The position numbers and the translations under genes are program-made. The notes below the pieces were generated by a model, which ran no database searches, was not told the origin of the DNA, and was given only the letters and a program-made list of their open reading frames with translations. From contig CAWFFS010000027.1 of NCBI GenBank assembly GCA_963815145.1, positions 126,769-190,768 of the forward strand: DNA of 64,000 bases. Reading direction: 5' to 3'. Below are positions 1 to 64,000 of the stretch, one piece after another; within the stretch, counting starts at the first letter, position 1, and each line of letters opens with the position of its first letter. This DNA comes from an uncultured delta proteobacterium (GTDB lineage Bacteria; Desulfobacterota; DSM-4660; Desulfatiglandales; HGW-15).

Positions 1-343
1 CCCAGCCTGCCTGTTTCAGCATGGTAGCAAAGCGTCCGCCGAAGTTTCCACGTGAGAATTCATTGGTAGGAAATGTTTCGGGAGAAATACCACAAAGACT
101 GGTTCTCCCTACGCCGGGTACCCCGGTAGCTGCAAGAGGCCCTGTCATTAGTGGTATTACATGACGCGGATCATAGGGGTCCTTAAGATTCCATTCACCC
201 GGTTCTACCGCAAGGTCCCAGAAAATCGCTGCACCTATACCGTATCCCCCGCCGAATTCTTCATATTTTTCAGTATCAATAGTGCTGATTTCTTTAGTCG
301 TAAGATTGACTCGTGCTATTTTTCCTGTGTGTCCGATTGTCAT
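1..343 (-). CDS. Aldehyde:ferredoxin oxidoreductase (W/Mo AOR family), N-terminal part; runs off the window edge
   Basis: Manual translation from the ATG at 343 gives MTIGHTGKIARVNLTTKEI...GGGYGIGAAIFW...MTGPLAATG...GNFGGRFATMLKQAGW, typical of the AOR N-domain; lies downstream of a ferredoxin subunit. Confidence 0.85.
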   Translation of the reverse strand, partial: MTIGHTGKIARVNLTTKEISTIDTEKYEEFGGGYGIGAAIFWDLAVEPGEWNLKDPYDPRHVIPLMTGPLAATGVPGVGRTSLCGISPETFPTNEFSRGNFGGRFATMLKQAGW

Positions 344-358
344 TTTATCTCTCCTTTC

Positions 359-1081
359 CTATGATTTCACTGCCGGCTTTTTTGCGCCACGTCCAAATGG
401 GAATTTGGGGGCGGGTGGTGCCATATCCACATCATATCCCATGGTATCCTCCTGGGTTGGAACTTCGTGAACCAGTTTGAGCGCCTTTGAAGGACAGATG
501 GTCACACAGGCGGGTTCTCCATCCGGGCCGCCCTTTTTGCTCCAGTAAGGAGTATCAGTACACAGGTCACATTTTGATGATTTTTTAATATAGGGATTCC
601 AGACCGTCCGGTGAGGCCTTTGAGGACACATTTTTATGCATGTTTTACAACCGATACATTTTTTCTGATCAATTACCCTGATATTTCCATTTTCCGTATC
701 TATATGTGCAGCTCCAACAGGACAGTTTTCAACGCAAAGGGGTGTAACACACTGCCTGCATACGGCCATTACTACGTCTTCAGGATAGGTCGTAAATGAT
801 GGTGCATCACGGATGATCTGTATTCGCGACAGAGAGGGATTTGCCTCTCCGTAATGAGCTGTAGAACAGGCAAACATGCAGCTCTGACAGCCCCAGCAAA
901 CCCTGCTGTCCCAAACAATATATGCCTTTGATTTGGGATAGGCATTTTTTGAAGATGCCTTGGCAACGGCAGGTGTACCCGCTGCTATAGCCCCCGCTGC
1001 AAGAGCAGCTCCGCTGCCTACAAGGAATTCACGCCTGTTGAGTTTCTTTTTCTCCTTTTCTGGTTTTTCAGATTCAGCCAT
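359..1081 (-). CDS. Tat-exported 4Fe-4S dicluster electron-transfer subunit (AOR partner)
   Basis: Twin-arginine signal NRREFL followed by a hydrophobic stretch; several CxxCxxCxxxC / CxxC ferredoxin motifs. Confidence 0.9.
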   Translation of the reverse strand: MAESEKPEKEKKKLNRREFLVGSGAALAAGAIAAGTPAVAKASSKNAYPKSKAYIVWDSRVCWGCQSCMFACSTAHYGEANPSLSRIQIIRDAPSFTTYPEDVVMAVCRQCVTPLCVENCPVGAAHIDTENGNIRVIDQKKCIGCKTCIKMCPQRPHRTVWNPYIKKSSKCDLCTDTPYWSKKGGPDGEPACVTICPSKALKLVHEVPTQEDTMGYDVDMAPPAPKFPFGRGAKKPAVKS

Positions 1082-1161
1082 TTAGCATTCTCCTTTTCAT
1101 TAATTGTTATCTTTAGCAATTTACTGCTTATATGCCTGTTTAATAACATTCATTTATTACT

Positions 1162-1428
1162 TATATCAGTTTCGACATAACTTATTTTAAAAAAATAAGA
1201 AAATACCGAATTTAAACAACAAGTATTTTCATTAGACCGTTACACCCTTATATCCTTCCCGACATAAGTGTCAATAAAAAAATGTATTATTCCAAAAACC
1301 GGTTATAAAATGCGATTTTAAATTATTTCCGCATCAAAATAATTTTTCTTTATATTTTTATTAACATATCAATCATTTTTTAAAATATAGAATTTCTCTC
1401 GTAAATACCTTATGTCAATTCTGATATA
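1162..1428. promoter_or_regulatory. Three copies of a palindromic operator TATRTC-N6-GAYATA (1162-1179, 1249-1266, 1411-1428) in a divergent promoter region
   Basis: TATATC-agtttc-GACATA, TATATC-cttccc-GACATA and TATGTC-aattct-GATATA; the same motif recurs at 26148, 37020, 37043 and 44290. Confidence 0.65.
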
Positions 1429-1493
1429 TTTTAATTGACAGGAAAATATTCCTTAAGTTATGTACAGAATAAAGACTATTCAGGAGGATTCAA

Positions 1494-2960
1494 ATGAAAG
1501 ATTATAAAATGTTAATAAATGGAAAACTGGTCGATGCGGCATCAGGAAAGACATATCCTGTCATCAATCCAGCCACGGAAGAGATTGTAACGTATCTGCC
1601 CCTGGGCGGAGAAGAAGACGTCAATATGGCTATTGAGGCGGCTAAAAAGGCCTTTACCATATGGTCGAAGGTTCCAACTGCCGAAAGATGCAGGCTGGTG
1701 AAGGAACTGGCTCAGAGTATCAGAGAAAATGCAGAGGAGCTTGGAAAACTTGACGTACTGGACCATGGAACACCTGCAAGAACGGCATTTTTCATGGCAA
1801 TGGGCTCGGCAGCAAATCTGGATTTCGCAGCCGATACGGCAAGAACCATGATGAATGAAATGATTCCCGCATCAGGTAACACCCTCACATACACAAAAAG
1901 AGAGCCTGTCGGTGTGGTTGCCCTTATTACCCCGTGGAATGCGCCTTTGATGATGATTTGCGACAAACTGGGCGCAATCCTGGCAACCGGGAATACATGC
2001 GTAATAAAACCCCCAAGCATTGATTCGCTTGAGGCCCTTAAACTGGCTGAGATTATTTCCGGACTGGACCTGCCGCCCGGTGCTGTAAACATAATAACCG
2101 GACCCGGAGGATTAGTCGGCAACATGCTCTCGTCCCATCCGGATGTCAATATGGTCGCTTTTACCGGCAGTTGTGAGACGGGAAAGGTTATTATAGAAAA
2201 CGCGAGCAGGACAGTAAAAAGGATGGGGATGGAACTTGGCGGAAAAAACCCCTATATCGTGCTGGAAGATGCTGATATGGATGTGGCAGTGGAGAAGCTC
2301 GTAAGGTCCCAGTATATGAATACAGGGATGATATGCGCTGCGCCCGGCAGGATATATGTTCATGATAAAATATATGACCGGTTTGTAGATAAATTCATCG
2401 AAGGCTCTAAAAAAATAACAGCCGGTGATCCCAATGACGAGAAGACGTTCATGGGGCCTGTGGTAAGTGCGGAGCACAGGGACAAAGTTGAAAGCCTTAT
2501 CAAATCGGGCATAGATGAAGGAGCAACCCTTCTGCTTGGCGGGAAAAGGCCCACGGAACCTCCTCTTGATAAAGGTTACTATGTTCTTCCTGCCGTGTTT
2601 ACAGATGTAACACCTGAAATGACAATATACCGTGAAGAGATATTCGGTCCTGTCGCCTGTATTGTAAAATTCTCATCCGAAGAAGAAGTAATTAAGGCAG
2701 CCAACGACAATGTCTTTGGACTCTGCGCCGCAGTATATACAAAAGATGCGGCAAAGGGCATCAGGTTTGCGAACGAGCTTCAGGCCGGGACTGTCTGGAT
2801 TAACGAAGGCCTTGCAGCATCAACCGATCTTCCATGGGGAGGTTACAAGGAAAGCGGATTCGGAAAGGTAAGCGGTGTTCACGGAGTCCATGAATTCACG
2901 CAGGAAAAACTCATATGGGTTGATCTGAATAATGGGAAAATGCAGCAGATGCCGGGTTAA
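1494..2960 (+). CDS. NAD(P)-dependent aldehyde dehydrogenase
   Basis: PWNAP, FTGS, ELGGKNP, catalytic Cys (GMICAA), EEIFGPV, PWGGYKESG. Confidence 0.95.
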   Translation: MKDYKMLINGKLVDAASGKTYPVINPATEEIVTYLPLGGEEDVNMAIEAAKKAFTIWSKVPTAERCRLVKELAQSIRENAEELGKLDVLDHGTPARTAFFMAMGSAANLDFAADTARTMMNEMIPASGNTLTYTKREPVGVVALITPWNAPLMMICDKLGAILATGNTCVIKPPSIDSLEALKLAEIISGLDLPPGAVNIITGPGGLVGNMLSSHPDVNMVAFTGSCETGKVIIENASRTVKRMGMELGGKNPYIVLEDADMDVAVEKLVRSQYMNTGMICAAPGRIYVHDKIYDRFVDKFIEGSKKITAGDPNDEKTFMGPVVSAEHRDKVESLIKSGIDEGATLLLGGKRPTEPPLDKGYYVLPAVFTDVTPEMTIYREEIFGPVACIVKFSSEEEVIKAANDNVFGLCAAVYTKDAAKGIRFANELQAGTVWINEGLAASTDLPWGGYKESGFGKVSGVHGVHEFTQEKLIWVDLNNGKMQQMPG

Positions 2961-3081
2961 GTTTTTATTTTATTTGCAGCACAAAACCATTAGTCATTAC
3001 AGCCAAACAAGTGAAAGAGATGTAATTACACATGATGCAATGAGTAAGTAATGAACATAAGGTTTATTAAAGGAGAATAAT

Positions 3082-3686
3082 ATGGAATTTAAAGGGAAAA
3101 CAGCCGTTGTAACAGGATCTTCAGGAGGAATAGGCCGCAGTATTGCAATTTTGCTTGCAAAGGAAGGCGTGGATATAGTCCTTGCCTCACGTGATGTGCC
3201 AAACATGGAAGAGGTTAAAGGTAAAATAGAGGAACTCGGTCTAAAAGGCCCTCATCGTTGCCTGTGACATGGCAAAGGATGAAGACGTTATTTCTATGAG
3301 GGATAAAGCAATTGCTGAATTCGGCAACATTGATATCCTGATTAATAATGCTGCAGTAGGAGTGCGCGGCACACTGGACAATGTATCCATTGAAGACTGG
3401 AAATTTATTATCAACACAAACCTTATGGGATACATTCGAAAAGTATGTGGGTACAGAAGAAGAAAAGAACAGGATGAAAAAAGATACTGAAGAGTTTTTT
3501 AAAATGCCATTTTTCCTTACGGCCGATCAACTGGCAGAAGGTTTCCTTGAAGGAATGAAAAGAGAAGAATACATCATACTTGTACCGGATATGTATGACA
3601 GGTGTAAAGAACAGGGAAGGGATATAAAGAAACTGAATGAATTCATGAGGAAATCACTTACGCACACTGGTGCGGATGCTCCTTGA
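3082..3686 (+). pseudogene. Short-chain dehydrogenase/reductase, frameshifted and internally deleted
   Basis: TGSSGGIG Rossmann motif in the first ORF and LINNAA in the next frame; the region carrying the YxxxK motif is missing; three overlapping fragments. Confidence 0.75.
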
Positions 3687-3707
3687 TGCAGGCATACGGA
3701 ACCACTT

Positions 3708-3753
3708 TAAACCCGGATTTTGCAGTAGACATCTACTGCAAAATCCGGGTTTA
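3708..3753. terminator. Perfect 22-bp inverted repeat, terminator/REP-like hairpin
   Basis: taaacccggattttgcagtaga-ca-tctactgcaaaatccgggttta, just downstream of the SDR stop. Confidence 0.7.
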
Positions 3754-4109
3754 TTCCAATAACTCTTTTCAACTGAATTTCTAAAGAACGATACATCCTA
3801 TGCAAAAAGTATTTGTAATTTTTTTGCACATTTTCATGTGCATCTACTATTTTTTTCGGTAAATTCATCTCATCACCTGACACCATATCATAAATTTAAT
3901 TATACTAAAAGCCTTGCTATTATTGAGTTTCATATCCTCCAAGTGAAAAATCCAATATCCACGGCCATCTGACATGATGTTTGTAATAAGAAACAGGCTG
4001 GAGGGGGTTAGCCTGAAGACTATTAGGTTTTTACGGCTTTTCCTTCAGTCCTCAGCCAAAAAAGCTTCAGCCTATCTTATGATCAAGTCAAAATTGAAAG
4101 GAAACGACT

Positions 4110-4238
4110 ATGAGCAAAGTGCAGTCAATAAAGATTGAAGACATTGTGATCGACGGCAGTATCTACCCGAGAATCAATATTGACCACAAAAGGGTCTCCA
4201 TGAATTACAGTGGGGATGCCCATAAGATTATAAGTTGA
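4110..4238 (+). pseudogene. ParB-like N-terminal fragment, truncated at a RAYT-type end (ggggatgccc at ~4212)
   Basis: MSKVQSIKIEDIVIDGSIYPRINID; a homologous fragment with the same upstream leader lies at 42964. Confidence 0.45.
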
Positions 4239-4465
4239 TTATGTTGCGGGGATTTATAGTTACAGGAACAATCATCGGCCATTTTTTCACCAGGCATCCT
4301 GCCCCATAAAATATGGAACAACCGGAGTCTGCACTTGTCATTGGACAAAAAAGAGAGATTCAAGTTAACGAAATAGGGCTGAGCCAGGACAACCGCTTGG
4401 TATAAAGGGATAAACTATTCCGCTATGAAACAGCCCTATATTAAGTTTGAAGGCAAAATGCCCAA

Positions 4466-5209
4466 TTATTCTTCTCCAAAAGCATCTACCAGAGATATTT
4501 CAAGTTCATTGAATGCCTTTGTATTTCTGTAATCTTTTTCAAGATTATATAGCGCACGGATGACTTCTATATTTAATCTGATTTCATCACGTATCTTTAC
4601 TGATGCTGTATCATAACCATGAAGCCCAAAACCTGCCCCGGAACCTCTGGAGAAACTCAGACAGAAAGATCCTTCGCCCTCTACTGACCTGCTGAAAGAT
4701 AACTCCGGCGGCATTCCGGCAAAAGACTGGTTTTTTAGAAGCCGGGTTAATTTTGCAATACTGAAACTTTCCGGAAAATAAATATAAAAATCAAAGGAGA
4801 TCATATAATCCTGCATTGAGCAGGAAATCTCTCCCCTGCAATACCATGGAACATTGCTGTGATAAGACATATGTCTTCTTGAATCCTCTAAAAGGAACAT
4901 AGCTTTTCGCGTAGTGTACTCTCCTCTTTTATCTTCGATTTCAGATTTAGGAAAAGTGCCATCAAGCGATTTTATTCCAATCCCGCTCGTACCAACACCC
5001 TTAAGCACTCCGGGCCATAAATGATTTCGTATTATTTTATCAATTTCGCTTTTTTCTTTCGGGTTGGCAAGAAATAGTGTTTTTCTATAGTATTTTTCAT
5101 CGTTTTTGTTTTTTTCCAGAGAATTTTTCAGTTCACGATATTGCCAGGTATCTCTAAGTTCGTTGTCTTCCAATTGTCTCTCCCTTCTGAATCTTAATTT
5201 TATTGTCAA
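4466..5209 (-). CDS. Hypothetical protein
   Basis: 247-aa ORF with no recognisable motif; start uncertain. Confidence 0.55.
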   Translation of the reverse strand: MTIKLRFRRERQLEDNELRDTWQYRELKNSLEKNKNDEKYYRKTLFLANPKEKSEIDKIIRNHLWPGVLKGVGTSGIGIKSLDGTFPKSEIEDKRGEYTTRKAMFLLEDSRRHMSYHSNVPWYCRGEISCSMQDYMISFDFYIYFPESFSIAKLTRLLKNQSFAGMPPELSFSRSVEGEGSFCLSFSRGSGAGFGLHGYDTASVKIRDEIRLNIEVIRALYNLEKDYRNTKAFNELEISLVDAFGEE

Positions 5210-5396
5210 AGAAATATTACATTAAGATGCATTTGTTACAAAAGGTTTTTTTTGGGTGGCAAATCTTAGGTGGAATCATCGTGTGATATAAGAATTCAGA
5301 TATCACTTGTCCCGCCATTATTAATCTGATAGGAAATAGCAACTTATCGAATAAACCATTGTTTCATTTTGTATCACGATATCATTGAAAAGGTGG

Positions 5397-5446
5397 ACGT
5401 TCGTGCAGAGCGTGAAACGAAATAGTAATGCACGTCCAGCACGAAC
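5397..5446. repeat. REP-like imperfect hairpin, copy 1 (copy 2 at 23423-23472)
   Basis: acgttcgtgcagagcgtg...cacgtccagcacgaac, near-identical at 23423. Confidence 0.75.
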
Positions 5447-5883
5447 TGCCTCTTACCATTAAAGGGCGGATTGCTTTCAAAATACGTACTCGTTAAATCA
5501 TACAGCAGTACTTCAAAATGCGGGTCAAACAGATCTTCCCATTTCTTCCTGAGATGTTTGAAAAGTTCTTCCTTATGCTCAAGCACCTTGTCGTGGCAGC
5601 GATACAATGTGTCTTTTTCCGCTATACTGAAGTCCTCTCCAAGAATATCCCCCATTGCACTGTTCTCATACCAGTATCGATACAGCCGCCACTCACTTCC
5701 CGGATCGATCAGCCGGTATGTCACCAGAGTCTGCAATACATTACGCCACCTCGTACCTTTCCTGCTGTCTCCCAGTCTTTCCTCCCAGAATTCCTTTAAC
5801 CCCAGCATCTCCCACAGTTCATTCACAAGAAAGCACGCTCCCCACTGTCTCGGACGTCTGAGTTCCAGGCCATAGGTCTTCAC
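5447..5883 (-). mobile_element. IS1634-family transposase, internal fragment
   Basis: RQWGACFL..ELW..LGL..FW, YRLIDPGSEWRL, LLYDLTSTYFE; truncated on both sides, 3' break at the 5397-5446 hairpin. Confidence 0.8.
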
Positions 5884-6012
5884 TACAACCGGTTTTCAGG
5901 CTTTTTCCTACTCCACTATTAGTAATTTCAAATGCTTACACTTTAAATTACACTCATTTTTCCTGGTTTTTGGGTCGAATAGCGAAAGTCGGGCTAAAAC
6001 TATGGTGGTCAG

Positions 6013-6186
6013 TGAAGCTACGCCCCGACAGGTCCGTCTTCACATAAATATATGCCGGGATAAAATGGCGGGACAGGCGAAAAGTACGAAAATATAAACA
6101 TAATAATTTTCTATATTTTAAAACTTCAGTTTGTTTCATGCATTTTCGAGGTCATATGGAATGAAATAGATGAATCTATCGACTTT
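6013..6186. repeat. ~175-bp dispersed repeat, copy 1 (copy 2 at 21005-21178), containing a gaagctacgccccgaca REP-like unit
   Basis: Direct sequence comparison; moderately diverged. Confidence 0.8.
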
Positions 6187-6595
6187 GAAAAATGACGTGA
6201 CGATATGGTATAGACTGGCCTGGTAAAAAGGAGTGCATGAAGCTGATCCAGCAGCCTTTAGTTGCCACTCTTAAGCCATGCAGGGAGGAATCGATTAGCA
6301 GTGGTTTTTTAGAAGAAACCTCTTTTGAGAACTTTGCTTGCTGTTGGGTCAGAGTCATTAGCCATTGTCTGAATTTTATCTATCATTCTTTGAAAAACAT
6401 CTGAATGATACTTTGCCGCCTCGAGAAAATTTATATATTCTTCTCTATGTGTTTTGCGATCAGCGGTAGTTCTATATTCCTGCCGGATATTTGATGACAT
6501 TCTTTTGGCTTTTCTGACTATAAGGACATCATCAATATGCGTGGAAGTTATTGAGACCGGTGTCATAACAAGAAATTCACAAACTAAAAAAAAAA

Positions 6596-6654
6596 GGGGT
6601 CACGTCTTCCCTTGACTCTTATTGTACTTGGCCAAGAGTCAAGAGAAGACTTGA
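6596..6654. repeat. REP-like hairpin of the RAYT-associated type
   Basis: ggggtcacgtcttcccttgactctt...aagagtcaagagaagacttga. Confidence 0.6.
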
Positions 6655-6972
6655 TACTTTTATTTCCCCTATAAAAAGAACGAACAGGAAGATTTGACAC
6701 AGGATCAAATCAAACTGCTTAGAGAAATAGTCCCCATTTTTACCACGGAGACTAAGTTGAAAAATATTTAACCGAATGCCAGAGAAAATAAAATGACAGG
6801 AGGAGTAAGATGATTCCCATGCTGTAATAGATTTTTTTCATGGCCGAGTCGGAAACAAATTTTTTCGCCCAATATAAAACCATCGTCAATAACGAAATAT
6901 ATGAAGCCAAACCGAGTCCTCCGAATAACAGGAATAAAGCGGAAAGTCCTGGAGAAAATGAACGGACCAGAA

Positions 6973-7856
6973 AGTCCTTCGGGGTCGGACCAAGCTAACC
7001 TATTGGAACCAAAAAATATATGTTGAAAATCGCCTCGAACTTAAGGCTTAAATAGCTCTTTTTAGGCATGAAAATGGAGATATAATAAAACATAAACGAA
7101 TAGGGCTTGCCCTGTTAAATGCTGTTTTACAGCCCGCTTCGCGGATTTAACTGTGTAAACCTTGATATCGGGCAAAAAGAGCGAGTTAGGGTATCAAATT
7201 TTTTTTAACTCTTATATGTTCCCGGAATCTTATACATCTTCCTTGATCCACCACTATTTATTTGATAGAAAATAACAACTTATCGAATAAAGAACACAGA
7301 GATCACGTCCCGGTTAAATAAATACTAAATGTGTTTAACTGGATAAATCTTGATATTCGACGGATTCTTAACTTCTGTACCTCTTCGTTTTAGGCAGCAT
7401 CTGTCCTATGTCCGGACCTGATCCCTTTTGACTATGAAACATGATTTAAAGAGATGGAGATTATATAAATTGAAGAAGAAAAGCAGTGAAAGGAGAGAAA
7501 AGGTTTTTTTATTGCATGAAAAAGGTATGACTTTCCGCGAGATCGGTATTCACTTTGGATTTAACCCCGCGAGGGCCAGGCAGATTTATATAAAGGCCAA
7601 GGAGGAAAAGGAGTTGCTTAATCGCAGTCCTTTTTCCTCACACCTTTCAGCACGTTCCCGGAATGCGTTACAACTGTATTTCAATGATGAAAATATAATC
7701 GATGATCCTGACACTGTTGCTAAACTCGGAAGGAAAAAGCTTAGCACTATCAGGAATTTGGGTATTAAGTCTGTTGAAGAAATTTCAAAGATCCTGTATA
7801 AATTGGGTTGTATTAAAGATCCTGATTCTTGGTAGTATATATTTTCCGCCATTTAT
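6973..7856 (+). repeat. 884-bp direct repeat, copy 1 (copy 2 at 22435-23318)
   Basis: Constant offset of 15462 bp; about 8 substitutions counted by eye. Confidence 0.95.
7428..7835 (+). CDS. Small protein: sigma70 region-4-like HTH fused to an RNA polymerase alpha-CTD-like domain
   Basis: HTH GMTFREIGIHFGFNPARARQI; C-terminal LSARSRNAL...LSTIRNLGIKSVEEI..IL..LG matches the alpha-CTD pattern LSxRxxNxL...NLGxKSxxEI. Confidence 0.75.
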   Translation: MTMKHDLKRWRLYKLKKKSSERREKVFLLHEKGMTFREIGIHFGFNPARARQIYIKAKEEKELLNRSPFSSHLSARSRNALQLYFNDENIIDDPDTVAKLGRKKLSTIRNLGIKSVEEISKILYKLGCIKDPDSW

Positions 7857-7860
7857 ACTC

Positions 7861-7925
7861 AATGGGGACGTCCATGAATTAATTCCAAGAACATTTATAA
7901 TCATTTTTTCATGGACGTCCCCATT
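7861..7925. repeat. Perfect 18-bp inverted repeat (REPIN-like / collapsed RAYT ends)
   Basis: aatggggacgtccatgaa ... ttcatggacgtccccatt; GGGGAC core shared with the RAYT terminal repeats. Confidence 0.75.
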
Positions 7926-7933
7926 GATTATCA

Positions 7934-8152
7934 TTGATTATCATTGAGGATAAACCCTGTCAGGAAAACAATAAAAAGATACCCAAATATGAAAGAGTGG
8001 ACATCCGCATCGGTTATAATGAGATCGAGCTAAGGAGCAGAATAAAAGCATGCGGGGGGAAATGGGAGCCAGAACGAAAAGTTTGGCAACTATCATATAA
8101 AAAGGTAAAAGAACTTGATTTATTAAATAGGATTGTTGATGATGAGTCTTGA
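7934..8152 (+). pseudogene. C-terminal half of a hypothetical protein (tandem paralog of 8192-8536)
   Basis: IIEDKP...IRIGYNEIELRSRIKACGGKWEPERKVW; the 5' part is lost at the 7861-7925 hairpin. Confidence 0.55.
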
Positions 8153-8191
8153 AAAATAATTATATATAGACATTTATCAAACAGGAAAAAA

Positions 8192-8536
8192 ATGAAAGTA
8201 AGACGAATCCTGCAGCCAGGGCAGCCTGGAACTAAAAAGCTCGTTAAAAGATATGGCGATAATATGCTCTGTGTACGATACAGGTATGATGAGGATAAAA
8301 TGATGAAGTACAAGACAATAGAACTCATCATCGATGAGAAACCCATGCCGAGAAAAACCAAAAAAAAGCCAAAACCTAAAAAGATGAACATACACATTGG
8401 CTCAAAGAGATCGAGATAATGATCCTGATAAAAAAAAAGTGGAATATGTTATCCTCAAAGAAGAGTCTGGCGGCTCCCTTATGCAAAGGTGAAAGCACTT
8501 GATTTATTAGGGAGGATTGTTGATAATGAGCCCTGA
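8192..8536 (+). pseudogene. Hypothetical protein, frameshifted/degenerate in the C-terminal half
   Basis: PGQPGTKKLVKRYGDNMLCVRYRYD; the 3' end parallels the end of 7934-8152. Confidence 0.55.
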
Positions 8537-8585
8537 AAAATGGGTATATATAGCTAATTTTCAAACAGGCAAAAAATGCAAAAAT

Positions 8586-8714
8586 GGTTACACGTAACCA
8601 TAATAAAATAGTTACATATAACCAATTTTTTTAAATCTGGTTACATATAACCATAAATGTTTATATGTAACCAGATTTTAAACCGGCCCTAAACCGCTTA
8701 ATAACATGTTGGCT
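8586..8714 (+). other. Candidate integron attI region: repeated GGTTACAYRTAACC boxes followed by a GTTGGCT core at 8708-8714
   Basis: Four ggttaca(t/c)(a/g)taacc-like boxes (8586, ~8610, 8639 and an inverted one at ~8659); GTTGGCT is complementary to R'' AGCCAAC of the first attC; no attC hairpin precedes it. Confidence 0.5.
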
Positions 8715-8734
8715 GTCAATAGAATCAGGGAAAA

Positions 8735-9100
8735 ATGGCAAAGAAAAAGAATTTATCACCAAAATATCAAGTATGGATTGATGCAAGAAAACGGTTTCAT
8801 CTTTCTCATACACATATTCAAATGGCACGGGAAATAGGATTGAATCCAAAGAAATTGGGGAAACTGGCAAACCATAAACAGGAACCTTGGAAATTGCCAC
8901 TTCCGGAATATATTGAAGAATTGTATTTCAAACATTTTAAAAAGGAACCGCCGAAAGACTCATTATCCATAGAGCAACTTGTAAAATTAAAAAAACAAAA
9001 AAATGCGGAAAGAAAAGAACGCAAAAGACAGGAAAAAGATAAAGAAACAATTGAGCAAGTTTCGGCCTCTAATCCTGAATATGATGATATACCTTTTTAA
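8735..9100 (+). CDS. Hypothetical protein (cassette 1)
   Basis: ORF between the putative attI and the attC at 9169. Confidence 0.75.
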   Translation: MAKKKNLSPKYQVWIDARKRFHLSHTHIQMAREIGLNPKKLGKLANHKQEPWKLPLPEYIEELYFKHFKKEPPKDSLSIEQLVKLKKQKNAERKERKRQEKDKETIEQVSASNPEYDDIPF

Positions 9101-9168
9101 GGAAGTTTTTTATTTAAAAACGTGTATTGAAAGTAAGCAGGCAAAAACAAACTAAACAGGTTGGCGGC

Positions 9169-9298
9169 AGCCAACAAGTCACTAAACAAGGACAGGCTGG
9201 TTTTTCTTGCCGAATCGAACCGCAAAGGTTCGCGAAGTTATATAATGCAACAAGCTTCAAAGGTATGCCCCGCCTGCCTGTTAGTGTCGTCGTTGGAT
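9169..9298 (+). other. attC site
   Basis: R'' AGCCAAC ... R' GTTGGAT with cactaa/ttagtg L boxes; 130 bp. Confidence 0.85.
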
Positions 9299-9860
9299 GA
9301 AAGGAATCATAATGCTCGATGCATTTATCAAACTCACTGAAAAAATAATTGAATTGGGCAAGGAGAAGAGTAATAGACGTATTATGTTATTTGAAAAACA
9401 CGCTGAGCCTATGTTTGGTTTATGTAGAGTGGTTCATGATGATTATATTGATGCATTTAAAGAAATTGAAACCTATTTAGTCTCTTCAACATCGGGTATT
9501 AACGAATCATTGGATTTTTTAAAGAAGAGACGAGAAGATTGCTTGAGTGTAAGGCGTGAAATATTTGAATATTGCTATCAGTTAGAACAGCAGCCACCAA
9601 AATGCCTCCTCCCTTTCGTTATAGCATGCCGTGCCCTTTTGAATGCGTCACCGGACTTAGTCGAAGGTGTACGTTGGCATCCTTCAGATTATACATGTTT
9701 AGCCCATAACCTTGAGTTGTTATCAAGAAAAGATGCGCATTTTAGCACTGATGTAAATTATCGCCTCGAGTTACTCAATAGATTCAGATTAGATGTGACC
9801 CAATCTTGGGAAAAAGTAAAAAGTGAATATTTCAAACTTAAAGTGGATTGTTACAAATGA
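9297..9860 (+). CDS. Hypothetical protein (cassette)
   Basis: ORF flanked by attC sites. Confidence 0.75.
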   Translation: MKGIIMLDAFIKLTEKIIELGKEKSNRRIMLFEKHAEPMFGLCRVVHDDYIDAFKEIETYLVSSTSGINESLDFLKKRREDCLSVRREIFEYCYQLEQQPPKCLLPFVIACRALLNASPDLVEGVRWHPSDYTCLAHNLELLSRKDAHFSTDVNYRLELLNRFRLDVTQSWEKVKSEYFKLKVDCYK

Positions 9861-9873
9861 CAATAAAATAAAC

Positions 9874-9959
9874 ATCCAACAAAATGCTACACCAGACCCC
9901 GGAGGGTTCCTTGCTTCATATGAAACCTCACGGCGGGGCTGGTGAGCAATACGTTGTGT
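9874..9959 (+). other. attC site
   Basis: R'' ATCCAAC (complements the preceding GTTGGAT) ... R' GTTGTGT. Confidence 0.9.
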
Positions 9960-9966
9960 GTAGAAT

Positions 9967-10530
9967 ATGATGGAATCCAAAAAAGCTCTTCTAAAATTCA
10001 ATGATGAAGGAATTATTATAGGGCGCCTTTTGGTGGCATATGCTGATTTGGAACTTAGTCTTTTTCACTGTGTAAATGTGACACGAGATGATTTTGATAC
10101 AGTTTATAAGGCAATGTTCAAGGAAAGAGGTGAATCACGACGCATAACTATGGCTGACACCTTTGGAAGACAAAATTATCATACATTAGGGTTTGGCACT
10201 CAGTTTGAAATGGCCATAAGTTCAGTTCGTTTTTGTTTAAAAATAAGAAATCAATATGCACATTGCATTTGGTATGATGATTTTAGTGGAAAATTGGCTT
10301 TTGCAAATTTAGAGGAAGGTACTGAAAGCAATAAAGTTGTAACTGATTTTAAAGAATTGACTATTCGGCATATAGATATTGATACGTTGCATTTGCAGGA
10401 GAAATATTTTGAATATACCGATTCCTTTCTTGCATGGGTGAATTTTGAGGGGCGGCGGGTAGCAGGAAAGCCATCGATGCCTAAACAACAAGCTCCAAAG
10501 CATATCAATCAACCGCCGCTATATGCATGA
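9967..10530 (+). CDS. Putative HEPN-domain protein (cassette)
   Basis: Rx4H motif RNQYAH in a small, apparently helical protein. Confidence 0.6.
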   Translation: MMESKKALLKFNDEGIIIGRLLVAYADLELSLFHCVNVTRDDFDTVYKAMFKERGESRRITMADTFGRQNYHTLGFGTQFEMAISSVRFCLKIRNQYAHCIWYDDFSGKLAFANLEEGTESNKVVTDFKELTIRHIDIDTLHLQEKYFEYTDSFLAWVNFEGRRVAGKPSMPKQQAPKHINQPPLYA

Positions 10531-10534
10531 GAGC

Positions 10535-10591
10535 ACACAACCTGTGCCTTCAGGCGACTCGGTTCCCTCGCGCCTGAGGCTGGCGTTGGCA
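10535..10591 (+). other. attC site
   Basis: R'' ACACAAC ... gccttcaggcg/cgcctgaggc stem ... R' GTTGGCA; 57 bp. Confidence 0.9.
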
Positions 10592-10601
10592 TGGTATAAA
10601 A

Positions 10602-11501
10602 ATGACAGATCTATTTACAGTTTTCATCGTTAAAGGAGTATTAGAGCCGTGGCTATCCTCTTCGGACATGGTGTATAGTTCGATTTTGTCTACACTGAAA
10701 AGTCTTCAACTCTCAGTCCCGTATTGTGTCGAGCTTTATGAATCATTCGATAATTTACCCTTGGGAAACAATCTAAATTGTGATGAAATTCGTGTTGTTA
10801 TTTGTCATATAGACAAGAACGCTGAACAAGAAGTGCTGTCCCGAAGGGATGAGTTCCTTTGGGTACTTGTCTCTGGCGGACAACATGCTGTATCAAAGTC
10901 TTTCCGCAATAAAATGCAACATTGTCATGCCATCTGGTTCCAAGGAGCATACAAGCGGGAAGATAATTTTGCACATTGGATAAGACATTGGACAAAACAA
11001 AATTTTGACATTTCCAATTTTAGTACGAGTGAAGATGCGTTATTCTTTGGTGCATCTGGTCCGATGCTGCATCTGAAAAAATTGCAACAAGACCTGCAAC
11101 CACTTATGATAATTATAGAAAGCTTTAATTCTCTTTGCCATATGGCTGATATGAAAATTGATGCTCCCATGATTAATGAATTATCTATGGGGATTTGTGA
11201 AGTAATCAAAACTCCTGCTATGCTTGACATTATAAGCTCAGAAGCCACACTGCTTGATGGTTGGTTAGCTTCCCAAGAGACCTTAGAACCTGAGCGAGTA
11301 AAGTTGATTAGAAATGCATTATATCCATTGATACCACATGATTATGGACATTTTGAAGTCTATAATCCTAAATTAGACATGGATTTAATCGCCCTCGCCG
11401 AGAACAGGCTAACACATGAAAAGATTTTTGAAGTTGTCGATAAATGGCAAGAACGCTTGGCAGTCCTCTCACAACCAAACAAAGACTTATTCCAGCAGTA
11501 A
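10602..11501 (+). CDS. Hypothetical protein, first gene of a two-gene cassette (possible receiver-like N-terminal domain)
   Basis: 299-aa ORF; VVICH...LWVLVSGG alpha/beta pattern. Confidence 0.7.
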   Translation: MTDLFTVFIVKGVLEPWLSSSDMVYSSILSTLKSLQLSVPYCVELYESFDNLPLGNNLNCDEIRVVICHIDKNAEQEVLSRRDEFLWVLVSGGQHAVSKSFRNKMQHCHAIWFQGAYKREDNFAHWIRHWTKQNFDISNFSTSEDALFFGASGPMLHLKKLQQDLQPLMIIIESFNSLCHMADMKIDAPMINELSMGICEVIKTPAMLDIISSEATLLDGWLASQETLEPERVKLIRNALYPLIPHDYGHFEVYNPKLDMDLIALAENRLTHEKIFEVVDKWQERLAVLSQPNKDLFQQ

Positions 11502-11520
11502 TAAAATGGAGATTGAATAG

Positions 11521-12570
11521 ATGGCTATTTATGAAAACCCTTTTACAACAGACACATCTAGAATCCCAATTAATAGGATTTTAGATCGTTCTGATGAGCT
11601 GAAAAGGATCGAAACAATAACCGTAGCACGTAGTGAAAATATATTACTAACCGGTGAGAATGGCATTGGCAAGACCTGTTTACTTAAAAAGTTCAGGTCG
11701 GCACTTTCAACTCAATATCCAGATGATTGCCTTCTAGTAGAAATTGAAATGCTTGGGATGGCGACGACTCCAGATCGATTTATTTCCGGCTTGTTGCTGA
11801 AGCTTTTTGAGGTTGTTTATACCTCTGTGACCAACAAACCATTTTCATCACTACTTGCATATTCATCTACCGCTCGGGACTTTCCAGTATCGTTAGTGCC
11901 AGCCGTAAAGCACATAATTCAGCTGTTCAGAATGGTCAAGGCTAGAGAGACTTCATCCAATGTCGAAGATAAACATAAAATTGGCGCATCACTTGGCCTT
12001 TCTGCTAACAAAGAGGAAAAACTCGGGAAAAGCTATAAATCTGGGGAATTAAGCCCTACGGAACTTCTTTCAATTTCCTACGAACTTCTTGTGCTACTAA
12101 ATGATAAAGGCTTCTCTAGGGTAATAGTTTTCGGTGACGAGGCAAATCATATTTCTCCAGATATAGAGATTGACTTATATCGTAGTAATTTTGAAGCGTT
12201 CTCTTCACGCAACCTCCAGTTTGTTTTTACGGGTGCTCCAAGATTGTTTGAAAAAATACCGCATTTCCATGAGTTATTTCCTAATGCACTGAAAGTAACG
12301 GGTTTTAAAGACACTGCCGCACTTGATGAGCTTATTGACATTAATTGCAAGGAACTTGCTGAATATGGGATTTCTCTCAACTTTCCTTCTGAAATAAGAA
12401 CGATAATTTGGAATATAACATCTGGAAATCCACAGGAAATTCAAAGGATCTGTCGCACTGTCACTGATATTGCAGTGGAAGAATCTCTGTCAGTTGTTAC
12501 AACCGAGCTTATAATTAAGGGATGTTTGGATGTCTATTCTTTTATCCCAAAGAAACTATCGACATTATGA
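11521..12570 (+). CDS. AAA+/STAND-like P-loop ATPase, second gene of the cassette
   Basis: N-terminal ENPF..ILDR..EL, Walker A GENGIGKT, Walker B VIVFGDEAN, TSGNPQEI. Confidence 0.85.
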   Translation: MAIYENPFTTDTSRIPINRILDRSDELKRIETITVARSENILLTGENGIGKTCLLKKFRSALSTQYPDDCLLVEIEMLGMATTPDRFISGLLLKLFEVVYTSVTNKPFSSLLAYSSTARDFPVSLVPAVKHIIQLFRMVKARETSSNVEDKHKIGASLGLSANKEEKLGKSYKSGELSPTELLSISYELLVLLNDKGFSRVIVFGDEANHISPDIEIDLYRSNFEAFSSRNLQFVFTGAPRLFEKIPHFHELFPNALKVTGFKDTAALDELIDINCKELAEYGISLNFPSEIRTIIWNITSGNPQEIQRICRTVTDIAVEESLSVVTTELIIKGCLDVYSFIPKKLSTL

Positions 12571-12573
12571 TTA

Positions 12574-12644
12574 TGCCAACAACCTACTGCACCTGATCGA
12601 TGTTCCGCTGCGCTCCACACCGACAGGTGAGTAGTGCGTTGGGC
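12574..12644 (+). other. attC site
   Basis: R'' TGCCAAC ... ctactgcacctg/caggtgagtag ... R' GTTGGGC. Confidence 0.92.
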
Positions 12645-12707
12645 TACAAAAGAATACAGCGATACAGGGTCGTAATATGCATACCATTTTAATAAAAGGG
12701 GTTAATT

Positions 12708-13901
12708 ATGTCGCACATCATTTCTTTCAAAATTGAAGGTTTGGCTGGACGGAAAGATCCGTTGGAATTGGAATTGAATCGGGACACGAATATCTTCTTT
12801 GGCCCGAATGGAAGCGGCAAAACCTCCCTCCTCAAAATCTTGCATGCGGCCATGGCTAATAATACAGACATATTGGCACGCGTCCCGTTTGTTTCAGCAG
12901 AGGTACACATCTACTCGCTGACTTGGGATAAAGTATTCGTGCGTTCGCTTAAAAAGGCACAAAATATAAAAATTAGCCACTCCAAGGCAAGGAGGGTTGT
13001 TCACAGCGAAGTGCGAATAGGTAAAGATATCGTCCTTGTCGAAGAGCCATATACCGATAAGACGCTTAAATGGTCATGTAGTCCAAAGACTCCTAAAGAG
13101 GCATCCACAACTAGTTGGGCACACGAATATCTATCTACATCGCGACTCCATGTCAGTGACGAACCAATGCCTCCCTTTTTTGAGCCATCGGGTTCCTCAC
13201 GCACTTGGCTAACCGAAGACCAGTTGGATACTTTCTTCGCCCGTTCAGTTGAGAGACTCTGGAATAGATACTCTGCCAAAATCCTTAGCGCTGTACGTGA
13301 AGCTCAAGAGCAAGGCCTTGCAAGTATTTTACGTGCAGTCCTAGCTTCCGAACGCACAAAGGGGAAGCGCAGAAATAGCAAACTCACCAGCGCTACGGCC
13401 TATGAGAGGGTTCATAATTTTTTAAAAAGACAAGGCTCAGCTTCTATTCTTGGATCACGCAAAGACTTTGAAAAGCGGTATGTCGCAGATAACACCTTGC
13501 AGGATGTAGTTCAGGACATTGATGTCGTGGAGAACAAGATTAGGAGTGCCATGAAGTCGCGTGACTCTTTGCAGGAGTTAATTTCCAAAATGTTCATGGC
13601 AAATAAGGAAATCCAATTTTCAGACGAATCCATCGAGGTTAAAACACCATCAGGTGAGAAAATTGGTCTCGCATCGCTTTCATCAGGTGAAAAACATCTG
13701 ATCCGCATACTTGTTCAAGCACTCCTAGTTGGCGAAAGTTCACTTATGATCGATGAGCCAGAGATATCGATGCATGTCGACTGGCAGAAGATCCTTATTG
13801 GATCCATGCGAACACTGAACACCGATGCTCAGTTGATCCTCGCGACTCATTCTCCCGAGATCATGGCTGATGTTGAAGATGACAAGATCTTTCGAATCTA
13901 A
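12708..13901 (+). CDS. ABC/AAA_21-type ATPase (PARIS AriA-like)
   Basis: Walker A GPNGSGKT, signature LSSGE, Walker B LMIDEPE, H-loop ATHS. Confidence 0.88.
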   Translation: MSHIISFKIEGLAGRKDPLELELNRDTNIFFGPNGSGKTSLLKILHAAMANNTDILARVPFVSAEVHIYSLTWDKVFVRSLKKAQNIKISHSKARRVVHSEVRIGKDIVLVEEPYTDKTLKWSCSPKTPKEASTTSWAHEYLSTSRLHVSDEPMPPFFEPSGSSRTWLTEDQLDTFFARSVERLWNRYSAKILSAVREAQEQGLASILRAVLASERTKGKRRNSKLTSATAYERVHNFLKRQGSASILGSRKDFEKRYVADNTLQDVVQDIDVVENKIRSAMKSRDSLQELISKMFMANKEIQFSDESIEVKTPSGEKIGLASLSSGEKHLIRILVQALLVGESSLMIDEPEISMHVDWQKILIGSMRTLNTDAQLILATHSPEIMADVEDDKIFRI

Positions 13902-13913
13902 AAGAAAGGACTT

Positions 13914-14837
13914 ATGATGAACAGACTCCATCACTCATTCTCAGGCCATCTTCGACTAATGCAAATGTCGACAACCCAATTATTCATCTTCGTTGAAGGC
14001 AAACAGTGTGACCCATATTTTTTCGCAAGCATTTGCTCTGCAACATTGGACGATCGTTTGAAATACGAAATTGCCATAGCACGACAACTCCCAGGAGATA
14101 CTGGCGGTAAACAGGCATTAATCTCGTTTTTCGAATTTCTCCGAATGCGAAAATCACTGTTTTCTGACTTAGGTGGCCAAAAAACTACTTGCTTGTTCTT
14201 TCTTGATAAAGATATTGACGATCTTCAACGAAGAAAACTTCGCTCTCGTCATGTTGTCTACACTCAGCACTACGATGTGCAGAACTATATCTTTAAACAC
14301 GGAAATCTTGTAACGGGGACCTCGGCAGCGGCATCGATCGATCCAAGGAGGATCGATCGACAACTGACCGATGCTTCAGAGTGGTGCCGAAAAGCTGCTT
14401 CACTCTGGCGAGATTGGATTGCGCTCTGTCTCAGAATGCTGGAGGATGGAATTCCATGTGAAGCGAACTACAGAGTTTTATCTCCCATACAAACACGTTA
14501 CTGTGGCCCAACAGATATAAATTTACATTTAGAAATCACCCGAAGGTTGGCTCGGCGAAATAGAATTCCCGTTTCTGATCTGAGACGTAGAATTGAATTA
14601 TCAAGAAGGAAAGTAAGCAGGTATTTCGCGAAGGAGGAACATCACCGTATATTCAAAGGCAAGTGGTTTGCAATAATCCTTGCGGACGATGTCGACCGAA
14701 TTATGGCTGGAGACCCATATGACAACAATGGTCTCCCTGGGCGGTTGCCATCTGCGATCGCTGCCACTCTAGACTTTACAGAAGCATGGACGGAATACTT
14801 CAAGCAACCTTTACGAGAAATCAGTATGGAACTTTGA
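13914..14837 (+). CDS. DUF4435/TOPRIM-like nuclease (PARIS AriB-like)
   Basis: FVEG..D, GGK, DKDID, Y.(D/E)NY-like YDVQNY and KGKW motifs; directly downstream of the ABC ATPase. Confidence 0.78.
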   Translation: MMNRLHHSFSGHLRLMQMSTTQLFIFVEGKQCDPYFFASICSATLDDRLKYEIAIARQLPGDTGGKQALISFFEFLRMRKSLFSDLGGQKTTCLFFLDKDIDDLQRRKLRSRHVVYTQHYDVQNYIFKHGNLVTGTSAAASIDPRRIDRQLTDASEWCRKAASLWRDWIALCLRMLEDGIPCEANYRVLSPIQTRYCGPTDINLHLEITRRLARRNRIPVSDLRRRIELSRRKVSRYFAKEEHHRIFKGKWFAIILADDVDRIMAGDPYDNNGLPGRLPSAIAATLDFTEAWTEYFKQPLREISMEL

Positions 14838-15061
14838 AGTTAGTATATGGAAAGAGGGACGACCATAAAAATCTAAATAACTTAAAAAATCAGGTTTAAC
14901 CGGTTGTTGAATATGTGTAATCTCAACTTTCATAATAAAATTAAGGTGATGTGAGGATTCTTGGGTAATCTATTTATTTTGAACAAAACCATCTTTATGT
15001 ATAACATACAAAAAGTAATAATATCCAGAACAGGAGAATAACTTGTTGACCGGAGGGAACA

Positions 15062-15571
15062 ATGAAAGGAAGGATAAAAGCAGGCGAAGGAACTTTGGTC
15101 GGTAACGCTGGGGAATTCTATGTTGTGGCAGAGCTTTTAAAACGAGGTGTAATCGCCGCTCTCGCCCCCCGAAATTCGCCAGCGTTCGACATCCTTGCCA
15201 CAAAGGATGAGAAAACGTTTCGTATTCGTGTTAAGACAAAGTCTGAGCAATATGACAATTGGCAATGGGTTGCTAAAAAGGATGGCTCTCTTTTTCGAGA
15301 GCTCTCAGACCATGATGACTTTACTATTCTTGTTAACCTGACAATGGAGACGAAGGATCTCGCCTTTTTTATCGTTCCGACTTCAACTCTCAACAAGTGG
15401 CTGAATGATGATTTTGAAAATTGGAAGGCGACACCTGGGAAAAATGGGCGTCCGCATGATCCGACTAACAAAAAGCGTAATCTCCCATACTCGAAATACG
15501 CCGATAGGCTTAAAAATGAATGGGATATAATGTGGCAGGCACGCCAACCCGGCGTTCAAGCAGAGCGCTAA
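15062..15571 (+). CDS. PD-(D/E)XK nuclease-fold protein
   Basis: GNAGEFYVVAELLKRG...FDILA...IRVKT pattern; the stop lies inside an attC. Confidence 0.7.
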   Translation: MKGRIKAGEGTLVGNAGEFYVVAELLKRGVIAALAPRNSPAFDILATKDEKTFRIRVKTKSEQYDNWQWVAKKDGSLFRELSDHDDFTILVNLTMETKDLAFFIVPTSTLNKWLNDDFENWKATPGKNGRPHDPTNKKRNLPYSKYADRLKNEWDIMWQARQPGVQAER

Positions 15572-15601
15572 CAGCTGCGCCTGCTTAACTTACAGTTCGG
15601 G
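15542..15601 (+). other. attC site
   Basis: R'' CGCCAAC ... gttcaagcag/ctgcttaac ... R' GTTCGGG. Confidence 0.82.
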
Positions 15602-15609
15602 CGAGAGAA

Positions 15610-16011
15610 ATGAGTGGAACTAGGATAATTATAGGGTTTATTTGCGTTGTCATGGGAATTTTATCACCATATTACTATGCCATATCCATGAACGACGATC
15701 TCAATAAACTTGGCTTATTTGTAATGACAGCCATTGCTGGTGGGCTTGTGTTTCTCGTCTTCGTCTTCAGCCTAAAGCTATTTAAGTCATTAGCCAAGCA
15801 GATTATATTTGGCACAATTGGATGCTATGTATCCTTCTTTATGTTAATTTTCATTATTGCTGTTTTGACAGGAGATTTCCAAGAAACGATAAAGTGGTAT
15901 ATCCCAATTATGCTGATAGTTGGAATTCCCTACACGACTCCACTTGTGGGAGTGGTATGTTTAGGAACATTTTTAATATTTGGAAAAAGAAGTCAACCCG
16001 AACAAAATTAA
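15610..16011 (+). CDS. Integral membrane protein with ~4 TM segments (cassette)
   Basis: Hydrophobic segments; flanked by attC sites. Confidence 0.75.
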   Translation: MSGTRIIIGFICVVMGILSPYYYAISMNDDLNKLGLFVMTAIAGGLVFLVFVFSLKLFKSLAKQIIFGTIGCYVSFFMLIFIIAVLTGDFQETIKWYIPIMLIVGIPYTTPLVGVVCLGTFLIFGKRSQPEQN

Positions 16012-16124
16012 CTCAGACCGGGCGACTCTCTTGCCAGATCGGGGTTGAGTGCAACATAGAATCAATTGATGTTGGTAAACATCTAAAATTCTAAACCGCC
16101 CGGCTGGTTATTTAGGTGTTCTGA
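15997..16124 (+). other. attC site
   Basis: R'' CCCGAAC (complements GTTCGGG) ... ccgggcg/cgcccgg ... R' GTTCTGA. Confidence 0.88.
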
Positions 16125-16129
16125 GTCAA

Positions 16130-16417
16130 TTGAAAATTAATTGCGGCAAAGGAGAATTAAAGGCCATGAAAAGTGCTACTGTAAAAAAAGGGAATATGCC
16201 AGCCCACAAAGGACACACAGAGTATTTCGAGGGATTGTCCTTTGCGGAACAGGCAAAGTCAATAAATGCAACAATGGCTTATGCATCAAAGGCAATAAAG
16301 GCACATCTGAGGAAAGCCAAAATAGAAAAAAGAAACATACGTTCAGTCCATGATAAATGTATTGGGCAGGTCAGTAGGTTGCTTCAGCGCATAGAAGCAA
16401 TCAAAATAAAAGAATAA
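16130..16417 (+). CDS. Small basic hypothetical protein (cassette; likely start is the ATG at 16166)
   Basis: ORF between attC sites with a ggag RBS before the internal ATG. Confidence 0.65.
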   Translation: MKINCGKGELKAMKSATVKKGNMPAHKGHTEYFEGLSFAEQAKSINATMAYASKAIKAHLRKAKIEKRNIRSVHDKCIGQVSRLLQRIEAIKIKE

Positions 16418-16456
16418 TAGTAAGGCCATAGCAGCCAAGGAAAAAATAGAAAAACC

Positions 16457-16583
16457 TCAGAACAAGTCGCTTAACTAAGACTGGCTACTATCTTGCCGAA
16501 TCGACCTTTTGTGGTTTGCAGAAGAAGTTCTTTTAATAATCTTTTGTGGTTGGCACCGCCAGCTTGTTAGCGTGCCGTTCGGC
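16457..16583 (+). other. attC site
   Basis: R'' TCAGAAC (complements GTTCTGA) ... R' GTTCGGC; shares internal cttgccgaatcga with the attC at 9169. Confidence 0.88.
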
Positions 16584-16600
16584 AATATAAGGAAAATTTA

Positions 16601-17047
16601 ATGAATCGGTCGATATGGTCGCCATCACCAATAAGAAAAGGTACTCTCTTTGGAACTCTAAATTATGAGCTTTCAAGGCTTGACCGAACATATGAGGATA
16701 TTCTTCCTGATTTTAGTGATGCAAAAACTCTATTAATTGGGTCAGATTATAGTGGCGAATCATTTAATGCTCCTTATGTGGTATTTTCTTTTCTTTTAAC
16801 TTCATTGGAATCGTGGGCGAGGTGGGAATCATACCGCCTTCAGATAAGGAAAAAGTTTTTTTCTGATTCACGGCGTATGTCCTTTAAAAAACTTTCAGAT
16901 CGACAACGTAGTCAGGCACTGCCATATTTTTTGGAAGCAGCCAATTCTTTAGATGGCTTATTGATTTCTGTAGCTTTGAACAAAAAATGTAATCCTATTT
17001 TTGATAACAAACCTCCCATTGACTTAAGCAATCCTGATTTTAAAGCG
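16601..17047 (+). pseudogene. Cassette ORF truncated at the RAYT element left end
   Basis: The ORF reads into the terminal repeat at 17048; no 3' half or attC appears on the far side. Confidence 0.7.
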
Positions 17048-18141
17048 GGACGCTCTTCATTATTACAGTTGACAGGCTGGTTGGATAGGAATAAATTGAT
17101 CCAATGTCAAGGACAGCCAGATTAGACGCCCCAGGGGTATTACATCATGTAATGATCCGTGGGATAGAAGGAATGAAAATCTTTCGTAACAATAAAGATC
17201 GTGAAGACTTTATTTGAAAGACTTTTGCAGCTATGTCCTGAGATGAGTATAAAATGCTATGCATGGGCATTTATGTCCAACCATGCCCATTTTCTAATCC
17301 GTACAGGCGAAAACCCATTATCCAGATTTATGAGACGCCTTCTTACTGGTTATGTCATAGGGTTTAATTTCAGACATAAAAGAAGAGGGCAGTTATTTCA
17401 GAACCGGTACAAATCTATAGTATGCCAGGAAGATATATATCTAATTGAACTGGTCCGGTATATTCACCTGAACCCGGTTCGGGCAGGAATTGTTAATACC
17501 CTGGATGAATTGAAGAAATACAAATATTGCGGTCATGGGGCAATAATGAGTGGATTGAAATCTGACTGGCAGGATACAGATTATGTTCTGGGGCATTTTG
17601 GAAAGAATAAAAGAAGAGCCAGAGAAAGAATATGAAACTTTTGTTAAAAAGGGACTAAACCAGGGCCGAAATAATGAGTTGACCGGCGGTGGTCTTATAA
17701 GAAGTCTTGGGGGTTGGACAGAAGCAAAGGAAAAACTAAAAGCCGGCGCTCATATTATGAGCGATGAAAGGATACTCGGAGATTCTGATTTTGTTGATTC
17801 GATGATCACCCAATCTGAAGAAAACTATGAGAGGAGACACAGGTTAAAACAGCAAGGGTATGATCTGGAAGGTATATCGGAAAGGGTTGCTGAAGTATTA
17901 GAAATTGAACTGGATGAAGTGTTTTCCAAGGGGAGGCAGGAGAAGAAAGTAAAGGCAAGAAGTCTACTATGCTATTGGTCATCAAGGGAGTTGGGCATAT
18001 CCCATACCTCACTGGCAAGAAGACTGGAAATGAGTATATCAAATATTGGCTTATCAGTTGAGCGCGGGGAGTTAATAGCCAGGGAAGGTAAATATACACT
18101 TGAAAAGCAAGATTAAGATAATGGAATAATGAAGAGCGTCC
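17048..18141 (+). mobile_element. RAYT/TnpA(Y1) HUH transposase element with perfect 17-bp terminal inverted repeats; CDS 17104-18116 has two frameshifts
   Basis: ggacgctcttcattatt / aataatgaagagcgtcc; RLDAPGVLHHVMIRG, MSNHAH, LFQNRYKS, YIHLNPVRAG; C-terminal HTH. Confidence 0.9.
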
Positions 18142-18159
18142 TTATTTACTATTTATATA

Positions 18160-18841
18160 TAAAGGACGGGTTTACGTTCCTCGGGCAAAGTTTCCGGAAG
18201 CATGGCAGAGTATTGCACATTACGCCATCAAAGGAGGGAGTCCTCGCCCTCAAGCGGAAACTGGGAACCTTAATCCGGAAACACGTCGGAGCACCGATGC
18301 CGGTCCTGATCAAGAAGCTGAATGACGCGCTTCGTGGCTGGGGCAACTACCATAAACATATAGTGGCATCGGACGCATTTGATCATGTTGACAAATATGT
18401 ATATGATCAATTATGGAACATGGTTAAACGCAGACACAGGAAGAAATCCAAAGACTGACTAAAGGAGCATTACTGGTCAGCCGCCGGAAATAAAGGTGTG
18501 TTTGCGGTTAAAGCCAAAAATGAGAAAAACGTCGAAAAGGTGTATAGAGTTTTTCAAGTTTGTTCCATTATAATCAGAAGATACATTAAGATCAAAGCTG
18601 ATGCAAATCCTTACTTGTCAGAGTTTGCTAAGTATTATTATCGCAGAAGACATGATAAGGAAAGTAAGCTGCTTGGTGCCAGGAGTTCAAGAGAATATCT
18701 GGCTCTAAAAGCAGCCTAATGTTAACACAGCCTGGCCGCCCCACAAGGGTTGCCTTTGGGATGCTTGAGCCGTATGACGGGAAACTGTCACGTACGGTTC
18801 TTAGGGGGGAATGGGGTGGTAACACCCCTGACCTACCCGAT
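18160..18841 (+). mobile_element. Group II intron 3' remnant (RT domain 7 and maturase X, with an in-frame stop at 18456; DV/DVI at 18767-18841)
   Basis: DGFTFLG, LRGWGNY, IKADANPY; DV gagccgtatgacgggaaactgtcacgtacggttc; 3' end ...cctacccgat. Confidence 0.9.
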
Positions 18842-19712
18842 CATCAATAGGATTACTCTAGTGGAAAAAGAGAAACAAACAAGTGGAGATTTATGGGCAT
18901 GGTTCCCTGGAGGAAGTCCAGAACGCATAATTTTACAAAAAGCATTTGAGGAATCTAAAAACGACATACAGGCATTAAAGAACTTAGAAAATAAAGTGCT
19001 CGAAAAAGTAAGAGAACTAGAATCTCAGAGGAAATTCGCGTTTGCTGCGGACCTCTATTTGCTTGTCCAGGAAATAAGAGCGTCCTTGGGAATGGATGCC
19101 AGCCTAATAATGTGGGCTAGGGAGTGTGCTGCAGATTCCTTTTCGAAAGCTAAAGAATGGGGCTTAGCCCCTATTTATTACCGCGGTGTTGTTTACAAAT
19201 CTCGCCGCTCTGGTGAATTTGATGATGAACTTATGCTTCAATATTTTAAGCTAAAGTCTGCTGAACGTAATTTCCTTCGGACATCCAAACGCTGGGGGAG
19301 ATGGCTAACATACTGGATTTGGGGTATTACCTCAGGATTCGGCACCTCTTATAAAAGACTTATGTTTACAGTGCTCATGGTTTTGCTTATCTGCGCCCAC
19401 TTATTTTTTCTTGGAACAACATTAACTGGAGGACACTTCATTTCTGGTAAATCTGCTATCACATATTTAGACCATATTTATTTTAGTGTCGTAGTATTTT
19501 CAAGCTTGGGTTTCGGGGACTTATGGCCTGTTCATCCAGTTGCAAAGTTATTAGTAGTGCTGGAAGTGTTACTTGGTTTGGTCATTCTAGGCTTATTCAT
19601 ATCTATTCTTTCTAGAAGAATCACACTCATAGGGACAGTTGACTTAAGCTTAAAAAATCGTTGGAAAGAGGCGCGCAAATTAATGAAGTACAGTAGTAAA
19701 ACTAAGAAATAG
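18842..19712 (+). pseudogene. Potassium-channel (Ion_trans_2-like) domain protein; 5' end lost at the intron junction (cassette)
   Basis: YFSVVVFSSLGFGDLWP pore-loop motif flanked by TM helices; the predicted start at 18750 lies inside the intron. Confidence 0.7.
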
Positions 19713-19774
19713 GATTCATAGGAACAAAGGCGGATAAATTTTTTCAATGAAAGCGAATAAAGCAGAAAATTTTT

Positions 19775-19834
19775 GCCCAACAATTTTTTACAGCGGATCG
19801 CAAAAAACCGCGTCCGCTGAAAAACACGTTGGGC
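19775..19834 (+). other. attC site
   Basis: R'' GCCCAAC ... cagcgga/tccgctg ... R' GTTGGGC. Confidence 0.92.
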
Positions 19835-19884
19835 TTCCTGCGAGCCAAGCCTCTCTGAAGTTGCCAATGCTAAGGTGAAAAGCT

Positions 19885-20544
19885 ATGAGCGAAGGTTGGA
19901 TCTACATTGTAAGTACTCTTACATACGCTGAGAAAGATTTCTATAAGATTGGTAGGACGACTCAATCTCCAGAGGTGAGGGCGAAACAACTATCACAAGC
20001 CACGGGCGTTCCAGAGAAATTCATAGTCCATTTTGCCAAGGATGTTTCTGATTGTGAGCTGGCTGAACGAATGATCCATGAAAGGCTAAATTCCTGTCGA
20101 TATAGAGCGGACAGGGAGTTCTTTGCCATTTCATTGGAGAATGCAAAGGCAGTTGTTAACGAGGTGGCGGAAGAAATTGGTGCAGCACTCGCATTCGATG
20201 AAGAAGTGAATTCTCCGAACCTCTCAAAATACTTGAGCCTCAAACATAAAGATAGAAAACCATCAAGTTCCGCCGATGTGTCCAAGTTGGCAGAAAATCT
20301 TCTTTCCAACCATTACACCAAAATCAGGGACTTGGAAAGAATTTTGGAAAGAAGCAGAAGCGCTCTACGCGAATATGAAAAGAAGGCTCGAAAGGGAATA
20401 CTTCTATCTCAAGTAATGGCAACTCGAATCTCTCTGGAGTTGTGCGATGCAGGATTCCACGACCGAATCGGGGAACGATATCCCCTTCACGGTTTAAGAG
20501 TTGTAGACATGCTTGAGCAATTCCGAAAGCTTGTAACGGAGTAA
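19885..20544 (+). CDS. GIY-YIG nuclease, T5orf172-like (cassette)
   Basis: GWIYI...YKIGRT...R...L...TGVP..F...E..IH..L...R...REFF. Confidence 0.85.
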   Translation: MSEGWIYIVSTLTYAEKDFYKIGRTTQSPEVRAKQLSQATGVPEKFIVHFAKDVSDCELAERMIHERLNSCRYRADREFFAISLENAKAVVNEVAEEIGAALAFDEEVNSPNLSKYLSLKHKDRKPSSSADVSKLAENLLSNHYTKIRDLERILERSRSALREYEKKARKGILLSQVMATRISLELCDAGFHDRIGERYPLHGLRVVDMLEQFRKLVTE

Positions 20545-20553
20545 TGAATGTCT

Positions 20554-20618
20554 GGGCCACAAGCTTTATGGAATAGCCAGTCCGTGCCAGTTCGCGCGGT
20601 CATCTTAGCTAGTTGGGG
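20554..20618 (+). other. Degenerate attC site
   Basis: R' GTTGGGG with aagct/agct arms; R'' is mutated (GGGCCAC). Confidence 0.45.
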
Positions 20619-20626
20619 TTTTAAAA

Positions 20627-20797
20627 ATGGGAATTTTTGAGAAAATAACTTCTGAATATGGCGGTTTCAAAATCATCACTGAGAAAATTGGACGTGAGAG
20701 GCTTGATCTATACAGTGACAGAGTTTATCAGCAATATTGCAACCTATTTGATAGTGCCACGTACTTAAAAAATGTAGAACGGGACGCTCTACAGTAA
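20627..20797 (+). pseudogene. Last cassette ORF, truncated by an orphan RAYT-type end at 20781
   Basis: The ORF runs into gggacgctctacagtaattcagttga. Confidence 0.5.
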
Positions 20798-21004
20798 TTC
20801 AGTTGAGAATAAGATATTGAATTTTGAAAGTAATTTCCCATCCTGCATTTTAAAAATATGAAAAAAAAGAAAACTCTCCTGAAAAACTGGATCTAAATTC
20901 CATGGATATTGTTTCGGAAGACAGGAATAAACTCAGGGGATTTTTTCTTTAACCACGAACTACGTCCGTCTTCGTAAAAGACATTCATACTTCAGTCTTC
21001 GCTA

Positions 21005-21178
21005 TGAAGCTACGCCCCGACAAGTCCGTCTTCACATAAATTTATGCCGGGATAAAATGGCGGGACAGGCGAAAAACACGAAATAAAAATAAAATATTTT
21101 TCCATATTTCAAAACTTCAGTTTGCTTCATCTATTTTCTGGGTCATATGGACTGAAATCGGAGTATCTATCGACTTTT
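21005..21178. repeat. ~175-bp dispersed repeat, copy 2
   Basis: Homologous to 6013-6186. Confidence 0.8.
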
Positions 21179-21312
21179 ATAACTCATGTGAAATTAACAT
21201 AATATCCAGCTAAATACATTGATTGATATTGATAAACCTTTTACAATATGCTCATTAAAAGCATGTAAAAGAATTTATCATAATTAAAAAAACTAAAATA
21301 GAGAGGTTTAAA

Positions 21313-21501
21313 ATGCTATCAGCAAAAGAGGAAACTATCCGACTCTTAAAGGAACTTCCGGACAATAGTACCTTTGAAGAAATCCAATATCATTTGTACG
21401 TTCGTCAGAAGATACAACGTGGTATCGAGGATATAGAAGATGGAAAAATATATTCTCAGGAAGATATGGAAAAACGGATGGGAAAATGGCGCGTAAAGTA
21501 A
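21313..21501 (+). CDS. Putative type II antitoxin
   Basis: 62 aa, LKELPDNSTFEEIQYHLYVRQKIQRG; overlaps the downstream RelE/ParE toxin. Confidence 0.8.
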   Translation: MLSAKEETIRLLKELPDNSTFEEIQYHLYVRQKIQRGIEDIEDGKIYSQEDMEKRMGKWRVK

Positions 21502-21794
21502 TCTGGGCCTATGCCGCGGAAGAGGATCTTGTCTCCGCCGCCGAGTATATTCATAAAGATTCTCCGGCATATGCGGCTTCTTTCGTTGACAGAGCTCTGG
21601 ATGCGGGCCGATCTCTGGATAAATTCGCAGAGCGGGGGCGTATTGTGCCGGAGCTTAATGAAGATAATATAAGGGAGATATTTGTATATAGCTATCGTCT
21701 TATTTATCGAATTGGAAATGATCAAATTTCCATCCTGGCATTAATTCACGGGCGTCGAGATTTTCAGCACGCCTGGGATGAAAAAGAACGTTAA
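21486..21794 (+). CDS. RelE/ParE-family toxin
   Basis: VIW...AEEDL...YI..DSP...GRIVPE....REIFVYSYRLIY...IHGRRD. Confidence 0.88.
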   Translation: MARKVIWAYAAEEDLVSAAEYIHKDSPAYAASFVDRALDAGRSLDKFAERGRIVPELNEDNIREIFVYSYRLIYRIGNDQISILALIHGRRDFQHAWDEKER

Positions 21795-22243
21795 CGACAC
21801 GAAAAGACTTGTTTCGGAAAACAGGGATAAACTCAGGAATCTTTTTTACCGCGAACCACACGGAATGCATAAAAGATATCTCCGCGATCCAGGTTATTTA
21901 AAAAACATCTGAAAACCGGTCGGGAATAAATCACGACCCTACGAAAGACAACTCGCCATCCGAAATTGTCAGCCGCCTTTCATAATGTGAAATCGGAAAT
22001 GGGATAGGGCAAGATAACTGATTGATATAAACCATAAAACTTCTGTTTTCACCCTATAAAACAGCTCTATATTGTGTAAAAAGCTTAGTGTCAGACCAAA
22101 TATCTTCTAAGGGGGATAGGTTTGTTGATTAACATGACAAATTATAGCATTGGTTGGCATAGTTTCATGACAGCATGCCAATCAGGTGACTTGCCTGTCC
22201 TTTTGTAATTCTTTTAGGCACATCAAGATTCCTGCTCCTTAAA

Positions 22244-22434
22244 ATGGTAAATGGGGACGCTGTTCGGTTATACGGTTGATAGAGTTATGGTAAATGGGGA
22301 CGCTGTTCGGTTATACGGTTGATAGAGTTATAGTATTCAGGTATTTATGACCCATGCCAAGACAATCTAGAATAGAGACGTCCGGCGCACTGCACAATAT
22401 CATGGCCAGAGGGATAGAAGGCGGGAAAATATTC
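22244..22434 (+). mobile_element. RAYT remnant: left end tandemly duplicated (2 x 43 bp, 22244-22329) plus the first 27 codons of the transposase (22354-22434)
   Basis: atggtaaatggggacgctgttcggttatacggttgatagagtt twice; MPRQSRIETSGALHNIMARGIEGGKIF. Confidence 0.8.
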
Positions 22435-23318
22435 AGTCCTTCGAGGTCGGACCAAGCTAACCTATTGGAACCAAAAAATATATGTTGAAAATCGCCTCGA
22501 ACTTAAGGCTTAAATAGCTCTTTTTAGGCATGAAAATGGAGATATAATAAAACATAAACGAATAGGGCTTGCCCTGTTAAATGCTGTTTTACAGCCCGCT
22601 TCGCGGATTTAACTATGTAAACCTTGATATCGGGCAAAAAGAGCGAGTTAGGGTATCAAATTTTTTTTAACTCTTATATGTTCCCGGAATCTTATACATC
22701 TTCCTTGATCCACCACTATTTATTTGATAGAAAATAACAACTTATCGAATAAAGAACACAGAGATCACGTCCCGGTTAAATAAATACTAAATGTGTTTAA
22801 CTGGATAAATCTTGATATTCGACGGATTCTTAACTTCTGTACCTCTTCGTTTTAGGCAGCATCTGTCCTATGTCCGGACCTGATCCCTTTTGACTATGAA
22901 ACATGATTTAAAGAGATGGAGATTATATAAATTGAAGAAGAAAAGCAGTGAAAGGAGAGAAAAGGTTTTTTTATTGCGTGAAAAAGGTATGACTTTCCGC
23001 GAGATCGGTATTCACTTTGGATTTAACCCCGCGAGGGCCAGGCAGATTTATATAAAAGCTAAGGAGGAAAAGGAGTTGCTTAATCGCAGTCCTTTTTCCT
23101 CACACCTTTCAGCACGTTCCCGGAATGCGTTACAACTGTATTTCAATGATGAAAATATAATTGATGATCCTGACACTGTTGCTAAACTCGGAAGGAAAAA
23201 GCTTAGCACTATCAGGAATATGGGTATTAAGTCTGTTGAAGAGATTTCAAAGATCCTGTATAAATTGGGTTGTATTAAAGATCCTGATTCTTGGTAGTAT
23301 ATATTTTCCGCCATTTAT
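22435..23318 (+). repeat. 884-bp direct repeat, copy 2
   Basis: Near-identical to 6973-7856. Confidence 0.95.
22890..23297 (+). CDS. Second copy of the HTH + alpha-CTD-like protein
   Basis: Differs from 7428-7835 by 2 aa (H>R, L>M). Confidence 0.75.
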   Translation: MTMKHDLKRWRLYKLKKKSSERREKVFLLREKGMTFREIGIHFGFNPARARQIYIKAKEEKELLNRSPFSSHLSARSRNALQLYFNDENIIDDPDTVAKLGRKKLSTIRNMGIKSVEEISKILYKLGCIKDPDSW

Positions 23319-23422
23319 GTTACTGAAAAAAAGAAACCACTGAAAATCGGTCGGGAATAAATCTCGACCCTACTAAAGACAAACCGGTTGAAATCTTCCT
23401 GATGATACTGAAAAAGGGGACA

Positions 23423-23472
23423 ACGTTCGTGCAGAGCGTGAAATGAAATAGTAATGCACGTCCAGCACGAAC
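23423..23472. repeat. REP-like hairpin, copy 2
   Basis: Matches 5397-5446. Confidence 0.75.
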
Positions 23473-23518
23473 ATCCCCCTCCATTTATATATACCTTTAT
23501 CTTTGATACAAAAGAAAA

Positions 23519-23547
23519 ACAGCCCGTGAACTTTTTTCACGGGCTGT
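23519..23547 (-). terminator. Rho-independent terminator
   Basis: acagcccgtgaa-ctttt-ttcacgggctgt with a T-run on the minus strand, after the MBL gene. Confidence 0.8.
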
Positions 23548-23550
23548 CTT

Positions 23551-24360
23551 TTATTTTGACAACGCTCTATAAAGTGCTTCCAGGTTCATGTTAAAGATAC
23601 CAGCCATTGGACCCTCTTTCGGAACATCGGCAAACTCCTTTGCGGCTACCACTTTTTTACGCACTTCTTCGATATCCAGCCCTTTATTTATTGCTCCGCC
23701 GACAAAATCCATCCACATTTGAATCATACCCTTCATGCGGTCAAAGGCGCTCTTATCAGTTACCTCACCATGCCCCGGAATAACATGATCAACATCCAGT
23801 TCACTCAAGCGATCAAGTGATTTTATCCACTCGTAAGGAACGGCATCTATAAATATTGGTATGGCAAGGTTTATATTATCGGAGGTAAAGAGGACCCTTT
23901 CTTCAGGGACATGTACTGCAAGCTGTTTTGGCGTATGACCGGGAGTAGAAAGTACTTTTATAGAATGATCACCGAGATATAAAACCACCTCTCCATCAAT
24001 GGAAATCTCGGGCGGCCTGAAATAGAATGTATGATCAGGTTTGGGGCTGTCAGGCGCCATCCATGAAAGCTCTCCGATAAGATCTTCAATTTTAGCATTT
24101 CTGAGAGCCTTTACAGATTCTTCCGTGCCTATGACTGTACCTCCCAGATAACAGCTTCCGCAATAATGATCTGTATGAGCCTCATTTATAATTACATATT
24201 TGACAGGAGCATGAGCCTCAATCTTATGTTTCCAGTTCATGGCTTCTACCGGTACCATTGGAGTGTCAATTACTACTGCCCCTTCTTTTGTTACTACAAA
24301 GCTTGAATTGCAACCATGGAAAGCTGTTTCAACATAAACATTTTCTGTGATCTTCTGCAT
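23551..24360 (-). CDS. MBL-fold metallo-hydrolase
   Basis: EAHTDH (variant of HxHxDH), PGHT, FTSD, PGHG. Confidence 0.88.
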   Translation of the reverse strand: MQKITENVYVETAFHGCNSSFVVTKEGAVVIDTPMVPVEAMNWKHKIEAHAPVKYVIINEAHTDHYCGSCYLGGTVIGTEESVKALRNAKIEDLIGELSWMAPDSPKPDHTFYFRPPEISIDGEVVLYLGDHSIKVLSTPGHTPKQLAVHVPEERVLFTSDNINLAIPIFIDAVPYEWIKSLDRLSELDVDHVIPGHGEVTDKSAFDRMKGMIQMWMDFVGGAINKGLDIEEVRKKVVAAKEFADVPKEGPMAGIFNMNLEALYRALSK

Positions 24361-24478
24361 ATGAAATTCTCTCCTGTTATAATATTATGGTCCGGGAATA
24401 AAAGACCGTATCCAGGTGCATGGTCTTTCATAGTTTTTCCTGCGCCTTGCGCCTTGCGCCCTGCGCCTGTCTTTTCAC

Positions 24479-25990
24479 CTACATAACAATACTTACTGTC
24501 TTTACCTCTGTATGATAATCAATCGCGGACTTTCCATTTTCTCTTCCGATACCCGAATGTTTGAAACCTCCAAATGGCAGATTTGGATCGGGAGGAAGTG
24601 TTGCGCCGTTTATCGTTATCATCCCTGCATCAACCATTGCAGCTGTCTTTATAGCGTTATTGAGGTTCGATGTCCAGATATTGGCGGCAAGACCATAGTT
24701 TGTGTCATTGGCCTCCGGGATAAGGTCTTCAAGCGTGTCAAAGGGCGTGGCTATCAGGACCGGCCCGAATATCTCCTCCCTGTATATGGCTGCATTCTTA
24801 TCAACATCCACAAATATGGTTGGTTTCACGAAATTACCCGGCCTGTCTATACCTTCACCGCCGGTTACCAGCCTGGCCCCGGAATCAATGCCCTTCTGCA
24901 TATACTCTAGGACCTTTGCCTTCTGCGATGCGTTGATGAGCGGGCCCATTTCATTTTCAGGATCCATCCCGGGGCCTATTTTCATAGTCTCTGCCCTGCT
25001 CTGGATTGCGCTTACTACTTCATCAAATTTTTTCTTCTGAACAAACAGCCTTGAGCCTGCAACACAGATCTGGCCGCAGTTCATATACACGCACATTGAG
25101 GCCTCAAATGGAGCTGATTTCATGTCTGCATCATCAAATATGATGCTGGGCGATTTCCCGCCCAGTTCAAGAGATATCCTCGTGAGATTTTCCATTGCGG
25201 CCTTTGCAATGCTTTTTCCTACTTCTGTCGAACCCGTGAAGGTTATCTTGTTTACCCTCGGGTCTGCCACCAGTCTTGAACCTGCAGTACTACCCGGTCC
25301 CTGTAATAGGTTTACAACCCCGTCGGGGAGCCCTGCCTCCTGGAGCAGTTCCATGAGCTTTGCTGCTATCAGGGGGGTATCAGAAGCCGGTTTTATAACC
25401 ATTGTACACCCTGTTGCAATGGCAGGTGCTACTTTGCTTACAAACATTGGCATTGGCGCATTCCATGGAATAACTGCAGCAACAACACCCACGGGCTGAC
25501 GCAGGGTATATGAGAACACCCTGTCAACATGAGGCAAAAGGGTCATTGGCTCCAGTGTTTCGCCTGCAATCTTTGTTGCAAGGCCTGCATAATATTTTGC
25601 GAAATTAATACCCATCATGCAGTGTCCCGGATCTGCCGCAGGTCTTCCCAGGTCCAGACACTCAATCTGGCAGAGCTCTTCACGATATTTATCGATAAGA
25701 TCGGCAAACCTGAGAAGAATATCCTGGCGTTCTGCTCCGGTCATCTTTTTCCAGGGTGAATTGTCAAAGGTCTCACGTGCTGCCGTAACAGCCATATCAA
25801 CATCTATTATATCGCTCTTGGATACATGGGCTACAACCTCATTTGTGGCAGGATCTTTTTTTTCAAAGGTTTCACCGCTTGCTGCGCTCTGCCATTTTCC
25901 GTTGATACAATTTTTGAATTCCTTTGAAAGAAAATTCCGGACCTGGGGCAGCAGGTCATATTCTGATACTGATAAAAATTTTTGTGGCAT
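24479..25990 (-). CDS. NAD-dependent aldehyde dehydrogenase
   Basis: PWNAP, FTGSTEVG, ELGGKSP, GQICVAG, EEIFGPV. Confidence 0.95.
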   Translation of the reverse strand: MPQKFLSVSEYDLLPQVRNFLSKEFKNCINGKWQSAASGETFEKKDPATNEVVAHVSKSDIIDVDMAVTAARETFDNSPWKKMTGAERQDILLRFADLIDKYREELCQIECLDLGRPAADPGHCMMGINFAKYYAGLATKIAGETLEPMTLLPHVDRVFSYTLRQPVGVVAAVIPWNAPMPMFVSKVAPAIATGCTMVIKPASDTPLIAAKLMELLQEAGLPDGVVNLLQGPGSTAGSRLVADPRVNKITFTGSTEVGKSIAKAAMENLTRISLELGGKSPSIIFDDADMKSAPFEASMCVYMNCGQICVAGSRLFVQKKKFDEVVSAIQSRAETMKIGPGMDPENEMGPLINASQKAKVLEYMQKGIDSGARLVTGGEGIDRPGNFVKPTIFVDVDKNAAIYREEIFGPVLIATPFDTLEDLIPEANDTNYGLAANIWTSNLNNAIKTAAMVDAGMITINGATLPPDPNLPFGGFKHSGIGRENGKSAIDYHTEVKTVSIVM

Positions 25991-26147
25991 CTAATATCCT
26001 CCTTATTTTTTAGTTAAATAGTTCTTCACCCGCTTTTAAATCCAGCAATATCAAGTTGATACACCTCACTCCTGTCTGAACAGGAATACCTGATTTCTTA
26101 AGATAAAAATGATTTTGCTATACGGAACCTTTTTTAATTTGAATCCT

Positions 26148-26165
26148 TGTATCAAATCCGATATA
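26148..26165. promoter_or_regulatory. Operator-like palindrome TGTATC-N6-GATATA
   Basis: One-mismatch copy of the motif, in the divergent ALDH/molybdoenzyme intergenic region. Confidence 0.5.
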
Positions 26166-26296
26166 ACAAGTAAAATTTTTTTTACTCTTTTTAGTGCAGG
26201 ATAGAAAGATTATGACAAGTGCTCTTTTAAGAATGATTTTTCGGTTTATCCTCCCTTTAAGAATTCGTGTCAAAACAGAAAGGAAACAGGATTTAG

Positions 26297-28738
26297 ATGG
26301 CTGATGATGGAATCATGAAAGTTCGTACTACAACATGGTCCGGCGGGCCGGGTTGTCATGGCGGATGCGGGGTTATCGCCCACATAAAGGATAATAAACT
26401 TATCAAGGTGGAAGGAGACCCGGAACATCCCATGAACAGGGGCAGGCTGTGTTCCAGATGTCTGGCAATGACACAGTTCGTGCATCACCCGGAAAGACTG
26501 ACAAGGCCCCTCAAACGTGCCGGTGAGAGGGGAGAAAACAAGTGGCAGGAGATTTCCTGGGATGAGGCATTTGATTATATCGAAAAAAAGATGAATAAAA
26601 TCAGGGATGAATACGGCCCTGAAAGCATGACCTTTTCAATGGGTACAGGCCGGGATGTAGGCGCCTGGATATGCATGCTTGCCTACGCCTATGGGAGCCC
26701 CAACGTATCATTCGCAATGAGCGGAAACGGATGCTATTCCCCAAGGATCGCAGCAACAGAAACAGTTATCGGTGATTACTGCGTTTTTGACGGGGGGCAG
26801 TGGCTTCCAAAGGGGCATGATGATCCGGGTTATGAAGTTCCCGAGTGCATAGTAGTGTGGGGATATAATATTCCCGCCTCGTGCCCTGACAATATATTCG
26901 GCCACTGGGTAACTGACCTGATGAAAAAGGGATCAAAACTTATAACCATTGACCCTCGTCTAAGTTTTTTTGCCTCACGCTCTGATAAATGGCTCCAGCT
27001 CAGGCCTGGCACGGACGGCGCCCTTGCTATGGGCTTTTTAAATATAATCATTAAAGAAAGACTCTATGATAAGGATTTTGTAGCAAAATGGACAAATGCC
27101 CCGCACCTGATAAGAATGGATACAGGAAAACTTATCAGGGAAAGCGATCTTGACCCAAATGGTGTGGTTGAAAATTTTGCAGTGTGGGATATAACAACCG
27201 GTAGACCTGTTATATGGGATTCAGGGCGTGCAGGTTATAAAAGCAATGTCGGTGAGGCTGCCCTTGAGGGGGTATTTGAAATTGAACTTGCTGATGGTAC
27301 AAAAATAAAGGCCACCACAGTATGGAGCGAGTTTTGCGCAAGAGCTGCGGAATATCCGGTTAAAAAAGTGGCTGCGATAACCTGGCTAAAGGAAAAGGAT
27401 ATTATCGATGCCGCGCATCTCTACGCAAAAAGCAAGCCCGCTACCATCCAGTGGGGTCTTGCCATTGATTCTACACCTGCAGTAACACCTACTGCCACGG
27501 CCATTGCAGCATTATGGAGCATTACGGGCAACCTGGATGTCCCGGGTGGAAATCCCATTGCACGATATGCCTATAATGCTGTTGCCTATGCGCTTCCGGG
27601 CGCCAAGGGTGTTATCAGGCTTGCGTCAAAAGAGATGGATAAAAAGCGTATAGGCTACAATGATTACGGCCCCTTCAGGGAATTTATCTGGAGGACCCAG
27701 ACCGATAAGATGCTCGACCAGATATTCTCGGAAGACCCGTACCCTGTTAAAGGCATGTGGCTCCAGTGCTGCAATCTTATCGGAGGGACGGGATATGACC
27801 CCAAGAAATGGGTGGAGGCACTGAAAAAACTGGACTTCGTGGCCGTCACTGATATCTTTATGACCCCCACATGCCAGATGGCCGACATTGTATTACCATC
27901 TACTTCATTCCTTGAAAAGGACAGCATCCGGAGCTGGTGGGTCCCCTTACAGACCATCAATAAGGCCATGACAGTGGATGAATGCAGGTCGCTGATAGAA
28001 ATAAATTTTGAACTTGCAAAAAGGTTTGATCCTGATCTCAGGTGGAAAACCATCTATGACCTGTTTGATGAAATCCTTGCACCTTCAGGCATGACATTCA
28101 AAGAGCTTCAGGAAAAGGGCTGGTCAATACCTCCGGACGGCAATTCCAGCACACCATATCATCGCCATGAACGGGGCCTTTTAAGGCATGACAAAAATCC
28201 CGGTTTCCAGACACGTTCAGGAAAAGTAGAGCTTTATTCAACCCTGAGAGAGGAATGGGGCCTGGAACCGATACCCTGCTATGAAGAACCGCCCTTTACA
28301 CCTGTCAGCAGGCCTGACCTTGCGAAAGAATATCCCCTGATCCTTTCAACAGGAAGGCGGTCGCCGGTCTTTTTTCTCTCGGAACATCGAAATATCCCGT
28401 GGCTGAGGGAAGCTGATCCTGACCCCGTGGTAGAAATACATCCGGATACGGCAAAATCCCTTGGTTTCGGAAACGGGGAATGGGTCTGGGTGGAAAACTG
28501 GATGGGAAGATGCAGGCTCAAGGCAAAGGTAACTCCCATTATTCCCAGATGGATGGTAATGGCTGCACACGGATGGTGGTTCCCTGAAAAGGACGGGGCC
28601 GAACCCTCGCTCTATGGCATGTGGGAGTCCAACATAAATCAACTGATGCCAATGGGTGCAAATGGAAAAGACGGCCTTGGGACGATTACAAAGCATCTGA
28701 TGTGCAGGATTTACAAGGTTTGCGGGGAGGATAAATAA
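26297..28738 (+). CDS. DMSO-reductase-family bis-MGD molybdo/tungsto-enzyme, catalytic subunit (acetylene hydratase / catechol dehydroxylase-like clade)
   Basis: WSGGPGCHGGC...GRLC Fe-S motif lacking the first Cys, GNGCYSPR, LRPGTDGALA, ADIVLP, C-terminal Molydop-binding domain; no Tat signal. Confidence 0.88.
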   Translation: MADDGIMKVRTTTWSGGPGCHGGCGVIAHIKDNKLIKVEGDPEHPMNRGRLCSRCLAMTQFVHHPERLTRPLKRAGERGENKWQEISWDEAFDYIEKKMNKIRDEYGPESMTFSMGTGRDVGAWICMLAYAYGSPNVSFAMSGNGCYSPRIAATETVIGDYCVFDGGQWLPKGHDDPGYEVPECIVVWGYNIPASCPDNIFGHWVTDLMKKGSKLITIDPRLSFFASRSDKWLQLRPGTDGALAMGFLNIIIKERLYDKDFVAKWTNAPHLIRMDTGKLIRESDLDPNGVVENFAVWDITTGRPVIWDSGRAGYKSNVGEAALEGVFEIELADGTKIKATTVWSEFCARAAEYPVKKVAAITWLKEKDIIDAAHLYAKSKPATIQWGLAIDSTPAVTPTATAIAALWSITGNLDVPGGNPIARYAYNAVAYALPGAKGVIRLASKEMDKKRIGYNDYGPFREFIWRTQTDKMLDQIFSEDPYPVKGMWLQCCNLIGGTGYDPKKWVEALKKLDFVAVTDIFMTPTCQMADIVLPSTSFLEKDSIRSWWVPLQTINKAMTVDECRSLIEINFELAKRFDPDLRWKTIYDLFDEILAPSGMTFKELQEKGWSIPPDGNSSTPYHRHERGLLRHDKNPGFQTRSGKVELYSTLREEWGLEPIPCYEEPPFTPVSRPDLAKEYPLILSTGRRSPVFFLSEHRNIPWLREADPDPVVEIHPDTAKSLGFGNGEWVWVENWMGRCRLKAKVTPIIPRWMVMAAHGWWFPEKDGAEPSLYGMWESNINQLMPMGANGKDGLGTITKHLMCRIYKVCGEDK

Positions 28739-29082
28739 TGGCAAAAAAACCGGAATACGGGCTTTTAATAGATTATGAATACTGCACAGGATGTTACGCC
28801 TGCCAGGTTGCCTGCGCCCAGGAATATAAATGGCCGGCAGGTATGGGCGGTATAAGGGTGATGGAAATAGTTGAAAACCTGCCCAATGACAAACACTATT
28901 TAAAGTTCATGCCCATGCCGACTGAATTATGCATCCTCTGCGCCGGAAGAACGAAAAGGGGCGAAAAGCCTGCCTGCGTACATACATGCATGTCTGCATG
29001 CATGAAATATGGAAGAATAGAAGATCTTGCGAAAGAGATAGACAAACCGAGGATGGTGCTCTGGGTTCCGAAGGGGGGATGA
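28738..29082 (+). CDS. 4Fe-4S subunit of the molybdoenzyme
   Basis: YGLLIDYEYCTGCYACQVAC, CILC, PACVHTC; translationally coupled. Confidence 0.9.
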   Translation: MAKKPEYGLLIDYEYCTGCYACQVACAQEYKWPAGMGGIRVMEIVENLPNDKHYLKFMPMPTELCILCAGRTKRGEKPACVHTCMSACMKYGRIEDLAKEIDKPRMVLWVPKGG

Positions 29083-29096
29083 TGGAAAAGACGCAA

Positions 29097-29144
29097 AGCG
29101 CATAGGGCATAGCGCATAGGGCATAGCGCATGGTGCATAGCGCA
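29097..29144 (+). repeat. Heptamer tandem repeat (GSGCATA)n
   Basis: gcgcata gggcata gcgcata gggcata...; inverted counterpart at 29561-29626. Confidence 0.85.
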
Positions 29145-29234
29145 AAGGAATTCATTGTAACAGAAGGTTCCCCTTCCACACGGTGAATCCTGGATCATAT
29201 ATTACAAATAATAGTAGGGGCAACCCCCTGTGGT

Positions 29235-29432
29235 CAATGTTGTTGACTTAAGAAATAAGGTCTCAGAAAGTCCCCCTCCCCTGCCTGCCGGGGCGTAGCT
29301 TTAGCGAAGACTGGGCGGGAGGGGATAGGGAGGGGGAAGCGATAAGACATGGAACTGCTATTTTACCACCCTCTCCCAACCTCTCCCATCAAGGGAGAGG
29401 AGTCTGATTCAGCGCTTAATTCAACAACATTG
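29235..29432. mobile_element. 198-bp MITE with 18-bp TIRs and an 11-bp target-site duplication (IS4-like ends)
   Basis: caatgttgttgacttaag / cttaattcaacaacattg (1 mismatch); TSD ccccctgtggt at 29224-29234 and 29433-29443. Confidence 0.88.
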
Positions 29433-29560
29433 CCCCCTGTGGTTGCCCAGTAAGAACCCCATTTAAAAGTCAGGACAGGCAACCGCCTCAGCTCAGCAAA
29501 TGCTGCTGTCTGTCAGGCAGGGACCTGCCCACAGATTCTAACCATGCTGTTTTCCACATA

Positions 29561-29626
29561 CGCTATGCGCTATACACTATGCTCTATGCGCTATGCGCTA
29601 TGCGCTATGCGCTATGCGCTATGCGC
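29561..29626 (-). repeat. Heptamer tandem repeat (GCTATGC)n
   Basis: About 9 units; reverse complement of the 29097 array. Confidence 0.85.
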
Positions 29627-29633
29627 TTTTTTC

Positions 29634-41300: not shown

Positions 41301-42621
41301 GCAAGCTGAACTCGCTGCTGAAGCGGTTTCCTATATCCCCTGCGATTGCCTTAAGATAACTGTCTATCATGTTTATTTCCGTGTTCCTGATTAACAGGTT
41401 GACGGAGAGCAGTGATATCAGAGAACACCCCATCAGAAGAGCCGTCGAAAGAACAAAGACTCCGATGGCTTTAACACCCTCCCGTCGCCCGATCAGTCGT
41501 ACGCGCAGAAAGGGCAATACCAGCAGGGCTGCACATAGAACACAAAAAATTATCAGGCCTAATGTTGGAGATATCTCCATTGCCTTGGACAGGAATGTCG
41601 ATTGAGGTATAAACGCACCTACAAGCCAGACATCTTCATCCGTCTCGGCAGTTTCGGCTGTGCATGTTTTATCTCCGTTCCGGCCCGTAGATTCATTAAA
41701 ATGCCAGCGGAACGGATGGAGAAACAGTTTGTATCTGTTGAGCCCTATTTCCACATCCCTGACCGGGAGAAACCCTGTATTGTCCTCCTCGGTCTTTGGC
41801 TCATTTTCTTTACCCGCTACCGGGGTTTCCCTTGGTAATGTAATAAGCTGCAGGCTGGAACCGGTTTCCAGGAGCACGTTCTCTTTTCTCTGCTGTGCAA
41901 GGACAATAGAGCCACTGAAGTTTTCAAATACATCATCCGGAAGAAGCGGAATCACCAGCTTTTCCAGCCCTGCATTTATTTCAAATAATTCCAGATCCGA
42001 TTGACTGTCATCATTGCTTTTTTTCACATGGCTGACCTTTGCTTTAATGACATATCCGTCTTTCCCGAGTATCAATGAGAACCTGACGTTGACCATTTTA
42101 CTGTCATTCAACAATTCTTCGGGAGGATATCCTTTCCATCGAAGCGAACCCGGGTCGAGAGATGGAATCAGGGATAATTGTTTTTGGATGTATTCTTTGC
42201 GTTTCTTTACTTTACGCCCCTCAATACTCATATCTTCTGTTTTTCGCGGACATTCAATCTGTTTCTCAGTGCCTTCAGAAGCATCTCCTGTTTTTTGCGA
42301 TGTGTTCTGTTTTTCACAGACTTCGGAATAATCTTTTGTTTCAACATCACATATTCTTTTTTTAAAACAGTACTCAGTCTCGGGATCGTATTTATTGCTT
42401 ATCAGGCAATTTGCCAGATTTGTGCGGAGGCCATTAATGGAATCCCTGATATTGGATCCCGTAGTGGAAAGCTGGCGAAGAAAATATCTTGAAAACTGTT
42501 CTTTCCGGTTCTCAATATGAAAATAGTATAAAGCCAGGAATGATAGAATTATGACAACAGGCAGGCAATATATTCCGCATAGAAGCGAAAAGGAACGCTT
42601 TCTTGGATAGTCCATAGCCAA
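38311..42621 (-). CDS. Very large multi-pass membrane protein with Cache-like extracytoplasmic domains
   Basis: 1436 aa; several TM clusters; GFALIDQDGTVQFHS and TPWTLVV Cache-like segments. Confidence 0.75.
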   Translation of the reverse strand: MAMDYPRKRSFSLLCGIYCLPVVIILSFLALYYFHIENRKEQFSRYFLRQLSTTGSNIRDSINGLRTNLANCLISNKYDPETEYCFKKRICDVETKDYSEVCEKQNTSQKTGDASEGTEKQIECPRKTEDMSIEGRKVKKRKEYIQKQLSLIPSLDPGSLRWKGYPPEELLNDSKMVNVRFSLILGKDGYVIKAKVSHVKKSNDDSQSDLELFEINAGLEKLVIPLLPDDVFENFSGSIVLAQQRKENVLLETGSSLQLITLPRETPVAGKENEPKTEEDNTGFLPVRDVEIGLNRYKLFLHPFRWHFNESTGRNGDKTCTAETAETDEDVWLVGAFIPQSTFLSKAMEISPTLGLIIFCVLCAALLVLPFLRVRLIGRREGVKAIGVFVLSTALLMGCSLISLLSVNLLIRNTEINMIDSYLKAIAGDIGNRFSSEFSLLENELIRQVLSEKKPEYVREENILSSEGINPGYPFFELLAGMDKLGNQAWKWSIRKTTTPMLKLNQRKYFKYAKDFELGLFEKVKCDRPEDSKDIFMKGRYIESIRSKNTGESFAMLSLRKNLKDETSDGAIVFVIQAMPLCLVDPVMPPGFGFALIDQDGTVQFHSSSKRNLRENFFLEATPRENLEAISKSIIPAYTDLEYRASDIRAYIMPFSGTPWTLVVFSDKSIPYHLGAETITFTAALYGAYLLLLVIICLVLLWLKPEHQPGEAFRMWLWPNVEQIDKYLAFIIFMIGLWIIWGICILYNTPPFILVLMSVIPPILLLLTIVMMLRNSGRKSISKSRHIYPKKLKIIYTTGALGLLLSLAVLPPVGIYLGIYKEEAAVFIKYHQYEIAQSIRKKAQMLKEKYKGVELSDTNREKMKRILFHDPAPPREDGKDFPEMYTKGFDTILARNIPEALPWKLRQRLIAFLSDIPMLHNSDKMAVITRMFSDLGTDPEENKPGEGKETEKDKEAQKDKEVEKNRGIQKKEEPETDWFIEYMEAPKNPKKPDEHRLKKYIVMLEKNFLQSVYLGLPDNGLKGDVQGPMDIQITTVSYEKPHISTIWLTLCVLIVFLILYLLIKAFMKMIFVIDIIPPVSIDGKVLVDDKDIKNQIQIRLQDDEPVEAEGRLIIAPNDIRESVSLKPLLEQCRTSAVKEIILDRFDTDLDEAPVALKKLILLEGLAPLEDKRVIIRTAIDPLFLLTSRSNEQKFNETDKNDLLLTRWAVALQDYSKLRSLSEENGYYRLRNDFMDNELSKIYPYEFMPEKVRQCLADEGWPNRRLKEYAKKLAGQQMLEKYSVEDIVDQFRDLADAHYRKIWLSCSTDEKIILFRLAQQGFVNWRMKNALRSLIKRRIVVMAPNFRLMNESFRQFVLMAENPQSFQKWEEAEGISVWGTIKTPLILMGIALCSFFFITQREAFGQSLRILSAVAAGVPIIFKAFEALTQSRKIPPE

Positions 42622-42885
42622 CCCTCATTAAGACGCCGGCCGCGTATTTATCCACCGGGCAGGTTTATCATTTTGAAAATTTAATAAAGGTTTATTGGCA
42701 AAAACCGGATCAATATTTCGTCTCAAAATGAGCAGTAAGTAATAGTCTGAATGTGTATAAATCCGATTGAACCGGACAGGTGAAAAGATATTAAATGAGA
42801 TAGATTATCATACAGAGATCAATATAATTGTCTATTTTTAAAACTTGGGAGAGTAAAAAGCAAGAGAAAAAAAGCTGATTTTTCA

Positions 42886-43056
42886 GTTGCTGAAGACTGT
42901 TAGTACTTTCGCTTTTCCTTTAGCCTTCAGCCTGTTTTTTAAAACCAGTAAAGGGTAAAAAAAATGAACAGAGTACAGTCAGTAAAAATTGAAGACATTA
43001 TCCTCGTAAAAAGCATCTGTCCGGGAATCAATAGCGCCACCTTACTTTACCTTTAA
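42886..43056 (+). repeat. Degenerate second copy of the leader plus ParB-like N-terminal fragment found at ~4007-4238
   Basis: ctgaagact..ttag...gcttttcctt.ag..tcagcc leader; MNRVQSVKIEDIILVKSICPGIN. Confidence 0.55.
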
Positions 43057-43172
43057 CTGGCCTAAATATACAGCATGGACCCCATATTTTTGAAACAGAC
43101 ATAACACTATCATAATGCAGGGTGATCAAGAAAACACCTGTATCCGGACACTGAAGGGGGCTCAAAAAACAA

Positions 43173-44132
43173 ATGGAAAAAAGGTACTCGAAATGGGGGC
43201 TTGCCCTGGGTGGCGGAGGCGCCCGCGGGATAGCGCATGTAGGAGTTTTAAAGGTTCTTCAGAGAGAGCAACTGATACCCGACGTGATTACAGGTACCAG
43301 CGTTGGTGCTTTGCTGGGGGGAGCTTTCGCCTGTCGACCGGATGCGGATGCCCTGGAGGCACGCCTTTATGAAGTCCTGGATTCTGACAGCGATGAAAAC
43401 AAACCATTGAAACAGATCTCCCGGTTCAACTGGGCGGAAGAGAAGTCAGACTCCAGCTTATTCAACCGCCTGCTTCGCTCCCTGCAGAAGGAGATTTTCG
43501 TGGGAATGGCCTTATTCCGCAATGGTGTGTGGTCAATGGAAGAGTTTCGAAACAGCGTTTCGGCCTTTTTACCGGACGTGGATCTGACAGAAACCTCCAT
43601 CAGGTTCGCTCCGCTGGCAGTGGATCTAGTGACCGGGGAATCCATTTTGCTCCAAAAAGGATCAATCATTGAAGCAGTGATGGCAAGTTGTGCAGTTCCG
43701 GGTTTTATGCCGCCGGTTCCCATTGGAGACGCACTTCTGATGGACGGGGGGCTGGCTGATCTTATCCCGGATCGGGCAGCCAGGTCATGCGGAGTAGATA
43801 AAGTCATCAGTGTGGACGTGGGTATGAAACTCTGTCGTCAGAACAGCATCAAAGATGGAATAGATGCCATCAAAAGGGCAACTGACATCATGGAATATCA
43901 CCTGGGTGACGGCGCCCACAGCCGATCGGATTTAGTTATCCATCCCGCAGACAACCGTTGTTCCTGGACGGATTTTAAGGGGTATAAGGAACTGGTCCAC
44001 CAAGGAGAGACGGCTACAGAAGCATGCATCGATGACATCATGAAGGTTCTCCGGAAAAGACCACGGATATGGCAGTTGCCGGCTGCTATCTGGACCCATG
44101 TAAAATCAGGGGCAACGCACTCAAGCTTTTAA
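43173..44132 (+). CDS. Patatin-like phospholipase
   Basis: GGGGARG, GTSVG, DGG motifs. Confidence 0.92.
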   Translation: MEKRYSKWGLALGGGGARGIAHVGVLKVLQREQLIPDVITGTSVGALLGGAFACRPDADALEARLYEVLDSDSDENKPLKQISRFNWAEEKSDSSLFNRLLRSLQKEIFVGMALFRNGVWSMEEFRNSVSAFLPDVDLTETSIRFAPLAVDLVTGESILLQKGSIIEAVMASCAVPGFMPPVPIGDALLMDGGLADLIPDRAARSCGVDKVISVDVGMKLCRQNSIKDGIDAIKRATDIMEYHLGDGAHSRSDLVIHPADNRCSWTDFKGYKELVHQGETATEACIDDIMKVLRKRPRIWQLPAAIWTHVKSGATHSSF

Positions 44133-44289
44133 GCTCCATCTGATCCTGGATAATGCTTTCATTTGATTTGTTATTATTCCTCATATTTACTCCCTATAAC
44201 CTGATAGTGTCCCCATTTTTTCACGCACATGCCATATATTTCGAATAAAATTGAAAAATCTTTCTCTTGTATTGTATTATCCGATTGCT

Positions 44290-44307
44290 TATATCCAATT
44301 TGATATA
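44290..44307. promoter_or_regulatory. Operator-like palindrome TATATC-N6-GATATA
   Basis: TATATC-caattt-GATATA upstream of the diheme protein gene. Confidence 0.55.
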
Positions 44308-44353
44308 GATATCAATAAAAAATATTAACAGCAGAAAGTATCTATCCACACTG

Positions 44354-45514
44354 ATGAGGAATCTAAAAATGTTTAAAAAAATATCTTTATTGGCAGTAAT
44401 TTTGTTTTTCACCTTAACAGCTACGTTGGCTTATTCAGGATATCATCACATGGGAGAGAAGGATTTATCCCGGTTTTTAAAAGTATACCCTGACAAAAAA
44501 AATACCAAGCTTGACAGCTGTGCACTATGTCATACTGGCGGAAAGTATTTTAAAAAGTCCGGAGTCAGTACTAGCCTTGGCAGCTGCCAGTGGTGTCATT
44601 ATAGATATGGCTATGACATGAGCGGGGACATTACCTCCACTTTGAATCCTTATGGAAAGGATTACCTTTCTCACGGCAGAAATGAAAAAGCCATAACGAA
44701 CATTAATGCAATAGATTCTGATGGAGATACCTTTTCTAATCAGGCGGAAATTGAATCCATAAGGTTCCCCGGTAACAGAGAGGATGATCCGGATAAAAGG
44801 ATCGCTCCTTTTCGCGAGTATACAATGAAACAATTGGAATCTTTACCCCGGCATACCCAGTTTTTACTCATGAACAGTAATAAATCAGGTGATTTTTATG
44901 CAGAATACAAAGGTGTCGCCCTGACTGTTCTGCTTAGAGATGCCGGAATAAGTAAGGATGCAACGGGTATCTATGTGTATTCCCCTGATGGATGGTCTCA
45001 ATATTATCCCCTGGAATATGATCCTGATCCCTCACTGTATCAAGTGTTTGGGACATATCCTTCATCTGTTTATCAATATAATCTTCAAGCTGACAAAACA
45101 CATGGAGGATGGTGCGATTATAGTGCCCCCTCATGTTCAGGACGTGCTGACAATGACAAGATAACTGTTCAGGGAGGCCTAAAATTGATACTGGCATATG
45201 AGCGGGACGGGAAAAAGCTGCAACCGGGCGTATTGAACATCAACAATATACTGGATGGAGAGGGACCATACAGGATCATTGTTCCCCAAAAGAATCCGGG
45301 CCCGCCTGATCAATCCAGCAACGCCTCTAACCAAAATGTTATCTGGCCCTACAACTCCGGTTGGGATCACAATACCGGGGCATCATCCCGATCAGTTGCT
45401 ATTATCAAGGTAGTTCCATTGCCTGAAGGGACTACGGATATTGATCTTCTCGAAGCAGGCTGGTCATCTGTTGAGCAGGGGAAAATTATAATTTACGGAG
45501 CGATAAAAAAATAG
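44354..45514 (+). CDS. Exported diheme c-type cytochrome (GEGP-motif type)
   Basis: Signal peptide, CALCH and CQWCH heme motifs, LDGEGPYR. Confidence 0.8.
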   Translation: MRNLKMFKKISLLAVILFFTLTATLAYSGYHHMGEKDLSRFLKVYPDKKNTKLDSCALCHTGGKYFKKSGVSTSLGSCQWCHYRYGYDMSGDITSTLNPYGKDYLSHGRNEKAITNINAIDSDGDTFSNQAEIESIRFPGNREDDPDKRIAPFREYTMKQLESLPRHTQFLLMNSNKSGDFYAEYKGVALTVLLRDAGISKDATGIYVYSPDGWSQYYPLEYDPDPSLYQVFGTYPSSVYQYNLQADKTHGGWCDYSAPSCSGRADNDKITVQGGLKLILAYERDGKKLQPGVLNINNILDGEGPYRIIVPQKNPGPPDQSSNASNQNVIWPYNSGWDHNTGASSRSVAIIKVVPLPEGTTDIDLLEAGWSSVEQGKIIIYGAIKK

Positions 45515-45704
45515 ATTGAAATACCGGATGATTATATCAATTTTCCGCCAGCCATTAACAAAATAAATAAGCCGGGGCAGATGAATACCTTATTTACCCC
45601 ATAGATTTTTAATGATTTTTACATGTATCATTGTTTCTAAAATCAATTTTATCCCGTAACATTTGGTGTACGGAAAAAGAAAGATAAATATATAAGACAG
45701 AAAT

Positions 45705-46124
45705 ATGGGGTTTCTAATGTTTAAAAAAGAAATTCGAGATTTGATTCTGGCTTTTTGTTTCTTATCATTCGGCGGCCTTATTCTGCATTTGCGTATTCAT
45801 CCGCCATCCGAAAGCATCTTTTTCTGGATTCCGGTCTTATTCGCTGCTGTTAATACATTCATCCTGCCCTTCCTGTTCAACTGGCGCAAAACAGTGGCGT
45901 CTGCATATCTTTTTACCTGGGTTACAATGATTGCGGGCACAGTGGGAATGGCAGTTATATCCATTATCAGATGGGATAATCCTGTAACCGTTTTCAACAT
46001 CATTTTTAAATCCACCTTTCCGGACATTATCATGATGTGGTCCAAGATTTTTATCGCCCACAGGATGTTACACTTTCACTGGCCGGACGGCGTGGTGACG
46101 GGTCGGCAAAATAAAGGTTCCTGA
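45705..46124 (+). CDS. Small membrane protein
   Basis: About 4 hydrophobic segments. Confidence 0.7.
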   Translation: MGFLMFKKEIRDLILAFCFLSFGGLILHLRIHPPSESIFFWIPVLFAAVNTFILPFLFNWRKTVASAYLFTWVTMIAGTVGMAVISIIRWDNPVTVFNIIFKSTFPDIIMMWSKIFIAHRMLHFHWPDGVVTGRQNKGS

Positions 46125-46280
46125 GAATCCAGGAAATTATCTGTCGCCAGACGCAGATGACTTTACAACTACCAACTGTAAAAGGGGTCAAAAAGGGTCT
46201 CTGCGATCGGTGGCAACCCAGTAGTCAACGTTATCAATACGATATGCTACCAGACGAACAGGCTTTTCTACGTGGAAAAA

Positions 46281-47364
46281 GGGACGCTGTTAAGATTTAA
46301 AGTTAAACAATGGTTAGCCCCTTTACCTCTGTAATCTTTTGCCCACGGATTACAGATCCACTTATTGCAGCAACCGATATGCCTATTTCCCGGGACAGCA
46401 TCGTCATGGAAACTCCTAACTCCCTCACTGCCCAATAGCATAACACACTGCGAGCTTCCACTATCCTTCTGAATTTTCCGGGGGACCATATCTCTTTTTC
46501 CTTGACTCCAAATATTTTTGAAACCCTTTTAGTTAAACTGTCCAGATTAACTCCTTCCGCACTGAGCTTATATTTTCTCTCCATGGCTTCTTCTGCTGAT
46601 GACATAACTTGTTCTACAAAATTACTGTCTCCAAGTATTCTCTCGTCATTTTTCTGATAAACCTTTTCCTCCCTTAATGCTTTTACTCCTTCCCAGCCTC
46701 CTGCGCTTCTCAAAAGTCCTCCCCCTGACAAATCCTGTCTCTTTCCTTCAGCTATACCTTTTTTAATAAAGGATCTGTATGAACGTCTAGCTGAACTTAG
46801 ATAGTCTCCAAACATCCCTGTTACTTCCTCTGTATTCTGCCATTCAGCCTTTTTATTACGACCAAGAACTACACTATGACCGCTGTATTTATATCTATCA
46901 AGTTCCTCCAGGCTATCAACGATCTTTGCACGTAAAGGGTTCAGGTGGATATATCTTACAAGTTCAAGAAAGTAACTGTCTCTCTGACATAGTATTGATT
47001 TGAACCGGTTCTGAAAAAGATAGCCACGTCGCCTGTGTTTTTTATTGTAGTAAATGGCGTACCCTGTTAACAGGCGTCTCATAACTGTTGAGATGGGTAC
47101 TGATCCTGTTTGCATGAGAAGATGAAAATGATTGGGTATAAGTGCCCACGCATAGCAGGAGGTATCAGATTCGAAAAGTATTTTACCCAGACGCTCGATA
47201 AAATTATCCCGGTCATCATCATTCCGGAAAATATTGCATCCTTCAATACCTCTTACCATAATATGGTGAAGGGCACCTGCAGTGTCTATCCTTGCTTTTC
47301 TTGGCATAAATACTTTTTAGGCATTTTTTCTCATATTGTCAACTTTAAATCTTAACAGCGTCCC
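46281..47364 (-). mobile_element. Intact RAYT/TnpA(Y1) element with perfect 24-bp terminal inverted repeats
   Basis: gggacgctgttaagatttaaagtt (46281-46304) / aactttaaatcttaacagcgtccc (47341-47364). Confidence 0.9.
46303..47307 (-). CDS. REP-associated tyrosine (HUH Y1) transposase with a C-terminal HTH
   Basis: MPRKARID..GALHHIMVRG, PNHFHLL, LFQNRFKS, YIHLNPLRA. Confidence 0.92.
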   Translation of the reverse strand: MPRKARIDTAGALHHIMVRGIEGCNIFRNDDDRDNFIERLGKILFESDTSCYAWALIPNHFHLLMQTGSVPISTVMRRLLTGYAIYYNKKHRRRGYLFQNRFKSILCQRDSYFLELVRYIHLNPLRAKIVDSLEELDRYKYSGHSVVLGRNKKAEWQNTEEVTGMFGDYLSSARRSYRSFIKKGIAEGKRQDLSGGGLLRSAGGWEGVKALREEKVYQKNDERILGDSNFVEQVMSSAEEAMERKYKLSAEGVNLDSLTKRVSKIFGVKEKEIWSPGKFRRIVEARSVLCYWAVRELGVSMTMLSREIGISVAAISGSVIRGQKITEVKGLTIV

Positions 47365-48107
47365 CTTTTATTGGCTTCCAGAAGGTGGGTTGCATAGGCA
47401 TGCCTGAATACATGGGGATGGACATGCTTTTTAAAATTAAGTTTCTGTAATGTGCTTCTTAATACTCCCTGCACACCGTTGTCACTTACAGTATCTTTTG
47501 CCGTTCCGGCATTCTTTCCATTATTATGCCCTAAAGCAGGAAAAATCCATTTGGGGTTACGGTGGGTCTTATAGTACTCCCTCAAGGCTGTGAGTGTTAT
47601 CTTTGGCAAAGGAACTGTTCTGTCCATCCCTCCTTTTCCTCCTCGGATATGGACAAGTCCCCTGTCCGAAAGTATATCGCCCACCTGAAGGGTGGTTGCC
47701 TCTCTCAAACGCAATCCCATGGAATACAGGGTAAGATAAAATGTATGGCTTTGCTGGGTAGGAAGGGCATATATTATCTTTTTAACTTCCCGAAGGCTTA
47801 GAATAGTAGGGAGCTTTTCTTCACGTTGCCATTTGATATTACTGAATATTTTCCAGTCCTGCACTACAGTTTTAGTAAAAAAATGCTGGATGCCCGAATA
47901 GCTGATTCTGAGAGATGCAGGGCTCCATCCAAAGTCATCCTGGCAGCAAAGCCAGTATTGACGTAAATCCTCTTCAGTGATATCTTCCAGGGGTTTATTA
48001 TAAAATCGTTGTAATCGTATTACTGAACTCGCATAGGAATCTATGCTCCTTTTTGCATAACCTGATAACTGTAAGTCTTCTTTGAATCTTTTGATTAAAT
48101 TGTTCAT
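47365..48107 (-). pseudogene. Tyrosine recombinase (phage-integrase type found in integrase + IS91-like transposase elements), C-terminally truncated
   Basis: SAM-like N-terminus, YSMGLRLRE, GKGG.DR, HVFRHAYATHLLE, then RAYT sequence; the catalytic His/Tyr segment is missing and there is no IntI-specific insertion. Confidence 0.85.
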
Positions 48108-48253
48108 GGTATCTTCCTTTCTTTGTTTAGTTTTATTACCTTGTCGGGTAGAAGATACCGACTCTGCTACAGCCGGTATGGAAGATACCATGTGCAATTT
48201 AATCAAACAAGTGCCTTAACTTAAGCTATAGTAATCTGCCGCGTAGCGGCTTT

Positions 48254-48316
48254 CTTGAACAAAGGTTTCAACGCCGACAAGGCGTTCCGCCTTGCCGGTT
48301 AAACCAAACGTTAGCA
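48254..48316 (+). other. attC site whose R'' is fused to the end of the recombinase element
   Basis: ctgccgcgtagcggctttcttg|AAC ... caaggcg/cgccttg ... R' GTTAGCA. Confidence 0.8.
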
Positions 48317-48335
48317 GCGAAAGGAGAAACTCATA

Positions 48336-48903
48336 ATGGGAAATTTCTATGTTAATATTACTACTCGCGAAGCAAAGACTGAGGACATTTTAAACTACCT
48401 AAAATCAAATGAATTATCTGCATATTTAATAGAAGGACCAGAAGAATATTGTACAATTTATGAAGAGATATGTGATGATCAAGAGACAGGTCATATTTCA
48501 AACCTTCTTAAAGAAATATCCCAAGAATGTAATTGTTCAGCTATCGGGATGTTAAACCATGATGATGATATTCTTGCATATGAATTATGGTCAAATGGAA
48601 AGAAAGTCGATGAATATGACTCATGCCCTGGCTATTTTAGCGGCGATGATGATCGGTTCAATCCTGAGGGTGGGGATGCTAAATTGTTGTCAGACTTAAT
48701 GGGAAATGGAGGGAATGTAGAAGCTATTGAAAAGGTACTAAAAGCAACTGACGACGAAGGGTATGTTTTTGCTGTGGAAAGACATGAGGCATTAGCAAAA
48801 GCCGTCGGCTTACCTGTTCACTCTGTCGGGTATGGTTTTAGGTATATATCTGGTGGAGATATCCCACAAGAAATAAAAGAAGAAAGCATAATCAAATGCT
48901 GCT
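48336..48903 (+). CDS. Acidic hypothetical protein (cassette); its natural TAA stop is split by the intron
   Basis: Removing 48904-49717 restores ...TGC TGC TAA and R'' TGCTAAC. Confidence 0.8.
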
Positions 48904-49717
48904 ATCGGGATAGGAACGCCCATCGCTGAGCGTCCCTCCCACACCACCACAGCATACGGGTCCGTACTGGGCGATTCGGCTGATCCAAAGCATAAATAGG
49001 TTGTGAGTACTCCCTCCTATTTTGCCGGGCTTTCAGAAAATAATGACGCTACAGACATTTCGACCACTGTCGCATTATGCCTGTAAGTACATACTCCTAC
49101 TTACCTCTCTCATTTACCTCCTGCGACTCACAGGATGGCACCGTTCAGGCCTTCATCCTTTAATAATCAAAGGACTACTACGCCCTCTGCTGACTCCCAC
49201 TACGCGATAGTCTCCCCTTGCGGTTTGCTCACTCAGAATGTCCTTATATTGGCGTATCCATTGTTTGTGTTCCTGAACCTATCAGGTCAGGTTCATTGGA
49301 ATCCGGAATACGACTGATTCCAATGCCGGGGATTTTGTTTTACCGGTACTCCCTGTTAATCCGGTTACTTACCAATATACAAGCAATCTGAGACGCAGTG
49401 GACCTCCCGGGGTAAACATATGTCTTTCTGCACACGAGCGCCGAGTATACGTGACTGGCTTAAGGTAGTTAGGGGACTTAGTCCTGTGTTGCGGATTTGT
49501 CCCGCCAGCCCCGCCTCAAACTCGATTTCTGTACGTCGCCCCATGCGTTTGCAATACCCTTTATAAGGGCCACTTTCTTCACGGGAGCCACTGGAGTCCC
49601 GCTTGTGATATTGCTACACCCTTCGCCACTACCTGGCTGGGTCTGGGACTTGTCAAATATATCCATATAATGATATATTCGGCTCACCCTTAAGAACATA
49701 TGCCGTACCCGGCACAC
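48904..49717 (-). mobile_element. ORF-less group IIC-attC intron (814 bp) in the attC bottom strand
   Basis: 5' GTGTG at 49717; IIC-type short DV gaatcgcccagtacggacccgtatgctg; 3' end ctatcccgat; inserted at TGCT|AAC. Confidence 0.88.
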
Positions 49718-49779
49718 AACAATCTAATCAACCGGATTTGGCGAAAGGCTTGCCAAACCGGTTATCAGCCGCGTTAAAG
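49718..49779 (+). other. attC site (remainder after the intron)
   Basis: AAC...aaccggatttggc/gccaaaccggtt...R' GTTAAAG. Confidence 0.88.
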
Positions 49780-49793
49780 AGTGAGGTAATACA

Positions 49794-50066
49794 ATGAAAC
49801 AAAAGAATATCGATACTTGGAAAGGAATAAGATCAATGGGCAAATGGAGATTTGTTTTTGTCTTTTGTTGCGTTTTTTATTGCCTTGTATCTATAGTGTC
49901 TACACTTAGACGCCTCTGGCCAGATGGGGAATTTATAAATTTTGGTGGTTACCTTACCAAAGTTATTATTCTATTTGTAGGTGGTTTTTTAATAGCGTTA
50001 CTTGCTTGGAATAATAATGAAAATAAATTCCGAAAAGCAATGGAAACAGAAACCAAAAATGTTTAA
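49794..50066 (+). CDS. Small 2-TM membrane protein (cassette)
   Basis: W..IR.MGKWRFV..; two hydrophobic helices; the stop lies in R''. Confidence 0.75.
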   Translation: MKQKNIDTWKGIRSMGKWRFVFVFCCVFYCLVSIVSTLRRLWPDGEFINFGGYLTKVIILFVGGFLIALLAWNNNENKFRKAMETETKNV

Positions 50067-50188
50067 CAATGCAATCAAGGTAATTGGCTGTTTTTCTTGC
50101 CCATCGAAACTCTATATGTCAACGGTCTTCATACTTAATCGACTATCGGCACCATTAATCCGCCAGCGGCTTATCGCCGCAGTTAACT
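50061..50188 (+). other. attC site
   Basis: R'' GTTTAAC ... R' GTTAACT; 128 bp. Confidence 0.75.
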
Positions 50189-50211
50189 TTTCATAGAAGA
50201 GGATTTGGAAA

Positions 50212-51000
50212 ATGATACCTGTAGATGGTAATTTTATTCTGGCTGTTGCTCCACGTTTTTCAGGTGCCAAAGCTGAGGCTCAAATGCGCATCGTAGGTGC
50301 GATATCAGCTGTTTTCTCCCCTACACTCGATAGCTACGAAATCAATACCAGATTACGCATCGCACACTTCATGGGGCAGGTAACCCATGAATGTGCGGGA
50401 TTCCGCACTACCGAAGAATTTGCTTCCGGCGCGGCTTATGAAGGCCGGAAAGATCTTGGAAATGTTCACACCGGAGATGGTAAACGTTATAAAGGCAGAG
50501 GTCTGATCCAGCTAACCGGACGATCCAATTATCGAAAGATCGGCGAAATACTGGGTTTGCAGTTAGAAGATAACCCGGAGCTTGCGGCCGAACCTGTTAC
50601 ATCTCTAAAAATCGCGTGTGAATACTGGAAAACACGGGGGATTAACATCGCGGCAGATCGGGATGATCTGGTAAATGCGACCAGGCTCGTCAATGGCGGT
50701 CTCAACGGCCTGGAAGATCGGCGGCTATACCTTCAAAAGGCAAAAACTGCTCTGGCTGACATAGAAGGCATCAGGGTTTCGCTAAATGAAGGAGGCAATA
50801 CCATTGTACTGCATCGTGGATCTTTTGGCGATGCGGTCAGAGGATTGCAGGAATTATTGGTAACCAAAGGCTTTGATATATCAATAGATAGTGATTTTGG
50901 GCCAGCAACCGAACTTGCAGTGAAAATGTTTCAGAAAAATAACGATCTTGTCGCAGACGGGATTGTTGGGCGAAATACCTGGGCATCATTGAGGTCATAA
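50212..51000 (+). CDS. Glycoside hydrolase family 19 (lysozyme/chitinase-like) with a C-terminal peptidoglycan-binding domain (cassette)
   Basis: HFMGQVTHE, YKGRGLIQLTGRSNY, VNGGLNG; PG_binding_1-like D.DFGPAT..AV..FQ....ADGIVG. Confidence 0.92.
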   Translation: MIPVDGNFILAVAPRFSGAKAEAQMRIVGAISAVFSPTLDSYEINTRLRIAHFMGQVTHECAGFRTTEEFASGAAYEGRKDLGNVHTGDGKRYKGRGLIQLTGRSNYRKIGEILGLQLEDNPELAAEPVTSLKIACEYWKTRGINIAADRDDLVNATRLVNGGLNGLEDRRLYLQKAKTALADIEGIRVSLNEGGNTIVLHRGSFGDAVRGLQELLVTKGFDISIDSDFGPATELAVKMFQKNNDLVADGIVGRNTWASLRS

Positions 51001-51143
51001 ACAGGCCACAGCTAACTTCAAATCCAGGCGACATAAAGAATGTCCGGTCTCTCAATCTATATATTTTGTGTGTATTTCAAATTGCGTGTCTTCTTTTTTT
51101 TGGCCGGCACCTTTTTGCACCATGGCATAAATACGATCGTCAT

Positions 51144-52034
51144 TTATTTCATATTCTTGAGGAATGACAGCATCTTCTCATTTATCCCGGGAGACCGCAA
51201 AATACTCATATGACCGACATCGGGTATTATTTCCTTTTTTATATCTGGTGCTACCCTTTCGAGGCGGTCCATAGCCTTTTTAGGAGAGTATATTTTTTCT
51301 CTTTCACCTATTAAAAATAAAGCCGGGCATTTGATGCTTCTCAGTTCCTCATCAGTTAAAACAGTCGGACGAACTACTGAATAGTTGTGTTTATAACATT
51401 TTACAGTAGTTTCTAAAAAGTCGATCTGTTCTTTGAATCCCAGGTTATCATGTGATACAGCATCGACCCACGAGAAATAACTTTCTTTAAAAAACTTTAC
51501 CGGAAGGTGCATAAGTATCTGGCGGATGTAAAACTGGAAAACAATCGGCCTGATAGTACCGGCCGGAGCAACCAGTATAATTTTGTTTAGTCTTTTCTGA
51601 AAATGAATGGCGTATTGACTCGCAATCCATCCCCCATAGGAATACCCGATAAGGTTGATATTGTCTTCGAGGCCGAGGCCAGTGAATAACTCATTCAACC
51701 ATTTTGCGTGGTCGGATCTATTCTTCATCCGGACAGTATTAATACTCAGGCCATAGTCATCTATTGTATCTACCGCGTAGGTCCTGAATTCTTCAGACAG
51801 TTCTTTGATGTTTTTGCCCCAGTATAATGAATTACTGCCAATACCGTGCAGTAAAAAAAGAGGCAGTGCATGCTTTGGACCGCTTACGCGTACAAATGTT
51901 TTACCATAGGATGTATTAATATAGAGGCTTTCCGATTCAATAGGCCAGTGCAGCTTCTCCCAGGACCTGAACATGGCAAGGCACGTCTCCTCTGCCTCTT
52001 CTGACCTGAAACGGTTGTGTTCAGTCATTTTCAA
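51144..52034 (-). CDS. Alpha/beta hydrolase
   Basis: LLHG, GYSYGG nucleophile elbow, VGH. Confidence 0.9.
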   Translation of the reverse strand: MKMTEHNRFRSEEAEETCLAMFRSWEKLHWPIESESLYINTSYGKTFVRVSGPKHALPLFLLHGIGSNSLYWGKNIKELSEEFRTYAVDTIDDYGLSINTVRMKNRSDHAKWLNELFTGLGLEDNINLIGYSYGGWIASQYAIHFQKRLNKIILVAPAGTIRPIVFQFYIRQILMHLPVKFFKESYFSWVDAVSHDNLGFKEQIDFLETTVKCYKHNYSVVRPTVLTDEELRSIKCPALFLIGEREKIYSPKKAMDRLERVAPDIKKEIIPDVGHMSILRSPGINEKMLSFLKNMK

Positions 52035-52157
52035 CTCCCTATCAGATACCGCAAGTAATAGGAATCTGTTATTTATCGATATTACAAGATGTTAGAGCTT
52101 TTTTAAGTTTTTTCCGCGTTATGATATCAAAGAAAAAATTAATTCTCCATTTTTTTA

Positions 52158-52203
52158 TTGACACTTACGACACTATGTCGTACAGTAACGACTACCTATC
52201 GTA
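52158..52203 (+). promoter_or_regulatory. Promoter (-35 TTGACA) overlapped by BlaI-type palindromic operators
   Basis: tacgaca-cta-tgtcgta (52166-52182) and a degenerate copy aacgact-acc-tatcgta. Confidence 0.7.
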
Positions 52204-52233
52204 TTTAGCCTTTCCAACAAATGGAGTCTTACT

Positions 52234-52617
52234 ATGAAACGACAGCCGCTGGCAAACGCAGAACTTGCGATCATGAACCTGTTGTGGCAGCAGGACAGAA
52301 TGACTGCCCGTCAGATTCGGGAAGAATTATACCCCGACAAAAAAAAGCCCCAGCACGGAACAGTTCAAAGGCTTCTCCAGCGCCTTGAAGACAAGGGGTA
52401 TGTTAATCGTGACCGCAGCCTGAGTATTCATTTTTTTTCAGCAGCAATTGCCCGCCAGGCCTATGCAGGCACCCAGCTTGAGACGCTTGCCTCAAAATTA
52501 ACCGGCGGTTCACTGGCTCCTCTTCTTACGCATCTTGTAGAAACGAATAAATTATCCCGTGATGATCTCGAGGAACTCCGGGAAATCCTTAACCAGGGGC
52601 TCAAGAAGGAGAAATAA
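52234..52617 (+). CDS. blaI: BlaI/MecI/CopY-family repressor
   Basis: L..AEL.IM..LW...TVQ.LL.RL..KG.V; upstream of an M56 peptidase. Confidence 0.9.
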   Translation: MKRQPLANAELAIMNLLWQQDRMTARQIREELYPDKKKPQHGTVQRLLQRLEDKGYVNRDRSLSIHFFSAAIARQAYAGTQLETLASKLTGGSLAPLLTHLVETNKLSRDDLEELREILNQGLKKEK

Positions 52618-52618
52618 A

Positions 52619-54421
52619 ATGATTGATGCTCTTTTTCATATTGCATTGAACAATGTATCCATTTCTTTTGTCCTTGCAATTGTAGCGGCTGTTGTCGGGA
52701 GCACTCTAAAACGTCCTGTTGTTACACACCTGCTGTGGCTGCTGGTCTTTGTAAAATTATTGATACCGCCCATTATCATGGTCCCTGCCCATTCGGTTCC
52801 ATTAATGAATAAAATCATACCGGCTGTTGATTTTAATATAAATAACCTGCCTGGACTAAGGAGTTCTGAAACAACAAATGATACAGGAGAAACAGGTTCT
52901 TCATCACGAGAATTAAAATCTAAGGTATTTAGTCATGGAAAACAAATCCTGTTTCTTCTATGGTTGACAGGGAGTATGGCTATTTTTTTATGGTCCATAT
53001 TTCAGGCAATCCGGTTCCATAAACTGTTGAAAAAGGAATCTGAAGCAGCACCTCCTGCGATACAGTCAATCGCTGTCAGGGCTGCATCCTGCCTGGGATT
53101 AAAAAAACCTCCGAAAATACGCATGACACCTGCAAATATTTCTCCCATGGTATGGTGGACCGGAGGCAGGGTGTGGCTGGTTGTTCCGGCTTCTTTAATT
53201 GAGCAGATGGATGCCTTTCAACTCCAGTTGATTCTTTCCCATGAACTGGCACATATCAGCCGCTGGGATTATCTGTGCCGGTGGATAGAGTGGATGGCTT
53301 CTGTTTGTTTCTGGTGGAATCCAGTAGTCTGGTGGGCTCGTCACAACCTTCGCGCCAGTGAAGAAATATGCTGCGATCAACTGGTTCTTTCCAGCATGAA
53401 ACCTGAGCCTTATGTTTATGGAAACACACTTTTAAAGGCAATTGACATCCTTCTGGCTGCACCACGTTTTCAGATGGTAATGGCAAGTAACTTCAACGGC
53501 GGAGATCTGTTAAAAAGAAGATTAAAGCTTATCATATCAAGAAATCAAAGCGGACCGAAGTTACGCTGGTTAAATGCATGCATCCTGCTTGCAGCCGTGG
53601 TTCTGCTGCCCTTTGGAATAATGCAGGCCAGAAACAGTGATAGCAATGAACTTGAATCCCACCTGAATGCCGTTGAAAATAAACTCGACAGGACAAATGA
53701 AAAACTGTCCGAGGAGCTATCCAAAAGGGCCGGGTTTAAGAAGGCCTATGAACAGTATTCAAAAAATATGGCATCAAATCCCGCTTATCAAAAAAACATG
53801 AGAGATTCACTGACAAAAAGTATGCTTAAAAACTACGATCCGCTGTTTAAAAAACTGGGCCTCTCAAAGGAAAATTTTGATGAATTCAAATCCATACTGG
53901 CTGACAGAATGATGGAGATTCAAAATACAGTTCTACCAAATACACTTACAGCCACGGATGAAGAAAAAACGGAAATGAATAAGAAGATCAGGGAGATTAA
54001 CATCAAGTATAAAGACAGGGTGAATGATTTTCTGGGACCGGAAAAAAGTGCGATATACGTGTCATATCAGATGAGATTTGCGGAGAGAAGCAGCTTAAGA
54101 TTCTTTATGGATTCAATGCCTCAGGAAAACAGGATAAGCGAAGACCAGACAGAGGCCCTTATAGATACCATGTATGCAGCAAGGAAAGCGATTTATGATG
54201 ATATGGGTCCTGATATTGACATGAATTTTTCCACTAATCTAACCGAAGAAAACATAGCTCATGAGATAAAAAAAACCAGACTGGTTTACGATAAATGGGT
54301 AGAAGCAACACGCGGCGTATTTCCTGACGACCAGGTACGGCAGTATAAAAATTACCTCAACAGAATTCTTGAGAGTTCTGAATCAATGTATAAAACGCGT
54401 TTATTTATGAATAAAAGATAA
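52619..54421 (+). CDS. M56 (BlaR1-type) metallopeptidase sensor with a non-penicillin-binding helical C-terminal domain
   Basis: TM helices, HELAH, WWNP, E..CD, LKRRL; the C-terminal ~260 aa are paralogous to the next two genes. Confidence 0.9.
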   Translation: MIDALFHIALNNVSISFVLAIVAAVVGSTLKRPVVTHLLWLLVFVKLLIPPIIMVPAHSVPLMNKIIPAVDFNINNLPGLRSSETTNDTGETGSSSRELKSKVFSHGKQILFLLWLTGSMAIFLWSIFQAIRFHKLLKKESEAAPPAIQSIAVRAASCLGLKKPPKIRMTPANISPMVWWTGGRVWLVVPASLIEQMDAFQLQLILSHELAHISRWDYLCRWIEWMASVCFWWNPVVWWARHNLRASEEICCDQLVLSSMKPEPYVYGNTLLKAIDILLAAPRFQMVMASNFNGGDLLKRRLKLIISRNQSGPKLRWLNACILLAAVVLLPFGIMQARNSDSNELESHLNAVENKLDRTNEKLSEELSKRAGFKKAYEQYSKNMASNPAYQKNMRDSLTKSMLKNYDPLFKKLGLSKENFDEFKSILADRMMEIQNTVLPNTLTATDEEKTEMNKKIREINIKYKDRVNDFLGPEKSAIYVSYQMRFAERSSLRFFMDSMPQENRISEDQTEALIDTMYAARKAIYDDMGPDIDMNFSTNLTEENIAHEIKKTRLVYDKWVEATRGVFPDDQVRQYKNYLNRILESSESMYKTRLFMNKR

Positions 54422-54430
54422 AGGGTTATT

Positions 54431-55474
54431 ATGGAGATAACTATGAAAACTCAAAAACTGTCTTTTAAAATCGTATATTGCCTGGCCGGCCTTATTATTA
54501 TGGTATCACTCGGTTTCAATATTTACCAGCATCAGCGGAATAAGGAATTCTTCACAAAATCTGTTCCGGAAAAAACCGCGAATAATGTATTTATCAGTGA
54601 GTCGAGCAGTATTACCAATTCTGCACCGGCTAAAGCAGTTCAAAAAAATATTATCCCCGTAAGTAAAGCAGCCTCCCCCGCTTCAAGTGACATTAATAAA
54701 CTTGAAGATAATCTGAATTCCACTGAACAGGATCTCGACAGTACAGGTGAAGAGCTATCCGAAGAACTTTCCAAAAGGGCCGAGTTTAAAAAGGCCTATA
54801 AACAGTTTTCAAAAAATATGGCATCGGACCCTGCCTATCAGAAAACCATGCGGGAGACACTCACAGAAAGTATGCTCAAAGAGTACGAGCCGCTGTTTAA
54901 AAAACTGGGCATCTCAAGGGAGGAATTTGATGAGTTCAAATCCATACTGGCCGACAGAATGATGGAGATTCAAAATGCAGTTCTACCCAATACACTTACT
55001 GCCTCGGATGAAGAAAAAGCGGAAATGGATAAGAAGATCAGAGAGATTAACAATAAGTACAAAGACAGGGTAAATAATTTTTTGGGACAGGAAAAAAGCG
55101 CGATATACGTGTCATATCAGATGAGATTTGCGGAAAGAAGCAGTTTAAACTTCTTTATGGATTCGTTGCCTCCGGACAACAGGATAAGCGAAGACCAGAC
55201 AGAGGCCCTTATAGATACCATGTATGCAGCAAGGAAAACGATTTATGATGATATGGGTCCTGATATTGACATGAATTTTTCCACTAATCTAACCGAAGAA
55301 AACATAGCTCATGAGATAAAAAAAACCAGACTGGTTTACGATAGATGGGTAGAAGCAACACGTGGTATATTGTCTGACGCCCAGGTGGAACAGTATAAAA
55401 ACTACCTCAAACGAATTATTGCGAGTACCGAATCAATGTATAAAACGCGTTTATTTATGAATAAAAATAACTGA
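54431..55474 (+). CDS. Membrane-anchored helical protein, near-identical to the M56 C-terminal domain
   Basis: N-terminal TM; long identical blocks (e.g. IYDDMGPDIDMNFSTNLTEENIAHEIKKTRLVYD). Confidence 0.85.
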   Translation: MEITMKTQKLSFKIVYCLAGLIIMVSLGFNIYQHQRNKEFFTKSVPEKTANNVFISESSSITNSAPAKAVQKNIIPVSKAASPASSDINKLEDNLNSTEQDLDSTGEELSEELSKRAEFKKAYKQFSKNMASDPAYQKTMRETLTESMLKEYEPLFKKLGISREEFDEFKSILADRMMEIQNAVLPNTLTASDEEKAEMDKKIREINNKYKDRVNNFLGQEKSAIYVSYQMRFAERSSLNFFMDSLPPDNRISEDQTEALIDTMYAARKTIYDDMGPDIDMNFSTNLTEENIAHEIKKTRLVYDRWVEATRGILSDAQVEQYKNYLKRIIASTESMYKTRLFMNKNN

Positions 55475-55495
55475 TAGTCTGTCACGGAGATAATT

Positions 55496-56536
55496 ATGAA
55501 AACTCAAAAATTTGTATTGAAAACCTTGTATTGCCTTGCAGGTTTGCTGTTTCTTGCATCAATAGGGGTCAATATTATTCAATATCGGCAATTCAATAAA
55601 TTATCCGGGAGACTTACTTCTGAAGATATCACAAAAAATGAACCGGTCATGTATCCGAACATAGGAGCTGAATCTGCACAGGTCAAAACGGTTAAAAACA
55701 CCAGGATGAAAAACGCAGCCCCTGAAGGTAAAGCAGGAGATTCCGGCACAGGTGAAGTCAAAGAACTTTCATATCAGTTGAATGCTGCTCAGGAAGAACT
55801 CAATATGACAAATGATCAATTATCCGAAGAACTGCAAAAAAAAGCGGAATTTAAAAAAGCCTGGTACCGGCCAGGTACTAATAGATCGGACCCGGTCTAT
55901 AAAAAGATGGTAAGGGATGTATCAACGAAACAAATAAGTGAAGATTATGATCCCCTGTTTAATAAGTTGAACATACCAGAAGAAGAATTCAATAAATTTA
56001 AAGCCATGCTTGTTGAGAAAAGGATTGAGATTGACAGCCTGTCACAGGAATACAGTGCGGCCAAATCTGCAGAGGAAAAAAAGAAGATCATACAGAAGGA
56101 AAAAGAGATAGATGATAGATACAGGGAAAAGATCAGTGACTTTTTAGGCCGGGGAAAAAATGAAATATACCAGGCTTATCTGGAGAGACTCTCGGAACGA
56201 AATGATTTAAATGATTTCATGAAAACACAGCCGCCTGACAGAAGAATTGATGATGTGCAAATGGATGAACTTATAGATTCCATGTATGAAGCAAGAAAAG
56301 TGGTTTATGACGAAATGGACACCGTTACAGATAAGGATTCTTCCCCTGAGCTGACAAAAGAAAAAATAACTAGGATTATAAAAAATCAGGCGCTGGTTAA
56401 CGAAATAAAAGTGGAAGCCAGCCGTGGTATTATGACACCGGCGCAGGTGGAAAAATTTAAAGCCTTCCTCAAACAAAAACAGGATATGATGGATGCATCG
56501 CTTAAAATGAGTTTATATTTTAATGAGAATAAATAA
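55496..56536 (+). CDS. Membrane-anchored helical protein, diverged paralog
   Basis: MKTQK..TM, LSEEL.K.AEFKKA, YDPLF.KL, LIDSMYEARK. Confidence 0.85.
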   Translation: MKTQKFVLKTLYCLAGLLFLASIGVNIIQYRQFNKLSGRLTSEDITKNEPVMYPNIGAESAQVKTVKNTRMKNAAPEGKAGDSGTGEVKELSYQLNAAQEELNMTNDQLSEELQKKAEFKKAWYRPGTNRSDPVYKKMVRDVSTKQISEDYDPLFNKLNIPEEEFNKFKAMLVEKRIEIDSLSQEYSAAKSAEEKKKIIQKEKEIDDRYREKISDFLGRGKNEIYQAYLERLSERNDLNDFMKTQPPDRRIDDVQMDELIDSMYEARKVVYDEMDTVTDKDSSPELTKEKITRIIKNQALVNEIKVEASRGIMTPAQVEKFKAFLKQKQDMMDASLKMSLYFNENK

Positions 56537-56676
56537 TAGCACACAAAATTATTAGAATCAGGCCAATTTTTTCTTTGGGTAATTTCATATTATCTTTACA
56601 GGCTGATCTTCCAATATCCGAATATTGACGAATATTTTTAATCAGCATCTAAAATAAATTGTTAATCCGGAATTTT

Positions 56677-58329
56677 TTATAATTTCAGAAAATATAAACT
56701 TAAAAACTTCATTAATTTCTCTTTACCCTCTTTAGCCCTGCATGTAAAATTTTTAGCATCGTTCGTGCTGCCTTTACCTGAATATACTGCTACCTCCGGA
56801 TAAGGACAGAGTGGACGGGTCATATCCACGCGGTTGTCATTCACACGGTATGCATTTATCCTGTCAGGTGCAATACCTGCTTCCCGCCAGCGCTCCATTG
56901 CGCCCATATAATTGGCCTGGTCAGGGCAGTTTCCACCCCGGCAGTGCCCCATTCCCGGTACCATGAACAGCCTGATCCAGTCTTTTTGTCCTTGCCCCAA
57001 AAAGGAAAGAACACTGTCGTAATAATTAATGGTATTGTAGGGAGAAATCCCCGGATCATTCCATCCGTGATAAAGAATAAGCTTTCCGCCATGTTCCCTG
57101 AAGGCCTTGAGATCCGGATCTATCGCATTGATGAATCCTGTTTTTTCGTCTGCAAGCCTGGTATCACGGTCTTTATCAAAGGTCCTCCAGTCCCAGTCAG
57201 CATCCTGGTAGGTCAGGATAAAGGTCCCCATGGATAGAGGAGATGGCTGTTTACTGTTGAACATCATCCAGCCGGTTTCACTTCCCGGGGCCTTTCCCGG
57301 AAATATTATATCTCCCGAGCTGAATTTTACAGGTGAATAAACGCTCTTAACCGCATCGAGCTGAGGTTTTGTCAGACAATTAGCTGAGTCCATGCCTTTA
57401 CAGAGCAATGCAGCAGGATCAAAATGGCATTGCTCCGGATCCGTTATAATCCCGTCTTTTACCGCGTCAAGTTTGTCACAGGCTTTCATTACTGCAGTAT
57501 GGAGCATTTTCAGTTTTGCAGCAGAAACGTTCATTGCAGGATTTTTCAGGATAGGAACTGTAAGGGCCATATCAGAAGCATGCAGGTGACTGTGAAAATT
57601 GGCCGCTGCACCGGCAATAATACCGTCATAGTCTTTTGGATATCTCTGTGCTTCCATCAAACCCTGCCTGCCTCCGGTTGAGCAGCCGTTCCAGTAGGAT
57701 AATTTTGGCCCTTTTCCATAGAATTTTCTTATAAGGGCTTTCGACTTTACTGTCATTTCATGAACCGAACGATATGCATAATCCACTACTTTCTCAGGAT
57801 GGCCTATGCCAAACAAGGCGTTTCCCCCTTTATGACCCGTGTCCGTGGATGCGGTGGCATAACCCTCCCGCAAAGCAAGTGCCATGGCGTCGTAACTGAT
57901 CGACCCGGCAAACCCGCCATTTCCTACAGCCTGGAATTTACCGTTCCACCCCTTTTCCGGAAGCCATAATTCCATTTCGATGTGTGAGTCGGGCGATGGA
58001 TGTAAAACTGCTGCAACACGGCAGTATGATGGAAGATTTACAGCCGGTGATTGTTGAAGGGCCGCGTTTGCCGGGGGATGAAAAGGCCCTGGGTCTATCG
58101 ACTCCGCGTTTGTGATCGTGGCATCAGGCAGGGATATCTTTTTCAGGGTCCGGCAACTATCCTGTGCCAAAGCATTTACTGAAAAGAGCAGAAATAAGAA
58201 AAAGAAAAATCCGGGGAGAGTATGTCTTATCTGGTATTGAATGTTAAAAAATAATGAACAGTCTCTGATCTTTTTATTTCCCGCCATGTCAGACTCCATT
58301 ACTAAAGGTTTTGCCAATAGATATAACAT
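56677..58329 (-). CDS. Tannase/feruloyl esterase family hydrolase, exported
   Basis: GNGGFAG, GCSTGG, YHGWND, PGMGHC, TRPLCPYP; start uncertain. Confidence 0.9.
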   Translation of the reverse strand: MLYLLAKPLVMESDMAGNKKIRDCSLFFNIQYQIRHTLPGFFFFLFLLFSVNALAQDSCRTLKKISLPDATITNAESIDPGPFHPPANAALQQSPAVNLPSYCRVAAVLHPSPDSHIEMELWLPEKGWNGKFQAVGNGGFAGSISYDAMALALREGYATASTDTGHKGGNALFGIGHPEKVVDYAYRSVHEMTVKSKALIRKFYGKGPKLSYWNGCSTGGRQGLMEAQRYPKDYDGIIAGAAANFHSHLHASDMALTVPILKNPAMNVSAAKLKMLHTAVMKACDKLDAVKDGIITDPEQCHFDPAALLCKGMDSANCLTKPQLDAVKSVYSPVKFSSGDIIFPGKAPGSETGWMMFNSKQPSPLSMGTFILTYQDADWDWRTFDKDRDTRLADEKTGFINAIDPDLKAFREHGGKLILYHGWNDPGISPYNTINYYDSVLSFLGQGQKDWIRLFMVPGMGHCRGGNCPDQANYMGAMERWREAGIAPDRINAYRVNDNRVDMTRPLCPYPEVAVYSGKGSTNDAKNFTCRAKEGKEKLMKFLSLYFLKL

Positions 58330-58372
58330 TCACTATTTTATTTTTTTGTCCGGTTCACATGTCAGAGGCCTG

Positions 58373-59065
58373 TCAAAATCCGGGTCTGAGCAATCGTGCA
58401 TAGTAACTCCCGGATGTGTAGAGAGCAGCAGCAGGGTTATGCCCTAAAAGTCTGTCCTTTGCGATCAGCACTGTGGTAAAAGCCCTGCTGTATTTAAAAA
58501 ACAAAGAATCATGGCCGACACACAGCCCTACCAGGATATTGAAATCGGTTTTTTCTTCATTAAGAATGGCCGCCTGAATAACAGGATTGCACATGGGTTC
58601 AAAACCCCCTATGTTAATCTTGTGTTCATCAGACAATCCCACGGTTTCTTTTGGAACCCCTCCGCATTTGCACATTACTGACGCTACATCAAAGCCCTGG
58701 GCATTCAGAATATCCGATAAAACACGGGCTTCGGAATGAAGCCCGCCGCAAAAGGCAATCCCCAGTTTTTTATACTTCATCTTGTTTGCGAATTCACAGA
58801 CTTCCTGTACCCTTGGTTTTGACGGATGCAGTATATAGGGTTTGGAATCACGGTTGATATAGCATTCGCCCTCCTGGATGGAGGCCATACGTGCGAATTC
58901 TCTTATCTCCGGTTTTTCATATTCCTTCAGTGCCTTTTTAATTACAGATCTGTAATTTTTGGTAGGACAAAAAGCAGGACCTTTTCCATTATCATCTGAC
59001 TGGCATATCCTGATTTTTACAGAACACTCCGCGCATTGAGGCTGTTTTTTTTTCTTATCCTCCAT
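58373..59065 (-). CDS. DUF1847-family Cys-rich protein
   Basis: GIAFCGGL, MCKCGG, MCNPVIQA, GLCVGHDSLF. Confidence 0.85.
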   Translation of the reverse strand: MEDKKKKQPQCAECSVKIRICQSDDNGKGPAFCPTKNYRSVIKKALKEYEKPEIREFARMASIQEGECYINRDSKPYILHPSKPRVQEVCEFANKMKYKKLGIAFCGGLHSEARVLSDILNAQGFDVASVMCKCGGVPKETVGLSDEHKINIGGFEPMCNPVIQAAILNEEKTDFNILVGLCVGHDSLFFKYSRAFTTVLIAKDRLLGHNPAAALYTSGSYYARLLRPGF

Positions 59066-59101
59066 AATTGACTCCTGTTATCTCAGCTTGCTTTCATAAT
59101 A

Positions 59102-61234
59102 TCAATTTTTTGCCGCCTTTTCTATCACCCAATCGGTCAGGATTTCTCCCGTTTCCTGGAGTAAGCTGTCCTTCTTGTCCTCCTGCTGATCATTATCTTC
59201 TTTTTTTTCTGCAGACTCCAGTTCAGCGTAATCTTTATAGGGCACCTGTCCCAGGGCCTGCCTGCGCCTGTTTTCCATGGCCAGCAGGCGCTGTTTCATT
59301 GATTCACGTTCCTGCCTTCGGACTGATTCATTGAGGGATACACTTGTTTTTTTCCTGTTTTTTTCCAGAATCTTCACACGCTCGTTAAGGTATCTGAAAT
59401 CCGCGTTTCCCTTGATGCGCTGTTCATGTTTCTTTTCCAGGTAATTGATGACAGGTGTCAGCACAGCCACTTTTCTGTAGTCAACCGGTGGGATCTGGTC
59501 CCAGGCCATGTGCTGCGGTAATGAGCTTTCGCCGATTTCATCCTTATCCAGGACTGTCGGGAAGACAATATCCGGAATTACGCCCCTGTTCTGGGTGCTT
59601 TCACCACTAATCCGGTAATATTTGGCTTCCGTGTATTTCACCCGTCCAGGGCCAAGGGGTTCAATGCTTTGAACAGTACCCTTGCCGAAAGTCTGACTTC
59701 CAACGATGATTCCGCGGCCATAATCCTGGATAGCGCCTGCAAAGATTTCCGAGGCCGATGCGCTCAGCCGGTTCACCAGTACCGCCATGGGACCGGAATA
59801 GGCAATCTTCGGATTGAAGTCACTGCCGAGCATTACCTCATCATCGGCATTTCTGATCTGGACAACAGGACCAATACTTATAAACAGTCCTGTCATATCA
59901 TTCGCTTCCTGCAGGGAACCTCCGCCGTTGTCCCGCAGATCAATAACCAGGCTGTCAATGTTCTCTTTGAGCAATTCCCTGATCAGCTTTTCTACATCAT
60001 GGGTGCCGCTCCGATAATCGGGATTTCCTGCCATGGCGGTTTTAAAGTCAATATAAAAGGCGGGCAGCCTGATAACTCCTACCCTGTATGTCTTATCACC
60101 GCGCTTTACTTCGATTACCCTTTTCTTTGCAGATTCTTCTTCCAGTTTTACAGTATCGCGTGTAATGGATATGATACTGGTCTTACTTATATCGGTTTTG
60201 TCAGCGGGTATAACCTTCAATCGGACGACAGTGCCTTTTGGGCCGCGTATGAGGTCAACAACATCATCCAGCCGCCATCCTTCCACATCCACCAGTTCAC
60301 CTTTTTCACCCTGGCCGACTGCCACAATCCGGTCTGCCGGCTTCAGTTCCTTGCCCCGGTCTGCCGGCCCCCCGGCAATAAGCTGAACAACCTTTACGTA
60401 CATATCTTCACTCTGAAGCAGGGCACCGATTCCTTCCAGAGACAAACGCATGTGGATATCAAAATTGTCCGATTGCGCCGGCGGCAGATAATCGGTATGA
60501 GGATCATAACTGTGAGTGTAGGCAGTAATGAATGAGTCAAATACGTCGGCACTGTTGGTTTGATCAAGTATACGCAACTGATTGTTATAGCGTTTTTTAA
60601 GGGTTTTTAAAATTTCTTCATCCGGTGTGTCACCGAGTTTCAGATTCAGTATTTCGTTTTTAAGCAGGCGCCGCCATAAATCTTTTGCTGCATCCATATC
60701 AGCGAGCCATGGAAGGTTTTCGCGATCCAGCTCCAGAGACTCATCCTTTTTAAAATCAAAAGAACCGATTCCCCTGTCTAACAGTTTCAGCATGTAATCC
60801 AGCCTCTGCTTTCTTCTCTCATGGTATCGGTTGAATATTAAAAAGGCGGGTTTGAGCTCACCCTTTTTCAGATCGTCATCAAAGCTATGTCGATATTTTG
60901 AAAACTCCTTGATATCGGATGCCAGAAAGTGGGCCCGCGCGAAGTCGAGTATTTTCAGGTAGCCGTTGAATACCTTCTCGCTGAATGAATCATCAATAGG
61001 CTCGTTAAGGTAATGAGACTTTTTCAGTTTTTTTACCAATTCCCTGGTGGTTTTTCCCTCTTCTTTTGTCGGAGCCAGTAAATCTTGAGTAGTCTTTTTG
61101 TCATTTCTGATTCCGGCATCAGTCTGCCTGAAATTGTCTGCCAGCAGCAGGCAGGAAAGAATAAACAGGAGCAGTGCCAGAGTTTTAAAGGAAGCAAGAA
61201 ACCGGGTTTTACTTTTCATAAATCTGTCTTCCAA
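59102..61234 (-). CDS. prc: Carboxy-terminal processing (tail-specific) protease, S41A
   Basis: DPHT, PDZ domain (GIGA), DLRDNGGGSL, SASASEI, FGKGTVQ. Confidence 0.93.
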   Translation of the reverse strand: MEDRFMKSKTRFLASFKTLALLLFILSCLLLADNFRQTDAGIRNDKKTTQDLLAPTKEEGKTTRELVKKLKKSHYLNEPIDDSFSEKVFNGYLKILDFARAHFLASDIKEFSKYRHSFDDDLKKGELKPAFLIFNRYHERRKQRLDYMLKLLDRGIGSFDFKKDESLELDRENLPWLADMDAAKDLWRRLLKNEILNLKLGDTPDEEILKTLKKRYNNQLRILDQTNSADVFDSFITAYTHSYDPHTDYLPPAQSDNFDIHMRLSLEGIGALLQSEDMYVKVVQLIAGGPADRGKELKPADRIVAVGQGEKGELVDVEGWRLDDVVDLIRGPKGTVVRLKVIPADKTDISKTSIISITRDTVKLEEESAKKRVIEVKRGDKTYRVGVIRLPAFYIDFKTAMAGNPDYRSGTHDVEKLIRELLKENIDSLVIDLRDNGGGSLQEANDMTGLFISIGPVVQIRNADDEVMLGSDFNPKIAYSGPMAVLVNRLSASASEIFAGAIQDYGRGIIVGSQTFGKGTVQSIEPLGPGRVKYTEAKYYRISGESTQNRGVIPDIVFPTVLDKDEIGESSLPQHMAWDQIPPVDYRKVAVLTPVINYLEKKHEQRIKGNADFRYLNERVKILEKNRKKTSVSLNESVRRQERESMKQRLLAMENRRRQALGQVPYKDYAELESAEKKEDNDQQEDKKDSLLQETGEILTDWVIEKAAKN

Positions 61235-61374
61235 AATACCGAATAGGTTAATAAAAAAGCAATCATTTTTACGCTCAAGCAGTCATCCTAAATAACAGGT
61301 AACGGCCTGTATGTCCAGTAGTTTCCTGACTGTAAGGCGTTTAGATCGCTGATATACGTGCTCACCGCATCCTG

Positions 61375-62757
61375 CTATATCTTTGTGAGATCAATGTTAA
61401 ACCGTTTTATCTGGCCCCAGACACTTGTTCGTGAAATATTTAAAAGGCGTGCAGCCTTTGACTGGTTGCCTCCGGATTTTATCAGGGCATCCATCAGACG
61501 CTGCCTCTTGACCGCTTCCATATCCGGAAGGTTCGCTTCAGGCAGCGATGACGCCTTTTGAAATTTTTCCGACTGAATAATATTCGGCGGCAGGTGTTCC
61601 GGCCTTATCAACTGCGCCCTGCACGCCACAAAAGCATATTCAAAGGCACTTTTCAGCTCCCTGACATTTCCGGGCCATGGATATTTCATCAGATATTCCA
61701 GGGTTTCTCCCGAGATCCCCTCAATATTTTTATCCTGTTTCAGCTTGATCCGCCTGAAAAAGGATTCTGCCAGCAGGGGGATATCGCCTACTCTTTCCCT
61801 TAATGGCGGCACCCATATAGGGATTACATTGATTCGGTAAAAAAAATCTTCCCGAAAGCCGCCTGAGGATACCAGCTCTCTCAAATCACGATTGGTGGCA
61901 GTAATGACCCTGGCATTCACAGGCCGGGGTATGTTATCCCCTACCCGTTCCACTATTTTCTCCTCCAGTACCCGCAGCAGTTTGGTCTGAATAGTGAGCG
62001 GCAGATCACCGATTTCATCAAGAAAGATATCTCCGTCTGCTGCTGCCTCGAATCTTCCTTCGTGGTTCCGGACGGCACCGGTAAATGCCCCCCTGACATG
62101 CCCGAAGAGCTCGCTTTCCAGCAGCGATTCATTCAGTGCCGAACAATTGACCTTGATAAAGGAACGACCGCTTCTACCGCTGCTCTGATGGACAGCAGAC
62201 GCTACCAGTTCTTTGCCAACGCCGCTTTCACCATAAATAATCACCGGTGCATCCGATTTGGCGGCATTACTGATGAGATCAAACACCCTGTGCATCGAGG
62301 CCGAAGCGCCTATCATACCATAAAACCTGTCCTCAGCCTGCAGTTCGCGCCTGTAGCTTTGAATCCTGGTCTCCTTTTCCATCAGGTCTGTAATATCGGT
62401 CAGGGTCTCCACCGCACCGGTTATTCTTCCGCTTTTATCTTTGAAGACCGAAGCATTTTTTATGACATTGATATATGTGCCGTCCTTATTCATAACAACA
62501 CACTTTTTATCTTTGACTTCCTCCTTTTGAAACAGTTTGCAGTACTCACAATCCGTGCTATTGCGGATTTTACTGCAGGTACTGCATTTTAATATGGAAC
62601 AGCTCTGCCCGACAACTTCCTCCCGGGTATAGCCGGTGATTGTTTCAAAAGCACGATTTACCGAAACGATGACTCCGTCGACATTTACGATCATGACTCC
62701 GTCCTGAATCGTATCTACGACAGTTTTCCAGTAATAATTCATTTCATCTTCATGCAT
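61375..62757 (-). CDS. PAS-domain sigma54-dependent transcriptional activator
   Basis: PAS domain, [22 protein letters not shown], Fis-type HTH. Confidence 0.95.
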
Positions 62758-62767
62758 ACAACACCTA

Positions 62768-62808
62768 TGTTTAATTTGTTAACATTTTTGATGTTCAATT
62801 AATTAACA
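62768..62808. promoter_or_regulatory. Candidate enhancer (UAS) pair TGTT-N9-AACA
   Basis: tgtttaatttgttaaca and tgttcaattaattaaca, ~150 bp upstream of the sigma54 promoter. Confidence 0.5.
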
Positions 62809-62948
62809 CTTTAACGCCAAAACAGCAATCAAATTTAACATTTTCTCTATAACTTACCAGTTAATGTCATAATTTTATCCCGGGTTGGTTTTATTTATTT
62901 ACTTAATATCAACTACTTACAACATATTTTTAAATTTTGACAATCTGT

Positions 62949-62964
62949 TGGCATCGCTATTGCT
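62949..62964 (+). promoter_or_regulatory. Sigma54 -24/-12 promoter
   Basis: TGGCATCGCTATTGCT with GG-N10-GC spacing. Confidence 0.8.
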
Positions 62965-63007
62965 TTATACATGAACCTGAAAACAAAAACGGCAATAAGA
63001 GCAAAGC

Positions 63008-63277
63008 ATGCGAAAACTGGACATACGAGGAATTATCCAGCCATTCAGCTTTTTAACTGCCAGTATTGAGTTCAAGGAAATACCGGACAACGAAACGCTG
63101 GAAATATGGCTGAGCAGCCCTGAAGCTGTCGAAGATCTGGTTAAAATTTTACCGGCTTCTTCGTGTGTAATTCTATCAATAAAGGAAGATAAAAATAAGA
63201 CCGGATTTCGATTGCAGTTGAAGAAAATCGGATGCAAAGGCGGTAATGCAAAATTCAATTGCCAGGAAATCCGGTAA
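63008..63277 (+). CDS. TusA-like protein lacking the catalytic Cys
   Basis: LDIRGIIQPFS in place of LDxRGxxCPxP. Confidence 0.6.
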   Translation: MRKLDIRGIIQPFSFLTASIEFKEIPDNETLEIWLSSPEAVEDLVKILPASSCVILSIKEDKNKTGFRLQLKKIGCKGGNAKFNCQEIR

Positions 63278-63302
63278 ATCAAAAACAAAAAAGGAGAATA
63301 AA

Positions 63303-63557
63303 ATGACAGATATTGATTTAAACTCAATTGAGACAACAGCAACTGTAGACGCAAGGGGAAGCGCATGTCCCGGCCCGCTTCTGGAAGCAAAAAAAGGTAT
63401 CGGCAAGGTCAAAGTGGGAGAAGTTCTGGAAATTTATTCCAGCGATGCAGGTACCCGCAACGATATACCCGCCTGGGCGAAAAAAGTCGGCCATGAATAC
63501 ATTGGTATGCTGGAAGCCGACGGCTATGACAAACATTTTGTTCGCAGAAAAAAATAG
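63303..63557 (+). CDS. tusA: TusA-family sulfur carrier
   Basis: VDARGSACPGPLL; aggag RBS before the ATG at 63303. Confidence 0.88.
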   Translation: MTDIDLNSIETTATVDARGSACPGPLLEAKKGIGKVKVGEVLEIYSSDAGTRNDIPAWAKKVGHEYIGMLEADGYDKHFVRRKK

Positions 63558-63568
63558 GCAGGCATGTG

Positions 63569-64000
63569 ATGAAACCTGTGTCAAGTTGTGAAGAATCAGG
63601 AAAGATACTGATCCTGGCCACGGAAACCTGTGCCTATCCCGGCGCAAACGCGGTGGGGCAGGCACATTCGAGCTACCCGGCCAACAGCTTTATATTACGC
63701 GTCAGATCACCTGTGATGTTTCCCGAAAAGTTTTATATGGACTGTTTTGAAAAAGGCATCGGCGGCGTCATCATCATGACCTGTGGCGAGGAATGTCCTT
63801 ATCCAGGGGCTTACCATGCCCTGGCAAAGCGAATCGACCGGGTTTACCAGACGATGAAAAGCAGGGGGCTCGACCTCCGCCGGCTGCGCCTAACCGCTAT
63901 CTGTACAGTCTGTCATCAGGGCCTTTCTCAAGGAGGTCAACGATATGAACGGATTATTGCAGGAACTGGGGTCACCCACACTTGAAATGCAGATGCATGG
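63569..64000 (+). CDS. mvhD: MvhD/FlpD-type hydrogenase/heterodisulfide reductase iron-sulfur subunit (apparent +1 frameshift near 63913; runs to the window edge)
   Basis: CAYPGA..VG.....YP, CGEECPY, RLRL..IC; the natural C-terminus IRAFLKEVNDM is in the shifted frame. Confidence 0.75.

Follow-up and report, generated by a model that had tools for sequence, protein, structure and literature searches.

Long direct repeats that surround cargo genes, as in the composite transposons and the IS26-type translocatable units, permit excision or amplification of the cargo by homologous recombination. Among small transposons, the TIRtrons, or TIRYT elements (Di Nocera et al. 2013, PMC3733652; TnpA-Y1 subclass 2.1.2 in Quentin et al. 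2018, PMC6006769), are bounded by terminal inverted repeats (TIRs), and the motif GGGGWSAS is, in the available parts of the published accounts, common to only some of these TIRs. Regarding transcription proteins, both region 4 of sigma (sigma4; AsiA-like binding) and Arg265 of the RNA polymerase (RNAP) alpha subunit (ADP-ribosylation, Alt/ModA-like) are known phage targets, as far as the available parts of PMC2988021 and PMC3694059 go. In the window (the whole stretch of 64,000 nucleotides analysed here), an integron cassette array is bracketed by two copies of an 884-bp direct repeat, each encoding a helix-turn-helix (HTH) protein with an alpha-CTD homologue. The explanation that we favour, at a probability of roughly 0.55 for the whole, is a two-copy duplication cut by TIRYT ends in an integrase-less island, combined with a former cassette gene for a promoter-DNA-binding RNAP blocker. 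The features are collected in Table 1.

Table 1 Features of the window (positions in the window; limits of the island are approximate)
Feature	Position	Strand	Remarks
Whole accessory island	3690..23490		Flanked by an SDR gene and by a metallo-beta-lactamase-fold (MBL) gene
Repeat copy 1	6973..7856	+	884 bp; right-truncated, likely the derived copy
Leader, copy 1	6973..7427	+	455 bp, of which 293 bp (about two-thirds) are dispersed genomic repeats
Single TIRYT-type terminal motif GGGGTCGGACCAAG	6981..6994	+	8 bp inside the left end of the repeat
HTH + alpha-CTD gene, copy 1	7428..7835	+	HTH, residues ~17-66; alpha-CTD homologue, ~67-135
MITE	7859..7927		69 bp, 20-bp TIRs; fixes the right end of copy 1; cuts the integron-head ORF
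Small ORF, the one behind intI in the C8 integron, in truncated tandem copies	7934..8600	+	No integrase here
attI-like site	8680..8714	+	Crossover G|TT at 8708/8709
Integron cassette array	8708..20560	+	attC-like sites bounded by AAC...GTT boxes
attC-like sites (n = 8, by eye)	9169-9298, 9874-9959, 10534-10590, 12574-12644, 15542-15601, 15995-16124, ~16457-16581, 19775-19834	+	
AAA_21 ATPase + unannotated 307-aa partner	12708..14837	+	Best PADLOC match AriA/PARIS (ATPase)
TIR-bounded Y1 transposase element	17041..18151	+	Carries a frameshift in this assembly; HTH tail of DnaA_C type
Group II intron 3' remnant	18156..18841	+	GIIM; RF00029 at 18765-18841
T5orf172-domain cassette	19885..20544	+	Partial PADLOC matches PDC-S57 / PD-Lambda-1
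62-aa putative antitoxin + ParE toxin	21313..21794	+	ParE_toxin Pfam; small ORF without Pfam match
Duplicated AATGGGGACG-type end + 5' stub of Y1/RAYT-like ORF	22250..22436	+	ORF cut at copy 2
Repeat copy 2	22435..23318	+	884 bp; native 3' flank kept
HTH + alpha-CTD gene, copy 2	22890..23297	+	H30R, L111M
Short REP-like hairpin	23340..23385		Also at 21900-21951 and 3' of the homologous gene in genome G021

The island has a GC content of 0.397, while its flanks have 0.433 and 0.456. In 3 of 10 same-genus genomes (G018, G025 and G026), the SDR and MBL genes lie side by side, an empty site that removes ~19.8 kb. The initial annotation took the repeats to enclose the array and a toxin-antitoxin (TA) pair: they do flank the array, but the limits of the island lie outside them, and no empty site matching the 15.5-kb repeat-bounded segment was found among these relatives. 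The array is an integrase-less integron (CALIN), or, strictly, an attI-retaining array. It resembles described arrays in its G|TT attI, in the attC hairpins lying between short same-strand ORFs, in its TA and defence-like cassettes, in its intron remnant (group IIC-attC introns are known) and in the presence of IntI elsewhere in the genome; it differs from them in that its head is decapitated by a MITE and a duplicated gene stands on either side of the array. Full IntI genes (TIGR02249 above the cut-off) occur twice in the genome, both on contig C8 and neither adjoining the array; the parent integron there has intI, the small ORF, attI and the cassettes on one strand. The attI sequence is common to the window and to contigs C29, C17 and C8 up to GTT, and is followed by differing first cassettes (four different ones in all); C1 carries, as an internal cassette, a 100% identical counterpart of the window's first cassette (8708-9294). 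Six of the eight attC-like sites have a bottom-strand fold with z < -2. A strict in-house attC caller, applied to the + strand, recovered four of the eight together with one other call, and it made no call on the + strand of the 20 kb of flanking core DNA. The AAA_21 ATPase and its partner likely form a defence cassette.

The domain call of the initial annotation was supported by profile, hhalign and structure-model comparisons. For the single protein, the Pfam scores were 23.7 bits for RNA_pol_A_CTD (cut-off 23.8) and 20.8 bits for Sigma70_r4 (cut-off 24.1). The profile of the 74-member family gave E 5e-11 against alpha-CTDs of known structure and E 2e-7 to 1e-6 against sigmaA region 4, and hhalign gave 96% to the host RpoA, whose gene lies on contig C14. 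The structure model (pLDDT 94) had an alpha-CTD as its top match (rmsd 2.1 over 59 residues), with a Z of 7.8, which is under the 'clear' level of the tool. Among the 74 members, 26 match PF03118 (RNA_pol_A_CTD) at E ≤ 0.001 and 35 match PF04545 (Sigma70_r4). The C-terminal half is a true alpha-CTD homologue. The N-terminal half is a sigma4-like HTH, its recognition helix reading ARARQI against ERIRQI in sigma70 region 4; by structure, sigma4 is tied with DeoR and others. Both ORFs begin with TTG, and an ATG two codons on gives 133 aa, as in two homologues.

The window protein has R76, N79, N110, G112, K114 and S115, whose E. coli equivalents we take to be R265, N294, K298 and neighbours. In the family, these positions are kept in 63 (R76), 53 (N79), 51 (N110), 73 (G112), 44 (K114) and 62 (S/T115) of the 74 members, and all six closest homologues have M or I instead of K114; the dN/dS value against the G021 homologue is 0.28. 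By alignment, the conserved positions are equivalent to the alpha-CTD residues that contact UP DNA in the available part of PMC7822876. The protein shares homologous folds and most of the alpha-CTD DNA-contact residues with the RNAP parts, but it differs from them in that both domains are fused in a chain of ~120 aa with a 5-residue insertion in the alpha-CTD, that sigma regions 2-3 and the alpha N-terminal dimerisation and assembly domain are lacking (RpoA has ~330 aa, the window protein 135), and that the gene is accessory and mobile. The literature search found no published description of a family joining a sigma4-like HTH to an alpha-CTD.

The context of the homologues agrees with a cassette origin. 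The member in genome G433 occupies the second cassette position in a complete integron (IntI 431 bits; cut-off 265) and has an attC on both sides, with the matching cores GTTATGC/GCATAAC, and about 7 of 10 close loci are cassette- or array-linked. These loci bear out the expected link of the homologues to mobile or cassette DNA. When an own attC or an upstream GTTRRRY core was sought at the window's gene, no attC was found beside either copy; the gene is nevertheless likely a former integron cassette. The family is rare and patchy. In G886 and L002, its members have housekeeping genes as neighbours; a related subfamily, present in 11 genomes out of 37 from one family, lies in G437 between a transporter gene and ftsH.

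As for the mode of action, DNA-binding repression is somewhat favoured from the sequence comparisons. The HTH would read the major groove, and the alpha-CTD module would clamp the adjacent narrow A/T minor groove, in a manner like that of sigma4 and alpha-CTD on -35/UP DNA. Without sigma region 2 and the alpha N-terminal assembly domain, the protein cannot join the holoenzyme; on balance, it would therefore occlude strong promoters or an operator. It could instead be an ordinary accessory regulator, in which a generic HTH and an alpha-CTD-derived helix-hairpin-helix act on an operator of their own with no promoter mimicry. Consistent with such a regulator, the HTH half fits many HTH families about equally, TA-like pairs adjoin the gene in G000, G021, G755 and G835, and the K298 equivalent is missing in the close homologues; we consider it unlikely, as the N-terminal half matches sigmaA/RpoS region 4 best among the solved natural proteins and the exact pairing of the two modules recurs in dozens of proteins that are 30-40% identical. 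It is a tentative idea that the proteins form an undescribed single-chain sigma4 + alpha-CTD family, spread by cassettes in the Desulfobacterota, that mimics RNAP promoter recognition in miniature against phages. Such a mimic would occlude strong -35/UP early promoters or absorb the proteins that attack sigma4 or alpha Arg265.

A doubtful variant, leaving the DNA history unchanged, makes the protein an anti-phage decoy or sensor that shows its sigma4 and Arg265 surfaces to phage proteins and sequesters or senses these. That both domains are phage targets would suit a decoy, as would the conservation of the Arg265 equivalent (R76), the AriA-like, T5orf172, TA and restriction-modification genes near family members, and the occurrence of the gene in cassettes and arrays; defence genes abound in integron cassettes (available part of bioRxiv 2024.07.02.601686). 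The kept residues are, however, the DNA-contact ones, as a DNA binder would have; moreover, the ~120-aa members carry no effector domain, the protein matched none of the PADLOC models (2023 library), and one subfamily occupies a housekeeping location.

Returning to the favoured reading, its DNA part, namely, a two-copy duplication in an integron island that was likely cut out by Y1 (TIRYT) terminal repeats, is held with considerable confidence. The two copies differ by 8 substitutions over 884 bp without gaps (99.1%), which is far above the chance level, and their flanks diverge immediately. Six of the differences are coding, four of them silent, and 4 of the 8 distinguishing sites are variable in other samples. 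The DNA between the copies (7857-22434) measures 14,578 bp, and the copy-to-copy spacing is 15,462 bp. Both the ~99% identity and the composition of each copy, a leader of ~455 bp followed by a 135-aa ORF, had been described correctly; a genome-wide count gave two copies only in 5.9 Mb, both at this locus. No sigma70-type promoter above chance was found in the leader. The statement that the repeat has no transposase or TIRs holds for the transposase, but one TIRYT-type end, GGGGTCGGACCAAG, is present. This end is one mismatch from the published GGGGWSAS, ends related to it occur at ~8 other genomic sites, and copy 2 carries it at 22443 with one change; no second, paired transposon end was found in the repeat. 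In both copies, the left junction lies at the identical base, 8 bp outside the motif; this points to a breakpoint used more than once and partly fits the earlier composite-unit idea.

The right side of copy 1 and the left side of copy 2 both adjoin transposon remnants. The hairpin that had been placed 4 bp past copy 1 exists as the MITE, though the gap is 2 bp and becomes 4 bp only when counted from AATGGGG. Near-identical copies of the MITE occur at five other genomic sites with differing flanks, and its ends also enclose a Y1 gene at C8:257072-258172, which is a complete Y1 element. The MITE ends GGGGACGT and GGGGTCGG are each one base off GGGGWSAS; a sister copy has GGGGTCAG. Copy 2 indeed starts where the Y1/RAYT-like ORF (ATG at 22354, by eye) is cut: the DNA there is matched at three other places in the genome, and the matches stop at 22436, 2 bp inside the repeat. 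The involvement of Y1/HUH-type elements at the repeat junctions is supported by the Y1-element ends of the MITE and by the TIR motifs. The likeness to TIRtrons covers the Y1 transposase with its DnaA_C-type HTH tail between TIRs starting with GGGG (the frameshifted element in the array is represented in other runs without single bases at 17213 and 17625) and the short TIR-only derivatives; unlike them, the ends here are one base off GGGGWSAS, and the single-ended repeat is itself neither a TIRtron nor a MITE. Genome-wide, 41 of 253 duplicate ends have a TIR-type motif no more than 20 bp away, against 2.6 expected; for this count, the third motif was taken from the genome itself, and the elements themselves account for many of the 41 ends. 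The published GGGGWSAS alone was found near 5 duplicate ends against 2.1 expected (null maximum 7; not significant). Neither the present data nor the available parts of the published accounts contain a demonstration of TIRYT making such rearrangements.

The G021 homologue occurs in one copy on its contig and without the leader, and its DNA match runs to 23382, 64 bp past the repeat end. In the comparison runs, which are samples other than the source, with a share of at most 0.18 and short contigs, the native right flank of copy 2 was seen in three of four sediment runs (X2, X3 and X7), sitting in X3 on copy-1-type alleles. The left junction of copy 1 was found in X7 and that of copy 2 in X1, X2, X3 and X6; the junction of copy 1 with the MITE was absent among the matches listed from five runs. 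Judging from the relative and the sediment contigs, where the gene extends further, copy 1 lacks a natural right end. Copy 2 would then keep its native downstream flank, and copy 1 would have become linked to the decapitated head of the array at the MITE end, through either a rearrangement mediated by TIRs or a recombination uniting two population alleles.

The initial annotation regarded the 884 bp as a transposase-free unit moved by an HUH/Y1 transposase, with the two copies forming a composite, excisable defence transposon. The enclosure of the array by long direct repeats, the shared left breakpoint, with both left junctions recurring in other samples, the roughly 40 Y1 matches across the genome and run X7, in which a copy-1 left flank and a copy-2 right flank resemble a one-copy allele (unphased), are in line with this. 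The unit is nevertheless improbable and was not borne out: the two copies, found nowhere else, lack the transposase, paired ends and target duplication of a composite transposon, a separate MITE sets the non-conserved right end, the G021 relative has no leader, the island exceeds the repeat-bounded part, and family members elsewhere move as integron cassettes without any of this DNA. More likely, the repeats are leftovers of small transposons rearranging the cassette island. As with any direct repeat, RecA-type recombination between the copies could remove the 15.5 kb or release it as a circle, so that a 15.46-kb circular product is physically possible. An assembly chimera, in which two one-copy strain haplotypes were concatenated in the bin, would agree with the segregating alleles, with the missing copy 1-to-MITE matches and with a completeness of 90% and a contamination of 3.5%, but it is very improbable, given that the contigs are long (658 kb) with indels of the long-read type (a split rpoB and single-base insertions), reads of which type would span 884 bp, that the joint coincides exactly with a MITE end and is of a biological kind, and that three of the four junctions are present in independent studies, none of whose runs is the source sample. 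Finally, direct repeats in two copies separated by a few kb are frequent in this genome, and a 757-bp repeat on contig C5 has the same anatomy as the 884-bp repeat.

Two copies of an 884-bp direct repeat had been reported for this region, each with a non-coding leader and an ORF, and both were confirmed: they align without gaps and with 8 substitutions, their flanks are unlike each other, and each contains a 455-bp leader and an intact 135-codon ORF. Six of the 8 differences fall within the ORF, four of them silent. In the whole genome (5.9 Mb in 29 contigs, the window lying on a 658-kb contig), BLASTN and tblastn found only these two copies, both at this locus. The Rfam search of the repeat gave no curated match, and a sigma70 promoter sought in the leader was not found above chance. 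Among named homologues, the nearest belongs to a Desulfobacteraceae bin, which genome search assigned to the same genus.

The initial annotation had read the encoded protein as a sigma4-like HTH joined to an alpha-CTD-like domain, and this call stands. Alone, the window protein scored just below the Pfam cut-offs. When 1.84 billion representatives were searched with six close homologues as the seed, 665 matches were obtained at E ≤ 0.001 and 50 at 1e-10. The alignment comprised the window protein, five close homologues, and 68 of the 150 matches listed, which were picked for a single long match and a length near 110–165 aa. The family profile matched solved alpha-CTDs (3gfk_B, E = 5e-11; E. 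coli chains, 2e-6 to 3e-5) and sigmaA region 4 (2e-7 to 1e-6), the top row of this structure search being a designed HTH repeat protein. The hhalign comparison with the host RpoA gave 96%, pairing LSARSRN with LSVRSAN and RNLGIKS with KNFGRKS. The predicted structure of the window protein has a pLDDT of 94 (an earlier model from a 7-sequence alignment was poor, at 64), and its best match among 48,161 chains is the B. subtilis alpha-CTD (Z 7.8, a value below 8 not being decisive alone; rmsd 2.1, 59 residues), closely followed by matches of the N-terminal half to DeoR, HetR, and many sigma4 domains. Foldseek gave no match at E ≤ 0.001 with the pLDDT-64 model and none, in PDB or BFVD, with the pLDDT-94 model. 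At the positions aligned with alpha R265, N268, and N294, the residues are kept in 63, 53, and 51 of the 74 rows, and at those aligned with G296, K298, and S299, in 73, 44, and 47 (62 with Thr). R265, N294, and K298 of alpha contact DNA, according to the available text of PMC7822876. In the six closest homologues, M or I takes the place of K114 (the K298 equivalent), and the dN/dS of the window gene against its homologue in another genome, G021, is 0.28.

Members of 228–267 aa (P0022, P0025, P0026, P0075, and P0203–P0214) carry an extra C-terminal part of ~110 aa. The automatic database labels of members are "RNA polymerase alpha subunit" or "sigma subunit"; the ESM Atlas look-alikes, which are leads only, include Sigma70_r4 clusters from viruses and RNA_pol_A_CTD clusters of 131–152 aa from bacteria. 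No description of the fusion family was found in the main texts of freely accessible papers.

The DNA between the two copies is an integron array without an integrase. Eight AAC...GTT palindromes occur between short same-strand ORFs, and bottom-strand folding gave z below −2 for six of them; the other two gave −1.06 and −0.24, the folded coordinates having missed the ends of the −0.24 site. Two looser attC callers (null, 0–3 calls per 20.8 kb; 17/60 random windows) were left out of these counts. At 8708, the sequence is common to the array heads on three other contigs (C29, C17, and C8) up to G|TT and different first cassettes follow, which places attI there. An internal cassette of contig C1 matches the first cassette with 100% identity, so recombination in trans was probably recent. 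The genome has two full integron integrases, both on C8, where a small ORF lies between intI and attI; the window head retains only truncated copies of this ORF, for which no Pfam, NCBIfam, or PHROG match was found, and which occurs in tandem at several array heads of this genome and genus. Among the cargo are an AAA_21 ATPase resembling AriA and its partner, a T5orf172 protein, a PD-(D/E)XK protein, a terminal ParE pair, a Y1 transposase element bounded by TIRs, and the remnant of a group II intron. The earlier term "defence island" suits part of this cargo; most cassettes have no family match.

The HTH-alphaCTD family is rare, being found in 2/61 genomes of the host family, 2/209 of the class, and 1/42, 17/401, and 0/27 in three other classes. 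Of the ten close loci, one is a proven cassette and three are likely cassettes; three more are array-linked, two are neither, and one is uninformative, so that the neighborhood check placed about seven of the ten in or near arrays. In the proven case (G433), the gene is the second cassette of a complete integron whose IntI exceeds the cut-off, and attC sites lie on either side of it. In G821 and G835, the start codon is closely preceded by an attC remnant with GTT at its end; this remnant folds with z of −2.5 and −2.9, and upstream of it lies, as judged by eye, an apparent group II intron end; such introns target attC, as stated in the available part of PMC3001079. G755 has an attC-like hairpin without the last box, followed by a PIN/Phd pair. 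The members in the host genome and G021 follow a TA pair at the array tail and have no attC of their own, the G021 remnant not folding (z −0.2), and that in G539 is 5′-truncated, between a cut SIR2-like ORF and DUF1016/Eco57I genes. Those in G886 and at locus L002 lie among housekeeping genes, and that in G927 is on an uninformative 1-kb contig. The two-domain reading is supported at the level of homology, and this cassette evidence strengthens it. A distant subfamily, present in 11/37 genomes of one family and having in G437 a BCCT transporter on one side and ftsH on the other, is possibly a domesticated regulator. A phage origin was rejected: tblastn against 50,697 phage records gave no match, and viral-contig scans gave seven matches, to the HTH half only, and none with two other members.

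The window protein consists of two domains homologous to those by which the polymerase holds upstream promoter DNA, without the assembly or melting domains. Sigma4 and alpha-CTD adjoin on −35/UP DNA (structure 3n97 contains both together with DNA) and are the two polymerase surfaces most often targeted by phage regulators; here a cassette gene of ~120 aa encodes the two as a fusion that lacks all other parts of the polymerase. Judging from these homologies, we consider it about 60% probable that the protein would bind DNA with both domains and hence compete with the polymerase or repress an operator. The predicted complex with a piece of the host beta-flap scored 0.00, which speaks neither way. 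A bolder reading is that the protein might act as a phage decoy, because T4 AsiA binds sigma4 and Alt/ModA modify alpha Arg265 (available text of PMC2988021), and defence is often encoded by integron cassettes (available text of bioRxiv 2024.07.02.601686). If either promoter blocking or the baiting of phage proteins is true, this would be a new and very compact form of transcription-level defence or regulation. In that case, the protein would also offer a natural model, within one chain, of the alpha-CTD/sigma4 interface, and an assay in E. coli would be easy.

The proposal of the initial annotation that the repeat bounds a mobile, composite unit is largely unsupported, even though the left junctions of the two copies coincide to the base, 8 bp outside a TIR-type motif, and the junction between the Y1 stub and the repeat recurs in sediment sequencing runs X1, X2, X3, and X6. 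In run X7, the copy-1 left flank is joined to the repeat and the copy-2 right flank is also present, as a one-copy allele would show, the contigs being unphased. Several features oppose the proposal. One is the empty site: in three of ten same-genus genomes (G018, G025, and G026), the MBL gene (which ends at 23551 in the window) comes immediately after the SDR gene (which ends at 3686), and ~19.8 kb is missing, so that the repeats are internal to this DNA. The two genes lie apart in G021 and G023, and their junction was not found in the remaining genomes of the ten. Another is that, as judged from alignments, the right end of the repeat is not natural: the gene in G021 aligns with copy 2 from the ATG to 23382, 64 bp past the repeat end, and the copy-2 right flank continues in contigs of X2, X3, and X7 (three of four runs), being joined in X3 to copy-1-type alleles. 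Copy 1 stops at a 69-bp MITE with perfect terminal inverted repeats. Five almost identical copies of this MITE lie in unrelated surroundings, and a Y1-transposase element of 1.1 kb on C8 carries the same ends; the MITE cuts an integron-head ORF that extends further upstream on C29. A third is the leader, in which 293 of 455 bases match dispersed genomic repeats and which is absent from the G021 homologue. The last is that at least six other two-copy direct repeats (96–99% identity, 3–15 kb apart) exist in the genome. One of 757 bp on C5, presumably the start of a RhuM-like gene truncated in copy 1 by a TIR, has the same anatomy, starting at a TIR-type motif with its first copy cut by another TIR.

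Four of the eight copy-distinguishing sites are variable in the sediment samples, with mosaic patterns, so that the copies look like two population alleles, which fits integration by homologous recombination; having two copies may be a mere accident of rearrangement. There is a small chance that the assembly is a chimera of two alleles, against which the long contigs with indel errors, suggestive of long reads, argue. The junction of copy 1 with the MITE was not among the matches listed in five runs, none of them the source sample, and no RNA run was among the matches listed. We regard the repeat as an ordinary scar, not worth chasing as a new mobile element. A likeness of the 30 bp left of copy 1 to an IS3-type end was not confirmed, this sequence having no second genomic copy.

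Coordinates of the repeat copies and of other features in the window, the host genome (contigs C4, C5, C8, and C14), and related loci
Location	Feature	Observation
Window 3269–3686	SDR gene	Split; G021 and G023 are longer by ~230 bp at 3440, hence an internal deletion in the window copy
Window 4100–6970	Fragments	IS1634, Bpu10I-type nuclease, RelE-like toxin, several repeat ends
Window 5386–5446	Repeated segment	Recurs at 23409–23472
Window 6013–6200	Repeated segment	Recurs at 21005–21191
Window 6973–7856	884-bp repeat, copy 1	
Window 7859–7927	MITE	
Window 7934–8710 and C8 266091–267797	Array heads	On C8, intI, small conserved ORF, attI, cassettes, all on one strand; the window head lacks intI
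Window 22435–23318	884-bp repeat, copy 2	
Window 29086–29630	Short tandem/inverted repeats	TATGCGC-rich, around a small intergenic region
Window 53636–56477	Tandem repeat	73% identical, ~1-kb units, probably paralogous genes
C4 104675–116249	3.1-kb direct repeat	99.4% identical, with a TA-like gene pair and other small genes, around cassette-like ORFs
C5 101196–111512	757-bp direct repeat	Encloses 9.6 kb with further similar gene pieces
C14 331540–335674	rpoB	Frameshifted into two parts, most probably through a sequencing error in the assembly
L076 (G437) 8639–9078; L094–L104	Distant subfamily	Several members with similar promoter-like upstream sequence

The elements at the repeat junctions fit the TIRtron/TIRYT class as described in the available text of PMC3733652 and PMC6006769. 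Of 253 duplicate ends, 41 have a TIR-type motif, drawn from this genome, no more than 20 bp away, against 2.6 expected from local shuffling; many of the ends are the elements themselves. The published motif was near 5 ends versus 2.1 (not significant), and, when widened by one step, near 30 versus 6.6. The locus offers population evidence for TIRYT ends marking rearrangement breakpoints in integron islands. The end GGGGTCGGACC and the MITE are both candidate substrates of the C8 Y1 transposase.

Follow-up and report, generated by a model that had tools for sequence, protein, structure and literature searches.

Our best explanation for the gene-cassette array at 8708..20780 of the window (the whole stretch of 64,000 nucleotides analyzed here), which we hold to be evenly balanced between right and wrong, is that the tail of an integron, having lost its integrase gene (intI) but kept its attI site, was joined to another array with an attI at its head, and that the small gene belonging to the first attI type likely encodes a protein, predicted to dimerize, that binds the five palindromes ahead of that site. 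This accessory gene and its palindromes probably make up an integron helper module that has gone undescribed, a new part whose function we infer; no description of the combination was found in the literature covered, which consisted mostly of openly available papers in their main text. Integron platforms are described in PMC8946536 as intI, attI and a promoter, with attI x attC recombination tuned by host factors, of which one in V. cholerae is still unknown. If our reading is true, an accessory protein that the integron itself encodes, together with a dedicated operator array, would add a new layer of control.

The gene-cassette array itself is real. A sequence-only reading of this DNA had counted eight clear attC sites and one degenerate site, with mostly matched core pairs, and coordinates for all nine bear out that tally: 9169-9298 (cassette 1; bottom-strand fold z = -2.5), 9874-9959 (cassette 2; z = -3.1), 10535-10591 (cassette 3; z = -1.1), 12574-12644 (cassette 4; z = -3.5), 15542-15601 (cassette 6; z = -2.9), 15997-16124 (cassette 7; z = -4.1), 16457-16583 (cassette 8; z = -0.1), 19775-19834 (cassette 10; z = -5.9), and the degenerate 20554-20618 (cassette 11; z = +0.6), whose R'' has three mismatches. 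These z-scores compare free folding of the bottom strand with 100 shuffles (at four sites the ends of the folded segment differed by 1-2 bases from those finally adopted), and are -2.5 or lower at six of the nine sites. The cassette rule, by which a cassette's opening GTTnnnn, once reverse-complemented, should equal its own R'', is a stronger test than folding, and holds exactly in 6/9 cassettes; of the three misses, one is the degenerate site (20554-20618), one lies at a rearrangement (15542) and one at the IS/intron break (19775). With its misses confined to known breaks, the rule identifies the junctions as IntI-type, with G/TT crossover. Genome-wide, a strict attC scan returned 11 sites and no cluster, and a looser scan, run free of a shuffle control and missing known sites, returned 128 sites, 60 of them in 16 clusters. 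In the sequencing runs searched, at most 10% of words were present, and no RNA run was among those listed. Four runs compared with the array revealed no junction bypassing a cassette, an outcome of no evidential value, since their reads do not cover this organism's array.

The platform at the head of the array, which together with the second attI-like site at 15045 was lacking from the earlier list of features, is cut off at a palindromic MITE-like element with GGGGACG-type ends (7860..7927), copies of which (69-79 bp, 96-100% identity) occur on contigs C4, C10, C11, and C27. Similarity to the platform on C29 begins just past this element, and intI is missing along with the 5' half of the first accessory-gene copy. 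What survives is the C-terminal half of that copy (7937..8152, + strand; 71% identity to residues 45-113 of the intact gene on C8); a second copy (8192..8530, + strand), 57% identical across residues 1-113, disrupted from roughly codon 70 onward and containing four internal stops; five imperfect 16-bp palindromes (8541..8673, starting at 8541, 8585, 8609, 8638, and 8658); and attI type A (8689..8714, + strand), with crossover after the G at 8708. The palindrome spacing of 44, 24, 29, and 20 is identical in metagenome loci, and the palindromes themselves are a diverged variant of the family motif, which the family matrix does not score. A promoter scan at the platform stayed at chance level (6 found vs 4.6 expected).

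Eight copies of attI type A occur in the genome, their cores nearly unchanged, each followed by GTT and a different first cassette. Seven of the eight first cassettes obey the cassette rule exactly, and that at the C17 platform is interrupted by an RT gene; the platforms on C17, C27, and C29 share 94-99.5% identity but carry different first cassettes, an indirect hint of recombination between attI and attC. Only the site on C8 keeps its intI, and the genome search that had been proposed alongside the description of the array as integrase-less recovered two full intI genes, both on C8. The intact C8 platform runs in the order intI, 116-aa small gene, palindromes, attI, cassettes; intI and the small ORF overlap at stop and start, and intI is oriented the same way as the cassettes. 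Remnants of intI persist on C29 (residues 309-379) and C11 (residues 1-59) with differing deletion endpoints, and the deletion points of the platforms coincide with ends of GGGACG-type elements. As G554, a same-genus genome in four contigs, also has seven attI-A sites, the multiplicity of these sites is not a binning artefact. G554 retains the small gene only as remnants, its palindrome arrays have shrunk to one or two copies at some attI-A sites, and it has no type-A intI, its sole full intI being 90% like the other (L002) type; relics and working satellites would account for this pattern equally well. The notion of L002 as an IS91-linked integrase was dropped, as L002 has an attI type and cassettes of its own.

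The best explanation further takes orphan platforms such as this one to be still loadable by IntI and intact accessory protein supplied from elsewhere in the genome. A more ambitious reading, which we put forward tentatively and regard as possible if rather doubtful, would make the small dimeric protein, encoded between intI and attI, a fourth platform component in a class of integrons, governing cassette capture or expression by binding phased palindromes; the attI module would have spread in the genus to many chromosomal sites, and the orphan arrays would constitute a distributed integron fed by one integrase. That the orphan platforms are instead frozen relics, namely integrons which were duplicated, caught their own cassettes, lost intI beside GGGACG-type elements and are no longer loaded in trans, is a serious contender, not far short of even probability. 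The unequal intI deletions on C29 and C11, the element ends at the breaks, and the lack of a type-A intI and erosion of palindrome arrays in G554 are all consistent with such decay, as are the IS and intron damage within the window array (see below) and the link between CALINs and neighboring IS drawn by Cury et al. (PMC4889954). The near constancy of attI cores at all eight sites argues against it, as does the newest cassette of the array, which has a 100% match in another array while its platform has diverged by 0.5% from its sister; this last point carries little weight, as the loss of intI is undated. The relic scenario concerns present activity, and is compatible with an accessory factor acting at these platforms.

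No IntI remnant or match was found beside the array, such that the label integrase-less holds locally; with at least two attC sites and no neighboring intI, the array formally counts as a CALIN, although its attI is kept, and it lacks the intI beside attI of a complete integron. Because the array keeps attI, and intact intI genes exist in the genome, we regard it not as a bare CALIN but as an integron platform that has been orphaned. It resembles the CALINs described in 2016 (PMC4889954) in being an attC array with IS neighbors and no nearby intI in a genome with intI elsewhere, as reported there for half of CALINs, but differs in its intact attI and platform remnants, the eight copies per genome, and the second attI-like site. 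Orphan attI sites of this kind bear on the origin of CALINs, and on whether CALINs stay open to new cassettes; many could have been missed, because attI has been searched for in classes 1-3 only.

The case for an accessory factor rests on the family of the small gene and its neighborhood. The 116-aa product has 79 homologues, with neither a name nor a Pfam family, and falls near unnamed Atlas clusters of 1235, 432, and 58 members (0.93-0.94); a scan of genome contigs with the single accessory protein returned only two loci, and a plasmid search one partial match. Among the metagenome loci (80 kept of 146 found), an IntI-like match adjoins the gene in 59, lying upstream on the same strand in 48, divergent in six, and scored as downstream in five; the 21 loci where IntI is absent comprise 11 short ones and 10 with at least 800 bp of upstream sequence. 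Within 200 bp 3' of the gene, 39 of 58 distinct loci have a repeat family of at least four copies, compared with 3/58 for the best of five shuffles, and in a matrix-free control a repeat array was found in 2 of 30 intI loci that lack the gene, all from one phylum and picked irrespective of attI. A palindrome matrix trained on 30 loci identified at least three sites in 17/30 held-out loci, where shuffled sequence averaged 0.07 sites, whereas 0/30 intI loci lacking the gene reached that number; the matrix misses the window variant and most Geobacter-like loci. Four of the five clusters that this matrix detects genome-wide are attI-A platforms, and the other (C11:87479) lies away from any known platform. 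In a quick tree most accessory-linked IntI form one clade, the starred branches of which force only one origin, and the co-occurrence of gene and IntI may be shared descent. Of 16 loci from distant IntI lineages, 12 carry at least four repeat copies 3' of the accessory gene (three of the remaining four offered less than 120 bp of downstream sequence), and the two gene-less IntI inside the main clade have at most three repeat copies.

The homodimer model of the accessory protein scored 0.73 (best control 0.00; the mark for a homodimer was reached by 20/30 solved pairs and 1/23 single chains), with runs agreeing in at least 47% of contacts and pLDDT of at least 76. The predicted interface is a strand (37-54) with invariant T42, E44, and R29. 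Searches for a similar fold gave nothing with Foldseek and nothing clear with VIA-align (best Z 4.0); DUF5710 (PF18974) matched 44 of 68 family members, always below cut-off (best E 0.00015), and the weak resemblance lies in the C-terminal half. A HARP-like or arm-binding fold found no backing past sub-threshold Pfam matches. As a dedicated accessory factor, the small protein would coat the palindromes, whose last spacings are 20 bp, or about two helical turns, and would either help IntI act at attI or control cassette expression.

Alternatively, the palindromes could be extra sites bound by IntI, or by LexA or another regulator of the host, with the small gene a linked passenger or a factor acting on ssDNA, a proposition which we consider unlikely. 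The concentration of accessory-linked IntI in one clade and the DUF5710-like C-terminal half would accommodate it, and the attI1 site of class 1 integrons does have accessory IntI sites (PMC8946536, PMC3146285); repeated sites upstream of an attI core are common to both systems. The attI1 repeats DR1 and DR2, however, are described as a pair of core-like direct repeats, 7 bp each, to which IntI1 binds, whereas the module reported here has 4-6 palindromes of 16 bp at fixed spacing, tied to a separate gene. Moreover, a host regulator would be expected to have site clusters elsewhere, yet those in this genome are predominantly at attI platforms, and the array accompanies the gene in distant IntI lineages and whichever way intI points. 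The orientation of intI on C8, the same as that of its cassettes, is shared with the inverted integrons of Treponema type (PMC4889954, PMC4909258), in which attI is described as adjacent to intI; C8 differs by a conserved gene and five palindromes between the two, and the accessory module also occurs with divergent intI.

The second half of the array is headed by the attI-like site of type B (14989..15051, + strand; crossover after the G at 15045), which is unrelated to type A. It has nine copies in the genome, six followed by GTT, of which three show the exact cassette rule with a hairpin, and the window copy has two mismatches; type B was found in 16 of 209 genomes of the class. Three further features had been absent from the sequence-only list, namely the PARIS-like cassette lacking its own attC, the truncation of ORF 16601 by a Y1 element, and an intron remnant. 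The Y1 element (17041..18148, + strand; PF01797, NF047646) is a broken transposase element of REP-associated type with terminal inverted repeats, and has 88% copies with the same ends on C21 and C5. The adjoining 3' remnant of a group II intron (18156..18841, + strand, in cassette direction; Rfam RF00029 at 18765-18841, 70 bits; PF08388) ends where R' of the lost attC would be, and its 95% copy on C7 is inserted in an attC R' box. As the intron runs with the cassettes, the IIC-attC type, which targets the attC bottom strand and lies opposite to them, was ruled out. Closer is UHB.I2, a group IIB intron described just 3' of attC (PMC7923331), which it resembles in cassette direction, R' end and use of the attC top strand; it differs in that the window copy is only a 3' remnant, and related introns here sit in the R' box (C7, C5, C21) or left arm (C16).

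Cassette 5 (12638..14837, + strand) has lost its attC, and the expected R'' is absent from the next one. It encodes an AriA-like ABC ATPase (12708-13901, + strand; PF13304, PF13175, with AAA_21 passing cut-off), for which AriA is the best match in both PADLOC (3.8e-36) and PDB (2.2e-15), followed by an AriB-like protein of the TOPRIM/DUF4435 family (13914-14837, + strand). The pair had been read as an ABC ATPase with a DUF4435-like partner; the ATPase stands, and the partner holds at the level of its family, as DUF4435 (PF14491) is present on 30 of 120 listed homologues and the AriB model matches 50/67 family members, in neither case the window protein, which by itself scores on no model. A PDB search with the AriB-like family profile did not retrieve AriB, and a plasmid search with ORF 13914 gave no match. 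The gene order, an ABC ATPase then a DUF4435/TOPRIM protein, is that described for PARIS (AriA/AriB; PMC11464382), and the acidic residues E27, D32, D97, D99, and D101 are invariant in the family, as in PARIS. The AriA-like protein is shorter (397 aa vs 464), and at the apparent position of AriB E122 the family carries Q, the motif being read by eye rather than by alignment. This is likely a working PARIS-like abortive-infection system within a mixed cassette pool.

The remaining cargo, all on the + strand, is diverse. Cassette 1 (8708..9298; 121-aa ORF 8735-9100) is matched without difference over 587 bp by a cassette that follows an attC of the C1 array, whose attI is of another type, and its product matched three hypothetical proteins among plasmids; cassette 2 (9292..9959) carries ORF 9297-9860. 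Cassette 3 (9953..10591) encodes a 187-aa, mostly helical protein with an RNxxxH motif, for which an Rx4H, HEPN-like identity had been suggested. R94, N95, and H99 are indeed invariant in 73/73 aligned homologues, and the structure model is confident (pLDDT 94.9), but no family or fold match was found in Pfam, PDB or Foldseek, nor any plasmid match for ORF 9967; the nearest named Atlas cluster, MtlR/FumE at 0.80, is a lead only. In cassette 4 (10585..12644), a 299-aa unannotated ORF (10602-11501) precedes a P-loop ATPase (11521-12570) in which the AAA domain previously recognized is confirmed (AAA_22, E 4e-9), with weak P-loop matches alone in PADLOC. The PD-(D/E)XK assignment of cassette 6 (15045..15601; ORF 15062-15571) is borne by a PF11645 match that falls below cut-off (E 0.003). 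Cassettes 7 (15595..16124; hydrophobic 133-aa ORF 15610-16011, lacking any meaningful family match) and 8 (16118..16583; small basic ORF 16130-16417) obey the cassette rule exactly; cassette 9 (16577..17040) has lost its attC and the 3' end of ORF 16601, which runs into the Y1 element end at about 17041. Two predicted domains were recovered as claimed: the two-TM ion channel following a helical N-terminus in cassette 10 (18842..19834; ORF end 19712; Ion_trans_2, PF07885, E 1e-10, with K-channel PDB matches), and the T5orf172/GIY-YIG protein in cassette 11 (19828..20618; 19885-20544; PF10544, E 2e-16), which also matches the PADLOC candidate PDC-S57 (E 1e-21). Hailong was rejected for cassette 10, where HalA reached 21 bits against a cut-off of 250 over the channel part only, and neighboring genes gave no HalB match.

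That the array is mainly an anti-phage store, with most unannotated cassettes new defence genes, is improbable: the PARIS-like pair, the PDC-S57 match, the invariant RNxxxH and the known role of integron cassettes as defence reservoirs favor it, but ORFs 8735, 9297, 15610, and 16130 are intact with no family match above noise in four libraries, 16601 is truncated, promoter signal at the platform is at chance, the base rate of defence among tested unknown cassettes in V. cholerae is about 18% (bioRxiv 10.1101/2024.07.02.601686), and the genome's other arrays hold, by eye, membrane and metabolic-looking ORFs. The phrase "loaded with anti-phage cassettes" was an over-reading, the AriA/AriB-like pair being the sole match to a named system, and no evidence for defence was found in the five unannotated cassettes nominated as candidates. 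Defence cargo in integrons is already known, and the cargo here is ordinary, amounting to one more PARIS-like cassette and a handful of candidates. Beyond cassette 11, a further cassette start (20612..20780, + strand) is cut by another GGGACG-type repeat end, and the repeat, from about 20777, has many copies in the genome.

The cassette array is real: all eight clear attC sites and the one degenerate site proposed by the sequence-only reading were found where it had placed them, and at six of the nine, bottom-strand folds compared with 100 shuffles had z-scores no higher than -2.5. R'' exactly reverse-complements the GTTnnnn opening the same cassette in 6/9 cases, the misses being 15542, 19775 and the degenerate site. 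Such complementarity is the mark of IntI insertion, and the cassette junctions are of IntI type. The window corresponds to C27:126769-190768 of the source assembly (5.9 Mb, 29 contigs, 89.7% complete, 3.45% contamination). A loose scan of this assembly, made without shuffle control, returned 16 or more clusters of attC sites, spread over 12 contigs, and the genome holds three attI types. Identity over 587 bp between cassette 1 of the window and the third cassette of an array on contig C1 indicates that cassettes moved between arrays recently.

No attC precedes the first cassette; a 22-bp attI site (type A, crossover 8708) stands there instead. The genome has eight copies of this site, all with GTT next and each leading into a cassette of its own, and the first cassette conforms exactly to the R'' rule at seven, the exception being C17, where it is interrupted by an RT gene. 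On C8, a full intI, a 116-aa ORF (hereafter the accessory gene), palindromes, attI and cassettes follow one another in this order on one strand. The seven other type-A platforms keep pieces only, such as intI residues 309-379 at C29 and 1-59 at C11, and no intI pieces were found at the window platform. The claim that no intI lies near the window array thus stands, although the array is not bare, as it retains its attI, and a genome-wide search recovered two full intI, both on C8. The second (L002) has its own attI type, found at C8, C1, C16 and C18. At the window platform the cut lies at a 68-bp palindromic element, and what remains of the accessory gene is half of one copy plus a broken second copy. 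Over 774 bp this platform is 99.5% identical to that of C29; its identity to that of C17 is 94%. One public-contig record of cassette 1 starts at 8708 with different sequence before it, a weak hint from other organisms.

Given seven type-A attI sites in a same-genus genome of only 4 contigs (G554, 96% complete), and one intact intI-gene-attI platform plus one orphan in a second (G553), orphan platforms are no binning artefact. In G554 the sole full intI resembles the L002 type at 90%, and the accessory gene survives as remnants only. Orphan platforms thus endure where no integrase of their own is left, as would be expected if they were relics or if a non-cognate enzyme loaded them. What is new here is the number of orphan attI platforms, together with an accessory gene and palindrome array whose function we infer; neither a conserved gene nor a palindrome array at attI was found described in the literature searched, which has few subscription papers. 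Read by eye, one G553 locus (L187) has intI without the accessory gene and a LexA-like ORF directly after it.

None of the 79 homologues of the accessory gene is named, and its Atlas clusters are large and likewise unnamed. The gene occurs in 12/401 sampled genomes of the phylum, versus 143/401 for intI, and in 7/151 of the order. Among the best 80 of 146 metagenome matches, an IntI-like match lies beside the gene at 59 loci (48 upstream on the same strand, 6 divergent and 5 scored downstream, one of these probably mis-sided); upstream DNA was too short in 11 of the other 21, and 10 lacked IntI. At L068, L094, L117 and L126 the accessory gene comes before intI rather than after; those of their IntI that were placed on the tree cluster with the type of the window. 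At least four repeat copies follow the gene at 39 of the 58 distinct loci having 200 bp (best of five shuffles, 3/58), with spacings recurring near 45, 24, 29 and 20. A matrix trained on half of the loci describes a 16-bp palindrome, TKYCTA-N4-TAGRMA, with three or more sites at 17 of 30 held-out loci and 0.07 sites per shuffled locus; none of 30 intI loci without the gene reached three sites, and a matrix-free repeat control was positive at 2/30 such loci. The window palindromes are a diverged variant of the same spacing, unscored by the matrix. Three matrix sites also cluster at C11:87479-87626 of the source genome, away from any known attI platform. In a quick tree of 33 IntI with the gene beside them and 32 that lack it, from which partial and duplicate entries had been dropped, 26/33 carriers fall in one clade and the gene label takes six changes; the association may have a single origin. 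The palindrome array was found at 12/16 loci of distant IntI lineages, and is absent at the two gene-less IntI within the main clade.

The accessory protein is modelled as two small domains (pLDDT 84.7, pTM 0.44), and fold searches gave no clear match. Its homodimer model scored 0.73 (best control 0.00), a mark attained by 20/30 solved pairs and 1/23 single chains; contact agreement was at least 47% and pLDDT at least 76 across runs, and the predicted interface is a two-fold strand with invariant residues. These predictions support a homodimer. Being basic, predicted to be two-fold and encoded beside two-fold sites, it probably binds the palindromes. An action on recombination is slightly favoured over one on transcription, given that the palindromes keep phase with the attI core and that the promoter scan stayed at chance level. 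For a HARP-like or arm-binding fold, nothing above the Pfam thresholds was found.

The second half of the array is headed by an attI-like site (type B, 14989-15051, crossover 15045), and the window therefore appears to comprise two joined arrays, the join having taken out the attC of cassette 5. Nine copies of the 60 bp that precede 15045 occur in the genome (among them C4:99481, C21:27480, C27:589813, C27:522289 and C14:405519), with GTT next in six; the attC match is exact in three of these six, with two mismatches at the window copy. Type B is present in 16/209 genomes of the class and 9/10 of the genus. Across 18 placed loci (within L159-L177), GTT stands at the junction in 16, no IntI lies beside the site, and a XerC-like match (32%) lies downstream at one.

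Introns have also entered attC sites. A remnant at 18156-18841 runs in the cassette direction, and the C that begins its 3' exon would complete the GTTGGGC expected from the cassette 10 R'', had the intron sat in R'. A full group II intron (C7:108376-110630, L013) and others at C5:2848 and C21:38433 occupy R' on the attC top strand, and one at C16:199207 sits in the left arm of a near-copy of the first attC in the window. The remnant and the C7 copy resemble UHB.I2 (PMC7923331), which lies in cassette direction at the R' end of an attC top strand. A public contig carries the same left-arm join as C16, at window position 9191.

The cargo is partly defensive, and mostly of already known kinds. 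An invariant RNxxxH in cassette 3 bears out the proposed Rx4H motif, but no fold or profile match supports the HEPN-like label; a lead comes from the nearest named Atlas cluster (MtlR/FumE, 0.80), MtlR being a HEPN member. Cassette 10 carries the predicted channel domain; Hailong was ruled out, leaving a channel-domain protein only. A Y1-transposase element interrupts ORF 16601, and the IGSDYSG motif of the truncated frame (16601-17040) is reminiscent of DUF3800/RNase H-like nucleases, for which family searches gave no match. Cassette 11 matches T5orf172, as proposed, and the PADLOC candidate PDC-S57. AriA is the top match of the cassette 5 ATPase in PADLOC and the PDB, and the partner's family includes DUF4435 in 30/120 listed members, AriB in 50/67 and invariant TOPRIM-type acids; the window partner itself, however, has no direct domain match, and a PDB profile search missed AriB, so that the ABC ATPase + DUF4435-like label holds for the ATPase and for the partner's family. 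By sequence, this pair is PARIS-like, PARIS combining AriA with a DUF4435 AriB (PMC11464382). The suggested defence reservoir thus retains this pair and the PDC-S57 match, whereas the intact ORFs 8735, 9297, 10602, 15610 and 16130 had no useful match in domain, PADLOC and other family libraries. If the rate of approximately 18% protective among unknown V. cholerae cassettes (bioRxiv 2024.07.02.601686) applied, about one of these intact unknown cassettes would be expected to protect.

An 884-bp direct repeat (99%; 6973-7856 and 22435-23318) flanks the whole array, and its product, of 135 aa, weakly matches the sigma-70 region 4 HTH and the RNA polymerase alpha-CTD; a second pair (81-95%) lies at 6013-6200 and 21005-21191, and the flanking repeats are possibly a duplication unit. 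MITE-like repeats and other elements with GGGACG-type ends (7860-7927, 17041-18148, 20777 onward, 22244-22329) are abundant in the genome and occur at most array and platform breaks. Just after the array lies a ParE/RelE-type toxin gene (21312-21794, PF05016), preceded by a short ORF that is probably its antitoxin, and upstream of the array is an IS1634-family transposase fragment (5374-5883).

Follow-up and report, generated by a model that had tools for sequence, protein, structure and literature searches.

A rare two-gene integron cassette pairs a STAND-like ATPase with a predicted receiver fold that carries histidine at the putative acceptor position

Positions 10,602 to 12,570 of the window, a 64,000-nucleotide stretch of DNA from an uncultured delta proteobacterium (GCA_963815145.1 CAWFFS010000027.1:126769-190768), hold two genes, and the question that they raise is what a protein of no recognised family and the ATPase encoded beside it might do together. 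A sequence-only reading had described the genes as a single mobile cassette, had offered them as a candidate new ATPase-gated defence module, and had named a Foldseek search and the co-occurrence of homologs as checks on that proposal.

Both genes lie on the plus strand and are separated by 19 nt (Table 1), and the start codon of ORF1 is backed by a homolog of 80% identity. The R' core GTTGGCA at 10585 first meets its exact complement, TGCCAAC, at 12574, downstream of both genes, and the attC scan, a method that yields false positives elsewhere, gave no candidate site between them. The closing attC folds into a long bottom-strand hairpin (z -3.67; one of 200 shuffles was equally good). The upstream site, when folded freely, does no better than its shuffles (z -0.10); it forms a single hairpin of -9.2 kcal/mol once the AAC/GTT pairing is forced, its R'' is the exact complement of the R' of the preceding cassette, and it is matched on other metagenome contigs, where its flanks are unrelated. 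Exact R'/R'' pairing is also seen in both preceding cassettes. Complementary cores, a bottom-strand hairpin and genes uninterrupted by an attC are the marks of an integron gene cassette, weak here only in the freely folded upstream site, and they bear out the earlier claim that the two ORFs move as one. The G+C content of the cassette is 38.5%, against 43.5% for its contig, and scans for promoters and terminators stayed at chance level.

Table 1. Features of the two-gene cassette, in positions of the window.
Feature	Coordinates	Strand	Remarks
Upstream attC, end of preceding cassette	10535..10591	+	R' GTTGGCA, 10585-10591, opens the two-gene cassette
ORF1 (P0001), 299 aa	10602..11501	+	Predicted His-pseudo-receiver and helical bundle; unassigned in the family libraries
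Predicted receiver-like five-stranded alpha/beta domain, residues 4-134	10611..11003	+	VIA-align match 3eqz
His69 codon	10806..10808	+	Invariant His ending strand 3; putative position of the receiver phospho-acceptor Asp
Predicted four-helix bundle, residues 147-299	11040..11498	+	Variable part of the family
GGAG Shine-Dalgarno of ORF2	11508..11511	+	Inside the 19-nt gap
ORF2 (P0002), 349 aa	11521..12570	+	Predicted stand-alone Cdc6/TnsC/STAND-like P-loop NTPase, lid helices only
Walker A (G45-T52), GENGIGKT	11653..11676	+	G45, G50, K51, T52 in 17/17 homologs
Low-confidence segment, probably beta-hairpin, residues 143-174	11947..12042	+	pLDDT <50; inside Walker A-B insert
Walker B (F204-E207), VFGDE, then invariant ANH	12130..12141	+	17/17
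GxP lid motif (G302-Q305)	12424..12435	+	G302, P304 17/17; R305 16/17
Closing attC	12574..12644	+	R'' TGCCAAC to R' GTTGGGC

Both matches above the cut-off to the integron integrase model TIGR02249 fall on contig C8 and none on C27, the contig of the window, so that the attC cluster of the window has no adjacent integrase and does not amount to a complete integron. Contig C8 holds two full integron integrases (166279-167220 and 266811-267752), and fragments were seen on C1 and C11.

Homologs were found for each protein: clustering at 50% gave 18 representatives for ORF1, and ORF2 yielded 18 matches with E no higher than 1e-10. The alignment of the ATPases, used for scanning, picked up 50 metagenome and 35 genome loci, 20 of which exceed 60 bits with the family profile, and at 18 of these the partner profile matches the gene directly upstream. 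At a further locus, L010, this place is taken by the C-terminal part of a long-form partner (51.5 bits), which raises the count to 19 of 20; the exception, L009, has an ISL3 transposase within the 5' end of its ATPase gene. Merging six duplicate pairs (five of them 99.9-100% identical, one 92%) leaves the partner upstream at 13 of 14 distinct loci, and none of 65 control loci, which bear a Walker A fragment only, gave a partner match. The homologs thus co-occur, as the earlier reading had proposed should be checked. Wherever the genes are paired the partner stands first and the ATPase second, and each of four whole genomes has one partner copy, beside the ATPase. Frameshifts, which may be assembly errors or decay, are present in the partner gene of L015/L016, at 4115-5010 of L053 and at the 3' end of the L008 ATPase gene.

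Across ten pairs, the identities among partners and among ATPases are strongly correlated (Mantel r 0.888; reached in 0 of 9999 permutations), which shows co-inheritance, not contact. The partner diverges faster, at 14-43% identity against 29-56% for the ATPase. At L001/L002 and at L003 the pair is likewise a single attC cassette with matching cores of its own, which makes three independent lineages together with the window. The named hosts of homologous pairs are two Acidobacteriota MAGs and one Verrucomicrobia MAG, and in two samples of 401 genomes each the only true match came from the centre genome. A second match among 401 genomes of the same phylum was rejected as a false positive, arising from a coiled-coil stretch of a gene that we take to be RecN-like. 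Plasmid and phage sequences gave no match, and viral contigs only Walker A fragments. The pair is a real, rare and co-inherited two-gene module.

What kind of ATPase is ORF2? STAND NTPases are recognised by a Walker A motif, a Walker B motif with two acidic residues, a sensor-1 Thr, a GxP helical motif, an AAA+ fold of the Cdc6/Orc clade and the lack of a canonical arginine finger. In the 17 ATPase homologs aligned, G45, K51, T52, D206, E207, the sensor-1 residue T237, G302 and P304 are all invariant, as are an N-terminal DR motif and the sequence FGDEANH, and none of the 17 has an arginine finger, the column aligned to the Arg of the TnsC LHGRF motif being Ala in 11 and Leu in 6. The window protein has Gln at position 305, where 16 of the 17 have Arg, and shares this Gln with P0041, to which it is 91% identical. 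Pfam assigns ORF2 to AAA_22 (E 4.2e-9), with weak matches to KAP, ATPase_2 and NACHT; nSTAND3, nSTAND5 and nSTAND1 match four, three and one of the 17 members, respectively (best E 5.5e-6), and PADLOC models match at Walker A only.

The structural comparison points the same way. With the ORF2 model (pLDDT 81), Foldseek placed Cdc6/Orc1 2qby on top (E 7.1e-9), in agreement with the STAND-like assignment made earlier, and the archaeal Walker-type ATPase 2qen and TnsC were also present; in a profile search against the PDB, the nearest solved relative was TnsC (E 8e-7). No winged helix, fused sensor or fused effector was found in ORF2, whose chain ends 11 residues past the last lid helix, and the 18 matches of the homolog search, which was confined to lengths of 191-611 aa, fall between 281 and 359 aa. 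The description of ORF2 as a Walker A/B ATPase devoid of an effector domain accordingly stands. About 120 residues separate Walker A from Walker B and comprise helices and the disordered, probably hairpin-forming segment; the insert of Cdc6 and TnsC at the corresponding place contacts DNA. A role for this hairpin as a membrane pore was rejected, since its flanks are charged, its hydrophobic tip is short and its acidic residues are invariant on both strands, so that it is unlikely to span a membrane. ORF2 is therefore predicted to be a Cdc6/TnsC/STAND-like ATPase with the motifs of a STAND switch, but lacking the winged-helix and fused domains.

The fold of ORF1 was approached through a model built from four sequences (pLDDT 71.8, pTM 0.60). 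Among the 48,161 chains searched with VIA-align, the best match was the receiver 3eqz (Z 10.0, rmsd 2.6, 113 residues aligned), and most of the best 50 matches were receivers. The VVICH and VLVSGG segments, in which a receiver-like domain had been suspected, form strands 3 and 4 of this predicted receiver fold. Sequence profiles gave no comparable signal: when the ORF1 profile was set against 113 receivers that the same genome encodes, hhalign gave a probability of 0.4, a score equalled by 3 of 40 shuffles, and Pfam Response_reg matched none of 19 partner proteins. As the profile comparison is not significant, the receiver assignment is a structural one. Foldseek with the ORF1 model returned nothing at E 0.001, and a profile search of the PDB nothing below E 0.16.

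Nor did the domain libraries place the protein. No family in Pfam, PADLOC or NCBIfam was matched by ORF1; Pfam found no receiver, kinase or effector family in 18 partner homologs, and at 1e-5 PADLOC gave no match for 12 partner homologs, five ATPase homologs or the ORF1 of the window. The Atlas matches, to DNA polymerase III delta, stayed below 0.8 and arose from the whole protein only, with none for residues 1-140; this identity was dropped, since the structural search favoured receivers. A TIR or nucleoside-deoxyribosyltransferase identity was likewise rejected: neither occurs among the best 50 structural matches, an absence that is not decisive, and the Glu conserved in the partner family comes after strand 5, whereas the motif Glu of TIR and nucleoside-deoxyribosyltransferase domains is expected after strand 3.

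Conservation in the partner family was counted in a 29-row alignment, by the rows that cover each column. His69 is present in all 26 such rows, and Asp occurs neither in its column nor in the preceding one. Position 91 is Ser in 24 and Thr in 2 of 26 rows, as at the end of receiver strand 4, while Trp17 (22/22), Trp126 and Trp130 (28/28 each), Tyr117 (27/28) and Arg/Lys119 (26/28) complete a pattern that can be written W17, H69, S91-G92 and Y117-x-R-E-x-x-F-x-x-W. Other receiver hallmarks have been lost: of the acidic pair after strand 1, Asp remains in only 3 of 21 rows at position 10 and 8 of 21 at position 11, and in place of the Lys-Pro after strand 5 there is no Lys at 114-115 and no Pro at 116. 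On a register taken from the secondary structure of the model and the receiver consensus, we infer that His69 would occupy the place of the acceptor Asp. ORF1 is thus predicted to combine a receiver fold, devoid of the receiver Asp and Lys, with a four-helix bundle.

The part of the partner that follows the receiver-like domain differs in length among the homologs: the 162-aa protein of L013 lacks it, the window type has about 150 aa, and in four long forms it reaches about 350 aa. The receiver-only partner of L013 (3495-3983) lies in an integrase/resolvase/ArdC element near tRNA-Met, and this minimal form is found in one lineage only, L013/L014. As this lineage keeps the receiver-like domain alone, the essential function would reside in that domain and the bundle is likely regulatory. 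In the four long forms, a helix matches the HisKA H-box, its His aligned with that of the box (hhalign probability 92%, E 6e-7, 29 columns); none of 50 column shuffles did as well and the reversed alignment reached 0.9%, although the match, which is to a single helix in four sequences, falls below Pfam reporting. None of the four long forms contains a GHKL/HATPase domain. For the window-type bundle no significant match to the H-box, HisKA or HPt was obtained, and an HPt or HisKA identity was dropped on the strength of that profile comparison; homology between the short and long C-termini was rejected likewise, the comparison of their profiles not being significant. The invariant His at the putative acceptor site and the H-box-bearing long partners go beyond what the earlier reading had described.

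Comparison with known systems begins with the Cdc6/Orc-proximal STAND NTPases (2qen, Cdc6/Orc1, TnsC, and the Avs/NLR-like defence proteins), which share with the window ATPase their fold, the DR motif, Walker A/B, GxP and the absence of an arginine finger. Unlike them, the window ATPase lacks a winged helix, a repeat sensor and a fused effector, and has instead a long hairpin insert and a fixed partner in trans. PARIS, Septu, Gabija and RADAR similarly pair an ATPase gene tightly with one partner on mobile DNA; however, the ATPase described here is not of ABC type and matches PADLOC only at Walker A, and its partner is not recognised as any nuclease or deaminase. A TnsC/TniB system would have an adjacent DDE transposase with TniQ and an arginine finger, none of which was found here.

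Systems that contain receivers offer a second comparison. Detocs, a defence system, is built from two-component parts, namely the DtcA kinase, the DtcB receiver and the DtcC receiver-PNP, and needs both the kinase His and the receiver Asp (bioRxiv 10.1101/2023.01.24.525353). The present module, probably an anti-phage operon as well, has such parts in its predicted receiver fold and in the H-box of the long forms, but differs in having two genes, with a P-loop ATPase in place of a GHKL kinase and no acceptor Asp, PNP, nuclease or membrane effector; its neighbours include no HisKA/HATPase gene, and 13 partner proteins gave no PADLOC match. Receivers that occur apart from a histidine kinase and are proposed to handle nucleotides have been described as cREC (PMC7824862) and in ternary systems (PMC8195603), and the CoCoNuT protein CnuA also carries a receiver (PMC11090510). 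cREC keeps its catalytic aspartates and is linked to NAD+/RNA-repair genes (PMC7824862), whereas the partner here has His for Asp, a STAND-like ATPase beside it and no Pfam match; linkage of the cREC type was not found among the neighbours scanned, the SIR2 gene present at one locus belonging to a different cassette. The pair was not described in the full-text literature searched, a corpus that did not include Nicastro et al. 2023 (NAR 51:11479) or the supplements of the STAND survey, which could list the family. As had been stated earlier from the DNA, the pair is matched by no named system, ORF1 finding no counterpart in Pfam, PADLOC or NCBIfam and ORF2 being met by PADLOC at Walker A alone; it would be of the NTPase-switch conflict type, with an unusual His pseudo-receiver.

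The neighbourhoods of the homologous pairs were scanned through 45 of 85 ORFs with Pfam and 15 of these 45 with PADLOC; the selection omitted the paired genes and probable shadow frames, and one ORF was added by hand. Of nine distinct flanked loci, four adjoin defence genes: SIR2-HerA at L002, a type II RM system at L004, BrxF/BrxC at L006 and a DrmMI-type methyltransferase at L053. Three more, L003, L013 and L051, lie in mobile DNA, whether in an array of attC sites, in an integrase/ArdC element or beside a terminase, and two, L011 and L052, have ordinary neighbours in neither a defence nor a mobile context. At L002, the SIR2-HerA pair forms one attC cassette (178-2966) directly before the homologous pair. 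No conserved third gene was found at any locus examined, and no recognisable toxic domain in ORF1 or ORF2 by Pfam, PADLOC or NCBIfam.

How far does this context speak for defence? A STAND survey took 0.0153 as the probability of finding a non-defence gene no more than 5 kb from a defence system (bioRxiv 10.64898/2026.01.04.697583). Four of nine is far above this value, but the defence calls made here are single-gene matches and mobile cargo is enriched generally; since all integron or island cargo lies near defence genes, the context does not single out the ORF1-ORF2 pair. Among sedentary-integron cassettes 16 of 88 were anti-phage, as were at least a third of the mobile-integron cassettes tested, according to a review (PMC13434031). 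From the integron cassettes and the SIR2-HerA, RM, BREX and DISARM-type neighbours we infer a defence role for the pair. The proposal of a candidate new ATPase-gated defence module thus holds insofar as no named system matches, while its defensive character is suggested by context and gating by the ATPase is presumed.

The reading that we favour, tentatively and as possible rather than probable, is that the module defends against phage or other invading DNA through an ATPase switch and a partner with a His pocket. In this view the ATPase would be a nucleotide-dependent switch, forming oligomers in response to a cue from the invader. The long Walker A-B insert, which corresponds in position to the DNA-contacting part of Cdc6 and TnsC, may sense this cue. 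Once activated, it would turn on the partner, perhaps by contact with the conserved beta5-alpha5 face, where R119 is a candidate arginine finger supplied in trans. The W17/H69/S91 pocket of the partner would then bind or cleave a phosphate-bearing metabolite, under regulation by the variable bundle, and the resulting output would arrest the infected cell. It has been proposed that kinase-independent receivers in conflict systems are switches responsive to nucleotides, and STANDs are held to descend from ATPases of the Cdc6/Orc kind (PMC8195603).

It is unlikely, if still worth weighing, that the roles are reversed, with an ATPase that is toxic when free, by coating DNA or draining ATP, and a pseudo-receiver that serves as its inhibitor and sensor in a toxin-antitoxin-like abortive or addiction cassette. 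Antitoxins and sensors are usually first in order, fast-evolving and variable, as are the partner gene and its C-terminus; TnsC and Cdc6, to which the ATPase is similar, coat DNA, and in L015/L016 and L053 the partner gene has a frameshift where the ATPase start is open. A c-di-GMP-binding pseudo-receiver sensor is known as well (PMC7010744). Yet a broken antitoxin next to an intact toxin would kill, so these frameshifts are either assembly errors or count against such an arrangement, and the absence of an arginine finger from all 17 homologs suggests that hydrolysis by the ATPase alone is slow, a poor basis for draining ATP. We also doubt that the pair serves no defence at all and is a regulatory or mobile-element helper, such as a stress-signalling pair or a TnsC-like targeting ATPase with its adaptor, carried by integrons for another benefit. 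The nearest solved relative by sequence is indeed a transposon regulator, L011 and L052 have ordinary neighbours, and defence and non-defence STAND clades are interspersed (bioRxiv 10.64898/2026.01.04.697583). However, no locus bears a TnsB/TniQ-type gene, a DNA-binding output domain or a conserved third gene, and the distribution is patchy and rare, to the point that the centre genome alone was matched in both genome samples.

Quite improbable, though it would have the largest chemical novelty, is a His phosphorelay that dispenses with a kinase, in which the P-loop ATPase passes its gamma-phosphate to His69 and, in the long forms, onward to the H-box His, replacing both the GHKL kinase and the Asp. 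The invariant His at the putative acceptor position, the strand-4 Ser/Thr retained in 26 of 26 rows, the H-box match in partners that have no HATPase, and the absence of HisKA or HATPase from the 45 neighbour ORFs scanned would all suit such a relay. Against it, the metal-binding acidic pair and the phosphoryl-stabilising Lys of receivers are lost, the Walker B Glu never varies, as would be expected of a hydrolase, and the H-box match concerns one helix in four sequences and has no equivalent, nor any HisKA or HPt match, in the short form of the window. We know of no AAA+ protein kinase. Were the relay true, it would be a new phosphotransfer chemistry in bacterial immunity, with a STAND-like ATPase in the place of a histidine kinase.

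Under the favoured defence reading, the pair would be a candidate immune module, as yet unnamed and reduced to two genes, whose STAND-like ATPase is not fused to sensor or effector. With neither a fused effector nor a known toxic domain, the module must have an output that is new or cryptic. The presence of His for Asp in a receiver fold tied to an ATPase and not to a kinase allows a direct test of the proposal that kinase-independent receivers are nucleotide switches or enzymes, and the cassette is suited to it, being 2 kb long and self-contained, with clear residues to mutate. The reach of the module is limited by its rarity.

The surrounding window holds further cassettes and elements. Ahead of the pair, 8735-10530 (+) comprises three single-gene cassettes (121, 187 and 187 aa) with no Pfam match, two of which have exact R'/R'' complements. 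The cassette that follows the pair (12708-14837, +) encodes an ABC-type ATPase (AAA_21; PADLOC AriA, E 3.8e-36) and a 307-aa partner of no family whose FVEGK motif we take to be TOPRIM-like, and is PARIS-like. Beyond it lie a 169-aa protein (15062-15571, +) that matches PD-(D/E)XK weakly (E 0.003) and ends at a candidate attC site (15542-15601); a 320-aa protein (18750-19712, +) that contains an Ion_trans_2 domain and weakly matches Hailong HalA (E 1.5e-4); and, directly after the attC at 19775-19834, a T5orf172 protein (19885-20544, +; PADLOC PDC-S57, E 1.1e-21). At 17041-18148, inverted repeats of 27 nt flank two ORFs, presumably a split Y1-type transposase, followed by a fragment that to us resembles a group II intron reverse transcriptase. 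The attC cluster is bracketed by near-identical direct repeats (6973-7835 and 22435-23297; at least 300 nt, 99%) that lie 15,462 bases apart, and after each of them comes an HTH gene of 135 aa, almost identical in the two places.
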